A stretch of DNA of 64,000 bases from an uncultured Gammaproteobacteria bacterium (GTDB lineage: Bacteria > Patescibacteriota > Patescibacteriia > UBA9934), in contig CAYFMS010000002.1 of NCBI GenBank assembly GCA_964344415.1, positions 256,593 through 320,592 of the forward strand. Direction: 5' to 3'. Below the pieces are notes generated by a model. That model was not told the origin of the DNA. It saw nothing but the letters and a program-made list of their open reading frames with translations, and did no database searches. Below, piece after piece: positions 1-64,000 of this stretch; the first letter of the stretch is position 1, and each line of letters starts with the position of its first letter. Made by a program: the position numbers and the translations under genes.

Positions 1-307
1 TAGGATGATGACGACTGCAGAATGGACATTCGAAGTCAGAATACTCAACGAGAATAACTTTGGCCTTATCGAGATCACCTCGAATATGATCATCATCTGT
101 CACAGGAGCTAGCACTACCGCTGATCCTCCGTCATCAGGAATGGTGTCATCGACAACCGTTCCTCCTGGCGCATTATCTCCACCCTTCTTCGCAGAAGGT
201 GCTGCACCAGACATGCTTGAAAATAGAAGCGCAAGTGCAATACCTGCCACGAGTCCAAAAGCGAATATTCCATTCGGACTTCCTTCAAAAAATCCCTTTT
301 TTTCCAT
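1..307 (-). CDS. DsbA/thioredoxin-family thiol:disulfide oxidoreductase, 3'-truncated by the window edge. The N-terminal TM anchor and the region through the CPFC active site are visible.
   Basis: Manual translation of the minus strand from ATG at 307..305 gives [30 protein letters not shown]...[19 protein letters not shown]. The CPFC motif preceded by VEYSDFE is the DsbA/BdbD-type active site. The ORF runs off the window start. The track ORF 141..323(+) on the opposite strand is judged spurious. Confidence 0.6.
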
Positions 308-309
308 AA

Positions 310-1092
310 TTAATGCTTATTGATTGAAAATGGCTGCCAAAATTGTTTTTGTTTCCTTCCCCTCATTTTGAACGCGACCCATAGCCCTGCGACGAATAGA
401 CAGGCAGCCAAATATTGCCCAGGGGTTAGTCCAGCGTATTTTACCTCATTTATACGGTAAAAGTCGAGAATAAACCTCACAATGCCATACCAGATCATGA
501 ATACTGATATGTATATTCCAAGTGGGCGCTTCTTTCTTGCGAGCCAGAAAAAGACAATTGCCATTGCAAGTCCATTCAATGAAAGATAGAGCCCATGATC
601 ATGGCGGATGACGCCATCCGGGTACTCCACGCCAAGTGCGAAGTCTGTTGCCGTCCCTGGGTGGTCATGAATGAGAAAGCATCCAATTCTGCCAATCCAC
701 AAACCAATTGGAAGTCCAAACAGCGATGCTTCAGCGTATCGGAACACGTCTACTTTTTTCTTTTTTAGATAGAGAATCGCTGTAATCAATGCTCCAATCA
801 GACCACCGAATACGGACATGCCCCCATTCCAAATTGCAAAAATCGCAGCAGGATTTTCTAAAACTTCACTCGCATCATAAAAGAAAATATATCCAAGACG
901 TCCACCAATAATGCCCGCGAGAATCACCCAAATAAGCAAATCGTAAATGATTTTTTCCTTCAGACCTTGCGATTTTGCAAAACGAGCTGAAACAAATCCA
1001 CCGATGATAAATCCGAGCGCAACAAAAAGACCCCAGACATATAATGTCAGAGGTCCTATGTGGAATTGCGTCCATTCAACATATGGAATCAT
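310..1092 (-). CDS. lgt: Prolipoprotein diacylglyceryl transferase
   Basis: 260 aa polytopic membrane protein. It has an Lgt-like N-terminus ([23 protein letters not shown]), the conserved HDHPG region and the GRIGCF motif. Confidence 0.85.
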
Positions 1093-2537
1093 AGCTTGGG
1101 CGCATTCTCGTGATGCCTTGTTATAGATTGGAATGCATGCGCAGCCCGAAGGACAACGTCATCACCATCCGCCGGCCCCATAATTTGCAACCCAATTGGT
1201 AGTCCTGAATCCGTCAGACCGCATGGGATGGAAATCGCTGGAATTCCAGCTATATTCGCTGTTGTCGTAAAGATATCAGCCAAATACATTTCTAGTGGAT
1301 CTTCTGATTTCTCTCCCAACTTCCAAGCCGGACTTGGTGTCGTTGGCGTTACGATGACATCAACATTCTCAAATGCTTCATTCATTTCCTTCTGAATGAC
1401 AGTGCGAACCGCCTGCGCCTTTTTATAGTACGCATCATAATAGCCAGCCGACAAAATATATGTCCCCAAAATAATTCTTCGCTTCACTTCCGTTCCAAGG
1501 CCTGTACCGCGCGCTTGCTTATAACTTTCAAGAAGAGGCCCCGCTGCACGATCGCCGTATCGCATGCCATCGAATCGAGCCAAATTCGAGCTCACCTCCG
1601 CTGGCATCGTGATGTAATAGGTTGGAAGTGCATATTCAGTAAGCGGCAGACTGATTTCTACAATAGTCGCACCTGCTTTTTCGAGTTCATTTATTGCCGT
1701 CTTGGTCCGCAATCGAACATCATCATCAATACCATCAATAAAGTACTCTTTCGGGATTCCAATACGCAGCCCTTTCACATCTTCATTCAAAAGCTCAGCA
1801 ATCGGAAGGTCCTTTACTTCCCTTGATGTCGCATCATTATCATCCTGACCATCAATTACTTCATGAATAAGGGCAATATCCTCTGCAGTATTTGCAAATG
1901 CGCCAATTTGGTCGAGGCTTGAAGCCATCGCAATGAGTCCATATCGAGAAACGCGACCATATGTTGGTTTGAAACCTGAAACACCACAAACAGCAGCCGG
2001 CTGACGAATTGATCCACCCGTATCCGAACCAAGCGCTACTGGAACAAGTCCCGCGGCAACCGCAGCGGCGCTTCCACCACTTGAACCTCCGGGAATGCGG
2101 TCAAGATCCCAAGGATTATGCGTTTTTTGGAATGCAGAACTTTCGGTACTGCTTCCCATTGCGAATTCGTCCATGTTCGTCCGACCGATAATCACGGCAC
2201 CAGCATCAATTAACTTTTGAACAGCAGTAGCCGTATAAGCTGCCTTATGACTCTTGAGCATATTCGAAGAAGCCGAACTCATGTGGGCCGCATAAAGCAA
2301 ATTGTCTTTAATTGCCACAGGAACACCAGCGAGTCGCGGGAGTGACTCACCGCTCGCTTTCATTTCATCGATTTTCTTTGCGGCTTCCAGTGCTTCATCT
2401 TCAAATACCTCCAGAAATGCACCAATTTTTTCATCGTGCAGCTTTATTTGATCCAAATAATACTTCGTAACTTCGGCCGAAGAAATATCTCCATTTGAAA
2501 TTGCATCTCGAATTTCTCTTGCTGTCTTATATTCCAT
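1089..2537 (-). CDS. gatA: Glutamyl-tRNA(Gln) amidotransferase subunit A
   Basis: 482 aa. Amidase signature GGSSGGSAAAVAAG and the motif AGVPVAIKDN. It overlaps lgt by 4 nt and lies directly downstream of gatC. Confidence 0.9.
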   Translation of the reverse strand: MEYKTAREIRDAISNGDISSAEVTKYYLDQIKLHDEKIGAFLEVFEDEALEAAKKIDEMKASGESLPRLAGVPVAIKDNLLYAAHMSSASSNMLKSHKAAYTATAVQKLIDAGAVIIGRTNMDEFAMGSSTESSAFQKTHNPWDLDRIPGGSSGGSAAAVAAGLVPVALGSDTGGSIRQPAAVCGVSGFKPTYGRVSRYGLIAMASSLDQIGAFANTAEDIALIHEVIDGQDDNDATSREVKDLPIAELLNEDVKGLRIGIPKEYFIDGIDDDVRLRTKTAINELEKAGATIVEISLPLTEYALPTYYITMPAEVSSNLARFDGMRYGDRAAGPLLESYKQARGTGLGTEVKRRIILGTYILSAGYYDAYYKKAQAVRTVIQKEMNEAFENVDVIVTPTTPSPAWKLGEKSEDPLEMYLADIFTTTANIAGIPAISIPCGLTDSGLPIGLQIMGPADGDDVVLRAAHAFQSITRHHENAPKL

Positions 2538-2546
2538 ATCTCACTT

Positions 2547-2840
2547 CTATTCAAAAACCGCTGGCACTTCAAGCGCGTCACCTGACTTTTTAGGGAAGGA
2601 TTCAATGACAGCAGATCGATCATCACCAGTCGTCGAATTGACTTCATCCTCAACAAAAACATTCTTGAGATCCGTCACATATGCTTTTGTCTGAACATCA
2701 GAAGTGTTAACCTCCGCTAATTTTCCAACATATTCAAGAATGGCAGGTATATCTTTTTCAAATCGCCTTTTTTCATCCTCCGACAATTCAAGACGTGCAA
2801 GCTGTGCCAAATGATCAATATTAATATCTTCCATACGCAA
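2547..2840 (-). CDS. gatC: Asp/Glu-tRNA amidotransferase subunit C
   Basis: 97 aa. The N-terminus (INIDHLAQLARLELSEDEKRRFEKDIPAILEYVGKL) is typical of GatC, and the gene sits immediately upstream of gatA. Confidence 0.8.
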   Translation of the reverse strand: MRMEDINIDHLAQLARLELSEDEKRRFEKDIPAILEYVGKLAEVNTSDVQTKAYVTDLKNVFVEDEVNSTTGDDRSAVIESFPKKSGDALEVPAVFE

Positions 2841-2857
2841 ATACTCTACCTTTGCTT

Positions 2858-4992
<2,135 letters not shown>

Positions 4993-5213
4993 GCAAAAGA
5001 ACGCCGCCAGTGCTCGCTTTGTCACATGCATAAGCGTCATCGCTCAGGCAAAACAGAGAGTAGAAATGTCTTTATTTTTCTTAATGCAATGATGCGTTCA
5101 TTCCTATCGGCTGTTTTGCAATTCCTCGCTCTTGCCGCATGCAGTGTGACAGTCTCACAGGTGGCGGCAGTTTCGGAAAGTACGCTTTGTTTGTGCGGTG
5201 AGTAGAACTTTAG

Positions 5214-5424
5214 AAAGTAATGAGTAATCATGTTCGTCCAGAGATCCTTCGACAAGCTCAGGATTTCAATCACGGTCGCACAGGATATTGGACGAACCCC
5301 GGTCGCGCAGTGAGTTAGATGAGATTTCGTTGAAGTTTGAGTAGTGGAATGAGCCGTACTGGAACGTACGGTGAATGAGCAACGGAAAACTGAAGCGAAA
5401 GATCGCTAACTCACAAGCGACTGC
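5214..5424. repeat. Dispersed intergenic repeat, family 2 (about 210 bp), beginning 2 nt after the pilD stop codon
   Basis: Shares gatccttcgacaagctcaggatttcaa, a cgtac...gtacg hairpin, ggtcgcgcagtgag and a terminal ctcacaagcgac motif with the copy at 16186..16396. Both copies end 1-2 nt from the stop of a minus-strand gene. Confidence 0.6.
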
Positions 5425-5425
5425 C

Positions 5426-6244
5426 CTAGAAGAAGGAGAGGTACCAGCCTAATATAACCTCCCCAAACAACATCACAACAATTGTAGAAATGGCGAGAAA
5501 TGTCCCAAATGGCATATGATCATGCAAACTTCGATGCTTTGCAAGAATAATATATATACCAATAATTGCACCTAAAATATAAGCAAAGAGAACAGAAATC
5601 ATGCCAAGAATAGGACCCAAGAGAAAACCGATGAGTAATCCCATGCGAATATCGCCTCCCCCAACCCAATGTCCATCGGATGCAAGAAATTGAATAGCAA
5701 AGAAAGCCCCTAGAATCAGCCCACCAAGCAGCATAACCGATGCATCTATGCCAAGCGCAATATTGAAAATGATAGTAAGAATAATTGCTGGAATGGTAAA
5801 TCGGTCTAAAATAACCTGCTTTTTGAAGTCAAAGACAAAAATGATTGTCAAGAAAATAACCATCACAGCATCTCGAACAAAAAGTGCCAGCCACTCCCCA
5901 TCCTCAACCCCGATCGGCAGTCCGTATCCAAATGCCGCACGCGCGAAAAAAGCAGCAAATAACACAGCCATCGCGAGTTCAATTGCTGGGTATTGCCATT
6001 CAATTGCCGTACTACAATGCCTACACCGCCCTTTTAATTTAAAAAAACTAAAAATGGGGATGCTATCCGTCCAGTGGATCGGGGTCAGACATGTTCTGCA
6101 TGACGATTTCTTTTTGAGCGAAAAAATCTCATCTTCTAAACGAAAAACCGTCACATTTACAATGCCACCGATCACAGCACCCAAGATCGATATTAAAATT
6201 AAATAAAGCCAAAACATATTACAAATCAAGGCAAGCTCCGGCAC
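5426..6244 (-). CDS. pilD: Type IV prepilin leader peptidase / N-methyltransferase (A24 family)
   Basis: 272 aa polytopic membrane protein. The tetracysteine zinc motif CRTC...CRHC lies in the first cytoplasmic loop and the conserved Asp-containing TM regions are present. An in-frame Met 9 codons downstream would remove the overlap with the upstream pilin-like gene. Confidence 0.85.
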   Translation of the reverse strand: MPELALICNMFWLYLILISILGAVIGGIVNVTVFRLEDEIFSLKKKSSCRTCLTPIHWTDSIPIFSFFKLKGRCRHCSTAIEWQYPAIELAMAVLFAAFFARAAFGYGLPIGVEDGEWLALFVRDAVMVIFLTIIFVFDFKKQVILDRFTIPAIILTIIFNIALGIDASVMLLGGLILGAFFAIQFLASDGHWVGGGDIRMGLLIGFLLGPILGMISVLFAYILGAIIGIYIILAKHRSLHDHMPFGTFLAISTIVVMLFGEVILGWYLSFF

Positions 6245-6725
6245 TAAATCCTGATGGTGTTAAACAATTAGCTCCTTTTTGAAGTCCAAGCGCCCTATTC
6301 GCTCCTTCCAGTTCGAATTGAATCCGAAAATCTTGCCCGTCAGAACTATAACAGTATGCATTTGCAATACCCCCACAGGACGATTTCTTCTTTAATTTCG
6401 CCTGAGGAGTTCCGGCGATAAATGGCGCATATACTGTTTCCTGCAGCGAACTGCACCCTGAAGTGAAACCAGACTGCGCAAGACAAGATGTGCTTATAGT
6501 TCCTAGTGGAATATATCCATCCGTGATGGGATATGTATTTAAATCATTAAAATAAAGCTCAAGCGACAGCTGACTTTGACGCACGTCGGAAAGTCGAACC
6601 GCATCACGCATACTCGATCGTGCCGTTGAAATCGCTAAAATGGCAAGCAATCCAAGCACACCAATAATAAATCCAATGATTAGCACCTCTGTTCGTAGTT
6701 TTTTATCCTCCAAAATCATAGTCAA
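6219..6725 (-). CDS. Type IV pilin-like / pseudopilin-like protein (non-canonical prepilin N-terminus)
   Basis: 168 aa. Single N-terminal hydrophobic helix (LIIGFIIGVLGLLAILAI) followed by ARSSMRDAVRLSDVRQSQLSLELYFND. This resembles the pilin alpha1 consensus (A.RD..R.SDIRQ...ALELY). Several Cys in the C-terminal half could form pilin-type disulfides. It lies between pilM and pilD. Confidence 0.5.
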   Translation of the reverse strand: MTMILEDKKLRTEVLIIGFIIGVLGLLAILAISTARSSMRDAVRLSDVRQSQLSLELYFNDLNTYPITDGYIPLGTISTSCLAQSGFTSGCSSLQETVYAPFIAGTPQAKLKKKSSCGGIANAYCYSSDGQDFRIQFELEGANRALGLQKGANCLTPSGFSAGACLDL

Positions 6726-6731
6726 AGTATA

Positions 6732-7901
6732 TCATGATTCTTTTTTCTTCTGTTTCATGCCGAGCCCGACCGCAACGGCAAAACGCGGACCGATGTCTTC
6801 AAGAGCCGGCTTCAAACCAGATGGGACAACGACCCTCGCCCATGGATTGCCAAGATAAACATTTTTATCGACATCTTTCGATATTGCCGAGACCAAATAC
6901 GGTAACTGAGCGCTTCCACCGGTTAAAATTATTTTCTCAATCGATTCTTTTCCAGCATTTTGCTGATCGTATAGAGATAGCGAATATCTAATTTCATGAA
7001 GAATTGGGTCAATCACATCTTTTAAAACGGCTGGCATTTCCCCTTGCGTGCCTCCAAGCGCCAAATCGAGCTTATACTGCTCAGCTTCCTCAAGTGAAAT
7101 ATTCATTGCCTTTGATAGACGCGATGTAATTTCACCACCACCTGCACGAATACTGCGATGCAAAAATGGAATTCCTTCATGCGTTACGGCAATATTCGTC
7201 CGCTCATGCCCAATGTCGACAATCATGATATGTGATTTGTCGTTCCCAATGAGTGAACGAATGAGGGCAAATGCTTCTGATTCAAGCGACGCCAATTCAA
7301 GCCCAGCCGCCTTAAATGTATCGACATATTTTTTGACCAATGTTTTTGGTGTGCCAAGAACAAGAACTCGAATATGCTTACGGGCGTCATCATCAGCAAG
7401 TGGAATATACGCATCATCCTTCCCTTTTTTCACCTTCTCTCCTTTTTTATCTTTCTTTTTCTCGGACTTTTTGAATAATCCCTCTTTTGGCAAAAGATGT
7501 CGATCAATAATCGTTGAGTCGAGTACCATTTCATTCATTGGAAGCGGAAGCAATTTCGCAACACGCCCTTCAATCATATGCTTCAATTGATCCTCGGGAC
7601 TTTTTGGCTGAGGAATCGTAATAATGGCATGAAAAATTTCATGGCTCGGCAGCGAAACATTCACAGCATTCACCTTAGCACCGCTACGTTTATGCAGCTC
7701 CTTCAAAACTCGACCAGCCAGGGCGGGATCATCAAGAAGAGACCCATCCATTGTAGCCTTGCGCCTTGAATAGCCATATGTCGTCAAATGCAAGCGAGAA
7801 TCTTTTTTCTGAAGCTCCGCAAGCTTTATCCCACCGGCGCCAATATCTACGCCAAGCAGCCCATCAATATGTTCCTTCTTTCCAAATAAACCCATGCGCA
7901 C
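6732..7901 (-). CDS. pilM: Type IV pilus assembly protein PilM (actin-like ATPase fold)
   Basis: 389 aa. The N-terminus (GLFGKKEHIDGLLGVDIGAGGIKLAEL) matches PilM/FtsA-like proteins. An internal Lys/Glu-rich insert is present. Confidence 0.7.
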   Translation of the reverse strand: MRMGLFGKKEHIDGLLGVDIGAGGIKLAELQKKDSRLHLTTYGYSRRKATMDGSLLDDPALAGRVLKELHKRSGAKVNAVNVSLPSHEIFHAIITIPQPKSPEDQLKHMIEGRVAKLLPLPMNEMVLDSTIIDRHLLPKEGLFKKSEKKKDKKGEKVKKGKDDAYIPLADDDARKHIRVLVLGTPKTLVKKYVDTFKAAGLELASLESEAFALIRSLIGNDKSHIMIVDIGHERTNIAVTHEGIPFLHRSIRAGGGEITSRLSKAMNISLEEAEQYKLDLALGGTQGEMPAVLKDVIDPILHEIRYSLSLYDQQNAGKESIEKIILTGGSAQLPYLVSAISKDVDKNVYLGNPWARVVVPSGLKPALEDIGPRFAVAVGLGMKQKKKES

Positions 7902-7907
7902 ATCATA

Positions 7908-8315
7908 TCATGCACCTAAATGCTGATCGATGGTTTGATTCACAAGCTCATCCGCTCGCTTATTCTGATCACGATAAACATGAGAAAAATGGATGCTCTT
8001 GAATTGCATTCGCAGATTATGAACTTCCAAAAAGAGCTTAGCGAGTCCGGGATTCTTCACTTTGTATTGACCATTGAGCTGCTTCACGGCTAGTTCGGAA
8101 TCTAAATATACTTCAAGTTCGTCAACCCCTAATTCAAGTGCTTTTTCAAGCCCAATAATAATCGCTGTATATTCCGCTTGGTTATTCGTAGCCGTTCCAA
8201 GATATTTTGTTGCTGTCGCCGTTTCCTCACCTTGAGCATTCAAGAGTGAAGCCCCACTCGCCGCTGGACCCGGATTCCCGCGTGAGCCACCATCTGCATA
8301 CATAATCATTTTCAT
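7908..8315 (-). CDS. rnhA: Ribonuclease HI
   Basis: 135 aa. YADGGSRGNPGPAASG, the TNNQAEYTAII segment and a C-terminal HVYRDQNKRADEL region carry the RNase H catalytic DEDD-type residues. Confidence 0.85.
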   Translation of the reverse strand: MKMIMYADGGSRGNPGPAASGASLLNAQGEETATATKYLGTATNNQAEYTAIIIGLEKALELGVDELEVYLDSELAVKQLNGQYKVKNPGLAKLFLEVHNLRMQFKSIHFSHVYRDQNKRADELVNQTIDQHLGA

Positions 8316-8321
8316 ATCATT

Positions 8322-10028
8322 CTATGATAACAAATTAATGTCGTTAACGGATAATTGTATCTGCCTTCGCCCATTCCATTCATTCACCCCAACTTCATAT
8401 ACCATATCAATCATAGTGCCCATATTGAGTTTTTCATGCAATGATCCAAGTCCAAATCCAATACACTCAAGCAAATCCCCTGACTGTGGATTGACGGTCA
8501 TTTTTAAATGTCGCCCCGTTTTCCCAACAGGCCTCGCATTCATGACTTGAACATTCTTTGATAGGAAAACTGGTTTAGGATTTTTATGACCAAATGGTTC
8601 CATTTTTTCGAGATTCTCAACCAAATGCCAATCAATATCCTGAATCGGGAATATGGCATCGACTTGCAGATGAGGCTTTGGGATATCTTCACCAAAATAT
8701 TCTAATGCGAAGGATTCCACGCCTTTTTGAAATTCTGCAATCGAATCAAGAGAAGGTAAAGTTAGCCCACATGCCTGAGGATGGCCACCCGCCTTAATAA
8801 AAATATCCCCACAAGACTGCATCGCCTCAACGAGATGCAGCCCTCCAACAGATCGCCCAGACCCAACATAATGATCACCAACTTTCGTGAGTGCGAAGGC
8901 AGGGACCCCGAATTCTGTCACAAGTTTTCCCGCAACGAGACCCACAATTCCAGGATTCCAATGATCCGTCCACACAACATGAATTGGTTTCTGCTCATTG
9001 ATTTCTTTGACAATTTTCTTTGCTTCGCGAAAAGCCCTGTCAGAGATTTGCTGACGCTCACGATTCAGCTGCTCAAGTTCCAGGGCGTGATCAGCGGCCG
9101 TGTCATATTCAGCGATAAGCGCTTTGAATGCCTTTTCGGCAGAGCTGATCCGGCCAGCGGCATTTAGACGCGGACCAATACGAAAACCAATGGCTGTCGT
9201 ATCAATCTGTTTTGGACTTGTTCTAGAGATTTCAAGAATACGCAAAAGTCCAGGTCTGCGTGTTTTTTTGAGAACAATCAGTCCGTACTTTTCAAGCGTT
9301 CTATTCTCGCCAAGAAGCGGCATGACATCCGTGACTGTCGCGATGGCTACAAAATCCAAATACCACTTTTCATGGCCAATCGGGAATTCCGCGCCTCTAT
9401 TGCGAGCTTCGCTGAAGAGCGCAGAGGCTAATTTAAAAGCAACGCCCGTCCCGCATAAATGCTTATTTGGATAATCCTCTCCAGGTGCAAGCGGATGAAT
9501 AATAATGGCATGATTCGGAATGTCACCATTAGCAGCCAACTGATGATGATCACAAATAATCGTTTGAATACCAAGCTCATGCGCTCGATTCAACTCAGCA
9601 ATATTCGCAATGCCGCAATCGACAGTGATCAAGACTGAAGTTTCTTCTTCCGCGAGACGTTCAATCGTATGCATCGCAACGCCGTATCCATCCTTCTCGC
9701 GATCAGGTAGAAAAACATGGATATTCGGATCGATGCTCATGCGGTCGGCTATTTCCCGAATCGACTGATAGAGCAGAGCACTCCCACAAACACCGTCAGC
9801 ATCGTAATCTCCGTGTATGACGATTTTCTTTTTATTTGAAAGCGCCTCAAAAATACAGTCCACCGCTTGATTCATCTGTTTAAATACAAATGCATCATAT
9901 GTATCCCGCTCCCAATTTGGATGCAAAAAATCGGGAATTTGCTCTTCATCCACTCCACGATCATCAAGAAGTGTAATAAGCAAATCCTCGACCTCATCAT
10001 GCTTCACCAACCATTCAAATTTCTGCAT
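8322..10028 (-). CDS. recJ: Single-stranded-DNA-specific exonuclease RecJ
   Basis: 568 aa. DHH-family motifs (IHGDYDADGVCGSALL, ICDHHQ), a DHHA1-like region and a C-terminal OB-like domain. Confidence 0.9.
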   Translation of the reverse strand: MQKFEWLVKHDEVEDLLITLLDDRGVDEEQIPDFLHPNWERDTYDAFVFKQMNQAVDCIFEALSNKKKIVIHGDYDADGVCGSALLYQSIREIADRMSIDPNIHVFLPDREKDGYGVAMHTIERLAEEETSVLITVDCGIANIAELNRAHELGIQTIICDHHQLAANGDIPNHAIIIHPLAPGEDYPNKHLCGTGVAFKLASALFSEARNRGAEFPIGHEKWYLDFVAIATVTDVMPLLGENRTLEKYGLIVLKKTRRPGLLRILEISRTSPKQIDTTAIGFRIGPRLNAAGRISSAEKAFKALIAEYDTAADHALELEQLNRERQQISDRAFREAKKIVKEINEQKPIHVVWTDHWNPGIVGLVAGKLVTEFGVPAFALTKVGDHYVGSGRSVGGLHLVEAMQSCGDIFIKAGGHPQACGLTLPSLDSIAEFQKGVESFALEYFGEDIPKPHLQVDAIFPIQDIDWHLVENLEKMEPFGHKNPKPVFLSKNVQVMNARPVGKTGRHLKMTVNPQSGDLLECIGFGLGSLHEKLNMGTMIDMVYEVGVNEWNGRRQIQLSVNDINLLS

Positions 10029-10081
10029 GCTGGTATTTTACACAGAGATCCGATCTCAGATCTGATCTCAAGTGTGGATAA

Positions 10082-11884
10082 CTAGCGTTTGAGAACTTTT
10101 AGATAGGCTTCACTTGGGATACGGACCTTCCCCGTTCCCATGGCAAGCATTTTCTTCTTTCCTTTCTTTTGTTTTTCGAGAAGCTTTCGTTTTCGTGTAA
10201 CATCTCCCCCATATAATTTAGCCGTAACGTCTTTGCGAAGCGCCGATAAACGCTCACCCGCGACAATTTTTCCACCAATGGCCGCCTGCAATTTAATCAC
10301 GAATTGCTGTCGAGGAATTGTTTCTTTCAATGTGTTTACAATCTTTTTTCCTACTCGATGTGCATCATCCCGATACACAAAAGTCGCCAAGGCCTCAACA
10401 GGATCTTCAGCGACCAGAATATCCATTCGAACCACGTCTGCTTGTCGATACTCAAAAACTTCGTAATTCATGGACCCATATCCACTCGTTACCGATTTCA
10501 AATTGTCATAAAAATCAACAATCAAACTCGCAAGTGGAATTTCATATTTCAAAATAGCACGACCCTCAGACAAAAACTCTGTCGTCTGATAAACGCCGCG
10601 TCGATCCTGCACAAATCCCATGACGTCACCAATATAATCCGATGGAATAATCACATCGAGCTTCGCCCATGGCTCTTCTATGCGCTCAATATGGCCAGCA
10701 TCGGGCAAATCGAGAGGAGATTTAATGATCTCAGCCTCATCAGAACCACGTTCAAATACATTATAAGCGACAGATGGTACCGTTACGACTAATTGAATAC
10801 CAAATTCGCGTTCCAATCGCTCTTTTAAGATTTCAAGATGCAGCATTCCAAGAAGTCCACATCGAAAACCATGTCCAAGCGCAGGAGAATGTTCTGGTTC
10901 GAAAACAAGCGCTGCATCACTCAATTTCAAACGATCCATTGCATCGCGAAGTGAGCTATAATCATCGCCCTCTTCAGGAAATACACCAGCAAAAACCATC
11001 GGCCGCACCTCTTTATACCCAGCAAGCGGACCAATATCCTTCGCCTGCTCAAGCGTCAATGTATCACCAACACGACAAGATGAAATGTCTTTAAATCCAG
11101 TCACAACATAGCCAATCTGCCCCGTCTCGAGCTCATTTTTAGGACTAAAACTTGGACTAAGCGCCCCAACCTCGAGTACATCCGATACGGCGCCAGTCGC
11201 AATCATTTTCATTTTATCTCTCTTGCGAAGCGCCCCATCAACCATACGCACATAAGCAACCACGCCTTTATAATCATCATAATAAGAATCAAAAACGAGT
11301 GCTCGCGTCGACGAAGCGTCAGCCCCCTTCGGTGGTGGAATCCGATCAATGACAGCATCGAGCAGCTGATCAACATTCTCACCCGTCTTCCCCGAAACAG
11401 AAAGAATCTCACTTGCATCACAGCCAATCAACTTCACAAGCTCCTCAGTTCGTTTTGGGATATCGGCAGCCGGCAAGTCAATTTTATTGAGCACAGGAAT
11501 GATTTCAAGATTCTGATCAAGAGCCAAATAGAGATTACCAATCGTTTGAGCCTGCACACCCTGCGTAGCGTCAACAAGAAGAATTGCCCCCTCTACCGCA
11601 GCAAGCGAACGCGAAACTTCATAGGTAAAATCAACATGCCCCGGAGTGTCGATAAGGTTGAGCGTAAACTCCTTCCCATCTTTGACATGCTTCATGCGCA
11701 CTGGCGCAAGTTTGATTGTAATTCCGCGCTCACGTTCAAGATCCATCGAATCGAGTACTTGCTGTTGCATTTTCCTTTCTTCAACCGTGCCCGTTTTTTC
11801 AAGCAAACGATCAGCAAGTGTTGACTTCCCATGATCAATATGTGCGATAATGCAGAAATTCCGAATTCTATCCTGACTTGTCAT
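10082..11884 (-). CDS. lepA: Elongation factor 4
   Basis: 600 aa. G-domain AHIDHGKSTLADRLL, DTPGHVDF, NKID, and the LepA-specific C-terminal region. Confidence 0.95.
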   Translation of the reverse strand: MTSQDRIRNFCIIAHIDHGKSTLADRLLEKTGTVEERKMQQQVLDSMDLERERGITIKLAPVRMKHVKDGKEFTLNLIDTPGHVDFTYEVSRSLAAVEGAILLVDATQGVQAQTIGNLYLALDQNLEIIPVLNKIDLPAADIPKRTEELVKLIGCDASEILSVSGKTGENVDQLLDAVIDRIPPPKGADASSTRALVFDSYYDDYKGVVAYVRMVDGALRKRDKMKMIATGAVSDVLEVGALSPSFSPKNELETGQIGYVVTGFKDISSCRVGDTLTLEQAKDIGPLAGYKEVRPMVFAGVFPEEGDDYSSLRDAMDRLKLSDAALVFEPEHSPALGHGFRCGLLGMLHLEILKERLEREFGIQLVVTVPSVAYNVFERGSDEAEIIKSPLDLPDAGHIERIEEPWAKLDVIIPSDYIGDVMGFVQDRRGVYQTTEFLSEGRAILKYEIPLASLIVDFYDNLKSVTSGYGSMNYEVFEYRQADVVRMDILVAEDPVEALATFVYRDDAHRVGKKIVNTLKETIPRQQFVIKLQAAIGGKIVAGERLSALRKDVTAKLYGGDVTRKRKLLEKQKKGKKKMLAMGTGKVRIPSEAYLKVLKR

Positions 11885-11977
11885 AATGAGCGTATACTAG
11901 CGGTTTTAATGCTTTTTGTCGAGATTGACAGAGAAGATTTCTCATGATAATGTGCCCAGTCCAGTCTTGGAGGTATC

Positions 11978-12232
11978 ATGGACGAGAATTGGAACTTTTG
12001 GGATGATGACATTCTCGAAACCGAGCATGAAGAGGCAGCAGCAAAGCTTGCTTCACTCGAAGAACAAGTATTACAACAGCGGCATCTGGCTGATGGCCTC
12101 CGTTTTCTCCTCCACGGAGGAAGCTATGGGAACTACAAAGTTGCATTTCGCGCAGCAACCGAGCACATGATGCGCAAATACCCAGAGGGAGGATCTGCGC
12201 CCGCAGACGTGACCGATCAGTCATCAGATTGA
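11978..12232 (+). CDS. Hypothetical small acidic protein
   Basis: 84 aa ORF with a GGAGG Shine-Dalgarno 6 nt upstream of the ATG. No recognisable motif. Confidence 0.4.
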   Translation: MDENWNFWDDDILETEHEEAAAKLASLEEQVLQQRHLADGLRFLLHGGSYGNYKVAFRAATEHMMRKYPEGGSAPADVTDQSSD

Positions 12233-12289
12233 TCGGTTTTCTATTTGACAGAATTCCAGTTCAGATGTTCTATACACTCGGAGGTGAGC

Positions 12290-12781
12290 ATGAAAAAAAC
12301 TCAAAAAGAGGGACCCTTCCATGCTGGCATGTGGTTCGACATGATCCGCACCAGTAAAGCAAATGATCTTCTTCAAGGAAGAATGGAGTCTATTCGACTC
12401 AAGGGGAAAGCACCCCCAAAATTGACGCCGGAGATTACAAAAAGAGATGAGGCATCCATTGATCGAGTCGTGAGATTCTTCGTAAATTCTGTACGCGAAG
12501 ATAGGCCGACTTCTGTACTTGAATGCCTCTGTTCAGATCTGAAACATCAGCTCTGTGATGCCTACGAGAATGAAAGCATCCCCGAGATCATTTCCGAAGC
12601 ATTACCACAGCTGTTCAGGTACATGCAACCATTCCACCCGGGTCAAATCATGCCACATGGCATTGGTGCGATCTGTCAGGTCTTCGTGTACGGTGACCAT
12701 GAGCCTTCCATCTACGTCCTATTCCTTATCAAAGAGAATGGGCTCTGGCATATCACAACGCTCAATCGGATCAAATCGTAG
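12290..12781 (+). CDS. Hypothetical protein
   Basis: Start chosen at the internal ATG (MKKTQKEG), which is preceded by GGAGGTGAGC. The track ORF begins at 12245. No recognisable motif. Confidence 0.45.
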   Translation: MKKTQKEGPFHAGMWFDMIRTSKANDLLQGRMESIRLKGKAPPKLTPEITKRDEASIDRVVRFFVNSVREDRPTSVLECLCSDLKHQLCDAYENESIPEIISEALPQLFRYMQPFHPGQIMPHGIGAICQVFVYGDHEPSIYVLFLIKENGLWHITTLNRIKS

Positions 12782-12796
12782 ACTTGATCCGTTTTT

Positions 12797-13870
12797 TTAT
12801 TTAACTGAATCGATGATGGCAGATCCAATAAGTTCATCGTCAATATAGAAAGCGATGAACTGCCCTGGTGCAATCGCTCTCTGATTTTCCGCAAATTCCG
12901 CAGAAATCGATTCGTCATTTAGCCTAAATGTACAATCCTGCAATGGCTGACGATATCGAATACGGGCTTTCACATTCTTCCCCTCGTACTTTTTCAGTAT
13001 TCCACCGATGGTCTCGGAAATATCAGACGCTCGAAGCGATGAAGAAAATAATGCAGGATCCTCATCACCAACTGCTACAACAATTTCATTTTTATATGGG
13101 CGGCGCTCAACGATAAAATACGGTGTACCTCCACCAATACCAAGTCCCGACCTCTGCCCAATCGTATAGTATGCATGCCCTTTATGCTGACCGATGACCT
13201 CGCCAGATGTTGTAATAATATTCCCGGGATTTTCTGGAATCTTTTCTTTGAGGAAATCAGACATTTGCACTTTCCCAATAAAACAAATCCCCTGGCTATC
13301 CTTTTTATCCGCTACATGCAAATCATGTTTTTCGGCGATTGATCGCACCTCTGACTTTTCCAGCTCACCAATTGGAAAGAGTGCCCGTGAAATTTGAGAT
13401 TGATTCAACTGACACAAAAAATAGCTTTGATCTTTATTTGCATCAATACCTGCAAGTAAATGCGACCCCTTATCATCACGTTTTACACGTGCATAATGCC
13501 CTGTCGCCACAAAATCACATCCGAGCTCATCAGCTTTTTCAAGCAAATATCCAAATTTCATGTATTTATTGCAAAGTACATCGGGATTCGGTGTTCTACC
13601 CGCTTTATATTCACGAATCATGTATTCATAAACATCAGCGCGATACTTGTCCTCGAAGTCGAATGTATGAAATTCTATACCGAGTTTCGCCGCTATGCGC
13701 ATAGCGTCACGTCGCTCTTTGCGCCATCCGCATTCCTCACCATCATTTCGGTCTGACCAGTTTTTCATGAACGCACCAATGACCTCGTAACCTTGTTCCA
13801 AAAGCAAAATAGCCGACACAGAAGAGTCGACACCTCCGGACATTCCAAGAAGTATTTTTTGCTTTTTCAT
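12797..13870 (-). CDS. mnmA: tRNA-specific 2-thiouridylase MnmA
   Basis: 357 aa. PP-loop SGGVDSSV and catalytic Cys residues in the MnmA arrangement (GHYAR...CFIG). Confidence 0.9.
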   Translation of the reverse strand: MKKQKILLGMSGGVDSSVSAILLLEQGYEVIGAFMKNWSDRNDGEECGWRKERRDAMRIAAKLGIEFHTFDFEDKYRADVYEYMIREYKAGRTPNPDVLCNKYMKFGYLLEKADELGCDFVATGHYARVKRDDKGSHLLAGIDANKDQSYFLCQLNQSQISRALFPIGELEKSEVRSIAEKHDLHVADKKDSQGICFIGKVQMSDFLKEKIPENPGNIITTSGEVIGQHKGHAYYTIGQRSGLGIGGGTPYFIVERRPYKNEIVVAVGDEDPALFSSSLRASDISETIGGILKKYEGKNVKARIRYRQPLQDCTFRLNDESISAEFAENQRAIAPGQFIAFYIDDELIGSAIIDSVK

Positions 13871-13943
13871 AGCGATGGAGTGTAGCAGATATTGACAATT
13901 TTGTCACGCATTGATAGTGTAATTCATCAACAGGAGGGATAAA

Positions 13944-14198
13944 ATGGACCTTCAATACTGGCGAGGAGCGCTAAAGCGAGCCTGGACAGTACGACGATGG
14001 ATTTTCATGCGAGAATCTACTCGACGTGAAGTCCTTGCCCAGCTCTTTGCGAGAGATGCTCATATTGATTGTATCGGCAACGGCAGCTCTGCGGAGCTTC
14101 GTGCTTATATCCTCGATGAGTCATTCGGTCGTGACCGCATGGTACGCGCTGCACAGTGGCGCGCAGGTGAAGCAATCGTGATCGATAATACGAAGTAA
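13944..14198 (+). CDS. Hypothetical small basic protein
   Basis: 84 aa ORF preceded by AGGAGGG. It is followed by a hairpin plus T-run. Confidence 0.4.
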   Translation: MDLQYWRGALKRAWTVRRWIFMRESTRREVLAQLFARDAHIDCIGNGSSAELRAYILDESFGRDRMVRAAQWRAGEAIVIDNTK

Positions 14199-14227
14199 AA
14201 AGCGGCACTCGGCCGCTTATTTTTATG
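14198..14227. terminator. Bidirectional rho-independent terminator-like hairpin
   Basis: aaaaagcggcactcggccgcttattttt: GCGGC/GCCGC stem flanked by A- and T-runs, lying between convergent genes. Confidence 0.5.
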
Positions 14228-15254
14228 CTCCAAATTTTCCTCTTCCGATATTTTTTGCTTTTTTTGCCGCCTTCTCATGACGATCACTCATTCGCTCTTT
14301 TGTTTTCGAGGCTATCTTTGAATCTGAACCCGCCACCGAAGTAAGACTACGTAAATACCCTTCAACAGATGCGATGAAACCAGCCTGCTCGTCAACTTGC
14401 GCCTGCATAGCTTGAATCTCTGCCTTTTTGCGTGAAATGTCAGTGTTAAACAGTCCACGGAAGAATCCAACAAACCCAGATGTTTGAATATTGACCTCGG
14501 CCTGCAGATCTTCTAACTCTTCTTGAAGAGATGCATATTCACTCTGCATTTTTCTATATCCCTTTCCAGTAATCCCATTCAGACTACCTCCGGCCGACTT
14601 TAATGCTGTATCGAGTTCCGCATCTGTCATCATCATTGACGGAGCCTGCATTCGAATCTCTTCCTGGTCTGCCGCTTCTTGGAGAGCTGCCATTCTTTCA
14701 TCTTCTACAGCAATTTGTTCAGCCTGTGCACGCTTCTCCTCTTGCAGCTTTTCACTCTTCTCAGCCGCGGCTGCTGATTTTTCATCTTCCTCGGCCTTCA
14801 TTTCGTCCTCCATTTGAGCCATAGCTTCGACAGATGTTGTCAGCGAATCATGCGCTTCTTCAAGCTGTTCACGCATATTTTCAAATTCGCCACCTTCGTC
14901 AGCATCTTCCAGCAAATCCTGATATACCTTATCGAGCTCCACTTTCAATGCATCATTAACTTCATACAAATTTTCAGCATTCGCTTTTGCCAGGTTAATA
15001 GCAAGTTCTTCCAGCTTTGCCGTATAGATAGCACCATCTTTCGGATCTTTATAATCATCTAAATTGAGATCTTTTACATCAAGATCACCCCGCTTCAGTG
15101 CAGACTCGACAGCTCCTGGTTCGGAAAACCAACCGATTCCCTCGATAGGTTCTTCTTTATGCTCCTCTGTTTTACCCTTAACACTCTCAGGTTGTCGCGG
15201 GCGACCAGTTTCAACCGGCATCACCCCCTTAATTGGCTTCATCTGTTTAACCAT
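14223..15254 (-). CDS. Hypothetical acidic coiled-coil protein
   Basis: 343 aa. Long Glu/Ala/Gln/Lys-rich heptad-like stretches and a basic C-terminus. No catalytic motif. Confidence 0.55.
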   Translation of the reverse strand: MVKQMKPIKGVMPVETGRPRQPESVKGKTEEHKEEPIEGIGWFSEPGAVESALKRGDLDVKDLNLDDYKDPKDGAIYTAKLEELAINLAKANAENLYEVNDALKVELDKVYQDLLEDADEGGEFENMREQLEEAHDSLTTSVEAMAQMEDEMKAEEDEKSAAAAEKSEKLQEEKRAQAEQIAVEDERMAALQEAADQEEIRMQAPSMMMTDAELDTALKSAGGSLNGITGKGYRKMQSEYASLQEELEDLQAEVNIQTSGFVGFFRGLFNTDISRKKAEIQAMQAQVDEQAGFIASVEGYLRSLTSVAGSDSKIASKTKERMSDRHEKAAKKAKNIGRGKFGA

Positions 15255-15360
15255 ACGTATTATTACTTCTTACGCATATATTATATGGGCCATTCGCTTA
15301 ATATGGCAAGTGTATATACTAATAAATATGGACCTGCATCTTTGATACAGGTCCGTAAGG

Positions 15361-15597
15361 TCATTCGGCGATAATTGTCAGGTCACCGAAGGGCGTACTC
15401 TGACAAACTGCTTCGTACGTAACCGCACAGCCGTTCTCATCGTCGAGGCAACGGAAGCTGAAGTAGCCTCCAGCCGCTTCGCACCACTCCCGTTCTCTGG
15501 CCTCGATCTCATCACACCGCTCACATGGACATCCGTCCATGGGTACGGTGACCGTACCCGTGAGCAGCAGGGTGATTGCCATCTGTTGCAACGTCAT
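15361..15597 (-). CDS. Small secreted Cys-rich protein encoded in a GC-rich island
   Basis: Start set at MTLQQMAITLLLTG, which is preceded by AAGGAGG. About 78 aa. Hydrophobic N-terminus, then 8 Cys (DGCPCERC...WCE...RCLDDENGC...AVC). The local GC content is conspicuously higher than in flanking genes. Confidence 0.5.
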   Translation of the reverse strand: MTLQQMAITLLLTGTVTVPMDGCPCERCDEIEAREREWCEAAGGYFSFRCLDDENGCAVTYEAVCQSTPFGDLTIIAE

Positions 15598-15731
15598 GCA
15601 CACCTCCTTGTTTATGTGCGCAAAACATTTACCAAATATTTCACGATCTGTCAAGAATTCAGACTTTCACCGCTCGGGAGGATCTCTGTCCAAAATATGA
15701 AAAACAGCCACTAAAAGGTGACTGTTTTTCA

Positions 15732-15752
15732 TGGTTCCCGGACAGGGATTCG
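15732..15752 (-). repeat. 21-nt copy of the tRNA-Gln 3' end (CGAATCCCTGTCCGGGAACCA on the minus strand). A tRNA-like terminus without the rest of the tRNA.
   Basis: An identical string occurs in the full tRNA at 15946..15966. The T-stem 5' half is absent (GAGGGCGAATCCCTG gives only a 5-nt loop). A bidirectional terminator hairpin (aaaaacagccactaaaaggtgactgttttt) abuts it. Confidence 0.6.
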
Positions 15753-15945
15753 CCCTCACCTCTCGGCTCTGCAGAGCCTCGGGATTCCCCGGCGGAGCCG
15801 GGTCAGGCTTCGCCTGAGGGTCCGGGCCTCGCCATGTTGTCTGCTGACAACATATGGCTCCGGCCGTTCGAATCGTCGCAAACCAAACTGTTGGTTTGCT
15901 CAACTGGTCACCATCAAAAAACCGCACTTGCGTGCGATTCTTTGA

Positions 15946-16019
15946 TGGTTCCCGGACAGGGATTCGAACCCCGATTTCTTGGACCAAAACCAAGCGTCCT
16001 GCCATTAGACGATCCGGGA
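15946..16019 (-). tRNA. tRNA-Gln (anticodon UUG)
   Basis: The minus-strand sequence TCCCGGATCGTCTAATGGCAGGACGCTTGGTTTTGGTCCAAGAAATCGGGGTTCGAATCCCTGTCCGGGAACCA folds as a cloverleaf. It has a 7-bp acceptor stem (U1-A72 as in bacterial tRNA-Gln), anticodon stem CTTGG/CCAAG with loop TTTTGGT, T-loop TTCGAAT and an encoded CCA. A terminator hairpin (CGCACgcaaGTGCG plus T6) follows. Confidence 0.8.
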
Positions 16020-16185
16020 GTGGAACACAATTGGATCGGTAAATTGTGCGGGGAGTGTACAAAAAATATGACTGTTAGTCAATGAGAAGTAAGGTGAGGA
16101 AGGTTAGTCAGGTTGGAGGAGGAGATAAAAGAGATTGAGTAGATTTACCAGCGTATAGGTTTTAGCTGGTAGCTTGTAGGTACAG

Positions 16186-16396
16186 AAAGATCCTTCGACA
16201 AGCTCAGGATTTCAAATGCGATCGTGCAGGATGCTGGATGCACAAACGAGATAAAGGAGATTGGAGAGATTCTGGTCGCGAAGTGAGCTTGATGCTATTG
16301 CTTTGACATGCGAGCACCAGAGTAAGACGTACTGAAAGGTACGTTGTCGAGGAGCGGAGCATGGAAATGCAAGAGCGCAAGCTCACAAGCGACGCT
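16186..16396. repeat. Dispersed intergenic repeat, family 2, ending at the dnaX stop codon
   Basis: See the copy at 5214..5424. Both share the 27-nt gatccttcgacaagctcaggatttcaa tract and the ctcacaagcgac tract adjacent to the stop codon. Confidence 0.6.
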
Positions 16397-17984
16397 AATC
16401 GACGATTTTTCCTCCAAATGCGCTCGCAATACTTTTTGCCGAAGCATCCGCATCATTTTCAATTAATATTGGCTTTACTTTAATATCAGATCGCATAATC
16501 TCATTAATCCCCTCAGCCAGCATATCCAAATTCTTCATCTGTGACATCGTGTCGAAATGAAATGAATGCTCAAAACCGACCATCACGATGCCATCCACAA
16601 TCGACTGAGGCTTCGCACTATGCAAAACAAGAGGCAAAGAAATGCTTCTCTTCCCTACCGCTTCGACACATCGCCCCCACTTTGACTGTAAATCAGCAAT
16701 ATCAATGGGTAAAACTTCTGAATCAGATTTCTCATCTTCCGTTTCAGCCTTCTCTTCGGAAACAGATTCATTCGAGTCCTTGACCTCATCCACACTCTCC
16801 TCTTCCATCACTTCAGGCTTGCGATCCGAATCCACTTCTTTATTCACAGTCTCTGGCGCTGAATATTCTTCTGTTTTCACCGATGCAGTCTCATGAGCTT
16901 GCGTCGATTCACACAGCCCCAGAAAAGCTAATTCAAGAGCTAATTGAGGAATGGAATCATGCCGAGGCTTCATCTTCGCATCGAGAAGTGCATCGAGAAG
17001 TGCATGCAATCGGTCGGAGCCAGCTTGAGCAATCTCATTAAGCCCCTCGGCCGTTTCACTGTCGAGCAAATCATTCTTCGGACCACCGAGAGCAAGAAAG
17101 AGGGCATCACGTGTTAAATCGATAAGGAGATTATGCAAATGTTTTACGGCAGCCCCCTGCTGAACATATTGTTCAAGCTCAGAAATAACCAGCTTCGTGT
17201 TACATGAAATCCCAGATTTCAGAATTTGCATAGCCGCATTCAAATCCGTCATCGGCAGAACTAAATCAGCGATATAAGACGTGATTTTTTTCTCCCCGAG
17301 CGCAAGTAATTGTCCTAGAAGACTCTCTGCATCTCGCAAGCACCCTTCCGAAACGCGAATGATCGTATTCAAAACATCGCCATCAGCCTCAACTTTTTCC
17401 TGTTCGAGTATGTATTTCAATCGAGATCGGATCTGTTCCGCATCAAGACGCTTAAAATCGAAACGCATGCAACGAGAAATAATCGTTTCAGGAATTTTAT
17501 GCAGTTCCGTTGTCGCTAAAATGAAAATAACATGAGCAGGTGGCTCTTCAATCGTCTTGAGAAGCGCATTGAATGCCGATGTTGAAAGCATATGAACCTC
17601 GTCAATGATATACACTTTGAACTTTCCTGTTGTCGGCATGAAACGAACAGCATCGATAATATTCTCACGCACATTATCAACGCCTGTATGACTCGCCGCA
17701 TCTATTTCAATGATGTCGATAGCGCGCCCAACATTTGCTTCCGTACAATTTTGACAATCATTACAAGGTTCGGAATCATCTGTCTTTCTATTTAAGCAAT
17801 TTAATGACTTCCCTATAAGCCTCGCAATTGTCGTTTTTCCGATCCCACGCGAACCTGAAAAAAGATAAGCATGGCCTATTTCACCTGTTTTTATTTGATT
17901 CTGAACGGTTCGCGAAACATGGTTCTGCCCTGTAATGCTTGCGAATGTCATCGGTCGATACTTTCTGTAAATTGCCTGTGCCAT
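16395..17984 (-). CDS. dnaX: DNA polymerase III subunit gamma/tau
   Basis: 529 aa. AAA+ clamp-loader motifs (GHAYLFSGSRGIGKTTIARL, Zn-module CNDCQNC, DEVHML, SRC motif ISRCMRF) and an acidic C-terminal extension. Confidence 0.9.
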   Translation of the reverse strand: MAQAIYRKYRPMTFASITGQNHVSRTVQNQIKTGEIGHAYLFSGSRGIGKTTIARLIGKSLNCLNRKTDDSEPCNDCQNCTEANVGRAIDIIEIDAASHTGVDNVRENIIDAVRFMPTTGKFKVYIIDEVHMLSTSAFNALLKTIEEPPAHVIFILATTELHKIPETIISRCMRFDFKRLDAEQIRSRLKYILEQEKVEADGDVLNTIIRVSEGCLRDAESLLGQLLALGEKKITSYIADLVLPMTDLNAAMQILKSGISCNTKLVISELEQYVQQGAAVKHLHNLLIDLTRDALFLALGGPKNDLLDSETAEGLNEIAQAGSDRLHALLDALLDAKMKPRHDSIPQLALELAFLGLCESTQAHETASVKTEEYSAPETVNKEVDSDRKPEVMEEESVDEVKDSNESVSEEKAETEDEKSDSEVLPIDIADLQSKWGRCVEAVGKRSISLPLVLHSAKPQSIVDGIVMVGFEHSFHFDTMSQMKNLDMLAEGINEIMRSDIKVKPILIENDADASAKSIASAFGGKIVD

Positions 17985-18060
17985 AGTGACGCTAGTTTAC
18001 CATACTCTAAGCAGGACCAAGTCATTGATTCTTCTGCACAAATATGATGATTGCTTCCAC

Positions 18061-18104
18061 AGGAACAAGGATTTTTTTGTACGAAAAAGCCACCCGATCT
18101 TTCG
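18061..18104 (-). terminator. Rho-independent terminator downstream of the GC-rich lipoprotein gene
   Basis: On the minus strand, GCCACCCtttcgaaagatcGGGTGGC is followed by TTTTT. Confidence 0.5.
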
Positions 18105-18143
18105 AAAGGGTGGCCGTTGGCTGAAGGTTGAGACTGATCTCGA

Positions 18144-18578
18144 CTAGAAGCCGAGCAGGTCGCCGTTCTCGCAGTCACCTGCGAGGCCGTCCGCCGTGGG
18201 GTAGATGTACACCCAGGCGTCACGCGTTCCGCAGTGCTCGTCGTTCGTGTCACCGCGGCCCGTGGGGTCGCAAATGACATTCGAACAGCCCATCGCGTAG
18301 ATCTCGGCATTGCCGTACGCGGGGGTCCAGGACTGATCGCAGCGGACTTCGATCATCTCGTCCGGCGTACCCTTGACGAACAAGGGAGCATCGCCCGGGA
18401 AGACGAACTGGTCAGAAATGATGCGATCGTTGTCGCCGGTCACCACACAGTTGCCCATGTGGATCTCGACGGAAGCGAAGGCCTCGTCCGCCGGAAGCTG
18501 ACTGCTGGGCAGCATATCGGCAGGGGCGACATCGCAGGCGGTCAGGACGAAGAGAACGGTAGTGAAGGTGCGGGTCAT
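18144..18578 (-). CDS. Small Cys-containing lipoprotein in a GC-rich island. Paralogous N-terminus to the gene at 51164..51499.
   Basis: Start set at MTRTFTTVLFVLTAC (lipobox LTAC), preceded by GGAG. About 144 aa with 7 Cys. Local GC is far above background. The first residues (MTRTF) are shared with the 51164 gene. Confidence 0.55.
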   Translation of the reverse strand: MTRTFTTVLFVLTACDVAPADMLPSSQLPADEAFASVEIHMGNCVVTGDNDRIISDQFVFPGDAPLFVKGTPDEMIEVRCDQSWTPAYGNAEIYAMGCSNVICDPTGRGDTNDEHCGTRDAWVYIYPTADGLAGDCENGDLLGF

Positions 18579-18728
18579 TGGAATCTCCAAAGGATTCATG
18601 GTTGTACAAATATGAGGCGAACCTCATGAACTAACAGGAACCACTGTACCATTTTTTTAGCCTATTGTCAAGGATTTTTAGTGTTTTTATCGCTAATATT
18701 AGCCAATTTAGGCATTCAAAATAAGTCA

Positions 18729-21212
18729 TCATCTCCCTATCGGTGCGGGTGGTGGGACGGTCTTTCTACGCTGGCCTATGCCAGCACGCTCTGCTATTTC
18801 AGATTCAACATTAGCTTTTGGCCGACCATAGCCCAAACGTGAAATATCTTTAAGTGTATGCATTAATTCTGCATTTGGATCTTCTGGAGCATTCGTTTTG
18901 AGCGTAAATGGCTTTAATTGTGCATTATTCGCAATAATTTTTGCATTCCAAGTATATTTATCGGTATTCATCAAATCATATGATGTAAAGATTGGGTCAA
19001 ATACCTTTCCGAGCACCTCAACATCTTCAGGACCAACTCGGGAAACAAGCATTGTTCCCACATTTCCAAGAACAGCGTCACGAATCTCCGTCTTCCCGTC
19101 CTGCACGAGCTGCCCCATATATTGATGCGCGAGTACCAAATTAAGGCGATATTTCCTCGCCTCGGACAGAATGGTCGCAATAGAAGGAGTAATAAAGTTC
19201 TGGAACTCATCAATGTAAAGGTAAAAATCACGGCGCTGATCTTCTGGCAAATCTGTTCGCGTAAATGCTGCCATTTGCAATTTTGCAACCAGAATCAATC
19301 CAAGAAGATTCGCATTGACCTCTCCCGTCGCGCCCTTTGAAAGATTCACGAGTAATATTTTGCCTTCGTCCATGATTTCACGAAAATCAAAAGCTGACTT
19401 TGATTGACCAATAATATTACGCATCATTTCATTCTCGACAAATCTACCGACCTTGGACACCAAATACCCCATCATTTCAGATTTGTGATAATCACTCGTT
19501 TTCGCCATTTCATCTTCCCAGAATGACCTCACAACTGGATCGGTTACTTTCGCCACCCATTCCTTCTGGAATTTCTCATCTGAAATCATGCGTGGAATTT
19601 CTGCAAGCGTACCCGGATTATCGAGATCCGCCATCAATGTGAGCATAAAATTACGCATATTGTGCTCAAACATTGGACCAATCATTTCCGGCGGGAAAAG
19701 CATATAGAAAATAGAAATCATTTCCTGCACGGCAAAATCGCGCATATTCTCATTCGGCGCTTCGAGCATATTAAGCCCCATTGGCCTTTCCATATCAGAT
19801 GGATTGAAATACACGACATCATCAATGCGTTCGCGCGGAATAGAACCCATAATGGCATCGACAAGATCTCCATGTGGATCAATCACTGCAACACCTTTGC
19901 CAGCCTTGATGTCCTGAAGGGCCATATATCGCAAAAAATACGATTTTCCAGATCCTGTTTTTCCAACAAGATACATATGCCGACGGCGATCTGCATCATC
20001 GAGGAATACTTCTGTTCTATCACCTCGATAGAGATTATAACCAAGATGAAGCCCATCCTGAGGAACTCCAGCTGGCACTGGTGCCGTCCGCGCTTGCAGC
20101 CAACGAATTCCCGGTGTTTCTGTTGTTGGGAGAGGTAAATGCCAAAGCGAGGCCATTTCTTCCGTATTCAAAATGACTTTCTGTGATTCATCGAATTGAC
20201 GATAAATATAGTCCCGCAAAAGCCGTTTTTTGCTTGAAGGAACTTTTACTTCAAATGCATTCCCAATTTCATAAATATTAAATTGACTGAATGCTTGCAG
20301 GACACGATTCATGTCTGCCTCAGCCGACGGAGCTGATTTGCTTGAAGCAATAATGCGAATATTCACATCCATGCCCGCCTTACTGACCTTTTCTGAAATA
20401 CCTTCCGCCATTTGCTCATCTGACTTGGTCGGTTGGCGACGCTCCATCTGTTCACGCTTTTGGTCTCGAGTTTCCTTTGACTGCAATGCAGAACTCCAAG
20501 ATTCACCTCCAGAACGAATCGCCTGATCATAATTCAAACCTTTACGTAAATTATCGGCAATACTTCTTGCGCGTGATCGCCAATCTTTCTTTGCACTGCG
20601 TACAATAAATTGCACGGCAAGCCCTTCATCATCCGACACTTTTGAAAGAGCATTCGTTAAACCACTGAGCGGATCACCTTCAATTGTCTTAAATGTGCGA
20701 ATAGGAAGTGTATGATGCCGTTTTAATTTCAAATACCCACCGACAATAACCCCCTGTGCATGGAAAATATTGTGATCCTGAACCAATTCAATATGAGCAT
20801 CAGGATACTGTGCATGTAATTGCTGCTCAACAAATTCCTGCATGTAAATAGGCGTCGTCACATAGAATGTGATTAATTTTTCATGAGCTACGATCTCAAG
20901 AGCGATTTGATCTGTTCGACCATAAAACCACGCCGAAAGACCTCGCTGCGCCTTCATTCCGCCAATGGCAGCATAAAATGTTTCTGCAATAGCTATTTTT
21001 TCATCAACTTGCTGCTGGCTGCTCGTTCCTCTATCTTCATCACTTTTATATTTCGGAACGGTGATCATGAATGTTTTCAGATAACTCGCACCCCCTTGAA
21101 CAAATTGTCGTCGACGTACAAATGAACGCAATAGCATCAGTACAAAAAATGCCAGGATAATCGCCCCCAGTACAATTCCGATCACAACAAATAACCGTAT
21201 AATTTCCTCCAT
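18729..21212 (-). CDS. Membrane-anchored P-loop ATPase of the FtsK/HerA/VirB4/VirD4 superfamily (type IV secretion / conjugative-transfer-like). In this copy the ATPase is fused to an N-terminal membrane plus soluble domain.
   Basis: 827 aa with an N-terminal TM helix. Residues 40-330 are homologous to the separate 527-aa protein at 55910..57493 (FYVTTPIYMQEFVEQQLHAQYPDAHI aligns with FYIRTQAKTRDLVEAALYAQYPEAQV). The C-terminal half carries Walker A YLVGKTGSGKSY, DPHGD, Walker B DFYLYIDEFQNF and SEARKYRLNLVLAHQYMGQL (Arg-finger / sensor region). This half is about 55-60% identical to the 687-aa protein at 53842..55905. Confidence 0.65.
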   Translation of the reverse strand: MEEIIRLFVVIGIVLGAIILAFFVLMLLRSFVRRRQFVQGGASYLKTFMITVPKYKSDEDRGTSSQQQVDEKIAIAETFYAAIGGMKAQRGLSAWFYGRTDQIALEIVAHEKLITFYVTTPIYMQEFVEQQLHAQYPDAHIELVQDHNIFHAQGVIVGGYLKLKRHHTLPIRTFKTIEGDPLSGLTNALSKVSDDEGLAVQFIVRSAKKDWRSRARSIADNLRKGLNYDQAIRSGGESWSSALQSKETRDQKREQMERRQPTKSDEQMAEGISEKVSKAGMDVNIRIIASSKSAPSAEADMNRVLQAFSQFNIYEIGNAFEVKVPSSKKRLLRDYIYRQFDESQKVILNTEEMASLWHLPLPTTETPGIRWLQARTAPVPAGVPQDGLHLGYNLYRGDRTEVFLDDADRRRHMYLVGKTGSGKSYFLRYMALQDIKAGKGVAVIDPHGDLVDAIMGSIPRERIDDVVYFNPSDMERPMGLNMLEAPNENMRDFAVQEMISIFYMLFPPEMIGPMFEHNMRNFMLTLMADLDNPGTLAEIPRMISDEKFQKEWVAKVTDPVVRSFWEDEMAKTSDYHKSEMMGYLVSKVGRFVENEMMRNIIGQSKSAFDFREIMDEGKILLVNLSKGATGEVNANLLGLILVAKLQMAAFTRTDLPEDQRRDFYLYIDEFQNFITPSIATILSEARKYRLNLVLAHQYMGQLVQDGKTEIRDAVLGNVGTMLVSRVGPEDVEVLGKVFDPIFTSYDLMNTDKYTWNAKIIANNAQLKPFTLKTNAPEDPNAELMHTLKDISRLGYGRPKANVESEIAERAGIGQRRKTVPPPAPIGR

Positions 21213-21213
21213 A

Positions 21214-21687
21214 TTAGCGATGACTTTGATAATAATTCAATATTTTATCTGTTTTTATTTTAGATTCTTGTTCAAGGAAAAAATGATTCACCCCTGGAAT
21301 CATGCCGAGCCATTCACGAATGAGGTCTAAAATCTTTTTCACTTTCATACGGCCAGATTCATACATTTGAACAATAGCCACTGCCACTTCTTCCCCTTTG
21401 ATCTTAAATTTTTGTTGTGATTCAGTATCCATCGAAAGGTATGCATCGAGTAAATCTTCTGCCAAAATATCCTCAACAGCCTGCAATACGACTGATTTCT
21501 GTGGAATATGTTCAGCCGGCTGAACAGCAGGAGCTTGGCGGCTTTCATGAATATCAACTGCTAATTCATGGTCAGTTTTTGGCTGCTCAGCGGTTGATTC
21601 CGGTTTTGATTCAAACTGAAAATCCGGCGAATGGTCAGCCTGTTCAACTTTTGGAATACTTACCTTCTCTTGACGCTCCTTTTCCAT
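21214..21687 (-). CDS. Hypothetical acidic protein, probably co-transcribed with the downstream ATPase (2-nt gap)
   Basis: 157 aa with no motifs. Tight coupling with the gene at 18729..21212. Confidence 0.45.
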   Translation of the reverse strand: MEKERQEKVSIPKVEQADHSPDFQFESKPESTAEQPKTDHELAVDIHESRQAPAVQPAEHIPQKSVVLQAVEDILAEDLLDAYLSMDTESQQKFKIKGEEVAVAIVQMYESGRMKVKKILDLIREWLGMIPGVNHFFLEQESKIKTDKILNYYQSHR

Positions 21688-21728
21688 GGTAGTATTGTAA
21701 CATGTCGTTCAATCGACGAGGAGGTTAT

Positions 21729-22103
21729 ATGCCAGATGAATTTAGCACATTGCACGTGATTCAAATGGTAGAGGAGAATTTCCTCTTCGCCATGATCACC
21801 ATCGGCAATCGTTTGCTTATCGTGTCTATTGATGGAAGCCTGTCAGTTGCATGGCCAGATGACGCTGTAGGGGTAAAGATGGACGAACATGTGCTGCTAC
21901 TAGAGCACCCACCCCCACTTCTGTTCAGCACATATGATGTTCAGCGTTGGCTTCAAATGATGCGATTGAGGCTGATTGACGGAATCATGCACGAACTCCG
22001 GCAATTGCTTCAAGCGGATCTCTCTCCTGAGCGCCGAAAAGACATCATGGAAAGCCTGCGCATCTATAACGAAGAGTGCAAGCGCTACACGCCGCCAAAC
22101 TAG
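21729..22103 (+). CDS. Hypothetical protein
   Basis: Start chosen at MPDEF, which follows GAGGAGG. The track ORF begins at 21702. No motifs. Confidence 0.4.
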   Translation: MPDEFSTLHVIQMVEENFLFAMITIGNRLLIVSIDGSLSVAWPDDAVGVKMDEHVLLLEHPPPLLFSTYDVQRWLQMMRLRLIDGIMHELRQLLQADLSPERRKDIMESLRIYNEECKRYTPPN

Positions 22104-22288
22104 GCGGTTTTTTGATTACAAATCTGTTTATGGTCCATAAAACAAGATTTGTAATCATCCTGAGCAAAGCGAGATCTTTGATCGAGTCTTTGGGAAGGAT
22201 CTTCGCGACTACGTCTCGTAATCCCAGCCTCCGAGCTACGGCGGGCAGGCAAGGCTGGGATTTCGCATTGCTATTTTCTGCTCCACGG

Positions 22289-22391
22289 GATTCCGGCTCG
22301 GAGGCCGGAATGACGAAGGGTTTCTTAGTACCTACACCCTACAACCTAAAGATCCGTATATTCGTAATATCCGTAAATCTGTAACGGTAAC
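22289..22391. repeat. Dispersed intergenic repeat, family 1 (about 103 bp), ending at the cysS stop codon
   Basis: gattccggctcggaggccggaatgacg hairpin, then tacaccctacaacct, then atccgtatattcgtaatatccgtaaatctgtaacggtaacc. The same modules occur at 57746..57969 and, inverted, at 4866..4953. An additional upstream hairpin CCCAGCC...GGCTGGG lies at 22225..22262. Confidence 0.6.
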
Positions 22392-23750
22392 CTACTTATC
22401 CTCAACCGAAAAGCCTTTTTCGATAATCTGATCACGAAGCGAATCAGCCTTTTCCCAATTTTTCTCTTCACGAGCCTGATTCCTCTCATCCATTAATTTC
22501 TGAATATCCTGTGGAATTTCAATTGGTTTTCCAATATATTTGCTTAAATCAAGTCCTAAAACCTCATCCATTTTCAGAAGCGTCGCAGACTTCTCCGCAG
22601 TATCAATATCACTGCCCATCATATTTTGTAGGACTGCAAGTGCTTGCGCAGAATTCAAATCTTCATTAATCGCAGCTCTAAATGTATCAATCCATTCAAC
22701 ATTTATCTCACCTGGATCTGGCAACTTTCTCGCCTTATCGCGCAGATTATCCAATGCATTCTGCGCAGACTGAAGCGCATCCCATGTGAAGTTAATCGGC
22801 GAAGCATAATGCGCCGTTAAAAACAGATACCTGAGTGACATCGGATCCATTCCATGCTCTTCAATGTCGGCAAGTGTGTACACATTGCCAAGTGATTTAG
22901 ACATTTTTCCACCATCAACCTTCAAAAATCCATTATGCATCCAAATATTTGCAAGCGCATGGCCTCGCGCGGCTTCCGTTTGAGCAATTTCATTCGTGTG
23001 ATGCACGGGGATATGGTCTATGCCACCCGTATGAATGTCGAATGGGCTATCGAGGTATCGCTCACTCATCGCGCTACATTCAATATGCCAACCCGGAAAA
23101 CCGATCCCCCAAGGAGATTCCCATTCCATATGTCGCTCACCTGGCTTTTCAGAGAATTTCCAAAGCGCAAAATCACTCGGATTTTTCTTCTCTTCATTCA
23201 CCTCAACGCGCGCACCCTCTTGTTTTTCATCTAAATTCTGTCCAGATAATTTTCCATAATCTGAAAGTTTTGATGTGTCAAAATAAATACCGTCAGATAT
23301 TTTATACGTGAAGCCTCGCTCTTCGAGATCTTTCACAAGGGCTATCTGTTCTGGAATATGATCCGTCGCCTTTGGCATTATATTCGGCGGAAGAATATTG
23401 AGCCGCGCCGAATCATTGGTAAATTGCTTTGTATAATATTCAGCGATATCCCAAGCCGTTTTCCCCTCCTTGATTGCCTGAGCCATGATTTTGTCATCAC
23501 CCATGCTTCCATCGCCAGATAAATGACCAACATCAGTGATATTCATTACTAGCTTCACTTCATAGCCATTGAAAGTAAGTGTTCTGTTGACTAAGTCCGA
23601 AAAGATAAAGCTTCTAAAATTCCCGATATGTGGCCGTCCATAAACCGTCGGACCGCAACTATATACACCCACCTTCCCATCGTGAATGGGTTTGAGTTCT
23701 TCAATATTCTTTGAAAGCGTGTTTTTGAGTCGTAATGCCATAATGATCAA
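22392..23750 (-). CDS. cysS: Cysteine--tRNA ligase
   Basis: 452 aa. HIGH-type motif (PHIGNFRS), zinc-binding Cys and KMSKS. Confidence 0.95.
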   Translation of the reverse strand: MIIMALRLKNTLSKNIEELKPIHDGKVGVYSCGPTVYGRPHIGNFRSFIFSDLVNRTLTFNGYEVKLVMNITDVGHLSGDGSMGDDKIMAQAIKEGKTAWDIAEYYTKQFTNDSARLNILPPNIMPKATDHIPEQIALVKDLEERGFTYKISDGIYFDTSKLSDYGKLSGQNLDEKQEGARVEVNEEKKNPSDFALWKFSEKPGERHMEWESPWGIGFPGWHIECSAMSERYLDSPFDIHTGGIDHIPVHHTNEIAQTEAARGHALANIWMHNGFLKVDGGKMSKSLGNVYTLADIEEHGMDPMSLRYLFLTAHYASPINFTWDALQSAQNALDNLRDKARKLPDPGEINVEWIDTFRAAINEDLNSAQALAVLQNMMGSDIDTAEKSATLLKMDEVLGLDLSKYIGKPIEIPQDIQKLMDERNQAREEKNWEKADSLRDQIIEKGFSVEDK

Positions 23751-23815
23751 AGTTTATCAGAGCCAAGCAAAAAGAAAAAGCGCTGAAACCAACGCTTGAG
23801 GAGCTTATTCGCGTC

Positions 23816-24082
23816 CTATTCGAAATCGCGGACGAGGTATTTCATGGCGACCTCATGCCGCTCAATGCTCGTCACGTCCGCATTGCGAGACCCCGCTTTG
23901 ACCAGCGTGGCCAGGCGGACACGGCCGAAAATGGCACCATTCGGGTATGTGTCCCGAATATCAACAACTTCGTACACAGAATCCAGATCGAAGTCCTCAA
24001 AATGGATTTCTGCTCCCATGTCTGACAATGTTTGCACTGGAACCACCCTCACGAGCGACCCAATCGTAATCTTATCCGACAT
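23816..24082 (-). CDS. Hypothetical small protein
   Basis: Start set at MSDKITIG, preceded by GGAGG 6 nt upstream. The track ORF starts 19 codons earlier. Confidence 0.45.
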   Translation of the reverse strand: MSDKITIGSLVRVVPVQTLSDMGAEIHFEDFDLDSVYEVVDIRDTYPNGAIFGRVRLATLVKAGSRNADVTSIERHEVAMKYLVRDFE

Positions 24083-24142
24083 ATCAACCTCCAATGTTAT
24101 GCGGCAATGAATACTAGCGTAACTATTGGTATTTGTCAATCA

Positions 24143-24166
24143 AAAAAGCCCCGTTTGGGGCCTTTT
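24143..24166. terminator. Bidirectional rho-independent terminator-like hairpin
   Basis: aaaaagccccgtttggggcctttt: GCCCC/GGGGC stem with A/T flanks. On the minus strand it lies just 3' of the 24182..24661 gene, which follows the giant gene on the same strand. The convergent gene opposite is 23816..24082. Confidence 0.5.
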
Positions 24167-24181
24167 CTGTTTGCGCATCAA

Positions 24182-24661
24182 TTATTCCGTCGCTGCTTCC
24201 TCTACTGGTTGAGCTTTATGCTCTGCAATTGCTTCAACAAGTGCAGAATCAGATTTTAGCTCTTCCGTGAAGATAACATGATCAGCATTTATCACCATTT
24301 CATCTTCCGGCCCATGCAATTCATCCCCAAGCTTCACAAGTGATGTATTTGTTTGCTGTTCAACGATTGGCTGACCAGCCGCATCAACTTGCCCGCTTTG
24401 CTGCAAAGCAGTTTGTACACGCAGATAGTAAATGTCTGAAAGAACAATGTACTCGTCTGATCGACTATCAACTATACCGAAATACACCTGCCCATTTGTA
24501 AGGAATACCGCTTGATGATCCCCTGAATCATTAATCGAACTAGCTCCACCTTTATTCCCCATAAGAAGGAAATATCCAGCTGCTAGAACCGCAGCAACAA
24601 TGACAACTGCGACAACAACTCCTCCTAATGCACTTTTATTATTACTCATTCCAGATTTCAT
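24182..24661 (-). CDS. Hypothetical membrane-anchored protein. Same-strand gene immediately downstream of the giant gene.
   Basis: 159 aa. Single N-terminal TM helix (GGVVVAVVIVAAVLAAGYFLLM) and a predicted extracytoplasmic C-terminal domain. Confidence 0.5.
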   Translation of the reverse strand: MKSGMSNNKSALGGVVVAVVIVAAVLAAGYFLLMGNKGGASSINDSGDHQAVFLTNGQVYFGIVDSRSDEYIVLSDIYYLRVQTALQQSGQVDAAGQPIVEQQTNTSLVKLGDELHGPEDEMVINADHVIFTEELKSDSALVEAIAEHKAQPVEEAATE

Positions 24662-24703
24662 AAAAAATATACTTATTAGATGGTAAAAGTTTATTCAACT
24701 CGA

Positions 24704-27700
24704 TTACTCCTGTAAAGATTCTGTGTTAATAGTTTCTTCTTCCGCTGGCGCTGGTTCAGGTGAAGATTCAACAATTGGCTCTTCGATAACCACTTCTTCA
24801 ATAATCTCCTCTACCTGAGGTGCTTCTTCTACCTCTTCAACCACCGGTTCGATAGTAGATGTTTCGACAACATCCACTACCTCTTCCGTTGTAACTTCAT
24901 CCTCTTCTTCAATCGTCTCCTCTTCGATTACTTCTTCGAGAACCGGTCCAAAGACCTCTTCTGTCACTTCTTCCGTGTTTTCAATTGATTCTTCTTGCGC
25001 TGGCTCTTCTTCTACGATTTCAGAAGAAGTTTCAGTCTCAGTAGAATCCTCTGTTACCTCTTGCTCAGTCGATTCTTCAACTTGCTCTTCAACAACCGGC
25101 ACATCTTCTACATCTATCGTTTCTGGCTGCTGAGGCACGATGATTTCAATTGTCGATTCCTGAGCGTTATCTGATCCATCCGCGATGACAATTTCAATTT
25201 CTTCTGTCGTACCATCACTCACGAAAATCTTTCCTTCCTCAACCGCGAATGCATGCCATGAGAAGTCAAGGTCATGTCGCACTTCCTGATTAATCTTGAT
25301 TCGGAATCCAGCCGTTGTTTCATCAAGTACCGTGTATTTGAAGCTTGCAAATAGATTCGCTTCGCCACGCGGAGACGCTGTTACAATTGGCTGATATTCA
25401 TATTCTTCTTCGAATTCAACTTGTACATATCGGTCGCCTTCCAAGATTCTAGCAATTCCGGCCGTATCAGCCCCGAATGTTGCATGCTTCTGCACATGAA
25501 TTCCTTCCGTGAATTCCTGCAATGAAGCAATCTCTACTGATTCTGAACCATCAACCGTAACACCAGCAGCCTCTTGAAGACGTTCGAGTACAGCGACACG
25601 TGCTTCGAGATCCGTGAATTCTTGCGCAAGATCATCAACGCTGATTACGAGATCCGCTACTGTCAATTCAAGTGCATCTATACGTCCATCCATCAGGCTC
25701 ATTTCTTCTTGACGTTGTAATTCTGAAGCCGTGACCGCATCATTGATCGCTGCATCAATACCGAGCTGATTAAGCGTCGCTTGCGTATCTGCCGTGAGAA
25801 CGGCGAAGACGTCGTAATTTTCAAGTGCCACATCAATTGAATTATCGATTCCAAGTCCGTCAATTCGCTGATCAATGGTGTCATTAATTGTCGTCGTAAG
25901 GTTGAGTCCAGCGATTTGTCCATCTACGATAGCCGTAATGTCTTCATCGAAGTTCAATGTTTCAAGCGCGCCGCTAATCATAAGCTCAACCTCATCCTCG
26001 ATTTCCATTGCTGCTACATGCTCCGCAACCTCTGCTTCAACTGATTCAACCGTCAAGCTCTTATTACGACGAGAAATGAGTACATTTACCATTCCCGTTT
26101 CTCCAGAGAGATCTTCGAGTGCAACACCGACGGTTGGGTCTCCCGGACTCGCTTTCATTGCATATCCTGGAATTGACGCTGATGTCAGTGAATCACCAAC
26201 ACGAATTTCACCATTTTCATTCGTCACATGTGCATCAACCTGTCCGAGCATACCTACGATTGCATAATGTGCATTGTCGACTGTTTCATCTGTTGTATTA
26301 CCGATAATGGATGGATTGTCAGAGATAATACCCATCACATTACCATCAGAAGCCCCAGAACATCGCTCTACCGCATTATCTCGTGTGATGTCCACACAAA
26401 CGATTTCACCGGCAGCAAGGTCAGACTGAACAGAGTAGAAACGCTCGGCATAGTCGGCTCCACCAGAGTTGTAAGCGACATCTGAGAATGTTTCACCATC
26501 CTGAGCAACACGCCATACAGAATCAGATGTTCCATCAATATCGACATTGAATGCTGCGAAGTTGAATGTGTCAGTTGTTTCTGAATTTGTTTCAATTTGC
26601 ATGATTCCCATTCGTCGACCAGTACCGTCACCCGTCATAGCAAGCGCTCCAGATTCTGCCATGATATGAAGTCCCGCTCCAGCCGTTGAAAGCGTTGCTG
26701 ATGCATAATCTACACTGATAGCTTGTACCGTTGCAGAAGCGATATCAACTGCGAGTGGCCCATCGAATCCAGCCGTACCAGTTCCTAAGAAGTCAAATGT
26801 TGGATTCGTCGTCGCATTTCCGAATGTAATCGCTTCAGATGAATTTGTCGTATTGATATTGATGTAATTATCACTTCCTTGCTGCAAGTCATATGCATCG
26901 GTTGTATTGTCAGTCATTGAAGGCGCAAGTGTATCTGAGAGATATGCCATGGTTCCTGCCGCATCCTGAAGTGTAATTGTTCGAGAAGCAGAGAATCCAG
27001 ATCCGTCGAGTACCAATCCCGTATTTGCTGCAACGCTGAAGTTCATGTTTGCATTTGGGAATGTAATTGTCTTATCTGTCGTTGTCGGTTCCGTAATAGA
27101 GAAGAATGTTTCTTTCGAATCCGCACCAGCCCCTTCAAATGCCAATGCCTGCGTTGTTCCCATGATTGCACCGTACATGTAGATCTTGTCTCCAAATCCA
27201 TTTCCAAAGGTAGAATTATCATAGACCGTCAAATCATCTACCGTAATATCTGAGGCTTGTGCCGTACCGATGTCAACACCATCAATTGTTCCACCGTCAA
27301 TATCAACATCACCCGTGAAGTGAATATCTCCTGTCGTACCAGCATCTGTAAGCGTCATGAGTGTATTTGTTCCATCGGTGAACGTGAGCACCCCTCCGTT
27401 ACCTATAGAGATGATTGGACTTGTTGTATCAAAACTCAAGTCTCTATCCCATCCATCTCCGATACGAATTGCCGACTCAAGTCCGTCAGCGTCAGCAGAT
27501 GCAATGTCATCGATATCGAGTCCAATGACTTCATCCGTTGATGCTGCATGATTCGCACTTGCAATATCGAGTACTAATGCTCGGTAAATGTCAGATCCAT
27601 CACCTGCACCGGCTGTAAAGTCAATTTCCATTCCCTCTTCTGAAGCAGCAACTGCAGCCGTCTTCACAAGATTTACATCATCTGCAGAGTCTAATGTGAT

Positions 27701-30700
27701 ATTGAAGTCTCCACCGGATAGATCGAAGTCGCCATCGCTGATTAGGATATCTCCAGCCGTGAGAACAAGAGCATCTGTTCCATCAGCAGATCCATTAATT
27801 GTCACCGCTCCGCTACCAAGGAATGAGAAGCTTGGATTTGTTGTTGCATTTCCGAAGGCGATATTCTCTGATGAATTTGTCGTATTGATATTGATGTAAT
27901 TATTGCTTCCTTCCTGAAGATCATATGCATCCGCCGTATTGTCAGTTAGACCACTACCACCGCCCGTTGAAATCGCCGCAAATGATCCACCATCATTTGA
28001 GAGCTCCCATTGGTCAGTTGAAGCATTGTAACGAATCTCTCCGTCACTGTCCGATCCCTGATTTGCCAAGATTCGTATATTTGCCCCTGACCCAGCATTA
28101 TCTTCATCAAGTTCTATAACCGTTCCATGAACATCGAAGTCTCCACCAGCCGTGAAGAGTCCTGTTCCTGTTGTAATTGCTTGATTATTTGTTGTATTGA
28201 AACTGAATGCTCCAGAACTATCGAGTGATCCGTCAGAGAGCGTCGTCGTTGCACCCGCAATGAATGATCCATCGGTATAAACACTTCCTTCAATACCTGC
28301 AGTTCCCGCAACAAAGAGGTCATCTCCTCCGAGTGAGAAGTCTCCATTTGCGAGAGTTTCAGATGTTGACGTTGAACCACCAACGATGAGGTCTTCGTCG
28401 AAAAGTACATCATCCGCATCTACATGAATGGCATATGTATCTGAACCCTCAATGTACAAACCAATATCCGTAGATCCAGCCGTTTGATCTTCAATTTGAA
28501 TACCGTAATTCGTTGTTAATGTCCCAGCTGGATTAAACGCCGACTGGACCTGGAGACCGGCACCAGTCGTGATCGTTCCTGTACTTGTGTTCATTACACG
28601 TCCGGCCAAACCAGCAGCTTCTGTGATTGTTCCCCCCGTCTGATGAATAACACGACCACCACCACCAGCAGCAAGTGTAACTGTACCAGCTGTACCAACA
28701 TTACTTGTCACAAAAGCTCCAAGGAAACCACCAGCCTCATTGACCGTTCCTGTTGATTCATGAGAGAAAATTCCCGTCGCACCTGTTGAGAACGTATTAC
28801 TGTCAAATGCACCTGACTGCACAGCCGCGCCATCCAATTGGAGTGTTGAATGAGAACCATGCGTGTACGTACTTACCGTCCCAGTATCTATCGTCAATTG
28901 CGCACCAACTCCATACCCATGCACATTCGTAGCTGAAATGTCAGCACCTCGTCCCGTTGCGCTTACCGTACCCGATGTCGCCGTTGCATTATAAGTAACA
29001 TCAAGTGCTGATCCAGAATCATTATATGTAGCTCCTGCATTGTTGACCGTAATATCTTTATCGATTCGAACAGTATCCGCCGTATCTGTGCGAGTAGCCG
29101 CTGCTGTCAATGTTCGATCTGAAACGAATCGTCCAATAGCTCCAGTCGCATCAGCTGTAATTCCTGACGCCGTGTGATCCACGTTAAAGACATTTGATGT
29201 AGTAATAGCATTACTCGTCGTACCAACATCAACCCCTATGCCACTTGTCAATCCATCAAAACTCAAAGATGCACCCGAATTTGTCGTGACCGAATCACCC
29301 GTCATTGTGAACAATGTTTCATTATTCGCACTTGTAATTGCATACTGAATGTCCGTTGCAACAACATCTCCATCTGAATCAATTCTCCAGTAATCCGTTC
29401 CTGAACTATCTTCAATTTCTATAATTTTCTGGTTTTGTGTGCTGTTTGCTTGAATGAGCAACTGCACCTCATCCGTATCACCATCGACAGAGAGTTTTGC
29501 AAGAGATGCTCCTCCAATACCGACATTGTCTGTAGAGGTTGAAAGGGTGATATCTGTTCCTCCATCTGTCCAACCAGCTGCTTCAGAGATACCTCCGTCT
29601 AGAATGGTGAATTCAGCCGCAGAAATAAGCGTTCCAGAGATGTCGAAGAGATTGGTGAATCCTCCGCCTGCATCTACCGTCTTGAAGACAGTACCAACAA
29701 CATCATCTGTGTCTGAGTTGTCTGCAACGAAGAGTGCGTCTAATCCTTCTGTACTTGCCGCATTGTCGAGATACAGTCCGTATTGAGCTGTCGTTGAACT
29801 TGTTGTGTCTTCAGCTGTGAATGTATGCACAACACCATTTTCACTTGTTGCATCCGTAAGCGTTCTTGCAATAGACCATGTTTCTCCTGCTGTACCGGTA
29901 ATACTAGTTGCAGCGTCGAGTGCAAGTGCATCTGCGAATTCTGTGAAGTCGAGTGTATCTGCTGTAAGGTCAGCTCCGTCTACATTAGATAGAGAATTTC
30001 CTGTTCCATTCGCATCAAAGGCTACACCTGTAATCGCTCCTGTTGTAGAAATATCCCAGTCAGATGTGTTGATCTGCATGGTGTCTCCACCGTCTCCAAG
30101 AAGAACAGCTCCGCCTGGTGTAAGAGTGAATGCTCCTGTTGTTGTGAACGTGGTAGAAGCTCCATCGAATGAGACGTCTGTATCTGCGACCGCAAGATCA
30201 CCGTTAAGATCAATGGTACTTGAGGCAAGAAGTGTTCCATCAAGCGTAACAGCTCCATCTACTTCAAGTTCACCCTCAATGTATGCATCTTCTCCGTCCA
30301 TGGATGCTGTTCCCGGTGTTCCATTTCCTACACGTAGATTTCCTGTTGAAATGCGGAAGCTGTCTGCTCCGGCTGCAAGTGAGAAGTCGAAGAGATCATC
30401 CGCATTCGCATCAGTGTCTGTGATAGATCCGTCTGCATAGGTCGTTGTAGACCCGGCGATGAATGATCCATCCGTATAGATGCTACCTTCTACACCAGCC
30501 GTTCCCGCAACGAAAAGGTCATCTCCGCCGAGTGAGAAGCTTCCATTTGAGAGGGTTTCTGTACTAGAAGTTGAACCTCCAACAATAAGGTCTTCGTCAA
30601 ATCGAACGTCATCGGCGTCAGCAAAGATGGCATATGTGTCACCACCTTGAACGCGAATACCATAGTTATTCGTATTTCCAGTTACATCTTCGATATCAAG

Positions 30701-33700
30701 TCCAACACTTGTACCCCCTGAAGCGATATTCATGAGCTTCACATTAATACCTTCTTCATTCGTCACCGTGTGACTACCGCTAGATTGATCTACATTTTGA
30801 ATATTGAGTCCTGAAACAGCCGTTGTTGTTCCACTTGCATGCTGAACAATCACACCCGCGAAATGCCCAAGTGCCTCATCAATCGTACCGGTACCCGCTG
30901 TTCGAACAATAGAAGCGCCACCAACCGCCTGACCAAGCTGCCCGAATGCAGCCGTATCTTCACCAGCAATAAGCAGATCTACGCTACCAAATAATGATCC
31001 AGTTGAAGCAGCCGTTGAATCATGTCGCATAACATTGCTTCCAGCTGAAATCGTAGCACCACCAGCAAGTGGATTTTGTGCTGTGCTTGCAGTACCACTA
31101 ACCGTCAATTCATTCGCAGCCGCATGCAATTCACCTGTCTGTGTACCTGAATTGATTGTCATGGCAACACTAAGTGGGAAATGCTGAGAAGATTGCGCTG
31201 CGAGGGTTTCGTCAATTGTAACCTTTCCGGTACTATTTAGATTTAATTCGATGTCATTTCCTTGTCCATCAGCCTTAATTTCTATATACGACGTAGAAGT
31301 TCCCTCATTTGTGCGTAATTGTAGGTTATTATCACCATTTGAACTGATATTTCCTGTTCCACCATTACCAACTACAATTTCAGAATCGGCATAAATATTA
31401 TCTTCAAATCCGGCAGATCCGGCCACGAAGAGATCATTCCCGCTCAAGCTGAAACTTGAATGTGCAATTGTCTCTGTTCTACTTGTCTCTCCACCGACAA
31501 TGACATCATCATCAAATGTTGCATTTCCTGCGTCCACAAGAAGTGCGTGAGCATTCGTAATAGTCTGATTCGTTCCTGCTGCAGGAGCATTATTGATGTA
31601 CCAAGTTGCAGCATCTGTCGTCGTTACACTTGAATTTGTTGCTGCAAGCGTTGGTTGCGCGAAAGCATTGAACCATACTTGAGTTGCCGTTCCTGACCCC
31701 GCCGTCGCCGTATCGGTGTATGTAGCACCACTTTGATCAAAGAGAACACCAACCGTTGAAATACCTCCGCTCGTCGCCTGTGGAGATTGTGCAATTGTTC
31801 CTGTATTGGTCACTGACCACAAGTCCGTACCACCAGAGTTCTCAATTACAGCAACATGTGAATTTTGTGTACTATTTGCCTGTACGAGAAGTTGAACCTC
31901 GTCCGCGCTTCCATCAATGAATACATCATTTGAAACGGTCAATGTTCCATCTGCCGTGATTGCTCCAGCGCCAGTAATGTCACCCGTTGTAGAAATATCC
32001 CAGTCAGATGAATTAATAGACACAGTATCTCCGCCGTCACCAAGGTCTACTTGTCCATTTGCTGTCACAACTCCAGCACCAGATACAGTGAAGAGATCAC
32101 CTCCGGCACTATCTTCAAATACGACAAGGTCAGAAGTTTGCGTTCCATTTCCTTGTACAAGGAATTGAATTTCATCAGCATTTCCATCTAATCCAAGATT
32201 CGCAGATAGATCAGATGCTGATCCAATCGTTACATTATCTGTCGCTGTTGTGAGTCGCACAACGGTTCCATCATCTGTCCAGCCACCTCCTCCGCCACCG
32301 CCTGAGGCTAGATCCGTCCACGTCGTTCCGTCATCTGTGTTCACATAAACTGCTCCAGCTTGATCAAGGAAAAGTGAACCAGCAGCAGCCGTCAATGCAC
32401 CATTTGGTGAGCCTGTTCCAGTATAAAAGCTTGCTGTATCAGCATTTGTAGTGTCACTAAGTGTCAAGAATGCCGTATCTTCAGCTTTACTCACAGTGAT
32501 AGTGCCATCCGTACCAACCGTTCCCAGCCCGGTTACTACTCCCGTCGTAGAGATATCCCAGTCAGATGTATCGATCGAGCCTGTCTCTCCATTATCCCCA
32601 AGGGTAAATGCACCATTATGAATAAGTGCTCCATCACCACGAACCTGGAAAAGCGTATTTCCACTATTATCTCGCACTCTTACATCTGTTGCTGAGGTAT
32701 CCGTTCCAAGCGAAAGACGAGTTGATCCAGCTGTAGATGTATTGTCGATATCGAAGAAATCGCTTGTTGCATCATATCCGAGTCGAATATCACTATCTGT
32801 ACCAAACCGAATCTGCTGGTCATCCTCAACGCGAACCTGAGAATGCAATCTAACCTTCTGTCTAAATCGCGTCCATTCAGATCCGTCTGTAGAGTCTATT
32901 TCAATGTAATTTGTTCCTCCCTGCCCGATCACAAATACATCACTGGTATTATCAACAATTTCCAGATGCGTCGTTCCAGTAGGATCCAAGTCGATATCTG
33001 AACCATTAAAGTCGAAAGATCCTCCAGTTACATTAATAGCAATGCCATCGCCAGCACCTGCATTTGCCGCGTCAACATTCAGTGCGACAATATTTGATGC
33101 ATTATTTCCATCTCGATCAATATTTACTGATGCGGTCGTTCCAGTATCATCATGGTCGATATTTAGTCCAATACCAGCCCCGTCTTGATCGATAGATACT
33201 CCAGTTCCTGCCGCATCCTGCCGAATAGCAAGTGGAATTGCGCCAACTGCAGCCGTATTATCATTAACGACATTTAATAGAGGGCGTGAATTTGTATCTG
33301 CACTGTCAGAACTAATACGCAAGCCATTTCCTGTTGTCAATGAATCGAATGTCATGGTTGCGCCGTGATTTGTTGTAGCGCTTGAAGTAAGGGCGAGAGC
33401 TGTTTCATTTGCAGTATCAGTAATAGAAAGAGCTCCGTCCGCAGTAATTGAACCAATACCTGTCAAATTACCTGTAGCAGAGATATCCCAGTCAGAAGAA
33501 TCTATAGCAACGGTATCTCCCCCATCACCAAGATCAACTTGACCATTCGCAGTAACCGTTCCTGTACCCGAAATTGTGAAGAGATCTGCACCTGCACTTG
33601 TTTCAAAAACGGCCAGATCAGATGTTTGTGTTCCATTCCCCTGAATAATAAGCTGTATTTCATCCGTATCACCATCAACAGTGAACTTACCAAGAGCTGT

Positions 33701-36700
33701 CGCTGTTCCGATAGAAACGCTGTCTGTCGATGTATTGAGCCTGATATTCGTCCCATCATCTACCCAACCTGCAGCACTAACCGCTGTCCCGATACCTAGG
33801 AATGCTCCTCCATCATTTGAAATCTCCCATTGATTATTTGACGCGCTATAACGAAGTGTTCCGTCACTGTCAGATCCTTGATTCGCAACAATATCGAGGT
33901 CTGCTCCAGAACCTGCATTATCTGCATCAAGAGTAAGCGTTGTTCCATTTGCAGATATAGCTCCTCCAGCCGTGAAGAGTCCAGTACCAGTCGTAATTGC
34001 CTGATTATTTGTGGTATTGAAGCTGAATGCCCCAGAGCTGTCGAGCGATCCATCAGAAAGTGTTGTTGTCGCTCCTGCAATGAATGAACCATCTGTGTAA
34101 ACACTTCCTTCAATTCCGGCTGTTCCTGCTACAAAGAGGTCATCTCCGCCGAGAGAGAAGCTTCCATTTGCAAGTGTCTCTGTTGCAGATGTTGAACCTC
34201 CAACAATAAGGTCTTCGTCGAATCGAACGTCATCAGCGTCAACAAATAGCGCATAAGTATCCGCGCCAGCGACATAAACACCATAGTCATTCGTTCCGGC
34301 TGTCATGTCCTCGACATATAATCCATAATTATTTGTCAAAGTCCCTGCAGCAATAATTGGCGCCTTTGCATAGTATGCCGATCCAAGCGTAATTGTTCCT
34401 GCGCCCGTCTGAATGATCTGACCACCGAATCCACTCGCAAGCGCCTGCGTCGCTGTTCCAGTGTTATTAACATACCCAATTGCACCAATCACTTCGCTAT
34501 CTACCGCCGTTGTTGTTGCTACACCAAACTGTCCACCCGAAATATCTTCTACGCTGCCAGATGTATTCACGCTCACATAACCATTTACACCCGTTGGAGC
34601 ATTAGAGGTAGTAAAATCACCCGAGTTTGTTGCACTGCCAGAAATTGATGTCTGTCCATGCAAACTATATGCCGCTCCAGATTGCGTACCTGATGTAAAG
34701 GTCAATGTATTTTGACTCAAAATTCTTGTTTCGGAACTTCCTTCAAGACCCGACCATCCAATATCAAGCGCATTTACTCCAGATCCATAGCCACCACCAC
34801 TCATCGAAACGTCGATTGCATCTGCCGTTATATTAAGCGTTCCAGATGTCTCTGTACCAACAACATCAATATTCACTACATCTCCGGAGTCATTCAATGT
34901 ACCCGAGGCATTATTCACCGTTGGGCGACGTTCAATGAATATATTGCTTCCTGAGTCCGTACGTGTCGTTGCTGCTGTTAATGTTCGATTACTGATCACA
35001 CGTGCAATTTCACCACTAAAATCGGCTGTTATTCCGCTTGCTTCATGATCGAGGTTAAGCAATCGACCACTTGTAAGTCCATTACTTGCAACACTGATAT
35101 TTGCAGCCGTTCCAGAAGTAAGTGATTCAGCAGCAATATCAATACCAGCTCCGCTATCCGTTGTTGCTGATGATGAAATGTCCAATGCACTAATATCACG
35201 GGATTCTGTAATTGAAGCACCACCACTACCAATATTCAACCCGCGTGATCCACTACTTATCCCGTCTCCTGAAGTTGAAATATTCAATACATGCCCCGTC
35301 CAATCAAGTGTCCCTGCCGTCTCGACACCCCCATAAGACAAGTCCATCACATGCCCAGAATCATTCAATGTTCCACTCGCATTATTCACGGTAGGGCTCT
35401 TCGCAATAGATACGATATTACCTGAGTCATTTCGCGTTGCCGCTGCAGTCAAGGTTCGCGTTTGATTGATGCTAAATAGCGTTCCCGAATAATCAGCCGT
35501 TATAGCTGTTGGTTGATGGAAGATATTAAATGCCGTTCCACTTGTAAGTGCATTATTATTGAAATTGTATTCGATTCCAGATCCAGTAGTCACGCTATCA
35601 CCTGTAATATTTAATATGCTACCAGATGTCGTTGCTGCACTAGACACAACCGATAATGCAGATTCATCCGCCGTATCCGTTATGTTCACAGCACCATCTG
35701 AAACAGTGAAATCATTCGCAAATGTTACATTTCCATTATCAGCAAAGGTTGCAAATGGCGTACTTGCATCTTGAATCACGAAATCCTCTGTATTGTTTAG
35801 ATTAATGACAAGGTCTCCTGAACCATCAACCGTAATCGACTGACCATTATTATATGCATCATCGAGTGTCGTACTTCCACCACCTGTACTAATAGCCGCA
35901 AAACTGCCGCCATCATTACTAATTTCCCAGCGATTATTCGCTGCACTATAACGAAGTGTTCCATCGCTGTCAGACCCTTGATTCGCTACAATATCGAGGT
36001 CCGCTCCAGAACCTGCATTATCTTCATCTAGTTCAATTGTTGTTCCGTGTACGTCAATATCTCCACCGGCGGTAAAGAGCCCAGTTCCTGTAGTGATTGC
36101 TTGATTATTTGTCGTATTGAAACTGAATGCTCCTGAAGAGTCTAGTGATCCGTCGGAAAGTGTTGTTGTCGCTCCTGCAATGAATGATCCATCCGTGTAC
36201 ACGCTTCCTTCAATACCGGCTGTTCCTGCTACGAAGAGGTCATCTCCTCCAAGTGAGAAGCTTCCATTTGAAAGGGTCTCTGTTGCAGATGTTGAACCTC
36301 CAACAATAAGATCTTCATCGAAACGACCATCACCCTGATCAACCAATAATGAAAGTCCTGTTCCTGCATTCTGGATACTAAGCGCAACCGGATTATTCGT
36401 CGTGTCATCCATGTCAATCAATACACCAATCTCATCATCCGTATCATCGACTTGAACCTCTAATCGCGCACCCGGAGTCGTCGTACCAATACCAAACTCA
36501 CCCGTATCTTCAATACGAGCCTTCTCATCATTATTAACAGAGAATTCAATATAGTCGTCATGAACAAGACTGATAGCAAATTGGCCATCCGCATCAGCAA
36601 TACCGAATTGTGGATTTGATGCCGCGCCATCACCGATAATTCGCCCCTGAGATCGGTCTCCACCGTCATCGTCTGCATTGAAAATAATTCCACCAGTAGA

Positions 36701-39700
36701 AGTGTCATCCCACTTATAGTAGATATAGTTATCATCACCATTTGAAACAAAACGCGTTGCATTTCCAGGGGTGTTTGAATCATGGAACTCAATACGTTCA
36801 ACTTGACCAATAGTACCAGCAGTTCCAATTCCAAGAGTATCTTGGAAAAGAAGATTACCATCAATATATACATGATTTTCTACACCAAGACTGTCTGCAA
36901 TAAAGACATCGTCACCACCAAGCGAGAAAGAGGCATTTTCAATTGTTTCTGTAGCAGATCCAACCGTAAGATCGCTTCCAAAGTCAGCATCGCCGTCAAC
37001 ATCAAGCGTGCCATCAATGAATGTTGCACCTTCGATTCCAGCTGTTCCCGCTACAAATAGATCATCTCCTCCAAGAGTAAATCCGGCCTCATCAATCGTT
37101 TCCGTACTAGAAGTTGAACCTCCAACGATAAGATCTTCGTCAAATCGAACATCTGCAGCATCTGCCCAAAGCGCATATGTATTTGCGCCGGCAATATATG
37201 TTCCATAATCAAATGTAGACGCATCGATTCGAATACCGGTACCAATACCACCCGTTTCCGTTGTTTGTGTAATCTTAATTGCATCAATTTCACTTGTTGC
37301 ATTATCTGAAGCATTTCCGTCTAGATCGATAGATAGCGCACCCTTTTGAATACCTGCACTCAATGCATTGATCACGTCGGATTCTATTCCAACCGCGAAT
37401 TGATCATCAGATGTACCTGTATATAAATTGTGAGAGAATGTCGTTTTTGCCTGGCTCGCCTCATTCGTATTCCCGCTGAAAGTAAGTTCATCATCAGCAC
37501 CACCGACATTAACAAGAAGATTTTCTCCCGGTGCAATCGTAAAGCGATTTGCGGTAGCTATTGACGTATTTCCGCTGCCAGATTCAGAAATGCTAAAAAT
37601 ATCAGTACCGGCGCTATTTTCAAATATAGCAAGTTCATTTGTTTGCGTTGAGTGACCCTGCACCAAGAACTGCACCTCATCCGTATCACCATCTACTGAG
37701 AGTTTTGCAAGAGAAGCTCCTCCAATACCAACATTGTCTGTCGAAGTAGTGAGAGTGATATCTGTTCCTCCGTCTGTCCATCCTGCTGCCTCAGAAATAC
37801 CTCCATCAAGGATGGTGAACTCAGCCGCAGAAATAAGTGTTCCGCCTATATCGAAGAGATTCGTGAATCCTCCACCAGCGTCAATAGTCTTGAAGACGGT
37901 TCCGACAGCGTCATCTGTGTCTGAGTTATCTGCAACAAAGAGAGCGTCGAGACCTTCTGTAGAAGCTGCATTATCTAGATAAAGTCCATATTGAGCTGTC
38001 GTTGAACTTGTTGTGTCTTCTGCTGTGAAGGTATGTACAACTCCATTTTCGCTCGTTGCATCTGTAAGCGTTCGAGCTATAGACCATGTTTCTCCTGCTG
38101 TACCAGTGATGCTCGTTGCAGCATCGAGGGCCAATGCATCTGCAAATTCTGTAAAGTCAAGAGTGTCTGCCGTAAGATCTGCTCCGTCTACATTAGATAG
38201 AGAGTTTCCTGTTCCATTCGCGTCGAAGGCAACGCCTGTGATTGCTCCTGTCGTTGAGATGTCCCAGTCAGAAGAGTTTACAGAAACCGTTCCATTATTA
38301 TCACCAAGTGTAATTGTATTTGACCCACTTACAACGAATGCTCCGTCTGTTGTATCAATGGTAACTTGATCAAGAGTTGTCGCTCCATCCGCATCAAGTG
38401 TTGATCCAAGCGTTGTTGCACCAACAACATCAAGTGCTCCGTCTGTATAGATATTTCCCTCAATTCCAGCCGTTCCTGCAACGAAGAGATCATCTCCACC
38501 AAGTGAGAAGCTTCCATTTGAGAGTGTTTCTGTAGCTGATGTCGATCCACCAACAACCAGATTTTCATCGAAGCGCACATCATCGGCGTCTACGAAAAGT
38601 GCCAATGTATCCGCACCTGCTACGTAAATACCATAATCAGTAGTGGCAGATGTTTGATCATCAACATATACACCATATGCCGTTGTAACAGCAGCCGTTC
38701 CGCCAAGGTTTGGATCCGCGACATTCAAACCACGAAAATCAGTAACCGCGGTAGCACCTGCAATAGTTGAAGATGCGTCAAAAATAGTTAAGCTTGGCAT
38801 GGTCGCGTCACCAGAAAGAGATGTATAAGCTCGGACAACATCTGCCTCTGTAATAGTGTGCGCATCACCCGCAGCTAAATCAACAACAGAGAAAACACCA
38901 CCACGAGCATCAGAAACCGTACCGGTGAATCCGTCATCGATCCAAGCCTCACCCACAATACCGTTTATTGAGTTAATTGTACCTGCGGACTGTCTTACAT
39001 TTGCACGTGCGGCATTTCCATAGTATGTACCGGTATCATTTGTTCCATTATCTGCAATGGAAAGGTTAACTGCACCCCAGTTATATGAACCCGTGTCATC
39101 ACTACTTACACTTCGGATGTTCTTTGTTGTAAAAATACGTGTGTTATTTTCAGACACCTCGTCGAACACATTTGAAACGAATGCAACTGTATTATTTCGA
39201 ACAAATGGATATGTGTCAGAGAAATCATTACCAAGTGCCCAAATCGCATCAATCCCAGTAGATCCCCCCAGTCCAAAATCTTCTGGATCACCCAAGCGCA
39301 TGACTTCAGTGCTGTTAATATTCCAAAGCTGAGATGTGTCATCATTCATGTCAATGACCAAATCATTACCAGTTGCATCCCAAGAAATAGCAGCATCGGG
39401 ATCAGCAGCCGTATTACCAAATGTTAATTCAATATCATCAGCTAGATGAGCCTGACTATTTACCAAAATATCACCACTAACCGTCAGTTCATTCGCAAAC
39501 GTTACATTTCCGTTATCTGCGAAGGTTGCAAAAGGAGTTCCAGCATCTTGAATAACAAAATCCTCAGTATTATTGAGGTTTACGACTAAATCACCAGATC
39601 CATCCACCGTAATTGACTGGCCATTATTGTATGCATCATCAAGAGATGTATCCGTTGTTAACGCCAATGTCCCTGTTGAGGTTGGAAGTGTAAGCGTAAT

Positions 39701-40420
39701 GTCCGATCCGGGATCAGCACCGAGTGCAATCGTTACTTCATTCGTGTCATCTGTCGCACCGTCGAGAATAAATGCATTTGTTCCTTGAATTGCGCCAGTA
39801 ATCGTGATGCTGTCCGTCACCGCATTTCCGAGCGTTACATCACCATTTCCGGTAAATGATCCAGCAAATACCGCCTCGGTTGCTGATATATCACCAGCAC
39901 CAAGGTCGAAATCTAGGTCAGCGTCAAGTGCGAGTAATTGATTTGCCGTTGCCGTTGAAGCAGCGCTAATACCGTCTACCGTATCAGCATTATAAGCATA
40001 TGCTGCTGCACCCATTTGATGGCGCGGCGTCATCTCGGCATTCGTTTCAACTAAAACACCAAGGTAAACGTCAGCGCTATTGAAATCGACCCCCGTCAAT
40101 GCATTCGTTCCAGTACCACCAAGAATGATGGAGAATTGACCATTCGTAACAGTTACTGAAATTTGCGTCGGAGTCCCACAAGTACCTCCCGCAGAATAGA
40201 GACATGTTCCGGCAGTAGAAGCGTCATACAATCGAAATGTCATGTCATATGTCCCATCAGGAACAGCATCGTCTGCCGAGTCTAGCAGCGTACCCGTGAA
40301 AGGAATTTCTTGATTAATTTCCGCATGCGCGATTTGCACATTTGAGAGCAACGGATAGAATACAAGGCTCGCAATAAAGAACGTATTTACAAGCTTTGTT
40401 AGACGGTTATGAAAAGTCAC
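24704..40420 (-). CDS. Giant (5238 aa) repetitive secreted/surface protein. Thr/Gly/Ser/Asp-rich beta-rich repeats, with a coiled-coil and a very acidic C-terminal tail.
   Basis: Single uninterrupted 15,717-nt ORF starting with GTG after AAGGAG. Signal peptide MTFHNRLTKLVNTFFIASLVFYPLLSNVQIAHA. A module of about 40 aa (RFDEDLIVGGSTSATETLSNGSFSLGGDDLFVAGTAGIEG.VYTDG) recurs at least 9 times. A near-identical repeat of about 175 aa occurs twice. The C-terminus runs EEVEESTEQEVTEDSTETETSSEIVEEEPAQEE. All antisense ORFs in the track within this span are treated as artefacts. Confidence 0.85.
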   Translation of the reverse strand: MTFHNRLTKLVNTFFIASLVFYPLLSNVQIAHAEINQEIPFTGTLLDSADDAVPDGTYDMTFRLYDASTAGTCLYSAGGTCGTPTQISVTVTNGQFSIILGGTGTNALTGVDFNSADVYLGVLVETNAEMTPRHQMGAAAYAYNADTVDGISAASTATANQLLALDADLDFDLGAGDISATEAVFAGSFTGNGDVTLGNAVTDSITITGAIQGTNAFILDGATDDTNEVTIALGADPGSDITLTLPTSTGTLALTTDTSLDDAYNNGQSITVDGSGDLVVNLNNTEDFVIQDAGTPFATFADNGNVTFANELTVSGDILVNSQAHLADDIELTFGNTAADPDAAISWDATGNDLVIDMNDDTSQLWNINSTEVMRLGDPEDFGLGGSTGIDAIWALGNDFSDTYPFVRNNTVAFVSNVFDEVSENNTRIFTTKNIRSVSSDDTGSYNWGAVNLSIADNGTNDTGTYYGNAARANVRQSAGTINSINGIVGEAWIDDGFTGTVSDARGGVFSVVDLAAGDAHTITEADVVRAYTSLSGDATMPSLTIFDASSTIAGATAVTDFRGLNVADPNLGGTAAVTTAYGVYVDDQTSATTDYGIYVAGADTLALFVDADDVRFDENLVVGGSTSATETLSNGSFSLGGDDLFVAGTAGIEGNIYTDGALDVVGATTLGSTLDADGATTLDQVTIDTTDGAFVVSGSNTITLGDNNGTVSVNSSDWDISTTGAITGVAFDANGTGNSLSNVDGADLTADTLDFTEFADALALDAATSITGTAGETWSIARTLTDATSENGVVHTFTAEDTTSSTTAQYGLYLDNAASTEGLDALFVADNSDTDDAVGTVFKTIDAGGGFTNLFDIGGTLISAAEFTILDGGISEAAGWTDGGTDITLTTSTDNVGIGGASLAKLSVDGDTDEVQFLVQGHSTQTNELAIFENSAGTDIFSISESGSGNTSIATANRFTIAPGENLLVNVGGADDELTFSGNTNEASQAKTTFSHNLYTGTSDDQFAVGIESDVINALSAGIQKGALSIDLDGNASDNATSEIDAIKITQTTETGGIGTGIRIDASTFDYGTYIAGANTYALWADAADVRFDEDLIVGGSTSSTETIDEAGFTLGGDDLFVAGTAGIEGATFIDGTLDVDGDADFGSDLTVGSATETIENASFSLGGDDVFIADSLGVENHVYIDGNLLFQDTLGIGTAGTIGQVERIEFHDSNTPGNATRFVSNGDDNYIYYKWDDTSTGGIIFNADDDGGDRSQGRIIGDGAASNPQFGIADADGQFAISLVHDDYIEFSVNNDEKARIEDTGEFGIGTTTPGARLEVQVDDTDDEIGVLIDMDDTTNNPVALSIQNAGTGLSLLVDQGDGRFDEDLIVGGSTSATETLSNGSFSLGGDDLFVAGTAGIEGSVYTDGSFIAGATTTLSDGSLDSSGAFSFNTTNNQAITTGTGLFTAGGDIDVHGTTIELDEDNAGSGADLDIVANQGSDSDGTLRYSAANNRWEISNDGGSFAAISTGGGSTTLDDAYNNGQSITVDGSGDLVINLNNTEDFVIQDASTPFATFADNGNVTFANDFTVSDGAVNITDTADESALSVVSSAATTSGSILNITGDSVTTGSGIEYNFNNNALTSGTAFNIFHQPTAITADYSGTLFSINQTRTLTAAATRNDSGNIVSIAKSPTVNNASGTLNDSGHVMDLSYGGVETAGTLDWTGHVLNISTSGDGISSGSRGLNIGSGGASITESRDISALDISSSATTDSGAGIDIAAESLTSGTAANISVASNGLTSGRLLNLDHEASGITADFSGEIARVISNRTLTAATTRTDSGSNIFIERRPTVNNASGTLNDSGDVVNIDVVGTETSGTLNITADAIDVSMSGGGYGSGVNALDIGWSGLEGSSETRILSQNTLTFTSGTQSGAAYSLHGQTSISGSATNSGDFTTSNAPTGVNGYVSVNTSGSVEDISGGQFGVATTTAVDSEVIGAIGYVNNTGTATQALASGFGGQIIQTGAGTITLGSAYYAKAPIIAAGTLTNNYGLYVEDMTAGTNDYGVYVAGADTYALFVDADDVRFDEDLIVGGSTSATETLANGSFSLGGDDLFVAGTAGIEGSVYTDGSFIAGATTTLSDGSLDSSGAFSFNTTNNQAITTGTGLFTAGGAISANGTTLTLDADNAGSGADLDIVANQGSDSDGTLRYSASNNQWEISNDGGAFLGIGTAVSAAGWVDDGTNIRLNTSTDSVSIGTATALGKFTVDGDTDEIQLIIQGNGTQTSDLAVFETSAGADLFTISGTGTVTANGQVDLGDGGDTVAIDSSDWDISATGNLTGIGSITADGALSITDTANETALALTSSATTNHGATMTFDSLTTGNGLRISSDSADTNSRPLLNVVNDNTAAVGAIPLAIRQDAAGTGVSIDQDGAGIGLNIDHDDTGTTASVNIDRDGNNASNIVALNVDAANAGAGDGIAINVTGGSFDFNGSDIDLDPTGTTHLEIVDNTSDVFVIGQGGTNYIEIDSTDGSEWTRFRQKVRLHSQVRVEDDQQIRFGTDSDIRLGYDATSDFFDIDNTSTAGSTRLSLGTDTSATDVRVRDNSGNTLFQVRGDGALIHNGAFTLGDNGETGSIDTSDWDISTTGVVTGLGTVGTDGTITVSKAEDTAFLTLSDTTNADTASFYTGTGSPNGALTAAAGSLFLDQAGAVYVNTDDGTTWTDLASGGGGGGGWTDDGTVVRLTTATDNVTIGSASDLSANLGLDGNADEIQFLVQGNGTQTSDLVVFEDSAGGDLFTVSGAGVVTANGQVDLGDGGDTVSINSSDWDISTTGDITGAGAITADGTLTVSNDVFIDGSADEVQLLVQANSTQNSHVAVIENSGGTDLWSVTNTGTIAQSPQATSGGISTVGVLFDQSGATYTDTATAGSGTATQVWFNAFAQPTLAATNSSVTTTDAATWYINNAPAAGTNQTITNAHALLVDAGNATFDDDVIVGGETSRTETIAHSSFSLSGNDLFVAGSAGFEDNIYADSEIVVGNGGTGNISSNGDNNLQLRTNEGTSTSYIEIKADGQGNDIELNLNSTGKVTIDETLAAQSSQHFPLSVAMTINSGTQTGELHAAANELTVSGTASTAQNPLAGGATISAGSNVMRHDSTAASTGSLFGSVDLLIAGEDTAAFGQLGQAVGGASIVRTAGTGTIDEALGHFAGVIVQHASGTTTAVSGLNIQNVDQSSGSHTVTNEEGINVKLMNIASGGTSVGLDIEDVTGNTNNYGIRVQGGDTYAIFADADDVRFDEDLIVGGSTSSTETLSNGSFSLGGDDLFVAGTAGVEGSIYTDGSFIAGSTTTYADGSITDTDANADDLFDFSLAAGADSFRISTGNLRVGNGTPGTASMDGEDAYIEGELEVDGAVTLDGTLLASSTIDLNGDLAVADTDVSFDGASTTFTTTGAFTLTPGGAVLLGDGGDTMQINTSDWDISTTGAITGVAFDANGTGNSLSNVDGADLTADTLDFTEFADALALDAATSITGTAGETWSIARTLTDATSENGVVHTFTAEDTTSSTTAQYGLYLDNAASTEGLDALFVADNSDTDDVVGTVFKTVDAGGGFTNLFDISGTLISAAEFTILDGGISEAAGWTDGGTDITLSTSTDNVGIGGASLAKLSVDGDTDEVQLLIQANSTQNQKIIEIEDSSGTDYWRIDSDGDVVATDIQYAITSANNETLFTMTGDSVTTNSGASLSFDGLTSGIGVDVGTTSNAITTSNVFNVDHTASGITADATGAIGRFVSDRTLTAAATRTDTADTVRIDKDITVNNAGATYNDSGSALDVTYNATATSGTVSATGRGADISATNVHGYGVGAQLTIDTGTVSTYTHGSHSTLQLDGAAVQSGAFDSNTFSTGATGIFSHESTGTVNEAGGFLGAFVTSNVGTAGTVTLAAGGGGRVIHQTGGTITEAAGLAGRVMNTSTGTITTGAGLQVQSAFNPAGTLTTNYGIQIEDQTAGSTDIGLYIEGSDTYAIHVDADDVLFDEDLIVGGSTSTSETLANGDFSLGGDDLFVAGTAGIEGSVYTDGSFIAGATTTLSDGSLDSSGAFSFNTTNNQAITTGTGLFTAGGDFDVHGTVIELDEDNAGSGANIRILANQGSDSDGEIRYNASTDQWELSNDGGSFAAISTGGGSGLTDNTADAYDLQEGSNNYININTTNSSENIAFGNATTNPSFSFLGSGAVTINGSADGTDALVLTAGDILISDGDFDLSGGDFNITLDSADDVNLVKTAAVAASEEGMEIDFTAGAGDGSDIYRALVLDIASANHAASTDEVIGLDIDDIASADADGLESAIRIGDGWDRDLSFDTTSPIISIGNGGVLTFTDGTNTLMTLTDAGTTGDIHFTGDVDIDGGTIDGVDIGTAQASDITVDDLTVYDNSTFGNGFGDKIYMYGAIMGTTQALAFEGAGADSKETFFSITEPTTTDKTITFPNANMNFSVAANTGLVLDGSGFSASRTITLQDAAGTMAYLSDTLAPSMTDNTTDAYDLQQGSDNYININTTNSSEAITFGNATTNPTFDFLGTGTAGFDGPLAVDIASATVQAISVDYASATLSTAGAGLHIMAESGALAMTGDGTGRRMGIMQIETNSETTDTFNFAAFNVDIDGTSDSVWRVAQDGETFSDVAYNSGGADYAERFYSVQSDLAAGEIVCVDITRDNAVERCSGASDGNVMGIISDNPSIIGNTTDETVDNAHYAIVGMLGQVDAHVTNENGEIRVGDSLTSASIPGYAMKASPGDPTVGVALEDLSGETGMVNVLISRRNKSLTVESVEAEVAEHVAAMEIEDEVELMISGALETLNFDEDITAIVDGQIAGLNLTTTINDTIDQRIDGLGIDNSIDVALENYDVFAVLTADTQATLNQLGIDAAINDAVTASELQRQEEMSLMDGRIDALELTVADLVISVDDLAQEFTDLEARVAVLERLQEAAGVTVDGSESVEIASLQEFTEGIHVQKHATFGADTAGIARILEGDRYVQVEFEEEYEYQPIVTASPRGEANLFASFKYTVLDETTAGFRIKINQEVRHDLDFSWHAFAVEEGKIFVSDGTTEEIEIVIADGSDNAQESTIEIIVPQQPETIDVEDVPVVEEQVEESTEQEVTEDSTETETSSEIVEEEPAQEESIENTEEVTEEVFGPVLEEVIEEETIEEEDEVTTEEVVDVVETSTIEPVVEEVEEAPQVEEIIEEVVIEEPIVESSPEPAPAEEETINTESLQE

Positions 40421-40538
40421 ATTCTCCTTGTTAATTTAACAAATCACACGCATGGAGCGCTTATGAAGATATTATAACATTTGAAGAAACGGATCTTGAA
40501 TCGCTCGTGGATAACTTTTTAGCCAATATTCGCTAAAA

Positions 40539-41852
40539 TCATCGTCGTTTTTGCCGTAACATTCGTAGAAGAATTCGCAGGATTGCCCATAGCCCGACAA
40601 TGCCCGCAATGATTGGTATTGCCAGTCTTGCTTTGGAAAAATCAGCAAATGCGCCCCGATACGGCATCGCGTCAACCTGGGACTGAATTTCATCACTTCC
40701 GAGCAATAATGTAGACAGCGTTTCATTTCCAGCTTTATCTACCGCAACAATTGTCACTGAGTTACGTTGCAGATCAGATGCATTCATTTTATATGGGCTT
40801 TCAACCGAAATAGCTTCGTCAGCATTGTCGTCAAAATAAATCCTATAGCTATCAATACCAGACAACTCATCAAATGCTGCAAAGTAAATTTCATAAACTT
40901 TCTGCCCCCATGCATTCGTATGACTTTCAAAGAAAAGATCAAATGAATCCGGCGGCGTTTGATCAACCTTTAAAGTATATCTACCAATATTTGTGTAATC
41001 TTGGCCAATAATTCCACGCAGTGCAAAGTACCAAATTCCTTCATCAAGTAAATCAATATTGAATAATTCTGCCGAAATTACTTCATCAAGAGGAATGGCA
41101 TCATGATCTTTGCCAAGTGTATACACATACCTGTCTACATCTAATGCCGCCCATTCTAGTTGAACAGTGCGGTCCGAGTACCAATTCTCACTTTCTGGAT
41201 GTGTAGGTGAAGAAATAATAGGTGTAGAAATTTGTGTCGCTACTTCTTCGGTCGGTACATCGTCCCCATCTTCCACCTCTGGATCTGGATCAGTTGTCTC
41301 CGTTCCAGAGGGATCATCTTCCTCTGACACCGGAGTATCCACCTCATCGCAAATTTGCACCGTTACCTGACCACCTGAATCGAAATGATTGATTTGATCC
41401 GTGTCAATCAGTAAAGATCCACCATTAACAGAAATAATCGCATTACCGCAAGCCTCAGCCTCGAAGAAAACTGTCATGAGCATTGTTGAGGTCTCTACGC
41501 CAGTCGTTAAATTATATGACCCAATAGAGAGTGAAGAATCACCAATCACCGTTCCGGGACTCTGATACGGAAGGGCTGATCCTAGCGAAAAATGAGAGTA
41601 AGAAAGTATATCTGCCGAATATGATATTTCACTACGTGCGACAATAATATCTTCGCCATCAGGATTCACGCTGACCGTAATTGCTACCGTATCACCGATT
41701 TCATAGACACTCTTATCTGCAGAAGTGGATATCGAAGCAGCTTGAGAAATAAATGGAAGCGTCGCAAAATAAAGTACGGCCAGCAGACCAATTAGTGTTT
41801 TAAAAGTGAAAAATGTGAGTGTATTCATATTATTGTCCCCAATGAGCGGCAA
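40539..41852 (-). CDS. Surface protein with signal peptide, cohesin-like beta domain, acidic linker and C-terminal TM anchor
   Basis: 437 aa. N-terminal signal/TM, then an Ig/cohesin-like region (ISTSADKSVYEIGDTVAITVSVNPDGEDIIVARSEISYSADIL), an acidic Pro/Glu/Asp linker and a C-terminal hydrophobic helix followed by RQKRR. The cohesin call is a pattern-level inference only. Confidence 0.5.
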   Translation of the reverse strand: MPLIGDNNMNTLTFFTFKTLIGLLAVLYFATLPFISQAASISTSADKSVYEIGDTVAITVSVNPDGEDIIVARSEISYSADILSYSHFSLGSALPYQSPGTVIGDSSLSIGSYNLTTGVETSTMLMTVFFEAEACGNAIISVNGGSLLIDTDQINHFDSGGQVTVQICDEVDTPVSEEDDPSGTETTDPDPEVEDGDDVPTEEVATQISTPIISSPTHPESENWYSDRTVQLEWAALDVDRYVYTLGKDHDAIPLDEVISAELFNIDLLDEGIWYFALRGIIGQDYTNIGRYTLKVDQTPPDSFDLFFESHTNAWGQKVYEIYFAAFDELSGIDSYRIYFDDNADEAISVESPYKMNASDLQRNSVTIVAVDKAGNETLSTLLLGSDEIQSQVDAMPYRGAFADFSKARLAIPIIAGIVGLWAILRILLRMLRQKRR

Positions 41853-42786
41853 GGCCCGCTAAATCAAAATCATTAACAATACCGTCAGCATTGAAATCTG
41901 ATCGACATGCACTCCCTCCCCAATTTGTAGCCAAAAAGGCCAAATCGAAATCATTAATACCGCTATCACCGTCTGTATCCCCGATCATTCTTCGTTCAAT
42001 TTCAAATGAAACCGTGTCGCTATTTTCTCCAGATCGTCTAGCATAAGCCGAAAATTCATTCTCACCATAAGCAAGTGATTGATTAATTGACCACACTCCT
42101 GTTGACGAATCATGATCTACTCCCTCAGAACTATCATTGAGATAGACAGTTGAGCTCGATGAATATGTTCCGTAAATATCCATCACAGATGCAAAGACTG
42201 GACAGACATTACCTTCACCATCCATTGTCAAAACAACGTCAATTGTTGGCTCAGGTATATAAGAATCACCACTACTCGTTGTTGACGAAGCCACTCCACT
42301 GACCGTCCATGTTGCTGTGGTTGGAGCAGTGGTCGGTTGAAAATTTCCCCCAGCATCGCCACCAATAACATTGAGTGTGTACACCTGATCCGTCATGCCA
42401 CTCAATGAAATTGGTGTCGCAATCACAGCTGCAGTGGAGTATGCGGACCCATTCAAACTGTATCGATACTGCGTCACATTTGGACCACCAACCGTAATGG
42501 TCGCCGTAGCACTACCATGAGGTGTTGTCGGGGTACCCGTTAATGTTGCAACCGCGCCATTATAGTCAAAAATGGTATCAGGCGATTGTGGCTGAAATTG
42601 ATAATCTGCAGAAGATCCCGTGCCTCCAATCGGATTTTCGGACGGCGCAATAATTCTGTAATCGGTCGAGCTCATGTCCTGCGCGAATGCACTCGGTAAA
42701 AATACAAAGAAAACCAAGCATGCGATAAGCGCGCTCGATAATACAATATCTCCCGATAAACTGAATCGTGATTTCATTCTGAACAT
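41830..42786 (-). CDS. Secreted protein with a C-terminal dockerin type I repeat pair
   Basis: 318 aa. Signal peptide, Thr/Ser-rich region, and a C-terminus (DTDGDSGINDFDLAFLATNWG...DFNADGIVNDFDLAGLAAHWG) matching the duplicated Ca-binding dockerin repeat (DxDxDGxIxxxDxxxL). It overlaps the cohesin-like gene by 23 nt. Confidence 0.65.
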   Translation of the reverse strand: MFRMKSRFSLSGDIVLSSALIACLVFFVFLPSAFAQDMSSTDYRIIAPSENPIGGTGSSADYQFQPQSPDTIFDYNGAVATLTGTPTTPHGSATATITVGGPNVTQYRYSLNGSAYSTAAVIATPISLSGMTDQVYTLNVIGGDAGGNFQPTTAPTTATWTVSGVASSTTSSGDSYIPEPTIDVVLTMDGEGNVCPVFASVMDIYGTYSSSSTVYLNDSSEGVDHDSSTGVWSINQSLAYGENEFSAYARRSGENSDTVSFEIERRMIGDTDGDSGINDFDLAFLATNWGGSACRSDFNADGIVNDFDLAGLAAHWGQ

Positions 42787-42860
42787 ATTATATATCGCAC
42801 ATTCAAAAAGAAAAAACCCTGCTGTGCAGAGCTTTGATCATCGATCAAACGCCAAACTCA

Positions 42861-43400
42861 TTAGTCACCCTTCACAATAAGAGCAAGAATTGCCGGGACC
42901 GCCATGAAAACACTTGCCCATGGCTGACTTAGAAAAACGAGTTTTGTCCATTCGGACAACTCAAGGATAACCTCTTCTGGAAGAATTGTCATGCCGAGCG
43001 ACACGACGAGCCCAACAAATGCGATGGAAAAAATTGCCAAATGCATCCCATCAGGAACGGTATATGGCTCAAAATAAGGGTTTTTCAACAATATCCAGCT
43101 GATCATTGCGATAAGCGCAGCAAAGATTCCAAGATGAATAATATAATCCGGCTGACCGATATCAATTGGTAATTCTTTCAAATATGGAATGGTCGTAAAA
43201 ATGACGAATGCGATATATGCAGCAATAATCGCCGTCATGACATGGTCCTTTCCAATTGTATAAAAATATAAAATAGCTGCCGCTAAAAAAATAGCGATAA
43301 ATAATAAGTCAAATTGCGCAATGAAATCAGCTATCGCCGGCTGTTCTGCTATTGCAGGAACTTCAAGGCTGAAATCCGGCATTGTCATTTCTTCCTCCAT
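42861..43400 (-). CDS. Hypothetical polytopic membrane protein
   Basis: 179 aa with 5-6 hydrophobic segments and no catalytic motif. Confidence 0.5.
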   Translation of the reverse strand: MEEEMTMPDFSLEVPAIAEQPAIADFIAQFDLLFIAIFLAAAILYFYTIGKDHVMTAIIAAYIAFVIFTTIPYLKELPIDIGQPDYIIHLGIFAALIAMISWILLKNPYFEPYTVPDGMHLAIFSIAFVGLVVSLGMTILPEEVILELSEWTKLVFLSQPWASVFMAVPAILALIVKGD

Positions 43401-43463
43401 GCATGCATTATACCCTGTTTGATTATTTCAAAAAATAGTTTAAGCTACAGACGGAGGGTTATC

Positions 43464-43799
43464 ATGCCTATTTCGCCAAGCATCGAGCTCGGCAGGCAGC
43501 CGAGCCGAGTCATTCGAGATTCACCCCATTTCCGAGAGGCACTCATCGAGGCTTTGACATGTCTCGACATTGCATCCGCAGCGCGAATCACCAATTTGCT
43601 CATCCATGACACCATCATGGATACCGTGGAAATCAAAGCGGATGTCTTGTGTCAAAACGGTGAGATTGCTCAAGTCCGCGTCACTTCGGCCAAAAAACGA
43701 CCAGCGTCGTGGGCAGAGCGGCGTGAGATGAAACGGGGCTTTCACGGAGGAAAAGTCGTGCCACTCCGAGGCCGACGCAAACGCAAGTTTATGCAGTAA
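43464..43799 (+). CDS. Hypothetical small basic protein
   Basis: Start at MPISPSIE, preceded by GGAGGG. The track ORF begins at 43314. Basic C-terminus (RGRRKRKFMQ). A terminator follows. Confidence 0.4.
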   Translation: MPISPSIELGRQPSRVIRDSPHFREALIEALTCLDIASAARITNLLIHDTIMDTVEIKADVLCQNGEIAQVRVTSAKKRPASWAERREMKRGFHGGKVVPLRGRRKRKFMQ

Positions 43800-43817
43800 A
43801 CAGACTGCATAAATAGC

Positions 43818-43843
43818 AAAACCGCCACACGGGCGGTTTTTTT
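43818..43843. terminator. Bidirectional rho-independent terminator
   Basis: aaaaccgccacacgggcggttttttt between convergent genes. On the minus strand it terminates the dnaJ operon. Confidence 0.6.
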
Positions 43844-43865
43844 ATGTCCCAACTTGAAGTAATGA

Positions 43866-44906
43866 TTAAGCCCTCAAATCCAATTCTTCGAGAATTTTTC
43901 GCTCTTTTCTACCTAGTTTTGTCGGCGTTTTGACCTGAATGACAACAATCATATCACCTCGTCCGCGGCCATGTGGGACCCCCTTCCCTCGTAATCGCAA
44001 TTTTTCACCAGACTGAGTTCCAGCTGGAATTTTCATTTTCACGTCACCGTCAAGCGTTTCAACCTGCACTTCATCACCAAGCGCAGCCTGCGTAAATCCA
44101 ATCTCTTTCGTCGTAATAAGACGATCATTCACACGCTCAAATCTACTGTCATTTTTAACATGGAGCATGATATATAAATCACCCGGTTGTCCGCCAGAAA
44201 GTGCCTCTCCCTGACCGCGCAATCGAATGCGCATACCATTTTCAACACCAGGCGGCACATCTACGCGAATTGTTTTTCGCCCATATTCAATTCCAATTCC
44301 ATCGCAATTCGTGCAAGCATCTTCTGGCTTTTCACCATTTCCATGACATTCAACACAAACTTGACGCTGCTGAATTGCCCCGAGCATCGTTTGTCGAACA
44401 TTCACCGTCATTCCAGTTCCATCACATGTTTTACATGTGTGCATGGTCGTTCCGGGCTCACCTCCATTCCCCGCGCAACGTTCACATGTATTGTTTTTCG
44501 AAACCGACACCTCTTTTTCAATTCCAAAAATCGCATCCTTGAAATCAAGCGTCATGTCAATTTGAATATCCTGCCCTTTTTGCACGCGACCGCGTCCACC
44601 GCCAAATCCCCCGCCAAAAAAGTCACCGAAAATATCACCAAGATCTTCAAAATTCATGCCCTGAAATCCACCAGCACCACCAAAGCCGCCAGCACCGTCA
44701 AAGGTCTGGCCGAATTGATCATACTGAGATCGCTTCTGGTCATCGGAAAGAACCTGATAAGCTTCATTAATTTCTTTGAATTTTGCCTCATCACCCCCCT
44801 CTTTGTCGGGATGATATTGATGCGCTTTCTTCCGAAATGCCTTTTTGATCTCGTCCTTCGAAGCCCCTTTCTCAATGTCTAGAATTTTGTAATAGTCTTT
44901 GGCCAT
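43866..44906 (-). CDS. dnaJ: Chaperone DnaJ
   Basis: 346 aa. J-domain (YYKILDIEKGASKDEIKKAFRKKAHQYHPDK), Gly/Phe-rich region and four CxxCxGxG zinc-finger repeats. Confidence 0.95.
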   Translation of the reverse strand: MAKDYYKILDIEKGASKDEIKKAFRKKAHQYHPDKEGGDEAKFKEINEAYQVLSDDQKRSQYDQFGQTFDGAGGFGGAGGFQGMNFEDLGDIFGDFFGGGFGGGRGRVQKGQDIQIDMTLDFKDAIFGIEKEVSVSKNNTCERCAGNGGEPGTTMHTCKTCDGTGMTVNVRQTMLGAIQQRQVCVECHGNGEKPEDACTNCDGIGIEYGRKTIRVDVPPGVENGMRIRLRGQGEALSGGQPGDLYIMLHVKNDSRFERVNDRLITTKEIGFTQAALGDEVQVETLDGDVKMKIPAGTQSGEKLRLRGKGVPHGRGRGDMIVVIQVKTPTKLGRKERKILEELDLRA

Positions 44907-44949
44907 ACTTGATATACATCTTGCCCTTGGTCAAAACGAAAGAGGGTGA

Positions 44950-46857
44950 TTACTCACCCTTCTTTTCATCAGCAGCCTCGTCTTTCACCTCTTCAAAATC
45001 GGCGTCTTTTGCATCATCAGATGCCTCAGCTTGCTGATCCGCTGGAGCTTCCTGCTGCGTTTGCTGATACAATTTTGCACCAACGGTTTGCGCTGCTTGT
45101 GACAATTCTTCCGAAGCTTTCTTAATTGCCTCAATATCGTCGCCGTCCTTCACATCCTCGACAGCCTTCATTTTTGCTTCGATATCAGCTTTTTCTTCAT
45201 CAGACACCTTATCTTTATGCTCATCGAGCATTTTCTTCGCCGTGTACACCATAGTGTCCGCCGTATTCTTCACTTCAATAGCTTCACGCTTTTTCTTATC
45301 CTCATCAGCATGCGTCTCTGCATCCGCTTTCATTTTTTCGATTTCTTCATCAGAAAGTCCAGAAGATGCCGTGATTGTAATTGTTTGCTCTTTTCCAGTT
45401 CCTTTATCAACCGCTTTCACATTTAGAATTCCGTTCGCATCAATGTCAAAACTTACTTCAATCTGAGGGACACCGCGTGGAGCTGGCGCAATTCCAGTAA
45501 GACTGAATGTCCCAAGTACCTTATTGTCGGCTGCCATTTCACGCTCACCTTGCAGAACTTTAATGTCCACAGATGGCTGATTATCAGCAGCCGTTGAGAA
45601 TATTTGAGATTTTGATGTTGGGATCGTTGTATTACGCTCAATAAGTTTGGTTGAAATACCACCCATTGTTTCAATTCCAAGAGAAAGTGGCGTGACATCA
45701 AGAAGCAATACATCTTTCACATCACCCTGCAAAACTCCAGCCTGAACAGCAGCGCCAAGAGCAACAACCTCATCTGGATTTACACTTGCATTTGGCTTTT
45801 TTCCAAAGAATTCTTCTACTTTCTTCTGTACAAGCGGCATGCGCGTCATACCACCAACCATAACGATTTCTTCAATGTCAGATGGCTGTAATTTCGCATC
45901 AGAAAGAGCTTTTTTCACTGGTTCAAGCGTTTTATCGACAAGAGAAGCAACCAATTCTTCAAGCTTAGCTCGTGTGAGCGTCAAAACAAGATGCTTTGGA
46001 CCATCAGCCCCCTGAGAAATGAATGGCTGATTAATTTCTGTCTGTGCAGCTGTCGAAAGTTCGATTTTCGCACGCTCAGCAGCATCTTTTACGCGCTGCA
46101 ATGCAAGCGCATCTGCACCGAGGTCAACACCTTCCTGCTTTTTAAATTCTTCAATAATCCAATCGATAATTGCTTTATCGAAGTCATCTCCACCAAGATG
46201 CGTATCACCATTCGTAGAAATCACCTCGACTGTGCCCTCGGAAACATCGAGCACAGAAACGTCAAATGTACCACCACCAAGGTCATACACAAAGATTTGC
46301 TGACCGACATTTTTATCGAATCCATAAGCAAGCGCTGCTGCCGTAGGTTCATTAATAATCCGCTCAACTTTAAGTCCAGCAATCTCACCAGCATCTTTTG
46401 TTGCTTGTCGTTGTGCATCGTCGAAGTAAGCCGGTACTGTAATAACGGCAGATTCAATCTTTTCACCAATCTTTGCTTCAGCATCCGCCTTTAATTTCTG
46501 CAGAACCTGAGCTCCAATTTCTTGCGGAGTATATTCTTTATCACCCATTTTTACCGCAACACCCTCACCTCGCTGAACGATTTCATATGGCATGGTTTCT
46601 TTATCCGTCTTCACTTCTTCATCCGTCCAACGTCGACCAATCAATCGCTTAATTGAGTACAATGTGTTCTTTGGATTCGTTACTGCCTGACGCTTCGCAG
46701 GAAGTCCGGCAAGCCGCTCGCCATTCTTATCAACGGCAACCATAGAAGGCGTCGTTCGCACACCTTCAGCATTTTCTAAAATTTTTGGCTTACCACCTTC
46801 AATGATGGCCATCGCCGAATTTGTTGTTCCTAAATCAATTCCTAAAATTTTACTCAT
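44950..46857 (-). CDS. dnaK: Chaperone DnaK (Hsp70)
   Basis: 635 aa. Begins [18 protein letters not shown] and carries DLGGGTFD and the other Hsp70 signatures. Confidence 0.97.
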
Positions 46858-46865
46858 ATTTTTTA

Positions 46866-47399
46866 TTATTCAGTTTCTGTAATTTGATTGATAATAACTT
46901 TCGCAGGTCGCAGGACATGATCACCGATTTTCCAGCCCGGTAGAACCACTTCCAGTATTTTACCGTCTTCTCTGCCGCTCTCAGATCGCGTTCCAGCCGC
47001 TTCGTGAACATTTGCATCAAATGAACCATCCGTCGCAATTGGACTAATTCCAAGCCCATTCATCACTGCTTCAAATTGCTTCTGTATGAACATGACTCCC
47101 TGAAACCAAGGCTTCATGTCATCTGGCAATGCATCCTCTGCGGGAGCGAACTTTACCGCCTGTGCGAAATTATCGATAACTGGCAGTAAATCCTCCGCAA
47201 AACCGATCTTGATCTGATCCCGCGCCTTTGCAGCCGACGCTAACTGATCTTTTTTCAGGTTTTCATAATCAGCGAGAGCGCGCCTCCATCCAGATTCGAG
47301 TTCAGCGCATTTTGTTTTCAATTCATCAATTTGATTTATTTCCTTCTCTTTTTGTTTTTTCGGCATATTATTCTTCAAGCAATCGCTTTGTTTCAGCAA
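46866..47399 (-). CDS. grpE: Nucleotide exchange factor GrpE
   Basis: 177 aa. Coiled-coil N-terminus and a GrpE beta-domain C-terminus ([14 protein letters not shown]). An alternative start at MPKKQ (47366) would remove the 32-nt overlap with hrcA. Confidence 0.85.
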
Positions 47400-48057
47400 G
47401 TAGCCTCATATTTTTTTGATAATCCATACGGAGCGGCCCAGTCAGCCCAACCATTCCCGTCATACCATTTGGCAATGTATATTTCACCATTACTGTTGCC
47501 ATTTTCTGACTAAATGGATTTTCGCTTCCAATCCAGATATTCATGTCACTTTTTGCTTCCTTGAAATATCCACGCATGACTTCATCGAATCGATCGACAA
47601 CGGCCGACAAATCCCGAAGCTCTGAAACATCATTGAAATCTGGCTTATTAAAGAGTTCAGAAAATCCTGTGTAATAACGCCAATCCTGCCCCATGGTCGC
47701 CATCGCTGTTTCGCCAGAAAGCTTCACAAGTGCCTTGGCCACTTCACGCATGCGGTCTTTCTTATCTTCCACTTCACGCGCTTGAATCAACTGTGCATGC
47801 CGTTTTTTGATTCGAGCTGGTCGATGTAGAAGTTCTAGATAGTACCGATACCCCTCCTCAGTCGGGATGCGTCCAGATGACGTATGCGGTTGGCGCAAGA
47901 ATCCAGCATCTTCGAGTGCAGCCATATCATTACGCACCGTTGCTGGCGACACATTGAATGCAAAGTTTTCGACAATGCATTTTGAAGAAACCGGCTGAGC
48001 CGTTTCGATATAGTGGCGTATAACCGCCGCGAGAATGTGCGTTTGTCGATCGTTCAC
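47368..48057 (-). CDS. hrcA: Heat-inducible transcription repressor HrcA (compact, 229 aa)
   Basis: N-terminal wHTH (RQTHILAAVIRHYIETAQPVSSKCIVE...SPATVRNDMAALEDAGFL.QPHTSSGRIPT). It is the first gene of the hrcA-grpE-dnaK-dnaJ operon, and a perfect CIRCE lies upstream. Confidence 0.8.
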   Translation of the reverse strand: MNDRQTHILAAVIRHYIETAQPVSSKCIVENFAFNVSPATVRNDMAALEDAGFLRQPHTSSGRIPTEEGYRYYLELLHRPARIKKRHAQLIQAREVEDKKDRMREVAKALVKLSGETAMATMGQDWRYYTGFSELFNKPDFNDVSELRDLSAVVDRFDEVMRGYFKEAKSDMNIWIGSENPFSQKMATVMVKYTLPNGMTGMVGLTGPLRMDYQKNMRLLAETKRLLEE

Positions 48058-48261
48058 AGGAAAATGAATTCGTTATTTCTGAGGAAAATTGTTTTAGCTG
48101 GCGGAACAAAACGAGCTTCACATCGAAATCGCTGTTTTTTCTTGGAAAATGAGATGAGATATTGGTACAGATCAAGCGACGAAGCGATGCGTACTTGAAA
48201 CGTACGAAGAGCTAGGAGCGCAGATGTAAGCCAATATATCGCTCATTTAATAGAAAAAACA

Positions 48262-48288
48262 TTAGCACTCTGCATTGTAGAGTGCTAA
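48262..48288. promoter_or_regulatory. CIRCE operator (HrcA binding site): TTAGCACTC-N9-GAGTGCTAA, perfect inverted repeat
   Basis: ttagcactctgcattgtagagtgctaa lies about 205 nt upstream of the hrcA start. Confidence 0.85.
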
Positions 48289-48301
48289 TTCTGCCCTGTC
48301 A
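48274..48301 (-). promoter_or_regulatory. Sigma70-like promoter of the hrcA operon interlocked with CIRCE (TTGACA-N17-TACAAT)
   Basis: The minus strand reads TTGACAgggcagaattagcactcTACAAT. The -10 hexamer lies inside the CIRCE spacer and the left CIRCE arm lies inside the promoter spacer. Confidence 0.55.
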
Positions 48302-48332
48302 AGAGTTTTGTGACCTTATGCAAACCAAGTTG

Positions 48333-48377
48333 AAGTGCCGACTGAATCCGTTTCACGGATTGAAGTCGGACTTCTCA
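48333..48377. other. Imperfect long inverted repeat between the antiporter stop and the hrcA promoter. Likely a terminator or insulator hairpin.
   Basis: gaagtgccgactgaatccgtttcacggattgaagtcggacttc. There is no clear T-run. Confidence 0.3.
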
Positions 48378-48379
48378 AA

Positions 48380-50050
48380 TCAAATCGAAAACTGCCTTTT
48401 CTGTCGTTTTGCTTCTGCCTTCCATGAAACCTTACGAATCGTTTTCTTCTGAAGCATATCTGCAAATAACTTCCCACCCAAATCATTTGGAAGCATGACA
48501 TATGTCGCACCAAGAGCATACAAATCCGCTGCTTGATGATGATCCTTCGCTGTCACAATAATCGATGACTGCCCACTGCGTTTCTTCACATAACGAATCA
48601 GGTCCGTATTCACGGCAATATCGCGAATGGTAGAAATAATAAGTTTCGATCGATGAATGCGAATATATTTCAAAAACTCTTCACTTCCGACATCGCCGTA
48701 TTCAACATTGATTTTCTGATTTCGAAGATGGCGTACATTCACGGGGTCAAAATCAACAACAAGGTATTTTTTCTTCATTTTCATCACCGAAGGCAGAATA
48801 GATCGCCCTAAATACCCATAACCAAATAGGACAACTTCGGCAGCAGAATCGATTCGCTTATGGTCAGGGTCTCCTTTCGTTTCAAGGAATGCAAAAAGCC
48901 ATTCAAGCTTGCTGTAAATCTGTTCATTGTATTTGATCAGATAGGTCGAGAATAGAATCGTAATGAGCCCCACCATCGTTGTAAGCGTCAATACATCATT
49001 GCTCACAAAATTACCTGCAACAGCAGCCGTGATGAGAATAAACGAGAACTCACTCACCTGAGCCATTGTCACACCGACCATAAATCCTGTACGCGGGTGA
49101 TAACCAAGAATGCGCATAATCACAAGAACAATCAGAGGATTCCCAAGCAGAATAAATCCACTAAGCAGTAGAGACTGCTGCCAAACCATGGCAATGCTAT
49201 CAATGGAAAGATGCGTTCCAAGAACAATGAAGAAAATGACAATGAAGAAGTCCCGGAGTGGACTGATTTTATGATCAATCTCACGGTGAAAATTACTTCC
49301 CGCAAGAGAAATACCTGCAAGCAATGCTCCGATTTCAATACCAAAGCCAATAAAATGTAGAGTCGATGCAACAGCAAAACACCAAGCAATCGCTGTCAAA
49401 AAGAGCATTTCCTGATCTCTTGCCGCAAAATTGAAGACAAATGGCAATACTTTTTTGGCGAGGAACCAGAGGACAAATAATACAATCAAAACCTTCCCTG
49501 CTGACAGAAGAAGCGCCTCGCTCAAATCTCCTCCTCCATCGGAAAGCGTTGCAACAACGAGAAGAACAAGCATGGCGACCAAATCCTGAACAATCAGTAC
49601 ACCAACGGAAATTCGGCCATAGAATCGTTCAATGTCTTTCTTATCCGAAAGTAATTTGACGATAATAATCGTACTTGAAAAGGCAAAACCGACCCCGATA
49701 AAAAGACTGGTGACCGGATCAAACCCGAGCTGAATCGATATGAGGTATCCGATAGCGGATGTAAAAATCACCTGGCCGAGACCTACAAGAACAGAAACAA
49801 TTCCAACATCTTTGATATTGCGCCAATTCAAATGAAGTCCTACCAAAAACAGCAGAAATGCTACACCAATTTCAGACATTGCTTGGAAAAATTCCGGTGA
49901 TTGGGCAAATCCCAGCAAGCTCGGTCCTGCGATCAAACCAGTCAAGATATACGCGATAATAAGCGGCTGGCGCAATAAATAAACAATCAGCGACAATGCT
50001 CCCGCCGTTACAATAATGATCGCAATTTCATTGAATAATAAGTCAAACAT
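48380..50050 (-). CDS. Monovalent cation:proton antiporter (CPA2 / Kef-type) with C-terminal RCK (TrkA-N) domain
   Basis: 556 aa. About 12 TM helices, then the Rossmann motif VVLFGYGYLGRSI and an NAD-binding-like fold. Confidence 0.8.
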   Translation of the reverse strand: MFDLLFNEIAIIIVTAGALSLIVYLLRQPLIIAYILTGLIAGPSLLGFAQSPEFFQAMSEIGVAFLLFLVGLHLNWRNIKDVGIVSVLVGLGQVIFTSAIGYLISIQLGFDPVTSLFIGVGFAFSSTIIIVKLLSDKKDIERFYGRISVGVLIVQDLVAMLVLLVVATLSDGGGDLSEALLLSAGKVLIVLFVLWFLAKKVLPFVFNFAARDQEMLFLTAIAWCFAVASTLHFIGFGIEIGALLAGISLAGSNFHREIDHKISPLRDFFIVIFFIVLGTHLSIDSIAMVWQQSLLLSGFILLGNPLIVLVIMRILGYHPRTGFMVGVTMAQVSEFSFILITAAVAGNFVSNDVLTLTTMVGLITILFSTYLIKYNEQIYSKLEWLFAFLETKGDPDHKRIDSAAEVVLFGYGYLGRSILPSVMKMKKKYLVVDFDPVNVRHLRNQKINVEYGDVGSEEFLKYIRIHRSKLIISTIRDIAVNTDLIRYVKKRSGQSSIIVTAKDHHQAADLYALGATYVMLPNDLGGKLFADMLQKKTIRKVSWKAEAKRQKRQFSI

Positions 50051-50055
50051 CCTCC

Positions 50056-50370
50056 CTATTTCTTTTTCTTATGCTTTAAAACGTATTCTTCTGCCACAAT
50101 GCCAATACCGACAAGAATCATCGGCACCACCAAAACCATATAGATGGTAGCAATGATTTTCGCGATATCCGTCGTTGGCACTAAATCACCATAACCAACC
50201 GTCGTGAGCGTTGCTACTGTGAAGTAAAGAGAATCAACGAAGCTCCAGTCCTCGAGATGAGAGAAAAGGAAGACTCCAAGAATCACCAAAGCAATAAAGA
50301 ACAGAATCACCGCTTTCATTCGCGGATGTTTGAATACGCGCATCATATGCAAGTAGTATACAATACACAC
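50056..50370 (-). CDS. Minimal two-TM potassium channel (ion_trans_2-like)
   Basis: 104 aa. Two TM helices flank the K+ selectivity filter TTVGYGD. A later Met (MKAVILFF) is an alternative start. Confidence 0.7.
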   Translation of the reverse strand: MCIVYYLHMMRVFKHPRMKAVILFFIALVILGVFLFSHLEDWSFVDSLYFTVATLTTVGYGDLVPTTDIAKIIATIYMVLVVPMILVGIGIVAEEYVLKHKKKK

Positions 50371-50391
50371 AGCAGATATACATACACAGCC

Positions 50392-51060
50392 ATGAAATAC
50401 ACGTTAAAACGTACAAAAAGAAGGACGATCGCCTTACAAATAGACAAAGGTGGTGATTTGATTGTGCGCGCGCCAATCAGGGCAAGTCAGAATTTGATTG
50501 ATGCGTTTATCGTGGAGAAGAAGGACTGGATAGAAAAGCATATCAAGCGTGCCAAGGAACGCGCTCTACAAAAACCTATATTTTATTTTCGCGATGGTGA
50601 AGAACATCTCTATCTTGGGAAATATTTTGAAATACAAACGGCAATTGAATTATCGAAACCTCTGATTTTTGATGATGGATTCTATTTTGACCCAGGCATC
50701 AAGATGAGTAAACGCGGCGAGGCAATGAAGCGCTGGTATAGAATGCAGGCAAAAAAATATGCTCGGGATCGACTGGATTATTTTGCCGAGAAAATGAATG
50801 TACGATTTTTAAGCTTTCGTTTGTCGAATGCAAAAACGTATTGGGGTGTTTGCAATGGAAAGAAAGCTATTGGAATTAGCTGGCGATTGATTATGGCGCC
50901 TGAATTTGTTTTTGATGCCATTATCGTCCATGAGCTTGCACACTTGCGCTACCGTAATCATGGTAAGGATTTCTGGAGCTTTGTAGAGCAATACTCCCCC
51001 GACCACAAACTCGCCTCGGAATGGCTGAAGGAGTATCAGGAGCGATTGAATTGTATGTAA
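50392..51060 (+). CDS. DUF45/YgjP-like zinc metallohydrolase (M48-like HExxH)
   Basis: Start set at MKYTLKRTKRRTIALQIDKGG, the typical DUF45 N-terminus. Carries the HELAHL metal-binding motif. The track ORF starts at 50257 but that portion overlaps the convergent channel gene. Confidence 0.65.
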   Translation: MKYTLKRTKRRTIALQIDKGGDLIVRAPIRASQNLIDAFIVEKKDWIEKHIKRAKERALQKPIFYFRDGEEHLYLGKYFEIQTAIELSKPLIFDDGFYFDPGIKMSKRGEAMKRWYRMQAKKYARDRLDYFAEKMNVRFLSFRLSNAKTYWGVCNGKKAIGISWRLIMAPEFVFDAIIVHELAHLRYRNHGKDFWSFVEQYSPDHKLASEWLKEYQERLNCM

Positions 51061-51163
51061 ATACAAAAACACGCCCCTACGACGAGTCACAGTTTGCCCT
51101 TCATAGCTCCGAAAGGAGCGACGTAGGGAAACGTGTCTCTGCCGTACAGGGCGTGCGAGGTGT

Positions 51164-51499
51164 TCAGTCAGCGTAATCCGGACACCCGACGTTGCGATGA
51201 CCGATGTTGTCGCACCATGCGAGGTGGTCAGCTTCTTGCCGAGCCAGCACCGCCGGTGGAACCTCGATCTCCCCGTGCTTGGGGCAACCGACGTTCTGGT
51301 GGTAGATGCTGTCGCACCATGCGAGGTGGTCAGCTTCTTGCCGAGCCAGCACCGCCGGTGGAACCTCGATCTCCCCGTGCTTGGGGCAACCGACGTTCTG
51401 GTGGTAGATGCTGTCGCACCATGCATCATGTCCGATGGTGTCGACGGAATCTCTGCAGGCAGCGAGGACGGTGATCACGATGAGAACAAGTGTGCGCAT
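51164..51499 (-). CDS. Small lipoprotein with internal 34-aa tandem repeats, in a GC-rich island
   Basis: Start set at MRTLVLIVITVLAAC (lipobox LAAC), preceded by AGGGAG. The HLAWCDSIYHQNVGCPKHGEIEVPPAVLARQEAD repeat occurs twice exactly plus a divergent third copy. GC-rich relative to the flanks. Confidence 0.5.
   Translation of the reverse strand: MRTLVLIVITVLAACRDSVDTIGHDAWCDSIYHQNVGCPKHGEIEVPPAVLARQEADHLAWCDSIYHQNVGCPKHGEIEVPPAVLARQEADHLAWCDNIGHRNVGCPDYAD
51211..51414. repeat. Perfect 102-bp tandem duplication (2 copies plus partial flanking copies) inside the lipoprotein gene
   Basis: tcgcaccatgcgaggtggtcagcttcttgccgagccagcaccgccggtggaacctcgatctccccgtgcttggggcaaccgacgttctggtggtagatgctg is repeated identically at 51211..51312 and 51313..51414. 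Confidence 0.8.
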
Positions 51500-51697
51500 T
51501 GGAACTCCCTGAATGAAAGTGCGTGTCATTACGACGTGTGAATATAGCATAAAATAGACCTTTTGTCAATGCAAAAAGGCCAAAATCGCTGTAAAATAGG
51601 CACATTCTTTAGATATTCACATCGGATATAAATACACCGTTTTATATCGGATATGCTTCTAAAACAAAAAGAACCCATCGTTCTAATGAGCTCTTTT

Positions 51698-51716
51698 TGG
51701 TGACCCCACGGGGAAT
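51698..51716 (-). repeat. 19-nt copy of the tRNA-Glu 3' end (ATTCCCCGTGGGGTCACCA on the minus strand), plus shared 3'-flanking A-run
   Basis: Identical to 51873..51891 of the full tRNA. No T-stem 5' half is present upstream. It sits about 150 nt 3' of the intact tRNA, beyond the tRNA terminator and a GC-rich structured spacer. Confidence 0.6.
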
Positions 51717-51872
51717 ATCCTTCGCTACGCTCGGATATGTCTGTTCCTCGCTCGGGAATGTCAAAGTAAACTTTGCCACTCCTCTCGCTTCGTCGCGGCA
51801 TCGAACCCACAGGGTCTGCATTCACCCAGAAGAGTACCAACAAAAAACCAGAGGCAAGCTCTGATTTTTTGT

Positions 51873-51947
51873 TGGTGACCCCACGGGGAATCGAACCCCG
51901 ATTTCCAGGATGAGAACCTGGCGTCCTAACCGTTAGACGATGGGGCC
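51873..51947 (-). tRNA. tRNA-Glu (anticodon CUC)
   Basis: The minus strand reads GGCCCCATCGTCTAACGGTTAGGACGCCAGGTTCTCATCCTGGAAATCGGGGTTCGATTCCCCGTGGGGTCACCA. It has a 7-bp acceptor stem, anticodon stem CCAGG/CCTGG with loop TTCTCAT, T-loop TTCGATT and an encoded CCA. A terminator hairpin (CAGAGcttgcCTCTG plus T6) follows. Confidence 0.75.
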
Positions 51948-52067
51948 ATGACTGGCCAAATGTGATGCGAGTATATGGGAAAAATAAGTGAATGTCAATC
52001 CTACGCTCTGCTTACACGTTTATGATAAATTAAAAACCCAGTATTTTCATACCAGGTTCGACGCCCC

Positions 52068-52319
52068 CTACGTCCGCACTTTTTTCATTACCGGCAGCTC
52101 ATTTGCCTCTGCCACATAAGACAGAGTTGGCATCGCCCCGTTGATTCGGAGCTTTTGACCAGCGAACTTTTTGATTACGGCATCACGACATGGCTGGCCA
52201 TATTGTACATTTACACGTCCATGCACCCATCCCTTTACCTTTCCATTCACAGCCACTTTCTGCCCACGCCCAAGCGGGATGTTGTGACCGCAGTGAATGC
52301 ACTTCTCGATCGTTGGCAT
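52068..52319 (-). CDS. Hypothetical small zinc-ribbon-like protein
   Basis: Start set at MPTIEKCIHCGHN, preceded by GAGGAGG. The Cys/His pairs (CIHC...H...C) suggest a zinc ribbon. Confidence 0.4.
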   Translation of the reverse strand: MPTIEKCIHCGHNIPLGRGQKVAVNGKVKGWVHGRVNVQYGQPCRDAVIKKFAGQKLRINGAMPTLSYVAEANELPVMKKVRT

Positions 52320-52490
52320 ACTTTCCTCCTCATATGCAACGTAAAGCCTAAATATAATACAAAATTGGGCTAAAAAGTCAATAACCAAAGCATAAAATGA
52401 AAAGTGAGTAAATGTGCTTATCTTTTATAATTTTTAAGATAATGGTTTTAAATAATATAGCTAATATTAGTATGAAAATCATCTTTTGCG

Positions 52491-52519
52491 ATTGACACAT
52501 CCCTTGAATCATGCTAATA
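52491..52519 (+). promoter_or_regulatory. Candidate sigma70-like promoter (TTGACA-N17-TAATAT) for the 52582 gene
   Basis: ttgacacatcccttgaatcatgctaatat lies in an AT-rich spacer about 60 nt upstream of the GTG start. Confidence 0.35.
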
Positions 52520-52581
52520 TTTTGAGTCATTGTTTGACTGAGGGCTTCGTATTGACACCCTTGTAAAAAATTGGAGGAACG

Positions 52582-53007
52582 GTGCAAAACAATCTTGAAA
52601 TCAACATCGCTCGTGACGAGCTTGCGTCCCTTGTGGATGCTCGCTACAAAATGCGCGAGATGACAAAACGTGTAGACGAGGCAAGTAATCGACTCGCCTA
52701 CCTCACCGCTACGGCGATGGTGGTAGTCGACAACGGACAAGATGTCAGGTGCCTGGGGGTTTCTCCCGAGGCCGAGGCCAAACTGATGAGGTTGCGATTC
52801 AACATCATCAGCAACGACATCATCTCCGTCACCTTCTACGCTGGTGACGAGAAGGTGTCCTTCCACCTGCAGCCCGGAGGGATGATGAGCTTCATCATCA
52901 CCGACATGCAAAACGATACTCGGATCTACAAGATCTGGGCTTTCGAAAACGAGGTCGATGCCGGAGCGTGGATGTCCAAACGACTGGCGGACTACTCGGC
53001 GCGCTAG
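52582..53007 (+). CDS. Hypothetical protein encoded in a moderately GC-rich segment. Probable GTG start.
   Basis: 141 aa ORF. GGAGGAAC lies upstream of the GTG. No motifs. Its composition is GC-richer than neighbouring housekeeping genes. Confidence 0.45.
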   Translation: MQNNLEINIARDELASLVDARYKMREMTKRVDEASNRLAYLTATAMVVVDNGQDVRCLGVSPEAEAKLMRLRFNIISNDIISVTFYAGDEKVSFHLQPGGMMSFIITDMQNDTRIYKIWAFENEVDAGAWMSKRLADYSAR

Positions 53008-53069
53008 CACACCTTACACGTCTCAGCAATTCTATTGCAGGGGCGTGTTTTTTTATTTGTTCAACTTCC

Positions 53070-53852
53070 TCAAACAAAGAAAAGCAATAGTACTAATCCA
53101 AGTACTATCCGATATATGGCGAACCATTTATAACTCATTCTTTGTATGAGTTTGAGGAGAAAATGAATGGCAAGAGCTCCGAAAATAGCAGAAGACACAA
53201 ATCCGATCGTAAGAATTGGCATCGAGGTGACAAATCCTGTCTGCATAGCATCAATGAGTGTCATAAATCCTGCGCCGGCGACGGCAGGTATCGCAAGTAA
53301 AAATGAGAAGCGAGCAGCTGCCCTGCGGTCAAGGCCCGCGAATAAGCCAGCTGTCATTGTGATCCCAGAACGCGATGTTCCGGGAATCAATGCTATCACT
53401 TGCGCTACTCCAATAATTGCAGCTTTTCCTAAACTCATTTTTTCTATATTGGCAATATGCCCCTTAATCTTATCGCTATACAAATCGGCAATCCACAAAA
53501 TAATTCCCCAGAAAATAAGAGAAGCTGCCACAATCGTCGTCGTTCGAGTTATTAGGAGGAAATCATCAGTAATAAATAGCCCCGCTAGTACAATTGGAAC
53601 AGTAGCTAATCCAATTGCAAGTAAAAGCCTCGGCTTTTTTATTGCTAAAATGATGTCTGACCGCATCATCCAACAAATCGCAAGAAGCGTGCCCAAGTGA
53701 ACCATGACATCAAAATCGATCGACTGCTGCTCCCAGCCGAATATCGACGGTAATGCGATCAAGTGTCCCGAACTCGAAATCGGTAAAAACTCCGTTATTC
53801 CTTGAATAGCGCCAAGGACAATGGCCTGAATCACGGTCATATTAATTATCAA
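53070..53852 (-). CDS. uppP: Undecaprenyl-diphosphatase
   Basis: 260 aa. BacA/UppP signatures: GITEFLPISSSGHL and PGTSRSGITMTAG. Confidence 0.9.
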   Translation of the reverse strand: MIINMTVIQAIVLGAIQGITEFLPISSSGHLIALPSIFGWEQQSIDFDVMVHLGTLLAICWMMRSDIILAIKKPRLLLAIGLATVPIVLAGLFITDDFLLITRTTTIVAASLIFWGIILWIADLYSDKIKGHIANIEKMSLGKAAIIGVAQVIALIPGTSRSGITMTAGLFAGLDRRAAARFSFLLAIPAVAGAGFMTLIDAMQTGFVTSMPILTIGFVSSAIFGALAIHFLLKLIQRMSYKWFAIYRIVLGLVLLLFFV

Positions 53853-55905
53853 AGTTTATGATTTTCCCCGGTTTCAGAGGCTTTGCATTATTCGCATCCG
53901 ATTGCACTTCTGTCTGCCCAGACTTTTTTCGACGACGCCGTCTTCTTTTTCGCTTTTTCGAAGGCTTTTGATCAGAAGGGAGGTTTTCTAGTTGTTCAGG
54001 ATCTGATCTTTCAGGGCTTGGCTCTTTCACATCAGTAGGGGGATTTGACGGCTCTGATACTGGCGCATCATCTGAAACCGTATCAGCAATCGTGGCCACA
54101 TGCTTATCTTCGCCAACACGCAAATCAGAAAGCGCTTTTCCAACTTCGCTCGCCTTGCTGAATTTCGCATCCTCGTTCGGCGTCATTGGTCGCTTTCCGA
54201 CATATTCAAGCTGATGTTCATGATCGTCTGACTGACCTGTCGGATCCGCTGCTTTATCCTCGACTTTCTTCTCATCTTTCTGTGAGTTGTCTTTCTTCGT
54301 CAATTCTTGAAGTGAAATCTCTTTTCCAACCTTTTTTTCAACAACCTCTCCCTCTTTCACACTTGGAGGTTTTTTAACAATATTCTTCTCCTTTTTCTTT
54401 GACTCTGCTTTACGGACCTTACCCTTCGTACGCTCCTCTTTAATAATCGGATGGCAATCCTCGCAATAAATAGGCCGCGAACGATCAAGCTCAACCGGCA
54501 ATTCAAATTCCTTATCGCAGCGCGTGCAATTATATTTATGCATGTATTTCTGCTTCTTGGCTGCCTTTTTGGCCGCTTTCACCTCAGCCATCTTTTCCTC
54601 GACATCAATATCGGCACCGAAACCACTCCACTCAAATACACGTTCTTCAATTTTTTCGCGAGGCTTCGCATAGCGCTCGCGAGTCTGTTCAACAATTTTC
54701 GGCGTACTTTCTGTTTCATGCGCCACCGGAGGCAGTGTCACCGCAGAAAATGGCTGTGATGTTACACCATCAATCATCAATTTCAAATATACATTGAATT
54801 TCGGCAAATTAATGAGATCTTCCGGAACAAAGCGAGGAGCAAACTCATCCTCCATAAACTGTGCATCGGGCGCACCGACACGGAATGTCACAATGGTTCC
54901 AACGTTCCCAAAAACCGCATCCCGCACCTCTTCCGTCAATTGCGCAATATATTGATGCGCCATGATCAAATTCAGACGATATTTCCGAGCCTCAGACAGA
55001 ATCGATGCAAAAGATTCAACGGCAAAGTTCTGAAATTCATCAACATAGAGATAGAAATCCTGACGTTCCTCCTCTTTCATATCGACACGCTCCATCGCCG
55101 CCATCTGGATTTTTGTAATAAGCATTCCACCAAGTAGCCGAGATGCATCCTCACCAATTGCACCCTTTGAAAGGTTTACGATGAAGATTTTCTGACTATC
55201 CATGATATTACGTATATCAATCGTTGACTTCGCTTGCGCAACAATATTTCGAATAATGGCAGCAGAAATGAATTGACCAACTTTGTTCTGAATCGGCGCA
55301 ACCGCTTCTGTAGCAAATTTACTCTGATAGGACCCGAATTCTTGAACCCAAAACTGCTTAACGATTGGGTCTTTAATATTCCCGATGATTTTCTTTCGAT
55401 AATCCTCATCAGAAAGCATGCGATTAATGCCTAGCAGCGTCGTCCCAGGCGTATCAAGAAGCGCCAGAATAGTGTTATTCATGATGTATTCCATTCGAGC
55501 CGACCAAACACCTTCCCAAATTTTCTTAAACACGCCCATCAATCCAGCAGCAACCAAATGCTTCTTATCTTCTTCAACCGCCTCCAAAATATTAAAGCCG
55601 ATTGGGAATTTTAAATCAGCCGGATTGAAATATACGACATCATTTATACGCCATGACGGAATGCGGTCAACGATTTTCTCAGCAGTATCTCCATGCGGAT
55701 CAATATAGCAACAGCCATGCCCCGCATAAATATCAGAAAGAATGAGATTTTCAAGCAGCGTCGTCTTTCCCATTCCGGTTTTACCAATGACATACATATG
55801 CCGACGACGATCGTCAGTTTTAATACCGAATACTTTCATCTGATTTCGGAAATTCACCTTTCCAAAATAGATGATGTCATTTTCGTGATCATGTTCGTAT
55901 TGCAT
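53842..55905 (-). CDS. P-loop ATPase of the FtsK/HerA/VirB4/VirD4 superfamily (type IV secretion / conjugative-transfer-like) with C-terminal zinc ribbon and poly-Lys/Arg tail. Paralog of the C-terminal half of the 827-aa protein.
   Basis: 687 aa. Walker A YVIGKTGMGKTT, DPHGD, Walker B DFYLYVDEFQNF and SEARKYRLNLIMAHQY. Then CTRCD...CEDCH (a four-Cys/His ribbon), a long Lys/Glu-rich disordered tail and a terminal KKRKRRRRRRKK. Confidence 0.65.
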   Translation of the reverse strand: MQYEHDHENDIIYFGKVNFRNQMKVFGIKTDDRRRHMYVIGKTGMGKTTLLENLILSDIYAGHGCCYIDPHGDTAEKIVDRIPSWRINDVVYFNPADLKFPIGFNILEAVEEDKKHLVAAGLMGVFKKIWEGVWSARMEYIMNNTILALLDTPGTTLLGINRMLSDEDYRKKIIGNIKDPIVKQFWVQEFGSYQSKFATEAVAPIQNKVGQFISAAIIRNIVAQAKSTIDIRNIMDSQKIFIVNLSKGAIGEDASRLLGGMLITKIQMAAMERVDMKEEERQDFYLYVDEFQNFAVESFASILSEARKYRLNLIMAHQYIAQLTEEVRDAVFGNVGTIVTFRVGAPDAQFMEDEFAPRFVPEDLINLPKFNVYLKLMIDGVTSQPFSAVTLPPVAHETESTPKIVEQTRERYAKPREKIEERVFEWSGFGADIDVEEKMAEVKAAKKAAKKQKYMHKYNCTRCDKEFELPVELDRSRPIYCEDCHPIIKEERTKGKVRKAESKKKEKNIVKKPPSVKEGEVVEKKVGKEISLQELTKKDNSQKDEKKVEDKAADPTGQSDDHEHQLEYVGKRPMTPNEDAKFSKASEVGKALSDLRVGEDKHVATIADTVSDDAPVSEPSNPPTDVKEPSPERSDPEQLENLPSDQKPSKKRKRRRRRRKKSGQTEVQSDANNAKPLKPGKIINFDN

Positions 55906-55909
55906 GTGA

Positions 55910-57493
55910 TCAGGTTGGTAAATTAGTAGGAGGCTCGTGATTCGCTTCTATTTGAGCAATATCGAGTCCTGGCGGAAGTGGTGCCGGCATTCCAGCGCGA
56001 GGCATGCGGTCTACGCTTTCTTTTGGCGATGTGTCGACAGGCGGCTGAACCGAATCTGAAAAAGCTGTATCCGCTTCTGGCTTCTGATGACCAATTCCCG
56101 GAACAGCAAGAGGCTTTCGCTGCGGTAATGATGTTGCCTTCTCACCGGCAGTAATGCTCTTCGGCGCAGAAAAGTCAGGAAGCAGATTTTCATCAGATTC
56201 ACTAAATGCCAATTCCACCGGAGCCTCGGCTCGACGTGCTTGAACAGATGTAAGCACAGGAGTACGTGCATCTGCAGCAGGGAAATGCCAAAGCGTAGCA
56301 AGCTCCTCGACATTCATAATAAATGGCGTAGACCCTACTCCCATTGTCCGTTTTTTATAACGACGTACCAGTTCGCGCTGACGACCTGGTAATTGCCATT
56401 CAAGCCATGGATAGTCATCCTGCGGAGTTGCCTTTGCCCAGAAACCAAGTCCATTCAACCCCTCATAAGAATACTGGTTAAACAGCCCTTTAGACATCGC
56501 TGAAATAGAAGACTTATTAAACACTTCATGTTTTGCGAAATACACAAAGCGCATCTTTGCGCGGAATCCATATTTCGATATTTTTCGGTTTACCGCCTCA
56601 ATCTGCTCCTTTTCACGCGGCGTAATTTTAAATGCAACGAAATCGTCCTGTTTCTTTTCTTCCGCGCCACTTGGCAATGCATAACCAACCGTCTGATTCA
56701 ACGCCTCATTCACCCACCAACCACCGACACCTTCCATCATACCTTTTTTCTTCGGAGCTTCTCGGCCAAAAACCTTATCAATGAATTCGACTCCCTTCTT
56801 TTGCCATTCCTGTTCAGCAGGCGGCATAATCATGAGTTGAATGAAGTAATTCTCCCCCTCCTTCATGGACCCAAGAATTTCAAGCAAACCGAGAAGTGGA
56901 TCTTTCAATCTCTGGTCTTTTTCCCCCTGATGTTCAAAATCAACCCAAGTCTTAATTGGCTTAAAATTCTCAGCCTTCATTCGAATCTCACTCCCCCACA
57001 TATCCCATGTATCATTCGGATAGTCCGTCGGGATCATATCAACATAGTCCTCCACCTCTGTGACCTGCGCTTCTGGATACTGTGCATAAAGTGCCGCTTC
57101 AACGAGATCTCGTGTTTTGGCCTGTGTTCGAATATAAAAACTAATGCGACCACCCACACTCACAATTTCGAATGAGTACCAAGCTTGGAATTTTCCATCA
57201 AACCATTTTTCTTTAAATGTAACAGCAGATTTTGCACCGTGAAGCGTGAGGAAAAAATTCTCAATTCCTTTTGGCGTCTGAACAGCATCTTTTGGCACAT
57301 TTACATGAAGCAGATGCCATTTTATACGGCCCGCAAATTGCCCCTGCCTTCGGTCAAGCCATAACTGCAGGAATCCCCAAACAAGCACTCCAAAAATGAC
57401 AACAGGAAAAATAAAAAACAAAATATAGGCTCCAATAACATCAGGTGGAGTTGTCTGAACCAGATTTACAAAATTCGCTAGCCACTGAGGCAT
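55910..57493 (-). CDS. Membrane protein partner of the ATPase, homologous to the N-terminal half of the 827-aa protein
   Basis: 527 aa. N-terminal TM helix (VIGAYILFFIFPVVIFGVLVWGF), then a soluble domain with HVNVPKD...FYIRTQAKTRDLVEAALYAQYPEAQV that aligns to residues 40-330 of the 18729..21212 product. Pro-rich C-terminus. The 5-nt gap to the ATPase gene implies co-transcription. Confidence 0.6.
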   Translation of the reverse strand: MPQWLANFVNLVQTTPPDVIGAYILFFIFPVVIFGVLVWGFLQLWLDRRQGQFAGRIKWHLLHVNVPKDAVQTPKGIENFFLTLHGAKSAVTFKEKWFDGKFQAWYSFEIVSVGGRISFYIRTQAKTRDLVEAALYAQYPEAQVTEVEDYVDMIPTDYPNDTWDMWGSEIRMKAENFKPIKTWVDFEHQGEKDQRLKDPLLGLLEILGSMKEGENYFIQLMIMPPAEQEWQKKGVEFIDKVFGREAPKKKGMMEGVGGWWVNEALNQTVGYALPSGAEEKKQDDFVAFKITPREKEQIEAVNRKISKYGFRAKMRFVYFAKHEVFNKSSISAMSKGLFNQYSYEGLNGLGFWAKATPQDDYPWLEWQLPGRQRELVRRYKKRTMGVGSTPFIMNVEELATLWHFPAADARTPVLTSVQARRAEAPVELAFSESDENLLPDFSAPKSITAGEKATSLPQRKPLAVPGIGHQKPEADTAFSDSVQPPVDTSPKESVDRMPRAGMPAPLPPGLDIAQIEANHEPPTNLPT

Positions 57494-57745
57494 AATCAGG
57501 GCCAGTATACCATGATTTGTTTTGCGGCAGAGAGGGAGATAAAAGAGATTTAGGAGATTGAAGAGATTCTGGTCGTGCAGTGAACTTTATTTACGCAGCA
57601 ATTAGGGAGTAGAAAATAGCACGTATACATAAAATAGTCCGTACGGACGAAAAAGTGCAGAACTTTTAATGGCTCACTCGTCTCGAGCATTCCATATAAG
57701 TACCGATCGACACTTAAGCTCGGAAGGATCATTTGAACTCCACGG

Positions 57746-57969
57746 GATTCCGGCTCAGAGGCTGGAATGACGATTTCTGATGGATCCCGGATCTCCGCTT
57801 CGCTTCGTCCGGGATGACACCGTATCTTGGTTTATGAAACATAAACAGATACCGTGTCAACTGCGTTCTATGTTCTACTCCATCATTGCTACGCAAACGA
57901 TAATCCGTATATCCGCATCATCCGTAAATCTGTAACGGCAACACTACACCCTACACCCTACAACCTAAC
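57746..57969. repeat. Dispersed intergenic repeat, family 1 (extended copy with extra internal hairpins), ending at the secF stop codon
   Basis: gattccggctcagaggctggaatgacg, then inserted hairpins (CCCGGAtctccgcttcgcttcgTCCGGG and gacaccgtatc...gataccgtgtc), then atccgtatatccgcatcatccgtaaatctgtaacggcaac, then ctacaccctacaccctacaacct. Upstream at 57530..57745 are family-2-like motifs (gagataaaagagatt, agagattctggtcgtgcagtga). Confidence 0.6.
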
Positions 57970-58861
57970 TAGACCGTTTCTTCTGCCAAAGAACAAGAAG
58001 TGGGCTTGCTAGGAAGATCGAGCTATATGCACCAGAAGCTACACCAATAATGAGCGCCAAAACAAATGACTTTGTCGTCTCTCCGCCAAAAAAGTAAACA
58101 GCGAGCAAAACAAGCAATGTCGTAAGAGATGTATTGATAGACCTTGCAAAACTTTGCACAACACTTCGATTCACAATTTCTGAAAATTTTGTGTCAGCAT
58201 GACGATCTTCAATCAGATTTTCACGCGTTCGGTCGAAAACAACAATTGTGTCATTAATCGAGTAACCGAGAATGGTAAGCATCGCCGCGACAAAAGCCGT
58301 ACCGATCTGATATCCCATCACTTCACCAAGAAGCGCGAAAATACCGAGCGGAATCATGATGTCATGAAGCGCTGCAACAATAGTCAGAATTCCATATTTC
58401 CATGACGATACAGGTTCAGAAACCTTTCGGAATGCCCATGCGACGTAAAGAATAATTAGCAGAATCAATATTCCAACAGCGATAAAAGATTTTCGCTTCA
58501 GCTCTTCGCCGATAACCGGACCAATCGATTCAAATCGTAATTCTTCGAATGCTCCAATTCGCTCCTCGAGTGCCGTCAAAAGCGATGAATGCTCTTCCGG
58601 AGTCAATGTTTGCAATCGAATCAAGGCATCGCCGCTCTCCCCTGGCTGAACCGTGCTCACATATCCAATCTCATCAATATATTCACCCAAGACAACAGAA
58701 TCGATTTCTTGCTCCATTCGAAGCTCGATGAGACTTCCACCCGTGAATTCAATACCAAGATTCAGACCAAAGACAGAAATACTGATAATCGATGCAATGA
58801 CAAGGAGTGTAGAAATCCCTAACCAAATCTTTGTTTTTCCAATGACGTCAAAATACTTCAT
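57965..58861 (-). CDS. secF: Protein translocase subunit SecF
   Basis: 298 aa. Typical SecF N-terminus (LGIEFTGGSLIE) and six TM helices. Confidence 0.9.
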   Translation of the reverse strand: MKYFDVIGKTKIWLGISTLLVIASIISISVFGLNLGIEFTGGSLIELRMEQEIDSVVLGEYIDEIGYVSTVQPGESGDALIRLQTLTPEEHSSLLTALEERIGAFEELRFESIGPVIGEELKRKSFIAVGILILLIILYVAWAFRKVSEPVSSWKYGILTIVAALHDIMIPLGIFALLGEVMGYQIGTAFVAAMLTILGYSINDTIVVFDRTRENLIEDRHADTKFSEIVNRSVVQSFARSINTSLTTLLVLLAVYFFGGETTKSFVLALIIGVASGAYSSIFLASPLLVLWQKKRSS

Positions 58862-58862
58862 A

Positions 58863-60836
58863 TTATTTCTTCTTTACTCCATAGAGCCAGTTCTTTTTGA
58901 ATGGCTTCAATGAACTTGTGAATTGCAAGAGTACACGCGTACCAAGAATTGCTGTTAGCATCGAAACGATAATACCAATCGACAATGTAAGTGCGAATCC
59001 CTTAATGAAACTCGTACTCATTGTGAATAGGACAACGGCGGCAATAAGTGTCGTGAAGTTTCCGTCACGAATCGATGTCCAAGCGCGGCGGAACCCTTCA
59101 TCAATCGCCGTACGCAAGTCTCGTCCACTTCTCAACTCCTCTTTCAGCCGCTCGAAAATAAGCACATTTGCATCAACCGCCATACCAATCGACAGCACAA
59201 ATCCGGCAATTCCAGCGAGAGAAATAGTCACACCAAGTAATTTATAGAGAGCTAAGTTAACTCCCGTGTAGAGCATAAGCGCTAGAACAGCGAGGAATCC
59301 CGCAAGGCGATAATATGCTGTCATGAAGAGTGCAACCAGAATGAGTCCAATAATTGCCGCTTGAATACTGCGCTGCAATGACTCCTGACCGAGCGTTGGA
59401 CCGACGGTTTGTTCACTCAGAAGGTCAATCGGTACCGGAAGTGCTCCGGCATTTAAACGCTGCGCCAAAAGCCGAGCATCCTCGAGCGTAAATTGCCCCG
59501 TTATTGTTGCGCTTCCTCCGTAAATAGCCTGCTGAACAACTGGAGTGGAAATTGCCTGCCCATCAAGGAAAATTCCGATCACATTTCCAACATGACTTTC
59601 GGTAATTTCCTCAAACAATTGTCCGCCCTCTGAATCAAAATCGAGAATGACATATGGCGCGCCCGTTAACTGATCAAATCCAACCGAGGCATTACGAATT
59701 TGCTTTCCAGAAAGATCCGTATTCTCCCATGGATCTACCTGCAAAATATCAGATGACGTCGTCCACGGCATTTCAATATGCGCAATTTCGTATTCTGGAA
59801 TAATAATTGTGTCCTGACGATAAATAATGTGATACCCAAATTCCGTTTCAACGATACTTGAAATATCGCCATCATCGAGCGCCTTGTAAGCATCTTCGAA
59901 TGCTGAAACCATTTCACCTGACTTCACAATACCGAGTGACCCACCATTCGTAGCAGAAGGCCCATCAGAATTCTCTTCGGCTAAAGTGGCGAAATTTCTC
60001 GTCGTCGCATCTTGTTGAAGGTCGCGAGCGATAACCTCGGCCTCAACTTTATTTCTTGTTTCAGAACAACGACTCGCACCGTCATAACAGATGAGAATAT
60101 GTGAAAGTTCCACCTCTTCACGCTCACGTTCAGAAAGGAAATTCACAATATGCATTGCACTTGTTGATTCATATAGACCATCAATGACACCCGTTTTCAA
60201 TCTGTCATCCGTAATGCGCTCAGCCAAACCATCAAAAATCGAATGATTCTCGTCAATATATCCGATGTATCCATTATTTGAATTTGTTGATTCATCGATA
60301 GATAATTCGCCGACCAAGTCGTCAAAGCTCTCACCATCAAGCGCACGGTCAAGGGCATCAAGTGCATTCGATCGCTCAATTTCTTGTGCCTCGTCTATTT
60401 CAATCTGTTGTTCATCCGTCAATTCCGCCTCAACAATGTCAACAGGCACTTTGAACTCCAAGATTGGCGTTTCTCCAATCAAACTAATCGCTTCATTGAC
60501 ATCAAAAATCCCCGCCAATTCGATAATAACTCGATAATGTCCACCAGAAATATTTGTTTGTACAACCGGTTCAGATACACCATACGCATTCACGCGGCGT
60601 TCAATAACATCGCGAACACCTTCAAGTGCAGATACACGATCCCCTTGCGGAATCTCTGTCATGTCCGCTTCGTACACAAGGTGAACTCCGCCTTGTAAAT
60701 CAAGACCAAGCTTAAATGGCTCACCGCCATCTTTTGGACCAAGGCCTATAGCATTCAAACTCGTCGGGAATGCAATTCCTATCGATGTAAGGAAAATGAG
60801 CAAAAGTGCGACAACTCCAATAATTCGTCCTTTCAT
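58863..60836 (-). CDS. secD: Protein translocase subunit SecD with a parvulin-type PPIase domain inserted in the periplasmic region
   Basis: 657 aa. SecD N-terminal TM helix and periplasmic P1 region (GLDLQGGVHLVYEAD), then a C-terminal 6-TM bundle. In between, HILICYDGASRCSETRNKVEAEVIARDL...GGSLGIVKSGEMVSAFEDAYKAL...ETEFGYHIIYRQD matches the PpiC/parvulin rotamase signature (GG.LG ... FG.H.I). Confidence 0.85.
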   Translation of the reverse strand: MKGRIIGVVALLLIFLTSIGIAFPTSLNAIGLGPKDGGEPFKLGLDLQGGVHLVYEADMTEIPQGDRVSALEGVRDVIERRVNAYGVSEPVVQTNISGGHYRVIIELAGIFDVNEAISLIGETPILEFKVPVDIVEAELTDEQQIEIDEAQEIERSNALDALDRALDGESFDDLVGELSIDESTNSNNGYIGYIDENHSIFDGLAERITDDRLKTGVIDGLYESTSAMHIVNFLSEREREEVELSHILICYDGASRCSETRNKVEAEVIARDLQQDATTRNFATLAEENSDGPSATNGGSLGIVKSGEMVSAFEDAYKALDDGDISSIVETEFGYHIIYRQDTIIIPEYEIAHIEMPWTTSSDILQVDPWENTDLSGKQIRNASVGFDQLTGAPYVILDFDSEGGQLFEEITESHVGNVIGIFLDGQAISTPVVQQAIYGGSATITGQFTLEDARLLAQRLNAGALPVPIDLLSEQTVGPTLGQESLQRSIQAAIIGLILVALFMTAYYRLAGFLAVLALMLYTGVNLALYKLLGVTISLAGIAGFVLSIGMAVDANVLIFERLKEELRSGRDLRTAIDEGFRRAWTSIRDGNFTTLIAAVVLFTMSTSFIKGFALTLSIGIIVSMLTAILGTRVLLQFTSSLKPFKKNWLYGVKKK

Positions 60837-60960
60837 AATTTCATTTGGATTCTAAGTGGCATTATCTTAACATTCACAAGCATTTATTCAAGGGAGCTGT
60901 GAATCAACTTGCATACATGTCTAAATGACTCTAATGTGAATATGTTGATTTGGAGGGAAT

Positions 60961-61491
60961 ATGACATCAACACTCTTGCTGCTTTGGCTGACCATGACCG
61001 CATGGGCGCAAAGTACCATCGAGCTGGCGCAGGAAGAGTCTGTGCGGCTGAATCAGGAGATTAGGAAAAAATGCGAGGAGGCGGTAACGACTCGGGACAT
61101 GATACGAATCTATCAGGTGTATTTCCCACTGATGACCGGCGTCATCGACCGCATTAATGTCGAACAAAACACCATTCTTGAGGCGCGTATGCGTATTTAT
61201 GAACGCAAATTCTCGCTTCCTCATGACGAGGTACGTTACATTGCGCTCGCAAGTATTCGAGATGAAGCTTGGGCATTTCAACTCGAAGTCATGAATGAAC
61301 TCGACGAATATAAGGGCATTCTTCGACTCATCGAGCGAGGCACACTCAGCATGCATACGACCATCGGGCAGGGTGAGTGCATGGCGCGCCTCTCCTATAT
61401 CCCGCAAATCGTTGTCGAGTCGGCAGATCTCGACAAAAGGATCACAGAACTCACGAATCCCCAAAAATTAGAGGCCGATAAATGGCACTGA
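60961..61491 (+). CDS. Hypothetical secreted protein
   Basis: 176 aa. Signal peptide MTSTLLLLWLTMTAWAQS. Helical and charged, with no motifs. Moderately GC-rich. Confidence 0.45.
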   Translation: MTSTLLLLWLTMTAWAQSTIELAQEESVRLNQEIRKKCEEAVTTRDMIRIYQVYFPLMTGVIDRINVEQNTILEARMRIYERKFSLPHDEVRYIALASIRDEAWAFQLEVMNELDEYKGILRLIERGTLSMHTTIGQGECMARLSYIPQIVVESADLDKRITELTNPQKLEADKWH

Positions 61492-61508
61492 TGATGGGGA
61501 CTTTTTAT

Positions 61509-62657
61509 TTATCTCTTATCCCAAATATTTTGCTTAAAGATATAGCCAACTGTACCAATACCCACAAGAACGAACACAGCCTTTGCAAGCCATCCGATGA
61601 TAGGAATCATGCCGAGAATGAACATAATAATCGCACCAATGAGAGCCACTCTCCAATCAACATTGTGCACCTTCTTTTTCCCTTGCTGGAAAAGTCCCCA
61701 AAAGAGCGATCCCAGAATCACCGCACCAACAATGCGCCCGATAAACCAGATCAGTCCAAATAGCAGGCCGGCAGCCGTCGCAAGTCCCGAACCGATAATC
61801 GTTCCAAAAGCGACAAGAAGTACGATTGGAATCACAATAACCATGACAAGCCCATGGAAGAATTGACGACCAAATTTTTCTTTACCTATTTTTGTTGCAT
61901 CTTTGAAGAAATGACCGAAGAGAATGACCAGAACTACTGTCGTGATCGCAAGTGTCAGCAATTTAATAAGTGCAAAAACGGTGAAATATCCAGCAAATAA
62001 TCCCTTCATTGGCTTATGAACATTCCGTTCAAATTCAGTAGGATTGAATTCGATATTCGCAAGCTGGGCACTGGCGGCAATCACCGCTTCATTCTCCGCT
62101 TCATAATAAACATTTCCCATTACAATGGCATTCTCCCCAAACTCAACCTCGCCGGCATAAATCGTTAGATTTCCATTAATTACTCCATCAATGTGAACGA
62201 CTTCTCCAGCAATTTGGACATCACTATTTGATGTTCCAAAGAAGTCCACCTGTGCACCCGCAAGATATGACTTACCCTCGAGAATCGCCTGATTACCAAT
62301 TGTAACGACGGACCCCGCAAGCATTGTTTCGCCATTCACGGTTGATTCAAGACGCACAAGAGATCCAGCTGCACGAATATCATCCCCAATCGTATTTTCA
62401 ATCGTGACGCTACTTCCAGCAATGAATGCATCATTTGCAATATCACCCCGTATATCTACCAAAGAACCGACAGCAAATACATCTCCAAATGCCTCCGAAG
62501 CAATATCAACCATCGACGCTGCGATATATGCATTTTCCGTAAATGGATCACTTGGTGAGAAACGAAGCTTTTCAGCAGCATTGAATTCCGCTGCCGAAGC
62601 CAATTGCGGGAGCAGCAAAATACTGCAAATCCCTAAAAACGATAGTACTTTTTTCAT
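61509..62657 (-). CDS. Membrane protein with an N-terminal signal, left-handed beta-helix (bactofilin/DUF342-like) repeats and C-terminal TM helices
   Basis: 382 aa. Repeated AGS.V.I.G..... motifs (AGSSVTIENTIGDDIRAAGSLVRLESTVNGETMLAGSVVTIGNQAILEGKSYLAGAQVDF) and 4-5 hydrophobic helices at the C-terminus. Confidence 0.5.
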   Translation of the reverse strand: MKKVLSFLGICSILLLPQLASAAEFNAAEKLRFSPSDPFTENAYIAASMVDIASEAFGDVFAVGSLVDIRGDIANDAFIAGSSVTIENTIGDDIRAAGSLVRLESTVNGETMLAGSVVTIGNQAILEGKSYLAGAQVDFFGTSNSDVQIAGEVVHIDGVINGNLTIYAGEVEFGENAIVMGNVYYEAENEAVIAASAQLANIEFNPTEFERNVHKPMKGLFAGYFTVFALIKLLTLAITTVVLVILFGHFFKDATKIGKEKFGRQFFHGLVMVIVIPIVLLVAFGTIIGSGLATAAGLLFGLIWFIGRIVGAVILGSLFWGLFQQGKKKVHNVDWRVALIGAIIMFILGMIPIIGWLAKAVFVLVGIGTVGYIFKQNIWDKR

Positions 62658-62676
62658 ATACTTCGATTATAATGCA

Positions 62677-63030
62677 TTAATTCCCTCTCTTGAATGTTAC
62701 TTTGAATTGCGGGTACCAAGGTTGGTCAAATTCATCAATAATTTCAACCGTTTCATCTTTCACATACATATTGAGCGCAATATCCGCAAGCAATTCAGTG
62801 TCAGTCTGAACATCTAATTTGAGTTCATCGATTTGATCGACCTCGCTCTGAGAATTTGACTTCACTTCATTTTCGATTGATTTCAATTCCTCGCGAAGCC
62901 CTTTGATTTCATCCTTTAATTCACCATAACGCTGAAAATGCGACAATTCATCCGCAATCATTTTCCGCAATTCACGTAGCTGTTTTTTATTTTTGATTAA
63001 CCGCTTATAGACCTCTTCAAGTTTTGGCAT
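62677..63030 (-). CDS. Hypothetical coiled-coil protein
   Basis: Start set at MPKLEEVYKRL. Heptad-rich charged sequence. The track ORF starts 13 codons earlier. Confidence 0.4.
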   Translation of the reverse strand: MPKLEEVYKRLIKNKKQLRELRKMIADELSHFQRYGELKDEIKGLREELKSIENEVKSNSQSEVDQIDELKLDVQTDTELLADIALNMYVKDETVEIIDEFDQPWYPQFKVTFKRGN

Positions 63031-63075
63031 AGTTGATAATTTACGGGCGTGATTATAGCATAACAGCAATACACC

Positions 63076-63635
63076 CTATGAAATGGAAATACTCATCAAA
63101 TACAAATGAAGTACTGGCAGAGCTACGAAAACACCTGCCGCCCTTTATGCTCCCCACTCTAGAACTCACGCAGCAGTACCATAAAAATCAAAATCGATTT
63201 CAAGAATCGCAGCTCGTTCATGTATACCGAGTGCTGCTTTCAGCAATCTTAGAATTTCGTATTACAGACATGTCTGCGCTAAAGGCTTTATGTATGCATG
63301 ATCTTATTGAAGATACGAAAATCAGCGATCAAGAAATCCTATCCGTTTCAGATCGGGAGACATTGGATTTAATTCGATGGGTTTCGTCCGAATCAGAACG
63401 TATCGATACGGATACATTTTTGAATAAAATTCAAAAAAGTCCGAAAAAAGCTAAAATGATAAAATTAATTGACCGCTTAGATAATTGTCGTGCAATGCAT
63501 GCAATCAAACACAGCCATGGAGACTTTGTTCGGTCTTATGCACAGAAAACAATTGACTTTTTCCTCCCAATCGCAGAAAACATAGATACGCACCTTTACA
63601 CGAAACTGAAACACGAAGTTGAGGATAAGAGATGA
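63076..63635 (+). CDS. Stand-alone HD-domain (p)ppGpp hydrolase-like protein (small alarmone hydrolase family)
   Basis: Carries HDLIEDT (the SpoT/Rel hydrolase HD motif) and KLIDRLDNCRAMH (cf. KLADRLHNMR). About 186 aa from MKWKYSS. The track ORF starts at 63033. Confidence 0.55.
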
Positions 63636-64000
63636 AACAAGTCTTTTTTGACCGTTTTCGTCATGCGATCCTCTCTACGAGTCGCACGGCAAAATCTGGG
63701 ATCATCAGCGGCCAACAACGACCAAAGAAACCGAGCTCACATCTGAATCCGAGGGACCTGATTGCACAAGTAGATAGAAATATCGATGACAGTGCATCGT
63801 TCATTTGGAACAATCGACTGAGCGAACTTTCAGAATCTACACTCTTCCAATTTGAGTGTGATCTATTCCAGATTACCTCTCGGGGCATAGATACCAACAA
63901 ACTATATCGAACGGGAGAAACAGGAGCACATTACGGCATTACGTCTAGCTCTATCCCCACTCGAATGCGTGACCTGAGGAATTGGATTATCGCTGAACAC
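63633..64000 (+). CDS. Hypothetical protein, 3'-truncated by the window end
   Basis: Manual translation gives MKQVFFDRFRHAILSTSRTAKSG... with no stop before the window end. Its ATG overlaps the preceding TGA (ATGA coupling). Confidence 0.35.

What the first reader, a model, noticed from the sequence alone, without database searches (positions are those of the whole stretch)
24704..40420. 15.7-kb gene for a 5238-aa repetitive secreted protein
The protein takes up about a quarter of the window. It has a signal peptide, then many Thr/Gly/Ser/Asp/Ala-rich beta-strand-like repeats, including at least 9 copies of the RFDEDLIVGGSTSATETL...GGDDLFVAGTAGIEG module. A coiled-coil segment follows (LEARVAVLERLQEAAG) and then a poly-acidic C-terminal tail. 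No recognisable enzymatic motif is present. Giant surface proteins are a hallmark of host-attached ultrasmall bacteria, but the function of this repeat family is unknown. The region around YAERFYSVQSDLAAGE...MGIISDNPS before the coiled coil faintly recalls phage tail-fibre C-terminal chaperone regions. That resemblance is speculative.
Basis: partly seen in the sequence, partly recalled or inferred. Interest (0 to 1): 0.6.

Follow-up and report, generated by a model that had tools for sequence, protein, structure and literature searches.

The report
Giant phage-like surface fibre, self-cleaving end
The 15.7-kb gene is real and most likely encodes a very long, secreted, three-chain surface fibre of an ultrasmall (CPR/Patescibacteria-type) bacterium, whose C-terminal end is a relative of the self-cleaving folding domain of phage phi29 tail spikes. 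This makes it a candidate tool for grabbing other cells, but not a new kind of machine.

Summary
The ORF (24704..40420, minus strand, 5238 aa) is intact. It has a strong ribosome-binding site and a Sec-type signal peptide, and a public gene call is identical. Its internal repeats are 93-97% identical as protein but only about 80% identical as DNA (dN/dS about 0.05, dS about 1), so neither assembly collapse nor chance explains them.

The named module occurs 7 times, plus 1 divergent tandem copy, not 9 or more.

No Pfam, NCBIfam or PHROG model hits the protein directly.
- 35 of 59 close homologs hit PF11962.
- The AlphaFold core has pLDDT above 90.
- Foldseek's top PDB hits are 3SUC and 3GQH.
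- D4656 and E4659 align with gp12 D692 and E695 and are invariant in the family.

The correct family is therefore G2, not S74.

After this domain come a helical/coiled-coil stretch, an H-lectin-like domain and an acidic tail. The same C-terminal module caps long ORFs, often over 3,300 aa, in 219 genome loci, almost all from CPR bacteria.

Best reading: a Sec-exported, trimeric, phage-tail-fibre-like adhesive fibre that folds from its C-terminus and cleaves itself at A4655|D4656. Trimer formation, cleavage and host binding are inferred, not shown.

The parts
24704..40420 (-). Complete CDS of the 5238-aa protein (GTG start at 40420-40418, stop at 24704-24706)
   Evidence: An identical public gene call exists, P0089.
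40424..40429 (-). Shine-Dalgarno AAGGAG, 3 nt before the GTG
   Evidence: Sequence read.
40471..40479 (-). TGTTATAAT, an extended -10-like box about 50 nt upstream of the start. A possible own promoter; consensus match only.
   Evidence: The promoter scan found no full -35/-10 pair.
40322..40420 (-). Signal peptide, aa 1-33 (MTFHNRLTKLVNTFFIASLVFYPLLSNVQIAHA|E)
   Evidence: Sequence inspection. The homologs P0071-P0076 have equivalent leaders.
39941..40321 (-). Conserved N-terminal beta-rich domain, aa ~34-160 (consensus IP..I.YQG.L.D..G.PV.DG......F.LYDA..GGT...........V.V.NG.FS..LG...AEMTPR....AYA), with the Cys pair C73/C81
   Evidence: Alignment A2. Its profile finds 58,952 representative proteins at E<=1e-3. 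The same domain heads 11 of 27 complete family ORFs. No PDB sequence relative.
27941..39940 (-). Mosaic repeat body, aa ~161-4160. Shuffled sub-modules of about 35-80 aa, rich in T/G/S/D/A.
38438..38578 (-). Module A copy 1 (aa 615-661, VRFDENLVVGGSTSATETL...GIEGNIYTDG)
37010..37150 (-). Module A copy 2 (aa 1091-1137)
36857..36988 (-). Divergent tandem module A copy (aa 1145-1188, ...LTVGSATETIENASFSLGGDDVFIADSLGVENHVYIDG)
36188..36328 (-). Module A copy 3 (aa 1365-1411)
34088..34228 (-). Module A copy 4 (aa 2065-2111)
31382..31522 (-). Module A copy 5, divergent (aa 2967-3013, ATFDDDVIVGGETSRTETI...)
30467..30607 (-). Module A copy 6 (aa 3272-3318)
28268..28408 (-). Module A copy 7 (aa 4005-4051)
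37664..38275 (-). Long duplicated block, copy 1 (aa 716-919). It is 97% identical in protein to aa 3452-3655.
   Evidence: Protein identity. Over aa 705-899: DNA 82% identical, dN 0.05, dS 1.0. DNA repeat families.
29456..30067 (-). Long duplicated block, copy 2 (aa 3452-3655)
26456..27940 (-). Last segment before the cleavage motif, aa 4161-4655. It has little internal repetition beyond one duplicated ~47-aa unit at aa 4158 and 4502. Candidate distal end of the mature fibre.
   Evidence: Only 3 partial relatives in JGI metagenomes.
26438..26461 (-). Predicted autocleavage motif G-A4655|D4656-Y-A-E4659-R-F
   Evidence: ADYAE is invariant in 59 of 59 family members. hhalign places it on phi29 gp12 S691|D692-F-A-E695-Y-F.
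26069..26455 (-). Peptidase_G2-type intramolecular-chaperone core (beta-tulip), aa 4656-4784, with the conserved Cys pair C4675/C4687
   Evidence: pLDDT mostly above 90. Foldseek: 3SUC and 3GQH and viral 'preneck appendage protein'. PF11962 in 35 of 59 homologs.
25565..26050 (-). Helical stalk, aa 4791-4952. There is a clear heptad coiled coil at about aa 4897-4952.
25286..25486 (-). Distal beta domain, H-type-lectin-like, aa ~4979-5045 and a few residues beyond
   Evidence: The AlphaFold model gives strands at pLDDT about 70-90. 4 of 5 aligned homolog segments hit PF09458, best E 3.1e-5 and 24.5 bits against a cut-off of 24. The window sequence itself gives no hit.
24707..25285 (-). Acidic low-complexity tail, aa 5046-5238 (Glu/Val/Thr/Pro-rich). 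No C-terminal TM segment and no LPXTG.
24182..24661 (-). Downstream 159-aa protein with an N-terminal TM helix. A tentative partner gene.
   Evidence: Homologs lie downstream on the same strand in 10 of 80 related genome loci, including the closest one, L002. No Pfam family.
41830..42786 (-). Upstream 318-aa secreted protein with a dockerin-like C-terminus. A tentative neighbour.
   Evidence: A homolog lies next to the L002 fibre gene. Dockerin_1 gives E 1e-3 on the last 55 aa, below the cut-off.

Best explanation
The gene encodes a Sec-exported, phage-tail-fibre-like surface fibre of a CPR/Patescibacteria-type bacterium.

Shown:
- An intact ORF under strong purifying selection.
- A signal-peptide-like leader.
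- A widespread conserved N-terminal domain.
- A roughly 4,500-aa mosaic of beta-type repeats.
- A C-terminal module whose core is homologous, in sequence profile and in predicted fold, to the Peptidase_G2 intramolecular-chaperone (IMC) domain of the phi29 gp12 tail spike. The D-x-x-E motif that aligns with the gp12 cleavage site is invariant across the family.
- After that core, a helical/coiled-coil stalk, an H-lectin-like domain and an acidic disordered tail.

Inferred mechanism:
1. After export, three chains are brought into register by the C-terminal module (tulip domain plus coiled coil).
2. The fibre folds from the C-terminus towards the N-terminus as an intertwined trimer, without cytoplasmic chaperones.
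3. The IMC then cuts the chain between A4655 and D4656. This separates a fibre of about 4,620 aa (about 485 kDa per chain) from a 583-aa C-terminal fragment.
4. The N-terminal domain holds the fibre on the producer's surface, as proposed for the Bdellovibrio MAT fibres.
5. The little-repeated segment just before the cut (aa ~4161-4655), or the lectin-like C-fragment if it stays bound, contacts a target surface.

If the rise per residue matches the Bdellovibrio fibre crystal structures (0.38-0.44 Å per residue), the fibre would be roughly 0.18-0.2 µm long.
For: ORF reality and selection.

G2 IMC homology:
- 35 of 59 close homologs (E 1e-40 to 1e-65 to the window protein) hit PF11962, best E 2.8e-10.
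- The family profile hits PDB chains that contain ...GADYAE... (8h2i_cU) and ...YADYAEYFE... (the Klebsiella phage tailspike Dpo31).
- The AlphaFold core has pLDDT mostly above 90.
- Foldseek's top PDB hits are 3SUC (pre-mature gp12) and 3GQH (the gp12 C-terminal fragment).
- The top BFVD hits are 'preneck appendage protein', with E 3.6e-12 and rmsd 2.9 Å over 142 columns.
- hhalign puts D4656 and E4659 on gp12 D692 and E695, and MGIISDNPS on IGVISETAG.
- ADYAE is invariant in 59 of 59 sequences.
- Mature gp12* ends at residue 691 and is a homotrimer (PMC6542822). 3GQH has 163 residues, which equals 692-854.

Fibre character:
- The regions before the IMC in homologs match the trimeric beta-helix repeats of the Bdellovibrio MAT fibre Bd2133 (8ond_A, E 2e-7).
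- The overall layout parallels the MAT fibres: signal peptide, conserved N-domain of about 130 aa, mosaic fibre, C-terminal chaperone (PMC10769870).
- A monomer AlphaFold run of a body segment did not fold into a confident single-chain solenoid.

Family:
- 219 genome loci, almost all CPR, carry the module. At least 14 of 76 inspected ORFs exceed 3,350 aa upstream of the motif.
- 11 of 27 complete ORFs combine the same N-domain with this C-module.

Extracellular location: the signal peptide and the conserved Cys pairs.

There is no prophage context.
Against: - No library model hits the window protein itself. The G2 assignment rests on homologs, one profile alignment of modest score (hhalign local E 0.0017) and a predicted structure.
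- Trimer formation, cleavage and surface display are untested.
- The body segment model was poor (pLDDT 63). This is compatible with an obligate trimer but equally with a shallow alignment of 18 sequences.
- The C-terminal fragment is 583 aa against 163 aa in gp12. Its distal domain is variable and lectin-like across the family. That is odd for a disposable chaperone and suggests it has a function of its own.
- From my own recollection of Xiang et al. 2009 (the paper could not be read here), release of the gp12 fragment needs ATP, which is not available outside the cell.
- The equivalence of the N-domain with the Bdellovibrio MAT N-domain could not be tested.
- The organism's lifestyle is unknown.
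Confidence: 0.62

Rival explanations
1. The architecture is the same, but the C-terminal fragment is the working end rather than a throw-away chaperone. The tulip domain, trimeric coiled coil and H-lectin-like trimer would stay on the fibre, either uncleaved or cleaved but non-covalently held. They would serve as the sugar-binding tip. Alternatively they would bind the producer's own wall, which would make the C-terminus cell-proximal and the N-terminus distal.
For: - The distal domain after the coiled coil varies among family members: H-lectin-like, FGE-sulfatase/C-type-lectin-like, or a second tulip. This resembles the 'tip swapping' described for MAT fibres (PMC10769870).
- The post-motif part is consistently about 520-690 aa in 76 loci, far more than the 163 aa that suffice in gp12.
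- From memory, H-type lectins such as Helix pomatia agglutinin assemble as trimers, which would fit a trimeric coiled coil.
- There is no extracellular ATP to drive release of the fragment.
Against: - The D-x-x-E cleavage-site motif is invariant in 59 of 59 sequences, which argues that cleavage is retained.
- The H_lectin assignment is weak. One homolog sits just above the cut-off and the window sequence gives no hit.
- The acidic tail has no recognisable wall-anchoring motif: no LPXTG and no TM segment.
Confidence: 0.25
2. It is a monomeric beta-solenoid or bead-on-a-string adhesin or S-layer-associated protein (like FHA, RTX/LapA-type or Big/cadherin-type giants). On this view the C-terminal domain is just a decoration-protein-like beta-tulip with no chaperone or protease role.
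For: - The composition is repetitive and acidic, with Gly/Asp-rich motifs that could bind Ca2+.
- The beta-tulip fold is shared with phage cement and decoration proteins that do not cleave.
Against: - No Big, cadherin, RTX, FHA, SLH or autotransporter model matches.
- An N-terminal Sec signal, rather than a C-terminal T1SS signal, is present.
- The best fold hits are the gp12 pre-mature protein and its C-terminal fragment, ahead of the decoration proteins.
- The gp12 cleavage-site motif is present and invariant.
- A monomer AlphaFold run gave no confident solenoid.
Confidence: 0.08
3. It is a prophage or phage tail fibre gene, or an assembly chimera made by mis-joined repeats, rather than a cellular gene.
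For: - The C-terminal domain is phage-like.
- 159 viral contigs encode relatives of the cleavage-site region.
- The ORF is long and repetitive.
Against: - The neighbours are housekeeping genes on the same strand (hrcA-grpE-dnaK-dnaJ, cysS, dnaX, secDF and others), with no phage structural or replication genes.
- GC content and skew are uniform across the gene.
- The DNA repeats are only 61-81% identical, too diverged to be collapsed or mis-joined by an assembler. dN/dS of about 0.05 shows a long history as coding sequence.
- The viral relatives match only about 70-130 residues around the motif, at 25-42% identity.
- A tblastn search of 50,697 phage genomes found nothing.
- L002 from an independent MAG has the same module set (9 module A copies) and the same downstream gene.
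Confidence: 0.03

Closest known systems
phi29 gp12 pre-neck appendage (tail spike) and the MEROPS/Pfam Peptidase_G2 IMC autoproteolytic domain (PF11962; PDB 3SUC, 3GQH)
   Same: - The beta-tulip core fold matches, and these are the top Foldseek hits.
- Three motifs are collinear: D-[YF]-A-E-x-F, G-[IV]-IS and VG-[LM]-LGQ-[IV].
- The domain sits at the C-terminus of a long beta-rich fibre or spike.
- Helices follow the tulip.
   Different: - The protein is cellular and Sec-exported, not a virion part.
- The fibre in front is about 4,620 aa against 691 aa.
- The C-fragment is 583 aa against 163 aa. It has an added coiled-coil stretch of about 160 aa, a lectin-like domain and an acidic tail.
- The Pfam model does not reach the window sequence itself.
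- The body shows no pectate-lyase-like right-handed beta-helix signal.
Bdellovibrio bacteriovorus MAT (mosaic adhesive trimer) fibres, e.g. Bd3182 and Bd2133 (PMC10769870; PDB 8ond, 8ol4, 8oml, 8ojn)
   Same: - Both are cellular, signal-peptide-bearing, phage-tail-fibre-like proteins of a bacterium that lives on other bacteria.
[quoted passage not shown]
- The family profile hits Bd2133 fibre repeats.
   Different: - The chaperone is G2-type (D-x-x-E), not S74 (SDxxxK); no S74 motif or hit was found.
- The protein is about 5 times longer.
- The body modules of the window protein have no detectable sequence match to MAT structures.
- Homology of the N-domains was not testable here.
- The host is probably monoderm and CPR-like rather than a diderm predator.
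Phage and giant-virus tail spikes or fibres with G2-type C-terminal IMC (Klebsiella phage Dpo31/Dpo36 tailspikes, PDB 28lx/8ck1; 8h2i chain cU 'P22'; Synechococcus phage S-SM2 'Peptidase G2 IMC' protein)
   Same: They share the ...G-[AS]-DYAE-[YM]-[FM]... cleavage-site motif and the following tulip domain. 159 viral contigs encode relatives of this part.
   Different: Similarity is confined to about 70-130 residues around the motif, at 25-42% identity. The conserved ISRRNKSLTVE segment, the coiled coil and the distal domain typical of the CPR module were not matched in the viral loci.

Membership tests
Peptidase_G2 / phi29 gp12-type intramolecular chaperone (PF11962, MEROPS G2) | Sequence match to the family model at or above the curated cut-off | tested here: inconclusive
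   The window protein gives no hit even at E<=10. Among its close homologs, 35 of 59 hit PF11962 at E<=0.01 (best 2.8e-10), and several score just above the 25-bit cut-off.
Peptidase_G2 / phi29 gp12-type intramolecular chaperone (PF11962, MEROPS G2) | Cleavage-site motif equivalent to gp12 S691|D692-x-x-E695 | tested here: met
   A4655|D4656-Y-A-E4659 aligns with S|D-F-A-E of gp12. ADYAE is invariant in the 59-sequence family alignment. The gp12 residue numbers were checked on the phi29 genome record and against PMC6542822. The catalytic role of the Asp and Glu is from my recollection of Xiang et al. 2009, which could not be read here.
Peptidase_G2 / phi29 gp12-type intramolecular chaperone (PF11962, MEROPS G2) | Fold of the gp12 C-terminal fragment (beta-tulip followed by helices) | tested here: met
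   The AlphaFold core has pLDDT mostly above 90. The top Foldseek PDB hits are 3SUC (E 3e-6) and 3GQH_A (E 7e-6, TM 0.55 on the target). The top BFVD hit is 'preneck appendage protein', E 3.6e-12.
Peptidase_G2 / phi29 gp12-type intramolecular chaperone (PF11962, MEROPS G2) | Autoproteolysis after trimerisation | not testable with these tools
   This needs expression of the C-terminal construct with D4656 and E4659 mutants, or proteomics.
Peptidase_S74 (endosialidase-type) intramolecular chaperone | PF13884 match and an SDxxxK catalytic motif | tested here: not met
   No Pfam hit. No SD...K anywhere in the protein.
Bdellovibrio-type MAT fibre superfamily | Signal peptide followed by a conserved beta-rich N-terminal domain of about 130 aa | tested here: inconclusive
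   An analogous domain exists at aa 34-160, and its family has 58,952 representatives. No MAT N-domain sequence or structure was available to compare. There is no PDB relative.
Bdellovibrio-type MAT fibre superfamily | Intertwined trimeric beta-helix fibre with VG(G/N)..P...L-type capping loops | tested here: inconclusive
   The family profile hits the Bd2133 repeats, but through the homologs' GNVGIGTT.P..L motifs. The window protein has only about 2 such motifs, e.g. EFGIGTTTPGARLEV near aa 1310. The body model was of low confidence, and there is no direct PDB sequence hit.
Known bacterial giant adhesin families (Big, cadherin, RTX/T1SS, FHA/TPS, autotransporter, SLH S-layer) | Match to any of their domain models; a C-terminal T1SS signal or an LPXTG/SLH anchor | tested here: not met
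   No Pfam, NCBIfam or PHROG family at E<=0.1 over the whole protein. No LPXTG. An N-terminal Sec-type leader is present.
H-type lectin domain (PF09458) for the distal C-terminal domain | Match to PF09458 at the curated cut-off | tested here: inconclusive
   The window segment gives no hit. Of 5 aligned homolog segments, 4 hit H_lectin, one at 24.5 bits against a cut-off of 24 (E 3.1e-5) and the others at E 0.002-0.04.

The most novel reading that the evidence does not exclude
CPR bacteria have turned a phage G2-type self-cleaving tail-spike chaperone into a family-wide assembly-and-recognition cassette for very long cell-surface fibres. On this reading the roughly 600-aa C-terminal fragment is not discarded. 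It would act as a swappable trimeric lectin head (tulip, coiled coil, then an H-lectin, C-type-lectin-like or other domain). It would either stay docked on the cleaved fibre as the host-recognition tip or be released as a soluble lectin. Autocleavage, and in some relatives an adjacent intein, would control when the fibre becomes adhesive.
Probability: 0.25. Interest if true: 0.75.

Novelty: new variant of a known kind. Interest (0 to 1): 0.55.

Why it matters
Cultivated Patescibacteria live attached to other bacteria, and 'multiple adhesins' are essential for that growth (PMC10633639, PMC11665869). The adhesins themselves are almost all unannotated.

This analysis gives one giant 'hypothetical protein' a concrete and testable architecture and maturation step. 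It is a phage-type, self-cleaving, probably trimeric fibre roughly as long as the cell itself.

The same C-terminal cassette marks hundreds of long ORFs across CPR lineages. It could therefore serve as a search handle for candidate host-attachment fibres in CPR genomes. The variable domains at either side of the cleavage site would be candidates for host-specificity determinants.

The case also extends the cellular use of phage tail-fibre chaperones from the S74 type (Bdellovibrio MAT fibres) to the G2 type.

Tried and rejected
- **Direct library scans.** Pfam, PHROGs and NCBIfam scans of the whole protein in three overlapping pieces gave nothing.
- **PDB sequence searches.** phmmer of the C-terminal 738 aa and of aa 1-4700 against PDB sequences gave only chance-level or spurious Fab hits.
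- **Phage genome searches.** tblastn of the IMC core and of the N-domain against 50,697 phage genomes found no match.
- **Structure of a body segment.** AlphaFold of aa 2040-2340 used 7 internal paralogs and 10 external homologs. It gave pLDDT 63 and mostly coil, so no fold search was run on it.
- **Sub-module profiles.** Iterated HMMs of the sub-modules drifted because of the biased composition. Only the strict module A profile was kept.
- **Tandem repeats.** Tandem Repeats Finder sees only one trivial 36-nt array. The repeats are dispersed, not tandem.
- **Literature.** The Xiang et al. 2009 phi29 gp12 paper could not be read. The cleavage position was instead checked on the genome record, the 3GQH chain length and PMC6542822.
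- **Source identity.** An exact look-up of the 437-aa neighbour failed, probably because of a different start call. The organism name could not be recovered.
- **Search limitation.** The search for homologous proteins returned only proteins shorter than about 1.7 times the query length. Giant homologs therefore had to be found through the search for related loci.
- **S74, LPXTG and T1SS readings.** These were rejected.
- **Prophage reading.** This was rejected on gene context.
Full report

The ORF at 24704..40420 (minus strand) is uninterrupted: 5238 codons plus a stop. It covers 24.6% of the window. A canonical AAGGAG lies 3 nt upstream of the GTG start, and a TGTTATAAT box lies about 50 nt upstream. 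GC content and skew do not change across the gene. The public protein collection holds exactly this 5238-aa sequence with the same start (P0089). The window comes from a 768,188-bp ENA metagenome contig.

The protein is 55% T/G/S/D/A and has only 31 Lys and 4 Cys. The mature part carries a net charge of about -530.

The first 33 residues read as a Sec signal peptide ending AHA|E. This is by inspection; homologs have equivalent leaders.

The named module (V)RFDEDLIVGGSTS...GIEG occurs at aa 615, 1091, 1365, 2065, 2967 (divergent), 3272 and 4005. One divergent tandem copy lies at aa 1145. That gives 7 copies plus 1, not 'at least 9'.

aa ~150-4650 is a mosaic of dispersed sub-modules. aa 1-150 and 4650-5238 are unique.

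**2. The repeats are neither chance nor an artefact.**

- The DNA copies are only 61-81% identical, while the proteins reach 93-97% identity.
- For aa 705-899 against 3441-3635, dN is 0.05 and dS is 1.0. For the module pairs 1367/2067, 1367/4007 and 2067/4007, dN/dS is 0.04-0.08.
- Synonymous sites are therefore near saturation under strong purifying selection. These are old duplications in a real coding sequence, and they are too diverged for an assembler to collapse or mis-join.

**3. What the C-terminus is.**

Direct scans find no family. A search with aa 4560-5040 found 70 homologs (E down to 1e-65), all unannotated and, where named, from Patescibacteria. Many carry borderline Pfam Peptidase_G2 hits. 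In the 59-sequence alignment A1, 35 members hit PF11962, with a best E of 2.8e-10.

ADYAE (A4655-E4659) is invariant in A1, as are about 15 further positions. A Cys pair (C4675/C4687) is at least 90% conserved.

The A1 profile hits three kinds of PDB chain:
- a chain with ...SGADYAEMM...IGVVSSNPS (8h2i_cU);
- Klebsiella phage tailspike Dpo31/Dpo36 (...YADYAEYFE...);
- through the upstream fibre repeats of the homologs, the Bdellovibrio fibre Bd2133 (8ond_A, E 2e-7).

AlphaFold of aa 4600-5045 with A1 gave a core (aa 4655-4784) at pLDDT mostly above 90. A helical stretch follows (aa 4791-4952), then a small beta domain (aa ~4979-5045).

Foldseek against the PDB ranks 3SUC (pre-mature phi29 gp12) and 3GQH (the gp12 C-terminal fragment) first, followed by phage cement and decoration beta-tulip proteins. 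Against BFVD the best hits are 'preneck appendage protein', with E 3.6e-12 and rmsd 2.9 Å. A 'Peptidase G2 IMC autoproteolytic cleavage domain-containing protein' also appears further down.

I took gp12 from the phi29 genome record. Residues 685-700 read TGGNTWS691-D692-FAE695-YFESL. hhalign aligns the window's GA-D4656-YA-E4659-RF with S-D-FA-E-YF, and MGIISDNPS with IGVISETAG. By eye, giant YAIVGMLGQV also resembles gp12 WHVVGLLGQI further on.

Mature gp12* ends at residue 691 and is a homotrimer (PMC6542822). 3GQH has 163 residues, which equals 692-854. That D692 and E695 are catalytic is my recollection of Xiang et al. 2009, which I could not read here.

It is not S74: there is no PF13884 hit and no SDxxxK motif.

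**4. The rest of the C-terminal fragment.**

- aa 4897-4952 has a clean heptad pattern. The a/d positions are 100% L/I/V/M in the best 28-residue window, a value reached by 0.8% of shuffles. The coiled coil is therefore confirmed at the level of prediction.
- The following beta domain aligns with homolog segments of which 4 of 5 hit the H-type lectin model. One is just above the cut-off (24.5 against 24 bits, E 3.1e-5). The window sequence itself does not hit.
- Across the family this distal domain is variable. It can be H-lectin-like, FGE-sulfatase/C-type-lectin-like, a second tulip, or something else.
- The last roughly 195 residues are an acidic low-complexity tail with no TM segment or LPXTG.

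**5. The N-terminus and body.**

aa 34-160 is a conserved domain with a Cys pair (C73/C81). A profile of it finds 58,952 representative proteins at E<=1e-3, and 34,939 at E<=1e-10, out of 1.84 billion. They range from about 150 to 5238 aa. It has no relative among PDB sequences. Longer members end in diverse domains, including a weak G2 hit, K1-lyase_C and TIG.

Bdellovibrio MAT fibres are described as a signal peptide, a conserved beta-rich N-domain of about 130 aa proposed to sit on the cell surface, a meandering trimeric fibre, and either an S74 chaperone or a variable tip (PMC10769870). The layout here is the same. I could not test N-domain homology for lack of a MAT N-domain sequence.

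The body gave no PDB sequence relatives. Its monomer AlphaFold model was poor (pLDDT 63). That fits an obligate intertwined trimer but is not proof.

External proteins share single sub-modules combined with F5/8-type-C or other lectin-like ends.

**6. Family and context.**

A scan of one genome per species found 219 loci encoding the C-terminal module. Nearly all are from CPR lineages: Peribacteria, Peregrinibacteria, Parcubacteria, Falkowbacteria, Saccharibacteria, Moranbacteria and others. Some records are titled 'uncultured Gammaproteobacteria'; these are probably mislabelled bins.

In 76 inspected loci the motif sits 520-690 aa from the stop in most cases. At least 14 ORFs run off the 10-kb flank, which means more than 3,350 aa upstream of the motif. 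Of 27 ORFs with a complete upstream end, 11 also begin with the same N-domain.

The closest locus, L002 (a marine biofilm Patescibacteria MAG), has 9 module A copies in the part available. It also has the same small TM protein gene immediately downstream and a homolog of the 318-aa neighbour. Other family members have different bodies. The segment just before the cleavage site has almost no relatives in JGI metagenomes.

Viral contigs encode only the roughly 70-130 residues around the motif, at 25-42% identity.

The window itself is ordinary chromosome, with no prophage genes. It carries lgt, gatA, ligA, pilD, pilM, recJ, lepA, mnmA, dnaX, two VirD4-like ATPases, cysS, hrcA-grpE-dnaK-dnaJ, uppP and secDF.

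**7. Mechanism.**

Shown:
- the domain order;
- homology of the C-terminal core to the gp12 IMC;
- invariance of the cleavage-site motif;
- selection on the repeats;
- family distribution in CPR genomes.

Inferred:
- Sec export.
- Trimer nucleation at the C-terminal module and C-to-N folding, as in phage fibres with C-terminal IMCs.
- Autocleavage at A4655|D4656, which would give a 4,622-aa fibre chain (about 485 kDa) and a 583-aa fragment (about 61 kDa).
- Anchoring by the N-domain.
- Adhesion by the distal end.

The Bdellovibrio crystal structures give 0.38-0.44 Å per residue: 370 aa in 142 Å for Bd2133 and 135 aa in 60 Å for Bd3182 (PMC10769870). At that rise the fibre would be about 0.18-0.2 µm long.

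The main open point is the fate and role of the unusually large, lectin-tipped C-fragment. That is the basis of the main rival explanation and of the novel reading.

**8. Comparison and novelty.**

The protein works like a phage tail fibre or tail spike with a C-terminal intramolecular chaperone, and like the Bdellovibrio MAT fibres. It meets the motif and fold criteria of the G2 IMC family but not the Pfam score criterion on its own sequence. It fails the S74 criteria. It matches no classical adhesin family.

I found no description of this family in the CPR literature I could search. 'Multiple adhesins' are mentioned only generically.

I rate it a new variant of a known kind: a G2-type IMC cassette, extended by a coiled coil and a variable lectin-like domain, on giant cellular fibres that are widespread in CPR. 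Interest is moderate (0.55). It offers a useful, testable handle on CPR host attachment, but it is not a new principle.

Noticed in passing
Homologs P0002 (res 6-91), P0032 (res 24-81) and 9 other members of alignment A1; not in the window protein: 11 of 59 CPR homologs carry an Intein_splicing (Hint) hit directly upstream of the ADYAE autocleavage motif. Some gene calls start inside the intein. An intein next to a second self-cleaving element in a secreted fibre is unexplained.
   Followed up: partly
window 24182-24661 (-): A 159-aa protein with one N-terminal TM helix lies 42 nt downstream of the giant gene. Homologs lie downstream on the same strand of the fibre gene in 10 of 80 related genome loci, including the closest one, L002. 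It has no known family. It may be a partner or anchor.
   Followed up: partly
window 41830-42786 (-) and 40539-41852 (-): The two upstream genes encode a 318-aa secreted protein and a 437-aa protein. The 318-aa protein ends in a dockerin-like twin repeat (GDTDGDSGINDFDL...DFNADGIVNDFDL; Dockerin_1 E 1e-3, below the cut-off). The 437-aa protein has a signal peptide and a C-terminal TM anchor. A homolog of the 318-aa protein sits next to the L002 fibre gene. This may be a cohesin-dockerin-like surface pair.
   Followed up: partly
window 39941-40321 (-), aa 34-160 of the giant: The N-terminal domain belongs to a very large family with no Pfam hit in our scans: 58,952 representative proteins at E<=1e-3. 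No PDB sequence relative was found. It sits at the N-terminus of proteins from 150 to over 5,000 aa with many different C-terminal ends.
   Followed up: partly
window 37664-38275 vs 29456-30067 (-), and the module A copies: The internal repeats are kept at 93-97% protein identity while synonymous sites are near saturation (dS about 1, dN/dS about 0.05). Besides purifying selection, this could reflect selection against DNA identity, which would otherwise allow recombination within the gene.
   Followed up: partly
Loci L003, L004, L008, L010, L040, L043, L045, L056, L077, L080: Genome records titled 'uncultured Gammaproteobacteria' (TPA_asm bins) carry this otherwise CPR-restricted module. L023 is titled Zixiibacteriota. 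These are probably taxonomic mislabels or bin contamination.
   Followed up: no
window 18729-21212 (-) and 53842-55905 (-); 5426-7901 (-): The same 64-kb window holds two VirD4/TraG-like type IV coupling ATPases, a prepilin peptidase and pilM. These match the T4SS and type IV pilus functions reported as essential for epibiotic Saccharibacteria (PMC10633639).
   Followed up: no
window 58863-60836 (-): SecD carries an inserted PpiC-type rotamase (parvulin) domain (Rotamase E 6e-27, between the SecD P1 sub-domains). This would fuse an extracytoplasmic foldase to the translocon accessory protein.
   Followed up: no
Homologs P0003, P0007, P0009, P0010, P0012, P0013 and others: In many family members the distal domain after the coiled coil is a Cys-rich FGE-sulfatase/C-type-lectin-like domain (…CSGGACG…PGS.KYGT.PGFCV…GYHL..EN) instead of the H-lectin-like one. 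The far C-terminus thus appears to be a swappable module.
   Followed up: partly

What the first reader, a model, noticed from the sequence alone, without database searches (positions are those of the whole stretch)
53842..57493. Two-gene module: membrane protein plus VirB4/VirD4/HerA-superfamily ATPase, duplicated elsewhere in the window as a single fused gene
The 527-aa membrane protein and the 687-aa P-loop ATPase (Walker A GKTGMGKT, DPHGD, DEFQNF, ARKYRLN..AHQ) are collinear with the N- and C-terminal halves of the single 827-aa ORF at 18729..21212. Finding a split and a fused version of the same system in one genome means the two parts act together. The ATPase motifs place it in the conjugation / T4SS / DNA-translocase superfamily, yet no relaxase or other VirB components are nearby. 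A stand-alone membrane-anchor plus translocase-ATPase pair of this kind is not a textbook system. It could drive DNA or protein transfer in an episymbiont.
Basis: partly seen in the sequence, partly recalled or inferred. Interest (0 to 1): 0.7.

Follow-up and report, generated by a model that had tools for sequence, protein, structure and literature searches.

The report
Split coupling-type secretion ATPase, fused paralogue
A tiny-genome Patescibacteria (CPR) bacterium keeps two old copies, one as a single gene and one stably split into two genes, of a membrane-anchored motor ATPase that on plasmids couples DNA to a conjugation channel, but here it has no relaxase or channel genes nearby, so its job is still unknown.

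Summary
ORFs 55910-57493(-) (527 aa) and 53842-55905(-) (687 aa), 4 nt apart, are collinear with the 827-aa ORF 18729-21212(-): 24% identity (E 3e-24) and 42% identity (E 3e-111).

The split is real and old. All 75 related loci are split, and these ATPases form one clade. In this clade the pair overlaps uppP downstream and lies after secDF.

On Bacillus, actinomycete and haloarchaeal plasmids and in Bacillus phages, homologues sit beside a MOB_C relaxase gene, in clusters with a separate true VirB4. The family therefore fills the coupling-protein slot there.

In Patescibacteria the relaxase and channel genes are absent nearby. The literature already records such orphan T4CP homologues, about two per genome.

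Verdict: a new variant of a known kind. The function in this organism is inferred, not shown.

The parts
55910..57493 (-). Gene 1 of the split module: a 527-aa DUF8128 (PF26449) protein, the membrane anchor plus a VirB4-N-terminal-like domain.
   Evidence: ORF. PF26449/DUF8128 annotation. AF2 model with pLDDT 80. Structural matches to VirB4.
57359..57433 (-). Single N-terminal transmembrane helix (about aa 21-45). The predicted orientation is N-out and C-in, which puts the rest of the protein in the cytoplasm.
   Evidence: Hydropathy and flanking K+R counts of 0 versus 4. A long helix at aa 17-56 in the model. The orientation is inferred from the positive-inside rule.
56264..57325 (-). DUF8128 core domain (about aa 57-410), a mixed alpha/beta fold.
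55913..56248 (-). Disordered C-terminal tail of gene 1 (aa 416-527), ending in a conserved Pro-rich motif (GMPAPLPPGLD...NLP). It may be a docking peptide.
   Evidence: pLDDT below 50. The docking role is inferred.
53842..55905 (-). Gene 2 of the split module: a 687-aa T4CP-like P-loop ATPase with no transmembrane segment.
   Evidence: ORF. Pfam TrwB_AAD_bind 41.7 bits (cut-off 20.5), T4SS-DNA_transf 25.7 (20.1) and TraG-D_C 24.4 (22). No hydrophobic segment.
54616..55905 (-). ATPase core (aa 1-430), including Walker A GKTGMGKT (nt 55762-55785) and Walker B DEFQNF (nt 55024-55041).
54451..54546 (-). CxxC-x17-CxxC zinc ribbon (aa 454-485; Cys 460, 463, 481 and 484).
   Evidence: Pfam zf_Tbcl_2 E 8.7e-6, 25.8 bits, just under the 27-bit cut-off. 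NCBIfam TIGR04272 E 2e-5, below its cut-off. The first ~60-136 residues of the tail (about 105 in most loci), which include the zinc ribbon, are conserved in most orthologous loci.
53845..54450 (-). Long low-complexity K/E/P-rich tail (aa 486-687), including KKRKRRRRRRKK at aa 649-660.
   Evidence: Composition and charge profile. Nucleic-acid binding is an inference only.
53070..53852 (-). uppP/bacA (undecaprenyl-diphosphatase). It abuts or overlaps the ATPase stop, so it is the third gene of the operon in this clade.
   Evidence: PF02673 BacA. The ATPase stop to BacA start distance is 20 nt or less in 44 of 48 loci, with a median of -10 nt.
57965..60836 (-). secD-secF, the conserved upstream neighbours (context, and probably a separate transcription unit).
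   Evidence: Pfam annotation. SecF lies upstream of the DUF8128 gene on the same strand in 63 of the 79 loci, with a median gap of 121 nt and never 20 nt or less.
18729..21212 (-). Fused paralogue (827 aa): transmembrane helix (about aa 5-30), DUF8128 and T4CP-like ATPase in one chain.
21214..21687 (-). 157-aa ORF ending 1 nt before the fused gene. It may be a small partner protein, but this is uncertain.
   Evidence: A small same-strand ORF lies directly upstream of the fused gene in most of 80 loci. These ORFs fall into at least three families unrelated by sequence. The 157-aa ORF has no Pfam hit.

Best explanation
**What it is.** The locus encodes a type IV coupling-protein-like (T4CP/VirB4-clade) motor ATPase that has been split into two translationally close genes.

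- Gene 1 makes a single-pass membrane anchor followed by a cytoplasmic DUF8128 domain. The predicted fold of that domain resembles only the N-terminal domain of VirB4.
- Gene 2 makes the P-loop motor, with intact Walker A and B motifs and a helical insertion. It also carries a zinc ribbon and a long basic tail.
- The 827-aa gene 35 kb away is the unsplit, ancient paralogue.

**Where the family comes from.** On monoderm and archaeal plasmids and in some Bacillus phages, this protein sits next to a MOB_C (Replic_Relax) relaxase gene. Those clusters also contain a separate true VirB4, a VirB6/TrbL and a VirB3/PrgI. So there it is the coupling ATPase of a Gram-positive-type conjugation system. In Patescibacteria both copies are chromosomal, vertically inherited and stripped of the relaxase.

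**Most likely mechanism (inferred, not shown).** The DUF8128 protein tethers the ATPase to the inner face of the membrane. The ATPase forms a ring, as its relatives do, and uses ATP to deliver a substrate to a membrane channel. The channel is most probably the Patescibacterial T4SS encoded elsewhere in the genome. The substrate could be a protein or a nucleic acid, and the zinc ribbon and basic tail hint at nucleic acid.

**Shown versus inferred.** Shown: the architecture, the family placement, the conserved pairing, the age of the split and the plasmid contexts. Inferred: the topology, the oligomer, the partner channel and the substrate.
For: - **Collinearity.** E 3e-24 and E 3e-111.
- **T4CP sequence signature.** T4CP Pfam families score above their gathering thresholds in both copies. 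TrwB and DotL are the nearest solved relatives by sequence, at E about 1e-5, against 0.12 for VirB4.
- **DUF8128 assignment.**
- **N-domain fold.** Two independent methods match the DUF8128 model only to TrwK/VirB4. No P-loop protein appears in that hit list, so the match must be to the VirB4 N-terminal domain.
- **Conserved pairing.** The pair is adjacent and split in 75 of 75 loci where both genes could be located. Split ATPases form one clade nested in the fused diversity.
- **Fused form is widespread.** It spans CPR diversity at 38-56% identity.
- **Both paralogues co-occur.** Proteins from the two hit lists share the same longest-contig length in at least 11 cases, which suggests one contig carries both.
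- **Mobile-element contexts.** Embleya plasmid: VirB6-like, PrgI, VirB4-type ATPase, DUF8128-T4CP, Replic_Relax, NlpC/P60. pBM69: DUF8128-ATPase, Replic_Relax, and a separate TcpF-type VirB4. Halorussus plasmid: a separate 376-aa DUF8128 gene overlapping a T4CP-like ATPase gene. Phage G: TrbL, VirB4-type ATPase, DUF8128-ATPase. Phage CampHawk: 906-aa homologue followed by Replic_Relax.
- **Relaxase identity.** Replic_Relax corresponds to MOB_C (PMC5357655).
- **Literature.** Patescibacteria have an essential T4SS whose cluster lacks a recognisable coupling protein (PMC10633639). They also have about two orphan T4CP homologues per genome (PMC12102498).
Against: - No T4SS channel gene or relaxase lies in the window or near 158 of 159 related loci.
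- According to PMC12102498, T4CP homologues occur in more genomes (2,918) than VirB4 does (2,417). The same paper reports that the Southlakia homologue is not essential while the T4SS is. Both facts weaken an obligatory T4SS-coupling role.
- NCBIfam T4CP models score far below their cut-offs, for example 42 bits against 366.
- The canonical two-helix VirD4 membrane domain is absent.
- The VirB4-N-domain link rests on predicted structure only. Neither Pfam nor a TcpF-type VirB4 profile detects it by sequence.
- I did not verify one by one that the published 'T4CP homologues' are this same family. I infer it from the database names attached to the homologues.
Confidence: 0.6

Rival explanations
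1. A T4SS-independent nucleic-acid translocase. In this reading the membrane-anchored ring pumps DNA or RNA into or out of the cell through some other channel. This would support the scavenging lifestyle of Patescibacteria, by analogy with archaeal Ced or Helicobacter ComB DNA importers.
For: - The family is more widespread than VirB4 in Patescibacteria (2,918 versus 2,417 of 3,035 genomes), and it is dispensable in Southlakia where the T4SS is essential.
- The split copy carries a zinc ribbon and a strongly basic tail.
- There are weak NCBIfam matches to CedB and CedD.
- dprA lies divergently upstream in several Moraniibacteria-like loci.
- A 2026 preprint reports uptake of host RNA by a Patescibacterium.
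Against: - No candidate channel is linked to the genes.
- The CedB and CedD matches cover only the P-loop region and are far below their cut-offs.
- The dprA linkage is confined to one clade.
- Deleting comEC abolished competence without affecting viability in Southlakia (review PMC12857230).
- All non-CPR relatives with an informative context are in conjugation-type clusters.
Confidence: 0.2
2. A housekeeping envelope or division factor. The motor would act in chromosome segregation like FtsK, or in envelope biogenesis or export, as its fixed place between secDF and uppP might suggest.
For: - The ATPase gene overlaps uppP in 44 of 48 loci, and secDF lies just upstream in 63 loci.
- dnaX lies just downstream of the fused copy in this window, and a DnaX-like gene is among its neighbours in 15 of 80 loci.
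- Both loci sit in purely housekeeping neighbourhoods.
Against: - The secDF and uppP synteny is lost in the more distant split loci, which keep only the pair.
- The FtsK_SpoIIIE Pfam scores are below the cut-off: 20.0 and 13.9 bits against 24.
- Compact CPR genomes often keep unrelated genes in tight operons (this point is from my own knowledge).
Confidence: 0.1
3. A remnant of an integrated conjugative element, prophage or defence island, rather than a host function.
For: The family matches PHROG 5156 (E 3e-83) and PADLOC mad8. Homologues occur on plasmids and in phages. A 62% GC island lies just downstream of the fused gene.
Against: - The same chromosomal synteny holds in dozens of species, and the ATPase is 61-86% identical across them.
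- No Replic_Relax relaxase gene was found by tblastn in the 2.26 Mb of window plus CPR loci searched. In a Pfam census of the 148 genes flanking the fused copy in 20 loci, phage-integrase families matched only 2 genes, and no methyltransferase partner or other mad gene was evident.
- The family is near-universal in the phylum according to the literature.
Confidence: 0.05

Closest known systems
Type IV coupling proteins (VirD4, TrwB of R388, TraG/TraD, DotL)
   Different: The protein lacks the canonical N-terminal two-helix membrane domain. It has one helix plus a ~350-aa DUF8128 domain instead. In Patescibacteria it is chromosomal, has no relaxase, is present as two paralogues, and one paralogue is split. 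NCBIfam T4CP models score far below their cut-offs.
VirB4 (TrwK of R388; VirB4 of Thermoanaerobacter pseudethanolicus, PDB 4ag5)
   Different: There is no sequence-level match to the VirB4 families (no AAA_10 or CagE_TrbE_VirB hit), and VirB4 scores only E 0.12 in the PDB profile search. A TcpF-type VirB4 profile does not detect DUF8128. In every plasmid or phage cluster I examined, a separate bona fide VirB4 is present beside it.
Uncharacterised DUF8128-type coupling ATPases of monoderm and archaeal mobile elements (Embleya plasmid WP_331738717, B. methanolicus pBM69 WP_003349917, Bacillus phage G gp156, PHROG 5156, Halorussus plasmid pair)
   Same: They share the two-domain architecture. The Embleya protein is 30.7% identical over aa 127-774 (E 2e-66). 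The DUF8128 profile matches the pBM69 protein at 96% probability and the Halorussus 376-aa protein at 90%. A split form also exists in haloarchaea.
   Different: Those copies sit in conjugation-type clusters with a MOB_C relaxase, VirB4, VirB6 and a cell-wall hydrolase. The window's copies sit among housekeeping genes with none of these. To my knowledge none of these relatives has been studied experimentally.
Split or accessory VirB4 N-terminal modules (TrsD of pGO1; VirB3-VirB4 fusions)
   Same: The concept is the same: a VirB4-N-terminal-like or membrane-anchor part can be a separate gene or be fused to the motor. PMC12102498 describes TrsD as remotely related to the VirB4 N-terminus and abundant next to virB4 in Patescibacteria.
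   Different: There is no detectable similarity between the DUF8128 profile and pGO1 TrsD (probability 0.2%). TrsD accompanies the true VirB4, not this ATPase.
HerA/FtsK-type translocases and related defence ATPases (HerA, FtsK, DptH/DndH, MADS mad8)
   Different: There is no NurA, Sir2, Dnd or other mad partner gene. The FtsK Pfam score is below its cut-off and there is no FtsK gamma domain. The membrane anchor and the DUF8128 domain are not features of those families.

Membership tests
Type IV coupling protein (VirD4/TraG/TraD/TrwB) | A P-loop nucleotide-binding domain recognised by the T4CP Pfam models above their gathering scores. | tested here: met
   Scores for the 687-aa and 827-aa proteins respectively: TrwB_AAD_bind 41.7 and 41.3 bits (cut-off 20.5), T4SS-DNA_transf 25.7 and 34.9 (20.1), TraG-D_C 24.4 and 24.4 (22).
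Type IV coupling protein (VirD4/TraG/TraD/TrwB) | An N-terminal membrane domain with (typically) two transmembrane helices directly preceding the motor. | tested here: not met
   The 687-aa ATPase has no hydrophobic segment. The anchor is one helix followed by a ~350-aa DUF8128 domain, either in a separate protein or fused.
Type IV coupling protein (VirD4/TraG/TraD/TrwB) | Genomic linkage to a relaxase and/or T4SS mating-pair genes. | tested here: not met
   Nothing of this kind lies in the window. Across 2.26 Mb of related CPR loci there is no Replic_Relax gene, and only 1 of 159 loci has VirB4 and PrgI nearby. The feature is met in plasmid and phage homologues.
Type IV coupling protein (VirD4/TraG/TraD/TrwB) | Passing a curated NCBIfam T4CP model (TraD, CD1115-type VirD4). 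| tested here: not met
   The best matches are SXT_TraD at 42-46 bits against a cut-off of 366, and conju_CD1115 at about 40 bits against 250.
Type IV coupling protein (VirD4/TraG/TraD/TrwB) | Hexameric ring that binds substrate and hydrolyses ATP. | not testable with these tools
   The Walker A, Walker B and Q motifs are intact. Oligomeric state and activity need experiments or multimer modelling.
VirB4 | A VirB4-type N-terminal domain. | tested here: inconclusive
   [not shown]
VirB4 | A C-terminal ATPase recognised by the VirB4 sequence models (AAA_10, CagE_TrbE_VirB, TraC). | tested here: not met
   [not shown]
VirB4 | Encoded within a T4SS cluster with VirB3, VirB6 and VirB8. | tested here: not met
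   On plasmids a separate true VirB4 fills that role.
DUF8128 (Pfam PF26449) | A match to the PF26449 model. | tested here: met
   The database entries identical in sequence to the window's two proteins (P0121 and P0001) carry precomputed PF26449 hits, named DUF8128. My local Pfam copy lacks the model.
FtsK/SpoIIIE | The FtsK_SpoIIIE motor domain above the Pfam cut-off, plus a polytopic N-terminus and a gamma domain. | tested here: not met
   [not shown]
HerA | HerA central and C-terminal domains with a NurA (or Sir2/other) partner gene. | tested here: not met
   DUF87 is above its cut-off only in the fused copy (40.8 bits). HerA_C scores 12.6 bits against 22. No partner gene is present in either neighbourhood.
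MADS defence system (mad8) | A mad8-like ATPase together with the other mad genes and a methyltransferase. | tested here: inconclusive
   The PADLOC mad8 model matches at E 1e-20 and 5e-16. No other PADLOC model matched the adjacent proteins tested, and the neighbours are housekeeping genes. The match most likely reflects a shared ATPase fold.

The most novel reading that the evidence does not exclude
DUF8128-type ATPases may be a third, ancestral-looking branch between VirB4 and the coupling proteins: a coupling protein that still carries the VirB4 N-terminal domain. In Patescibacteria the two domesticated paralogues may no longer serve conjugation. Instead they may power T4SS-linked or T4SS-independent uptake of host nucleic acid (RNA or DNA), which these nucleotide-auxotrophic epibionts need. 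In this reading the zinc-ribbon and basic tail of the split copy would be the nucleic-acid handle.
Probability: 0.12. Interest if true: 0.85.

Novelty: new variant of a known kind. Interest (0 to 1): 0.5.

Why it matters
Patescibacteria are a large share of bacterial diversity, and they depend on moving macromolecules across the interface with a host cell.

- **An open question in the literature.** Their T4SS is essential in the one species tested genetically, yet its gene cluster lacks a recognisable coupling protein and relaxase. Meanwhile about two orphan coupling-protein homologues per genome sit elsewhere with no assigned role.
- **What this analysis adds.** It gives those orphans a defined anatomy: a single-pass anchor, a VirB4-N-terminal-like DUF8128 domain and the motor. 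The two copies in this lineage are an ancient fused/split paralogue pair with different tails and fixed neighbourhoods. It also traces them to coupling ATPases paired with MOB_C relaxases on Gram-positive and archaeal mobile elements.
- **Why that helps.** It suggests concrete experiments: double knock-outs, interaction tests with VirB4 and VirB6, and nucleic-acid binding by the tail.
- **Evolutionary interest.** A coupling protein that retains a VirB4-type N-terminal domain bears on how the two T4SS ATPases diverged.

Tried and rejected
1. **Frameshift or pseudogene origin of the split.** Rejected. The two ORFs are in different frames with a TGA stop between them, and all 75 analysable loci are split.
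2. **Sequence-level proof that DUF8128 is a VirB4 N-terminal domain.** Not obtained. There is no PDB sequence hit, no CagE/TraC Pfam hit, and hhalign against a TcpF-type VirB4 alignment gives 0.2% probability. Only the end of the N-domain plus the P-loop aligns between the full-length profiles (76%).
3. **Relation to pGO1 TrsD, TrsE and TrsK.** Uninformative with single-sequence targets.
4. **A single conserved small partner upstream of the fused gene.** Iterative HMM searching from the 157-aa ORF united only 13 loci. hhalign links clusters 10, 24 and 25, but not clusters 3 or 4. The ORF is therefore conserved in position only.
5. **T4SS genes near the fused paralogue.** A Pfam census of 148 neighbours found only housekeeping families. 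A tblastn search with reference proteins found a T4SS-type cluster in one locus only, L123.
6. **Promoter and terminator scan of 52000-58500.** The counts equal the shuffled expectation, so the scan is uninformative.
7. **Unavailable resources.** The afdb50 fold library was not available. pLS20 (AB615352) is not in the plasmid collection. I therefore found no experimentally studied member of the family.
8. **The rest of this genome.** I could not check whether the 768-kb contig encodes VirB4, VirB6 or FtsK, because only the window and its 10-kb flanks are readable.
Full report
**1. Observation**

The stated ORFs are present. On the minus strand, 55910-57493 encodes 527 aa and 53842-55905 encodes 687 aa. 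The 827-aa ORF lies at 18729-21212.

BLASTP aligns the 527-aa protein to residues 5-380 of the 827-aa protein (24% identity, E 3e-24). It aligns the 687-aa protein to residues 386-813 (42% identity, E 3e-111). The split and fused versions are therefore collinear well beyond chance.

The two split genes are separated by a TGA stop and 4 nt, and they lie in different frames.

The window comes from a 768-kb metagenomic contig (ENA ERZ930061). Homologues of both proteins are named Patescibacteria or Uhrbacteria by their sources.

**2. The parts**

*ATPase.* In both copies the ATPase passes the Pfam gathering scores for the coupling-protein families TrwB_AAD_bind, T4SS-DNA_transf and TraG-D_C. FtsK_SpoIIIE and HerA_C stay below their cut-offs. 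NCBIfam gives only sub-threshold matches, led by TraD and VirD4-like models. Among solved structures, TrwB and DotL are nearest by sequence (E about 1e-5), against 0.12 for VirB4.

*527-aa protein.* It has no hit in my local Pfam copy. The database entries identical in sequence to the window's two proteins, and their homologues, carry precomputed PF26449, which is DUF8128. It has one hydrophobic helix near the N-terminus, with no K/R before it and four after it. The 687-aa protein has no hydrophobic segment, and the fused protein has one N-terminal helix. By the positive-inside rule (established knowledge; an inference here), DUF8128 and the motor are both cytoplasmic.

*Tail of the split ATPase.* Uniquely, it carries a CxxC-x17-CxxC zinc ribbon (aa 454-485; just below the Pfam and NCBIfam cut-offs). 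A K/E/P-rich tail of about 200 aa follows, with a KKRKRRRRRRKK run. The first ~60-136 residues of the tail (about 105 in most loci), which include the zinc ribbon, are conserved in most orthologues.

**3. Structure**

AlphaFold2 models built with family alignments are confident: mean pLDDT 80 for the 527-aa protein (many blocks of the folded core, residues 1-410, above 90) and 85 for the fused protein.

- *Which VirB4 domain is matched.* The query has no P-loop domain, and no P-loop ATPase (4ag5, TrwB, HerA) appears in that hit list. The match must therefore be to the VirB4 N-terminal domain.

The protein thus has a VirB4-type two-domain plan, while its motor carries a coupling-protein sequence signature. 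At the sequence level the N-domain link is not detectable, so it rests on predicted structure only.

**4. Conservation of the split module**

A scan of species-representative genomes with the DUF8128 alignment returned 79 loci.

- The ATPase gene lies directly downstream in all 75 loci where both genes could be located (the other 4 are truncated contigs or lack an ATPase match). All 75 are split and none is fused, mostly with 2-15 nt between the genes.
- The ATPase core is 61-86% identical across these loci. The N-domain is 29-60% identical.
- In this clade the ATPase stop overlaps or abuts the start of uppP/bacA in 44 of 48 loci (median -10 nt). secD-secF lie upstream in 63 loci, but always after a gap (median 121 nt).
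- The most distant split loci keep only the pair. They have other neighbours: a Sigma70_r4/HARE-HTH protein, dprA, mnmA or ruvX.
- An exhaustive profile search finds 4,767 DUF8128 cluster representatives. Stand-alone forms of 420-600 aa dominate the top hits.

**5. The fused paralogue**

More than 3,591 homologues exist, all carrying DUF8128 plus T4CP domains. Eighty metagenomic loci at 38-56% identity keep the full-length fusion.

Proteins from the two hit lists share the same longest-contig length in at least 11 cases, which suggests that one contig carries both paralogues.

An NJ tree of ATPase domains rooted on phage sequences places all 74 split-type ATPases in one exclusive clade inside the fused diversity. 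Mean identity is 73% within split, 54% within fused and 41.5% between them. This points to one duplication followed by gene fission, though the tree has no support values.

Neighbours of the fused gene are housekeeping genes such as dnaX, cysS and ribonucleotide reductase, and no T4SS family appears among them.

A small same-strand ORF sits directly upstream in most loci. In this window it is the 157-aa ORF at 21214-21687. These ORFs fall into at least three families unrelated by sequence.

**6. Relatives outside Patescibacteria give the functional context**

*Phages.* The family equals PHROG 5156, of unknown function. tblastn finds it in Bacillus phages.
- In phage G, gp153 is TrbL/VirB6-like, gp155 is a VirB4-type ATPase (AAA_10, P-loop_TraG) and gp156 is the DUF8128-ATPase.
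- In the SPO1-like phage CampHawk, a 906-aa homologue is followed by a Replic_Relax protein and lies near a ParM-like gene.

*Plasmids.* 537 plasmids match the ATPase half, and 24 show the full two-domain span.
- On an Embleya plasmid the order is VirB6-like, PrgI/VirB3-like, VirB4-type ATPase, DUF8128-T4CP (30.7% identity, E 2e-66), Replic_Relax and NlpC/P60.
- On B. methanolicus pBM69 the DUF8128-ATPase (N-domain profile match 96%, E 3e-9) is followed by Replic_Relax. A separate TcpF-type VirB4 is also present (AAA_10, E 2e-119).
- On a Halorussus plasmid a separate 376-aa DUF8128 gene (90% probability) overlaps the start of a T4CP-like ATPase gene. Splitting has therefore happened more than once.

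Replic_Relax (PF13814) corresponds to the MOB_C relaxase superfamily (PMC5357655) and has a PD-(D/E)XK fold (PMC3424549). On mobile elements this family therefore occupies the coupling-protein slot, beside the relaxase and distinct from VirB4.

**7. In Patescibacteria the partners are missing nearby**

tblastn with Replic_Relax, VirB4, TrbL and PrgI references against the window plus 159 related loci (2.26 Mb) finds no Replic_Relax gene. A VirB4/PrgI cluster turns up in one locus only, L123. The window itself holds only type IV pilus parts (PilM and a prepilin peptidase) and housekeeping genes.

This agrees with PMC12102498, which reports the following:
- 5,713 VirD4-type T4CP homologues in 2,918 of 3,035 genomes, only 148 of them near virB4.
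- VirB4 in 2,417 genomes.
- MOB_C as the commonest of the rare relaxases, with 39 relaxase genes close to a t4cp.
- A Southlakia t4cp homologue that is not essential, so the authors say exaptation cannot be excluded.

Wang et al. 2023 found the Southlakia T4SS essential and noted that its cluster lacks recognisable coupling and relaxase proteins (PMC10633639).

I infer that those published homologues are this family. The inference rests on the names that NCBI and JGI give to the homologues. I did not verify it protein by protein.

**8. Mechanism**

*Shown:*
- A conserved two-part ATPase with an intact catalytic core.
- A single-pass anchor on the N-domain part only.
- Strict gene pairing.
- A coupling-protein position in mobile-element relatives.

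*Inferred:*
- The DUF8128 protein tethers the soluble ATPase to the cytoplasmic face of the membrane, as the covalent link does in the fused paralogue.
- The ATPase forms a ring, like its relatives.
- It delivers a substrate to a channel, most probably the T4SS encoded elsewhere.
- The zinc ribbon and basic tail of the split copy hint at nucleic acid.

The main rival is a T4SS-independent nucleic-acid translocase. It is favoured by the wider distribution of the family than VirB4 and by its dispensability in Southlakia. A division or envelope role and a mobile-element or defence remnant are less likely (see the rival explanations).

**9. Novelty and score**

Already known: the ATPase family, orphan T4CP homologues in Patescibacteria, and the DUF8128 Pfam entry. 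No paper in the searchable library mentions DUF8128 or PF26449.

What appears new:
- The VirB4-N-terminal-like fold of DUF8128.
- The ancient fused/split paralogue pair and its fixed synteny.
- The zinc-ribbon tail on the split copy.
- The link to MOB_C-associated coupling ATPases of monoderm and archaeal elements and Bacillus phages.

I rate it a new variant of a known kind, with interest 0.5.

Noticed in passing
window 24704-40420 (-): A giant ORF of 5,238 aa has no Pfam family on record. It may be one of the very large surface proteins typical of CPR genomes.
   Followed up: no
window 18100-18550: A ~450-bp island of 62% GC sits in a genome of about 42-45% GC, directly downstream of the fused gene. 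It holds a 151-aa ORF (18144-18599, minus strand) with a lipoprotein-like signal ending in LTAC, and it overlaps ORFs in other frames. It may be a foreign insert.
   Followed up: partly
window 21214-21687 (-); L085-L164 position -1: A small ORF (about 100-230 aa) with a disordered N-terminal half lies directly upstream of the fused gene in most loci. These ORFs belong to at least three families unrelated by sequence, so they are conserved in position but not in sequence.
   Followed up: partly
[not shown]
   Followed up: no
L005 (Bacillus phage G) 839-6403; L004 (phage CampHawk) 759-6284: Lytic or giant Bacillus phages carry conjugation-like modules. Phage G has TrbL/VirB6-like, VirB4-type ATPase and DUF8128-ATPase genes. 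SPO1-like phages have a ParM-like gene, a 906-aa homologue and a MOB_C-type Replic_Relax protein. Their role in phage biology is unknown.
   Followed up: partly
L123 3187-5547 and 8001-10148: This is the only one of 159 related loci where a VirB4-type ATPase (36% identical to the Embleya plasmid VirB4, E 1e-100) and a PrgI-like gene lie about 2.5 kb upstream of the fused DUF8128-ATPase gene. It may be a mobile element that retains the ancestral arrangement.
   Followed up: no
L141 (about 8001-13200); also L106: Two full-length fused DUF8128-ATPase genes lie in tandem on one metagenomic contig.
   Followed up: no
L078-L081 about 7600-8820 (-): In Moraniibacteria-like loci, dprA (DNA-processing protein A, involved in competence) lies divergently upstream of a Sigma70_r4/HARE-HTH gene that directly precedes the split module.
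   Followed up: no
L006-L073 record titles: Many species-representative MAGs that carry this clearly Patescibacterial locus are titled 'uncultured Gammaproteobacteria bacterium' in their public records. This is probably a labelling artefact of the submission.
   Followed up: no
window 5426-7901 (-): Type IV pilus genes are present in the window: a prepilin peptidase (Peptidase_A24), a 168-aa ORF of unknown function, and PilM. They are about 11 kb from the fused gene.
   Followed up: no
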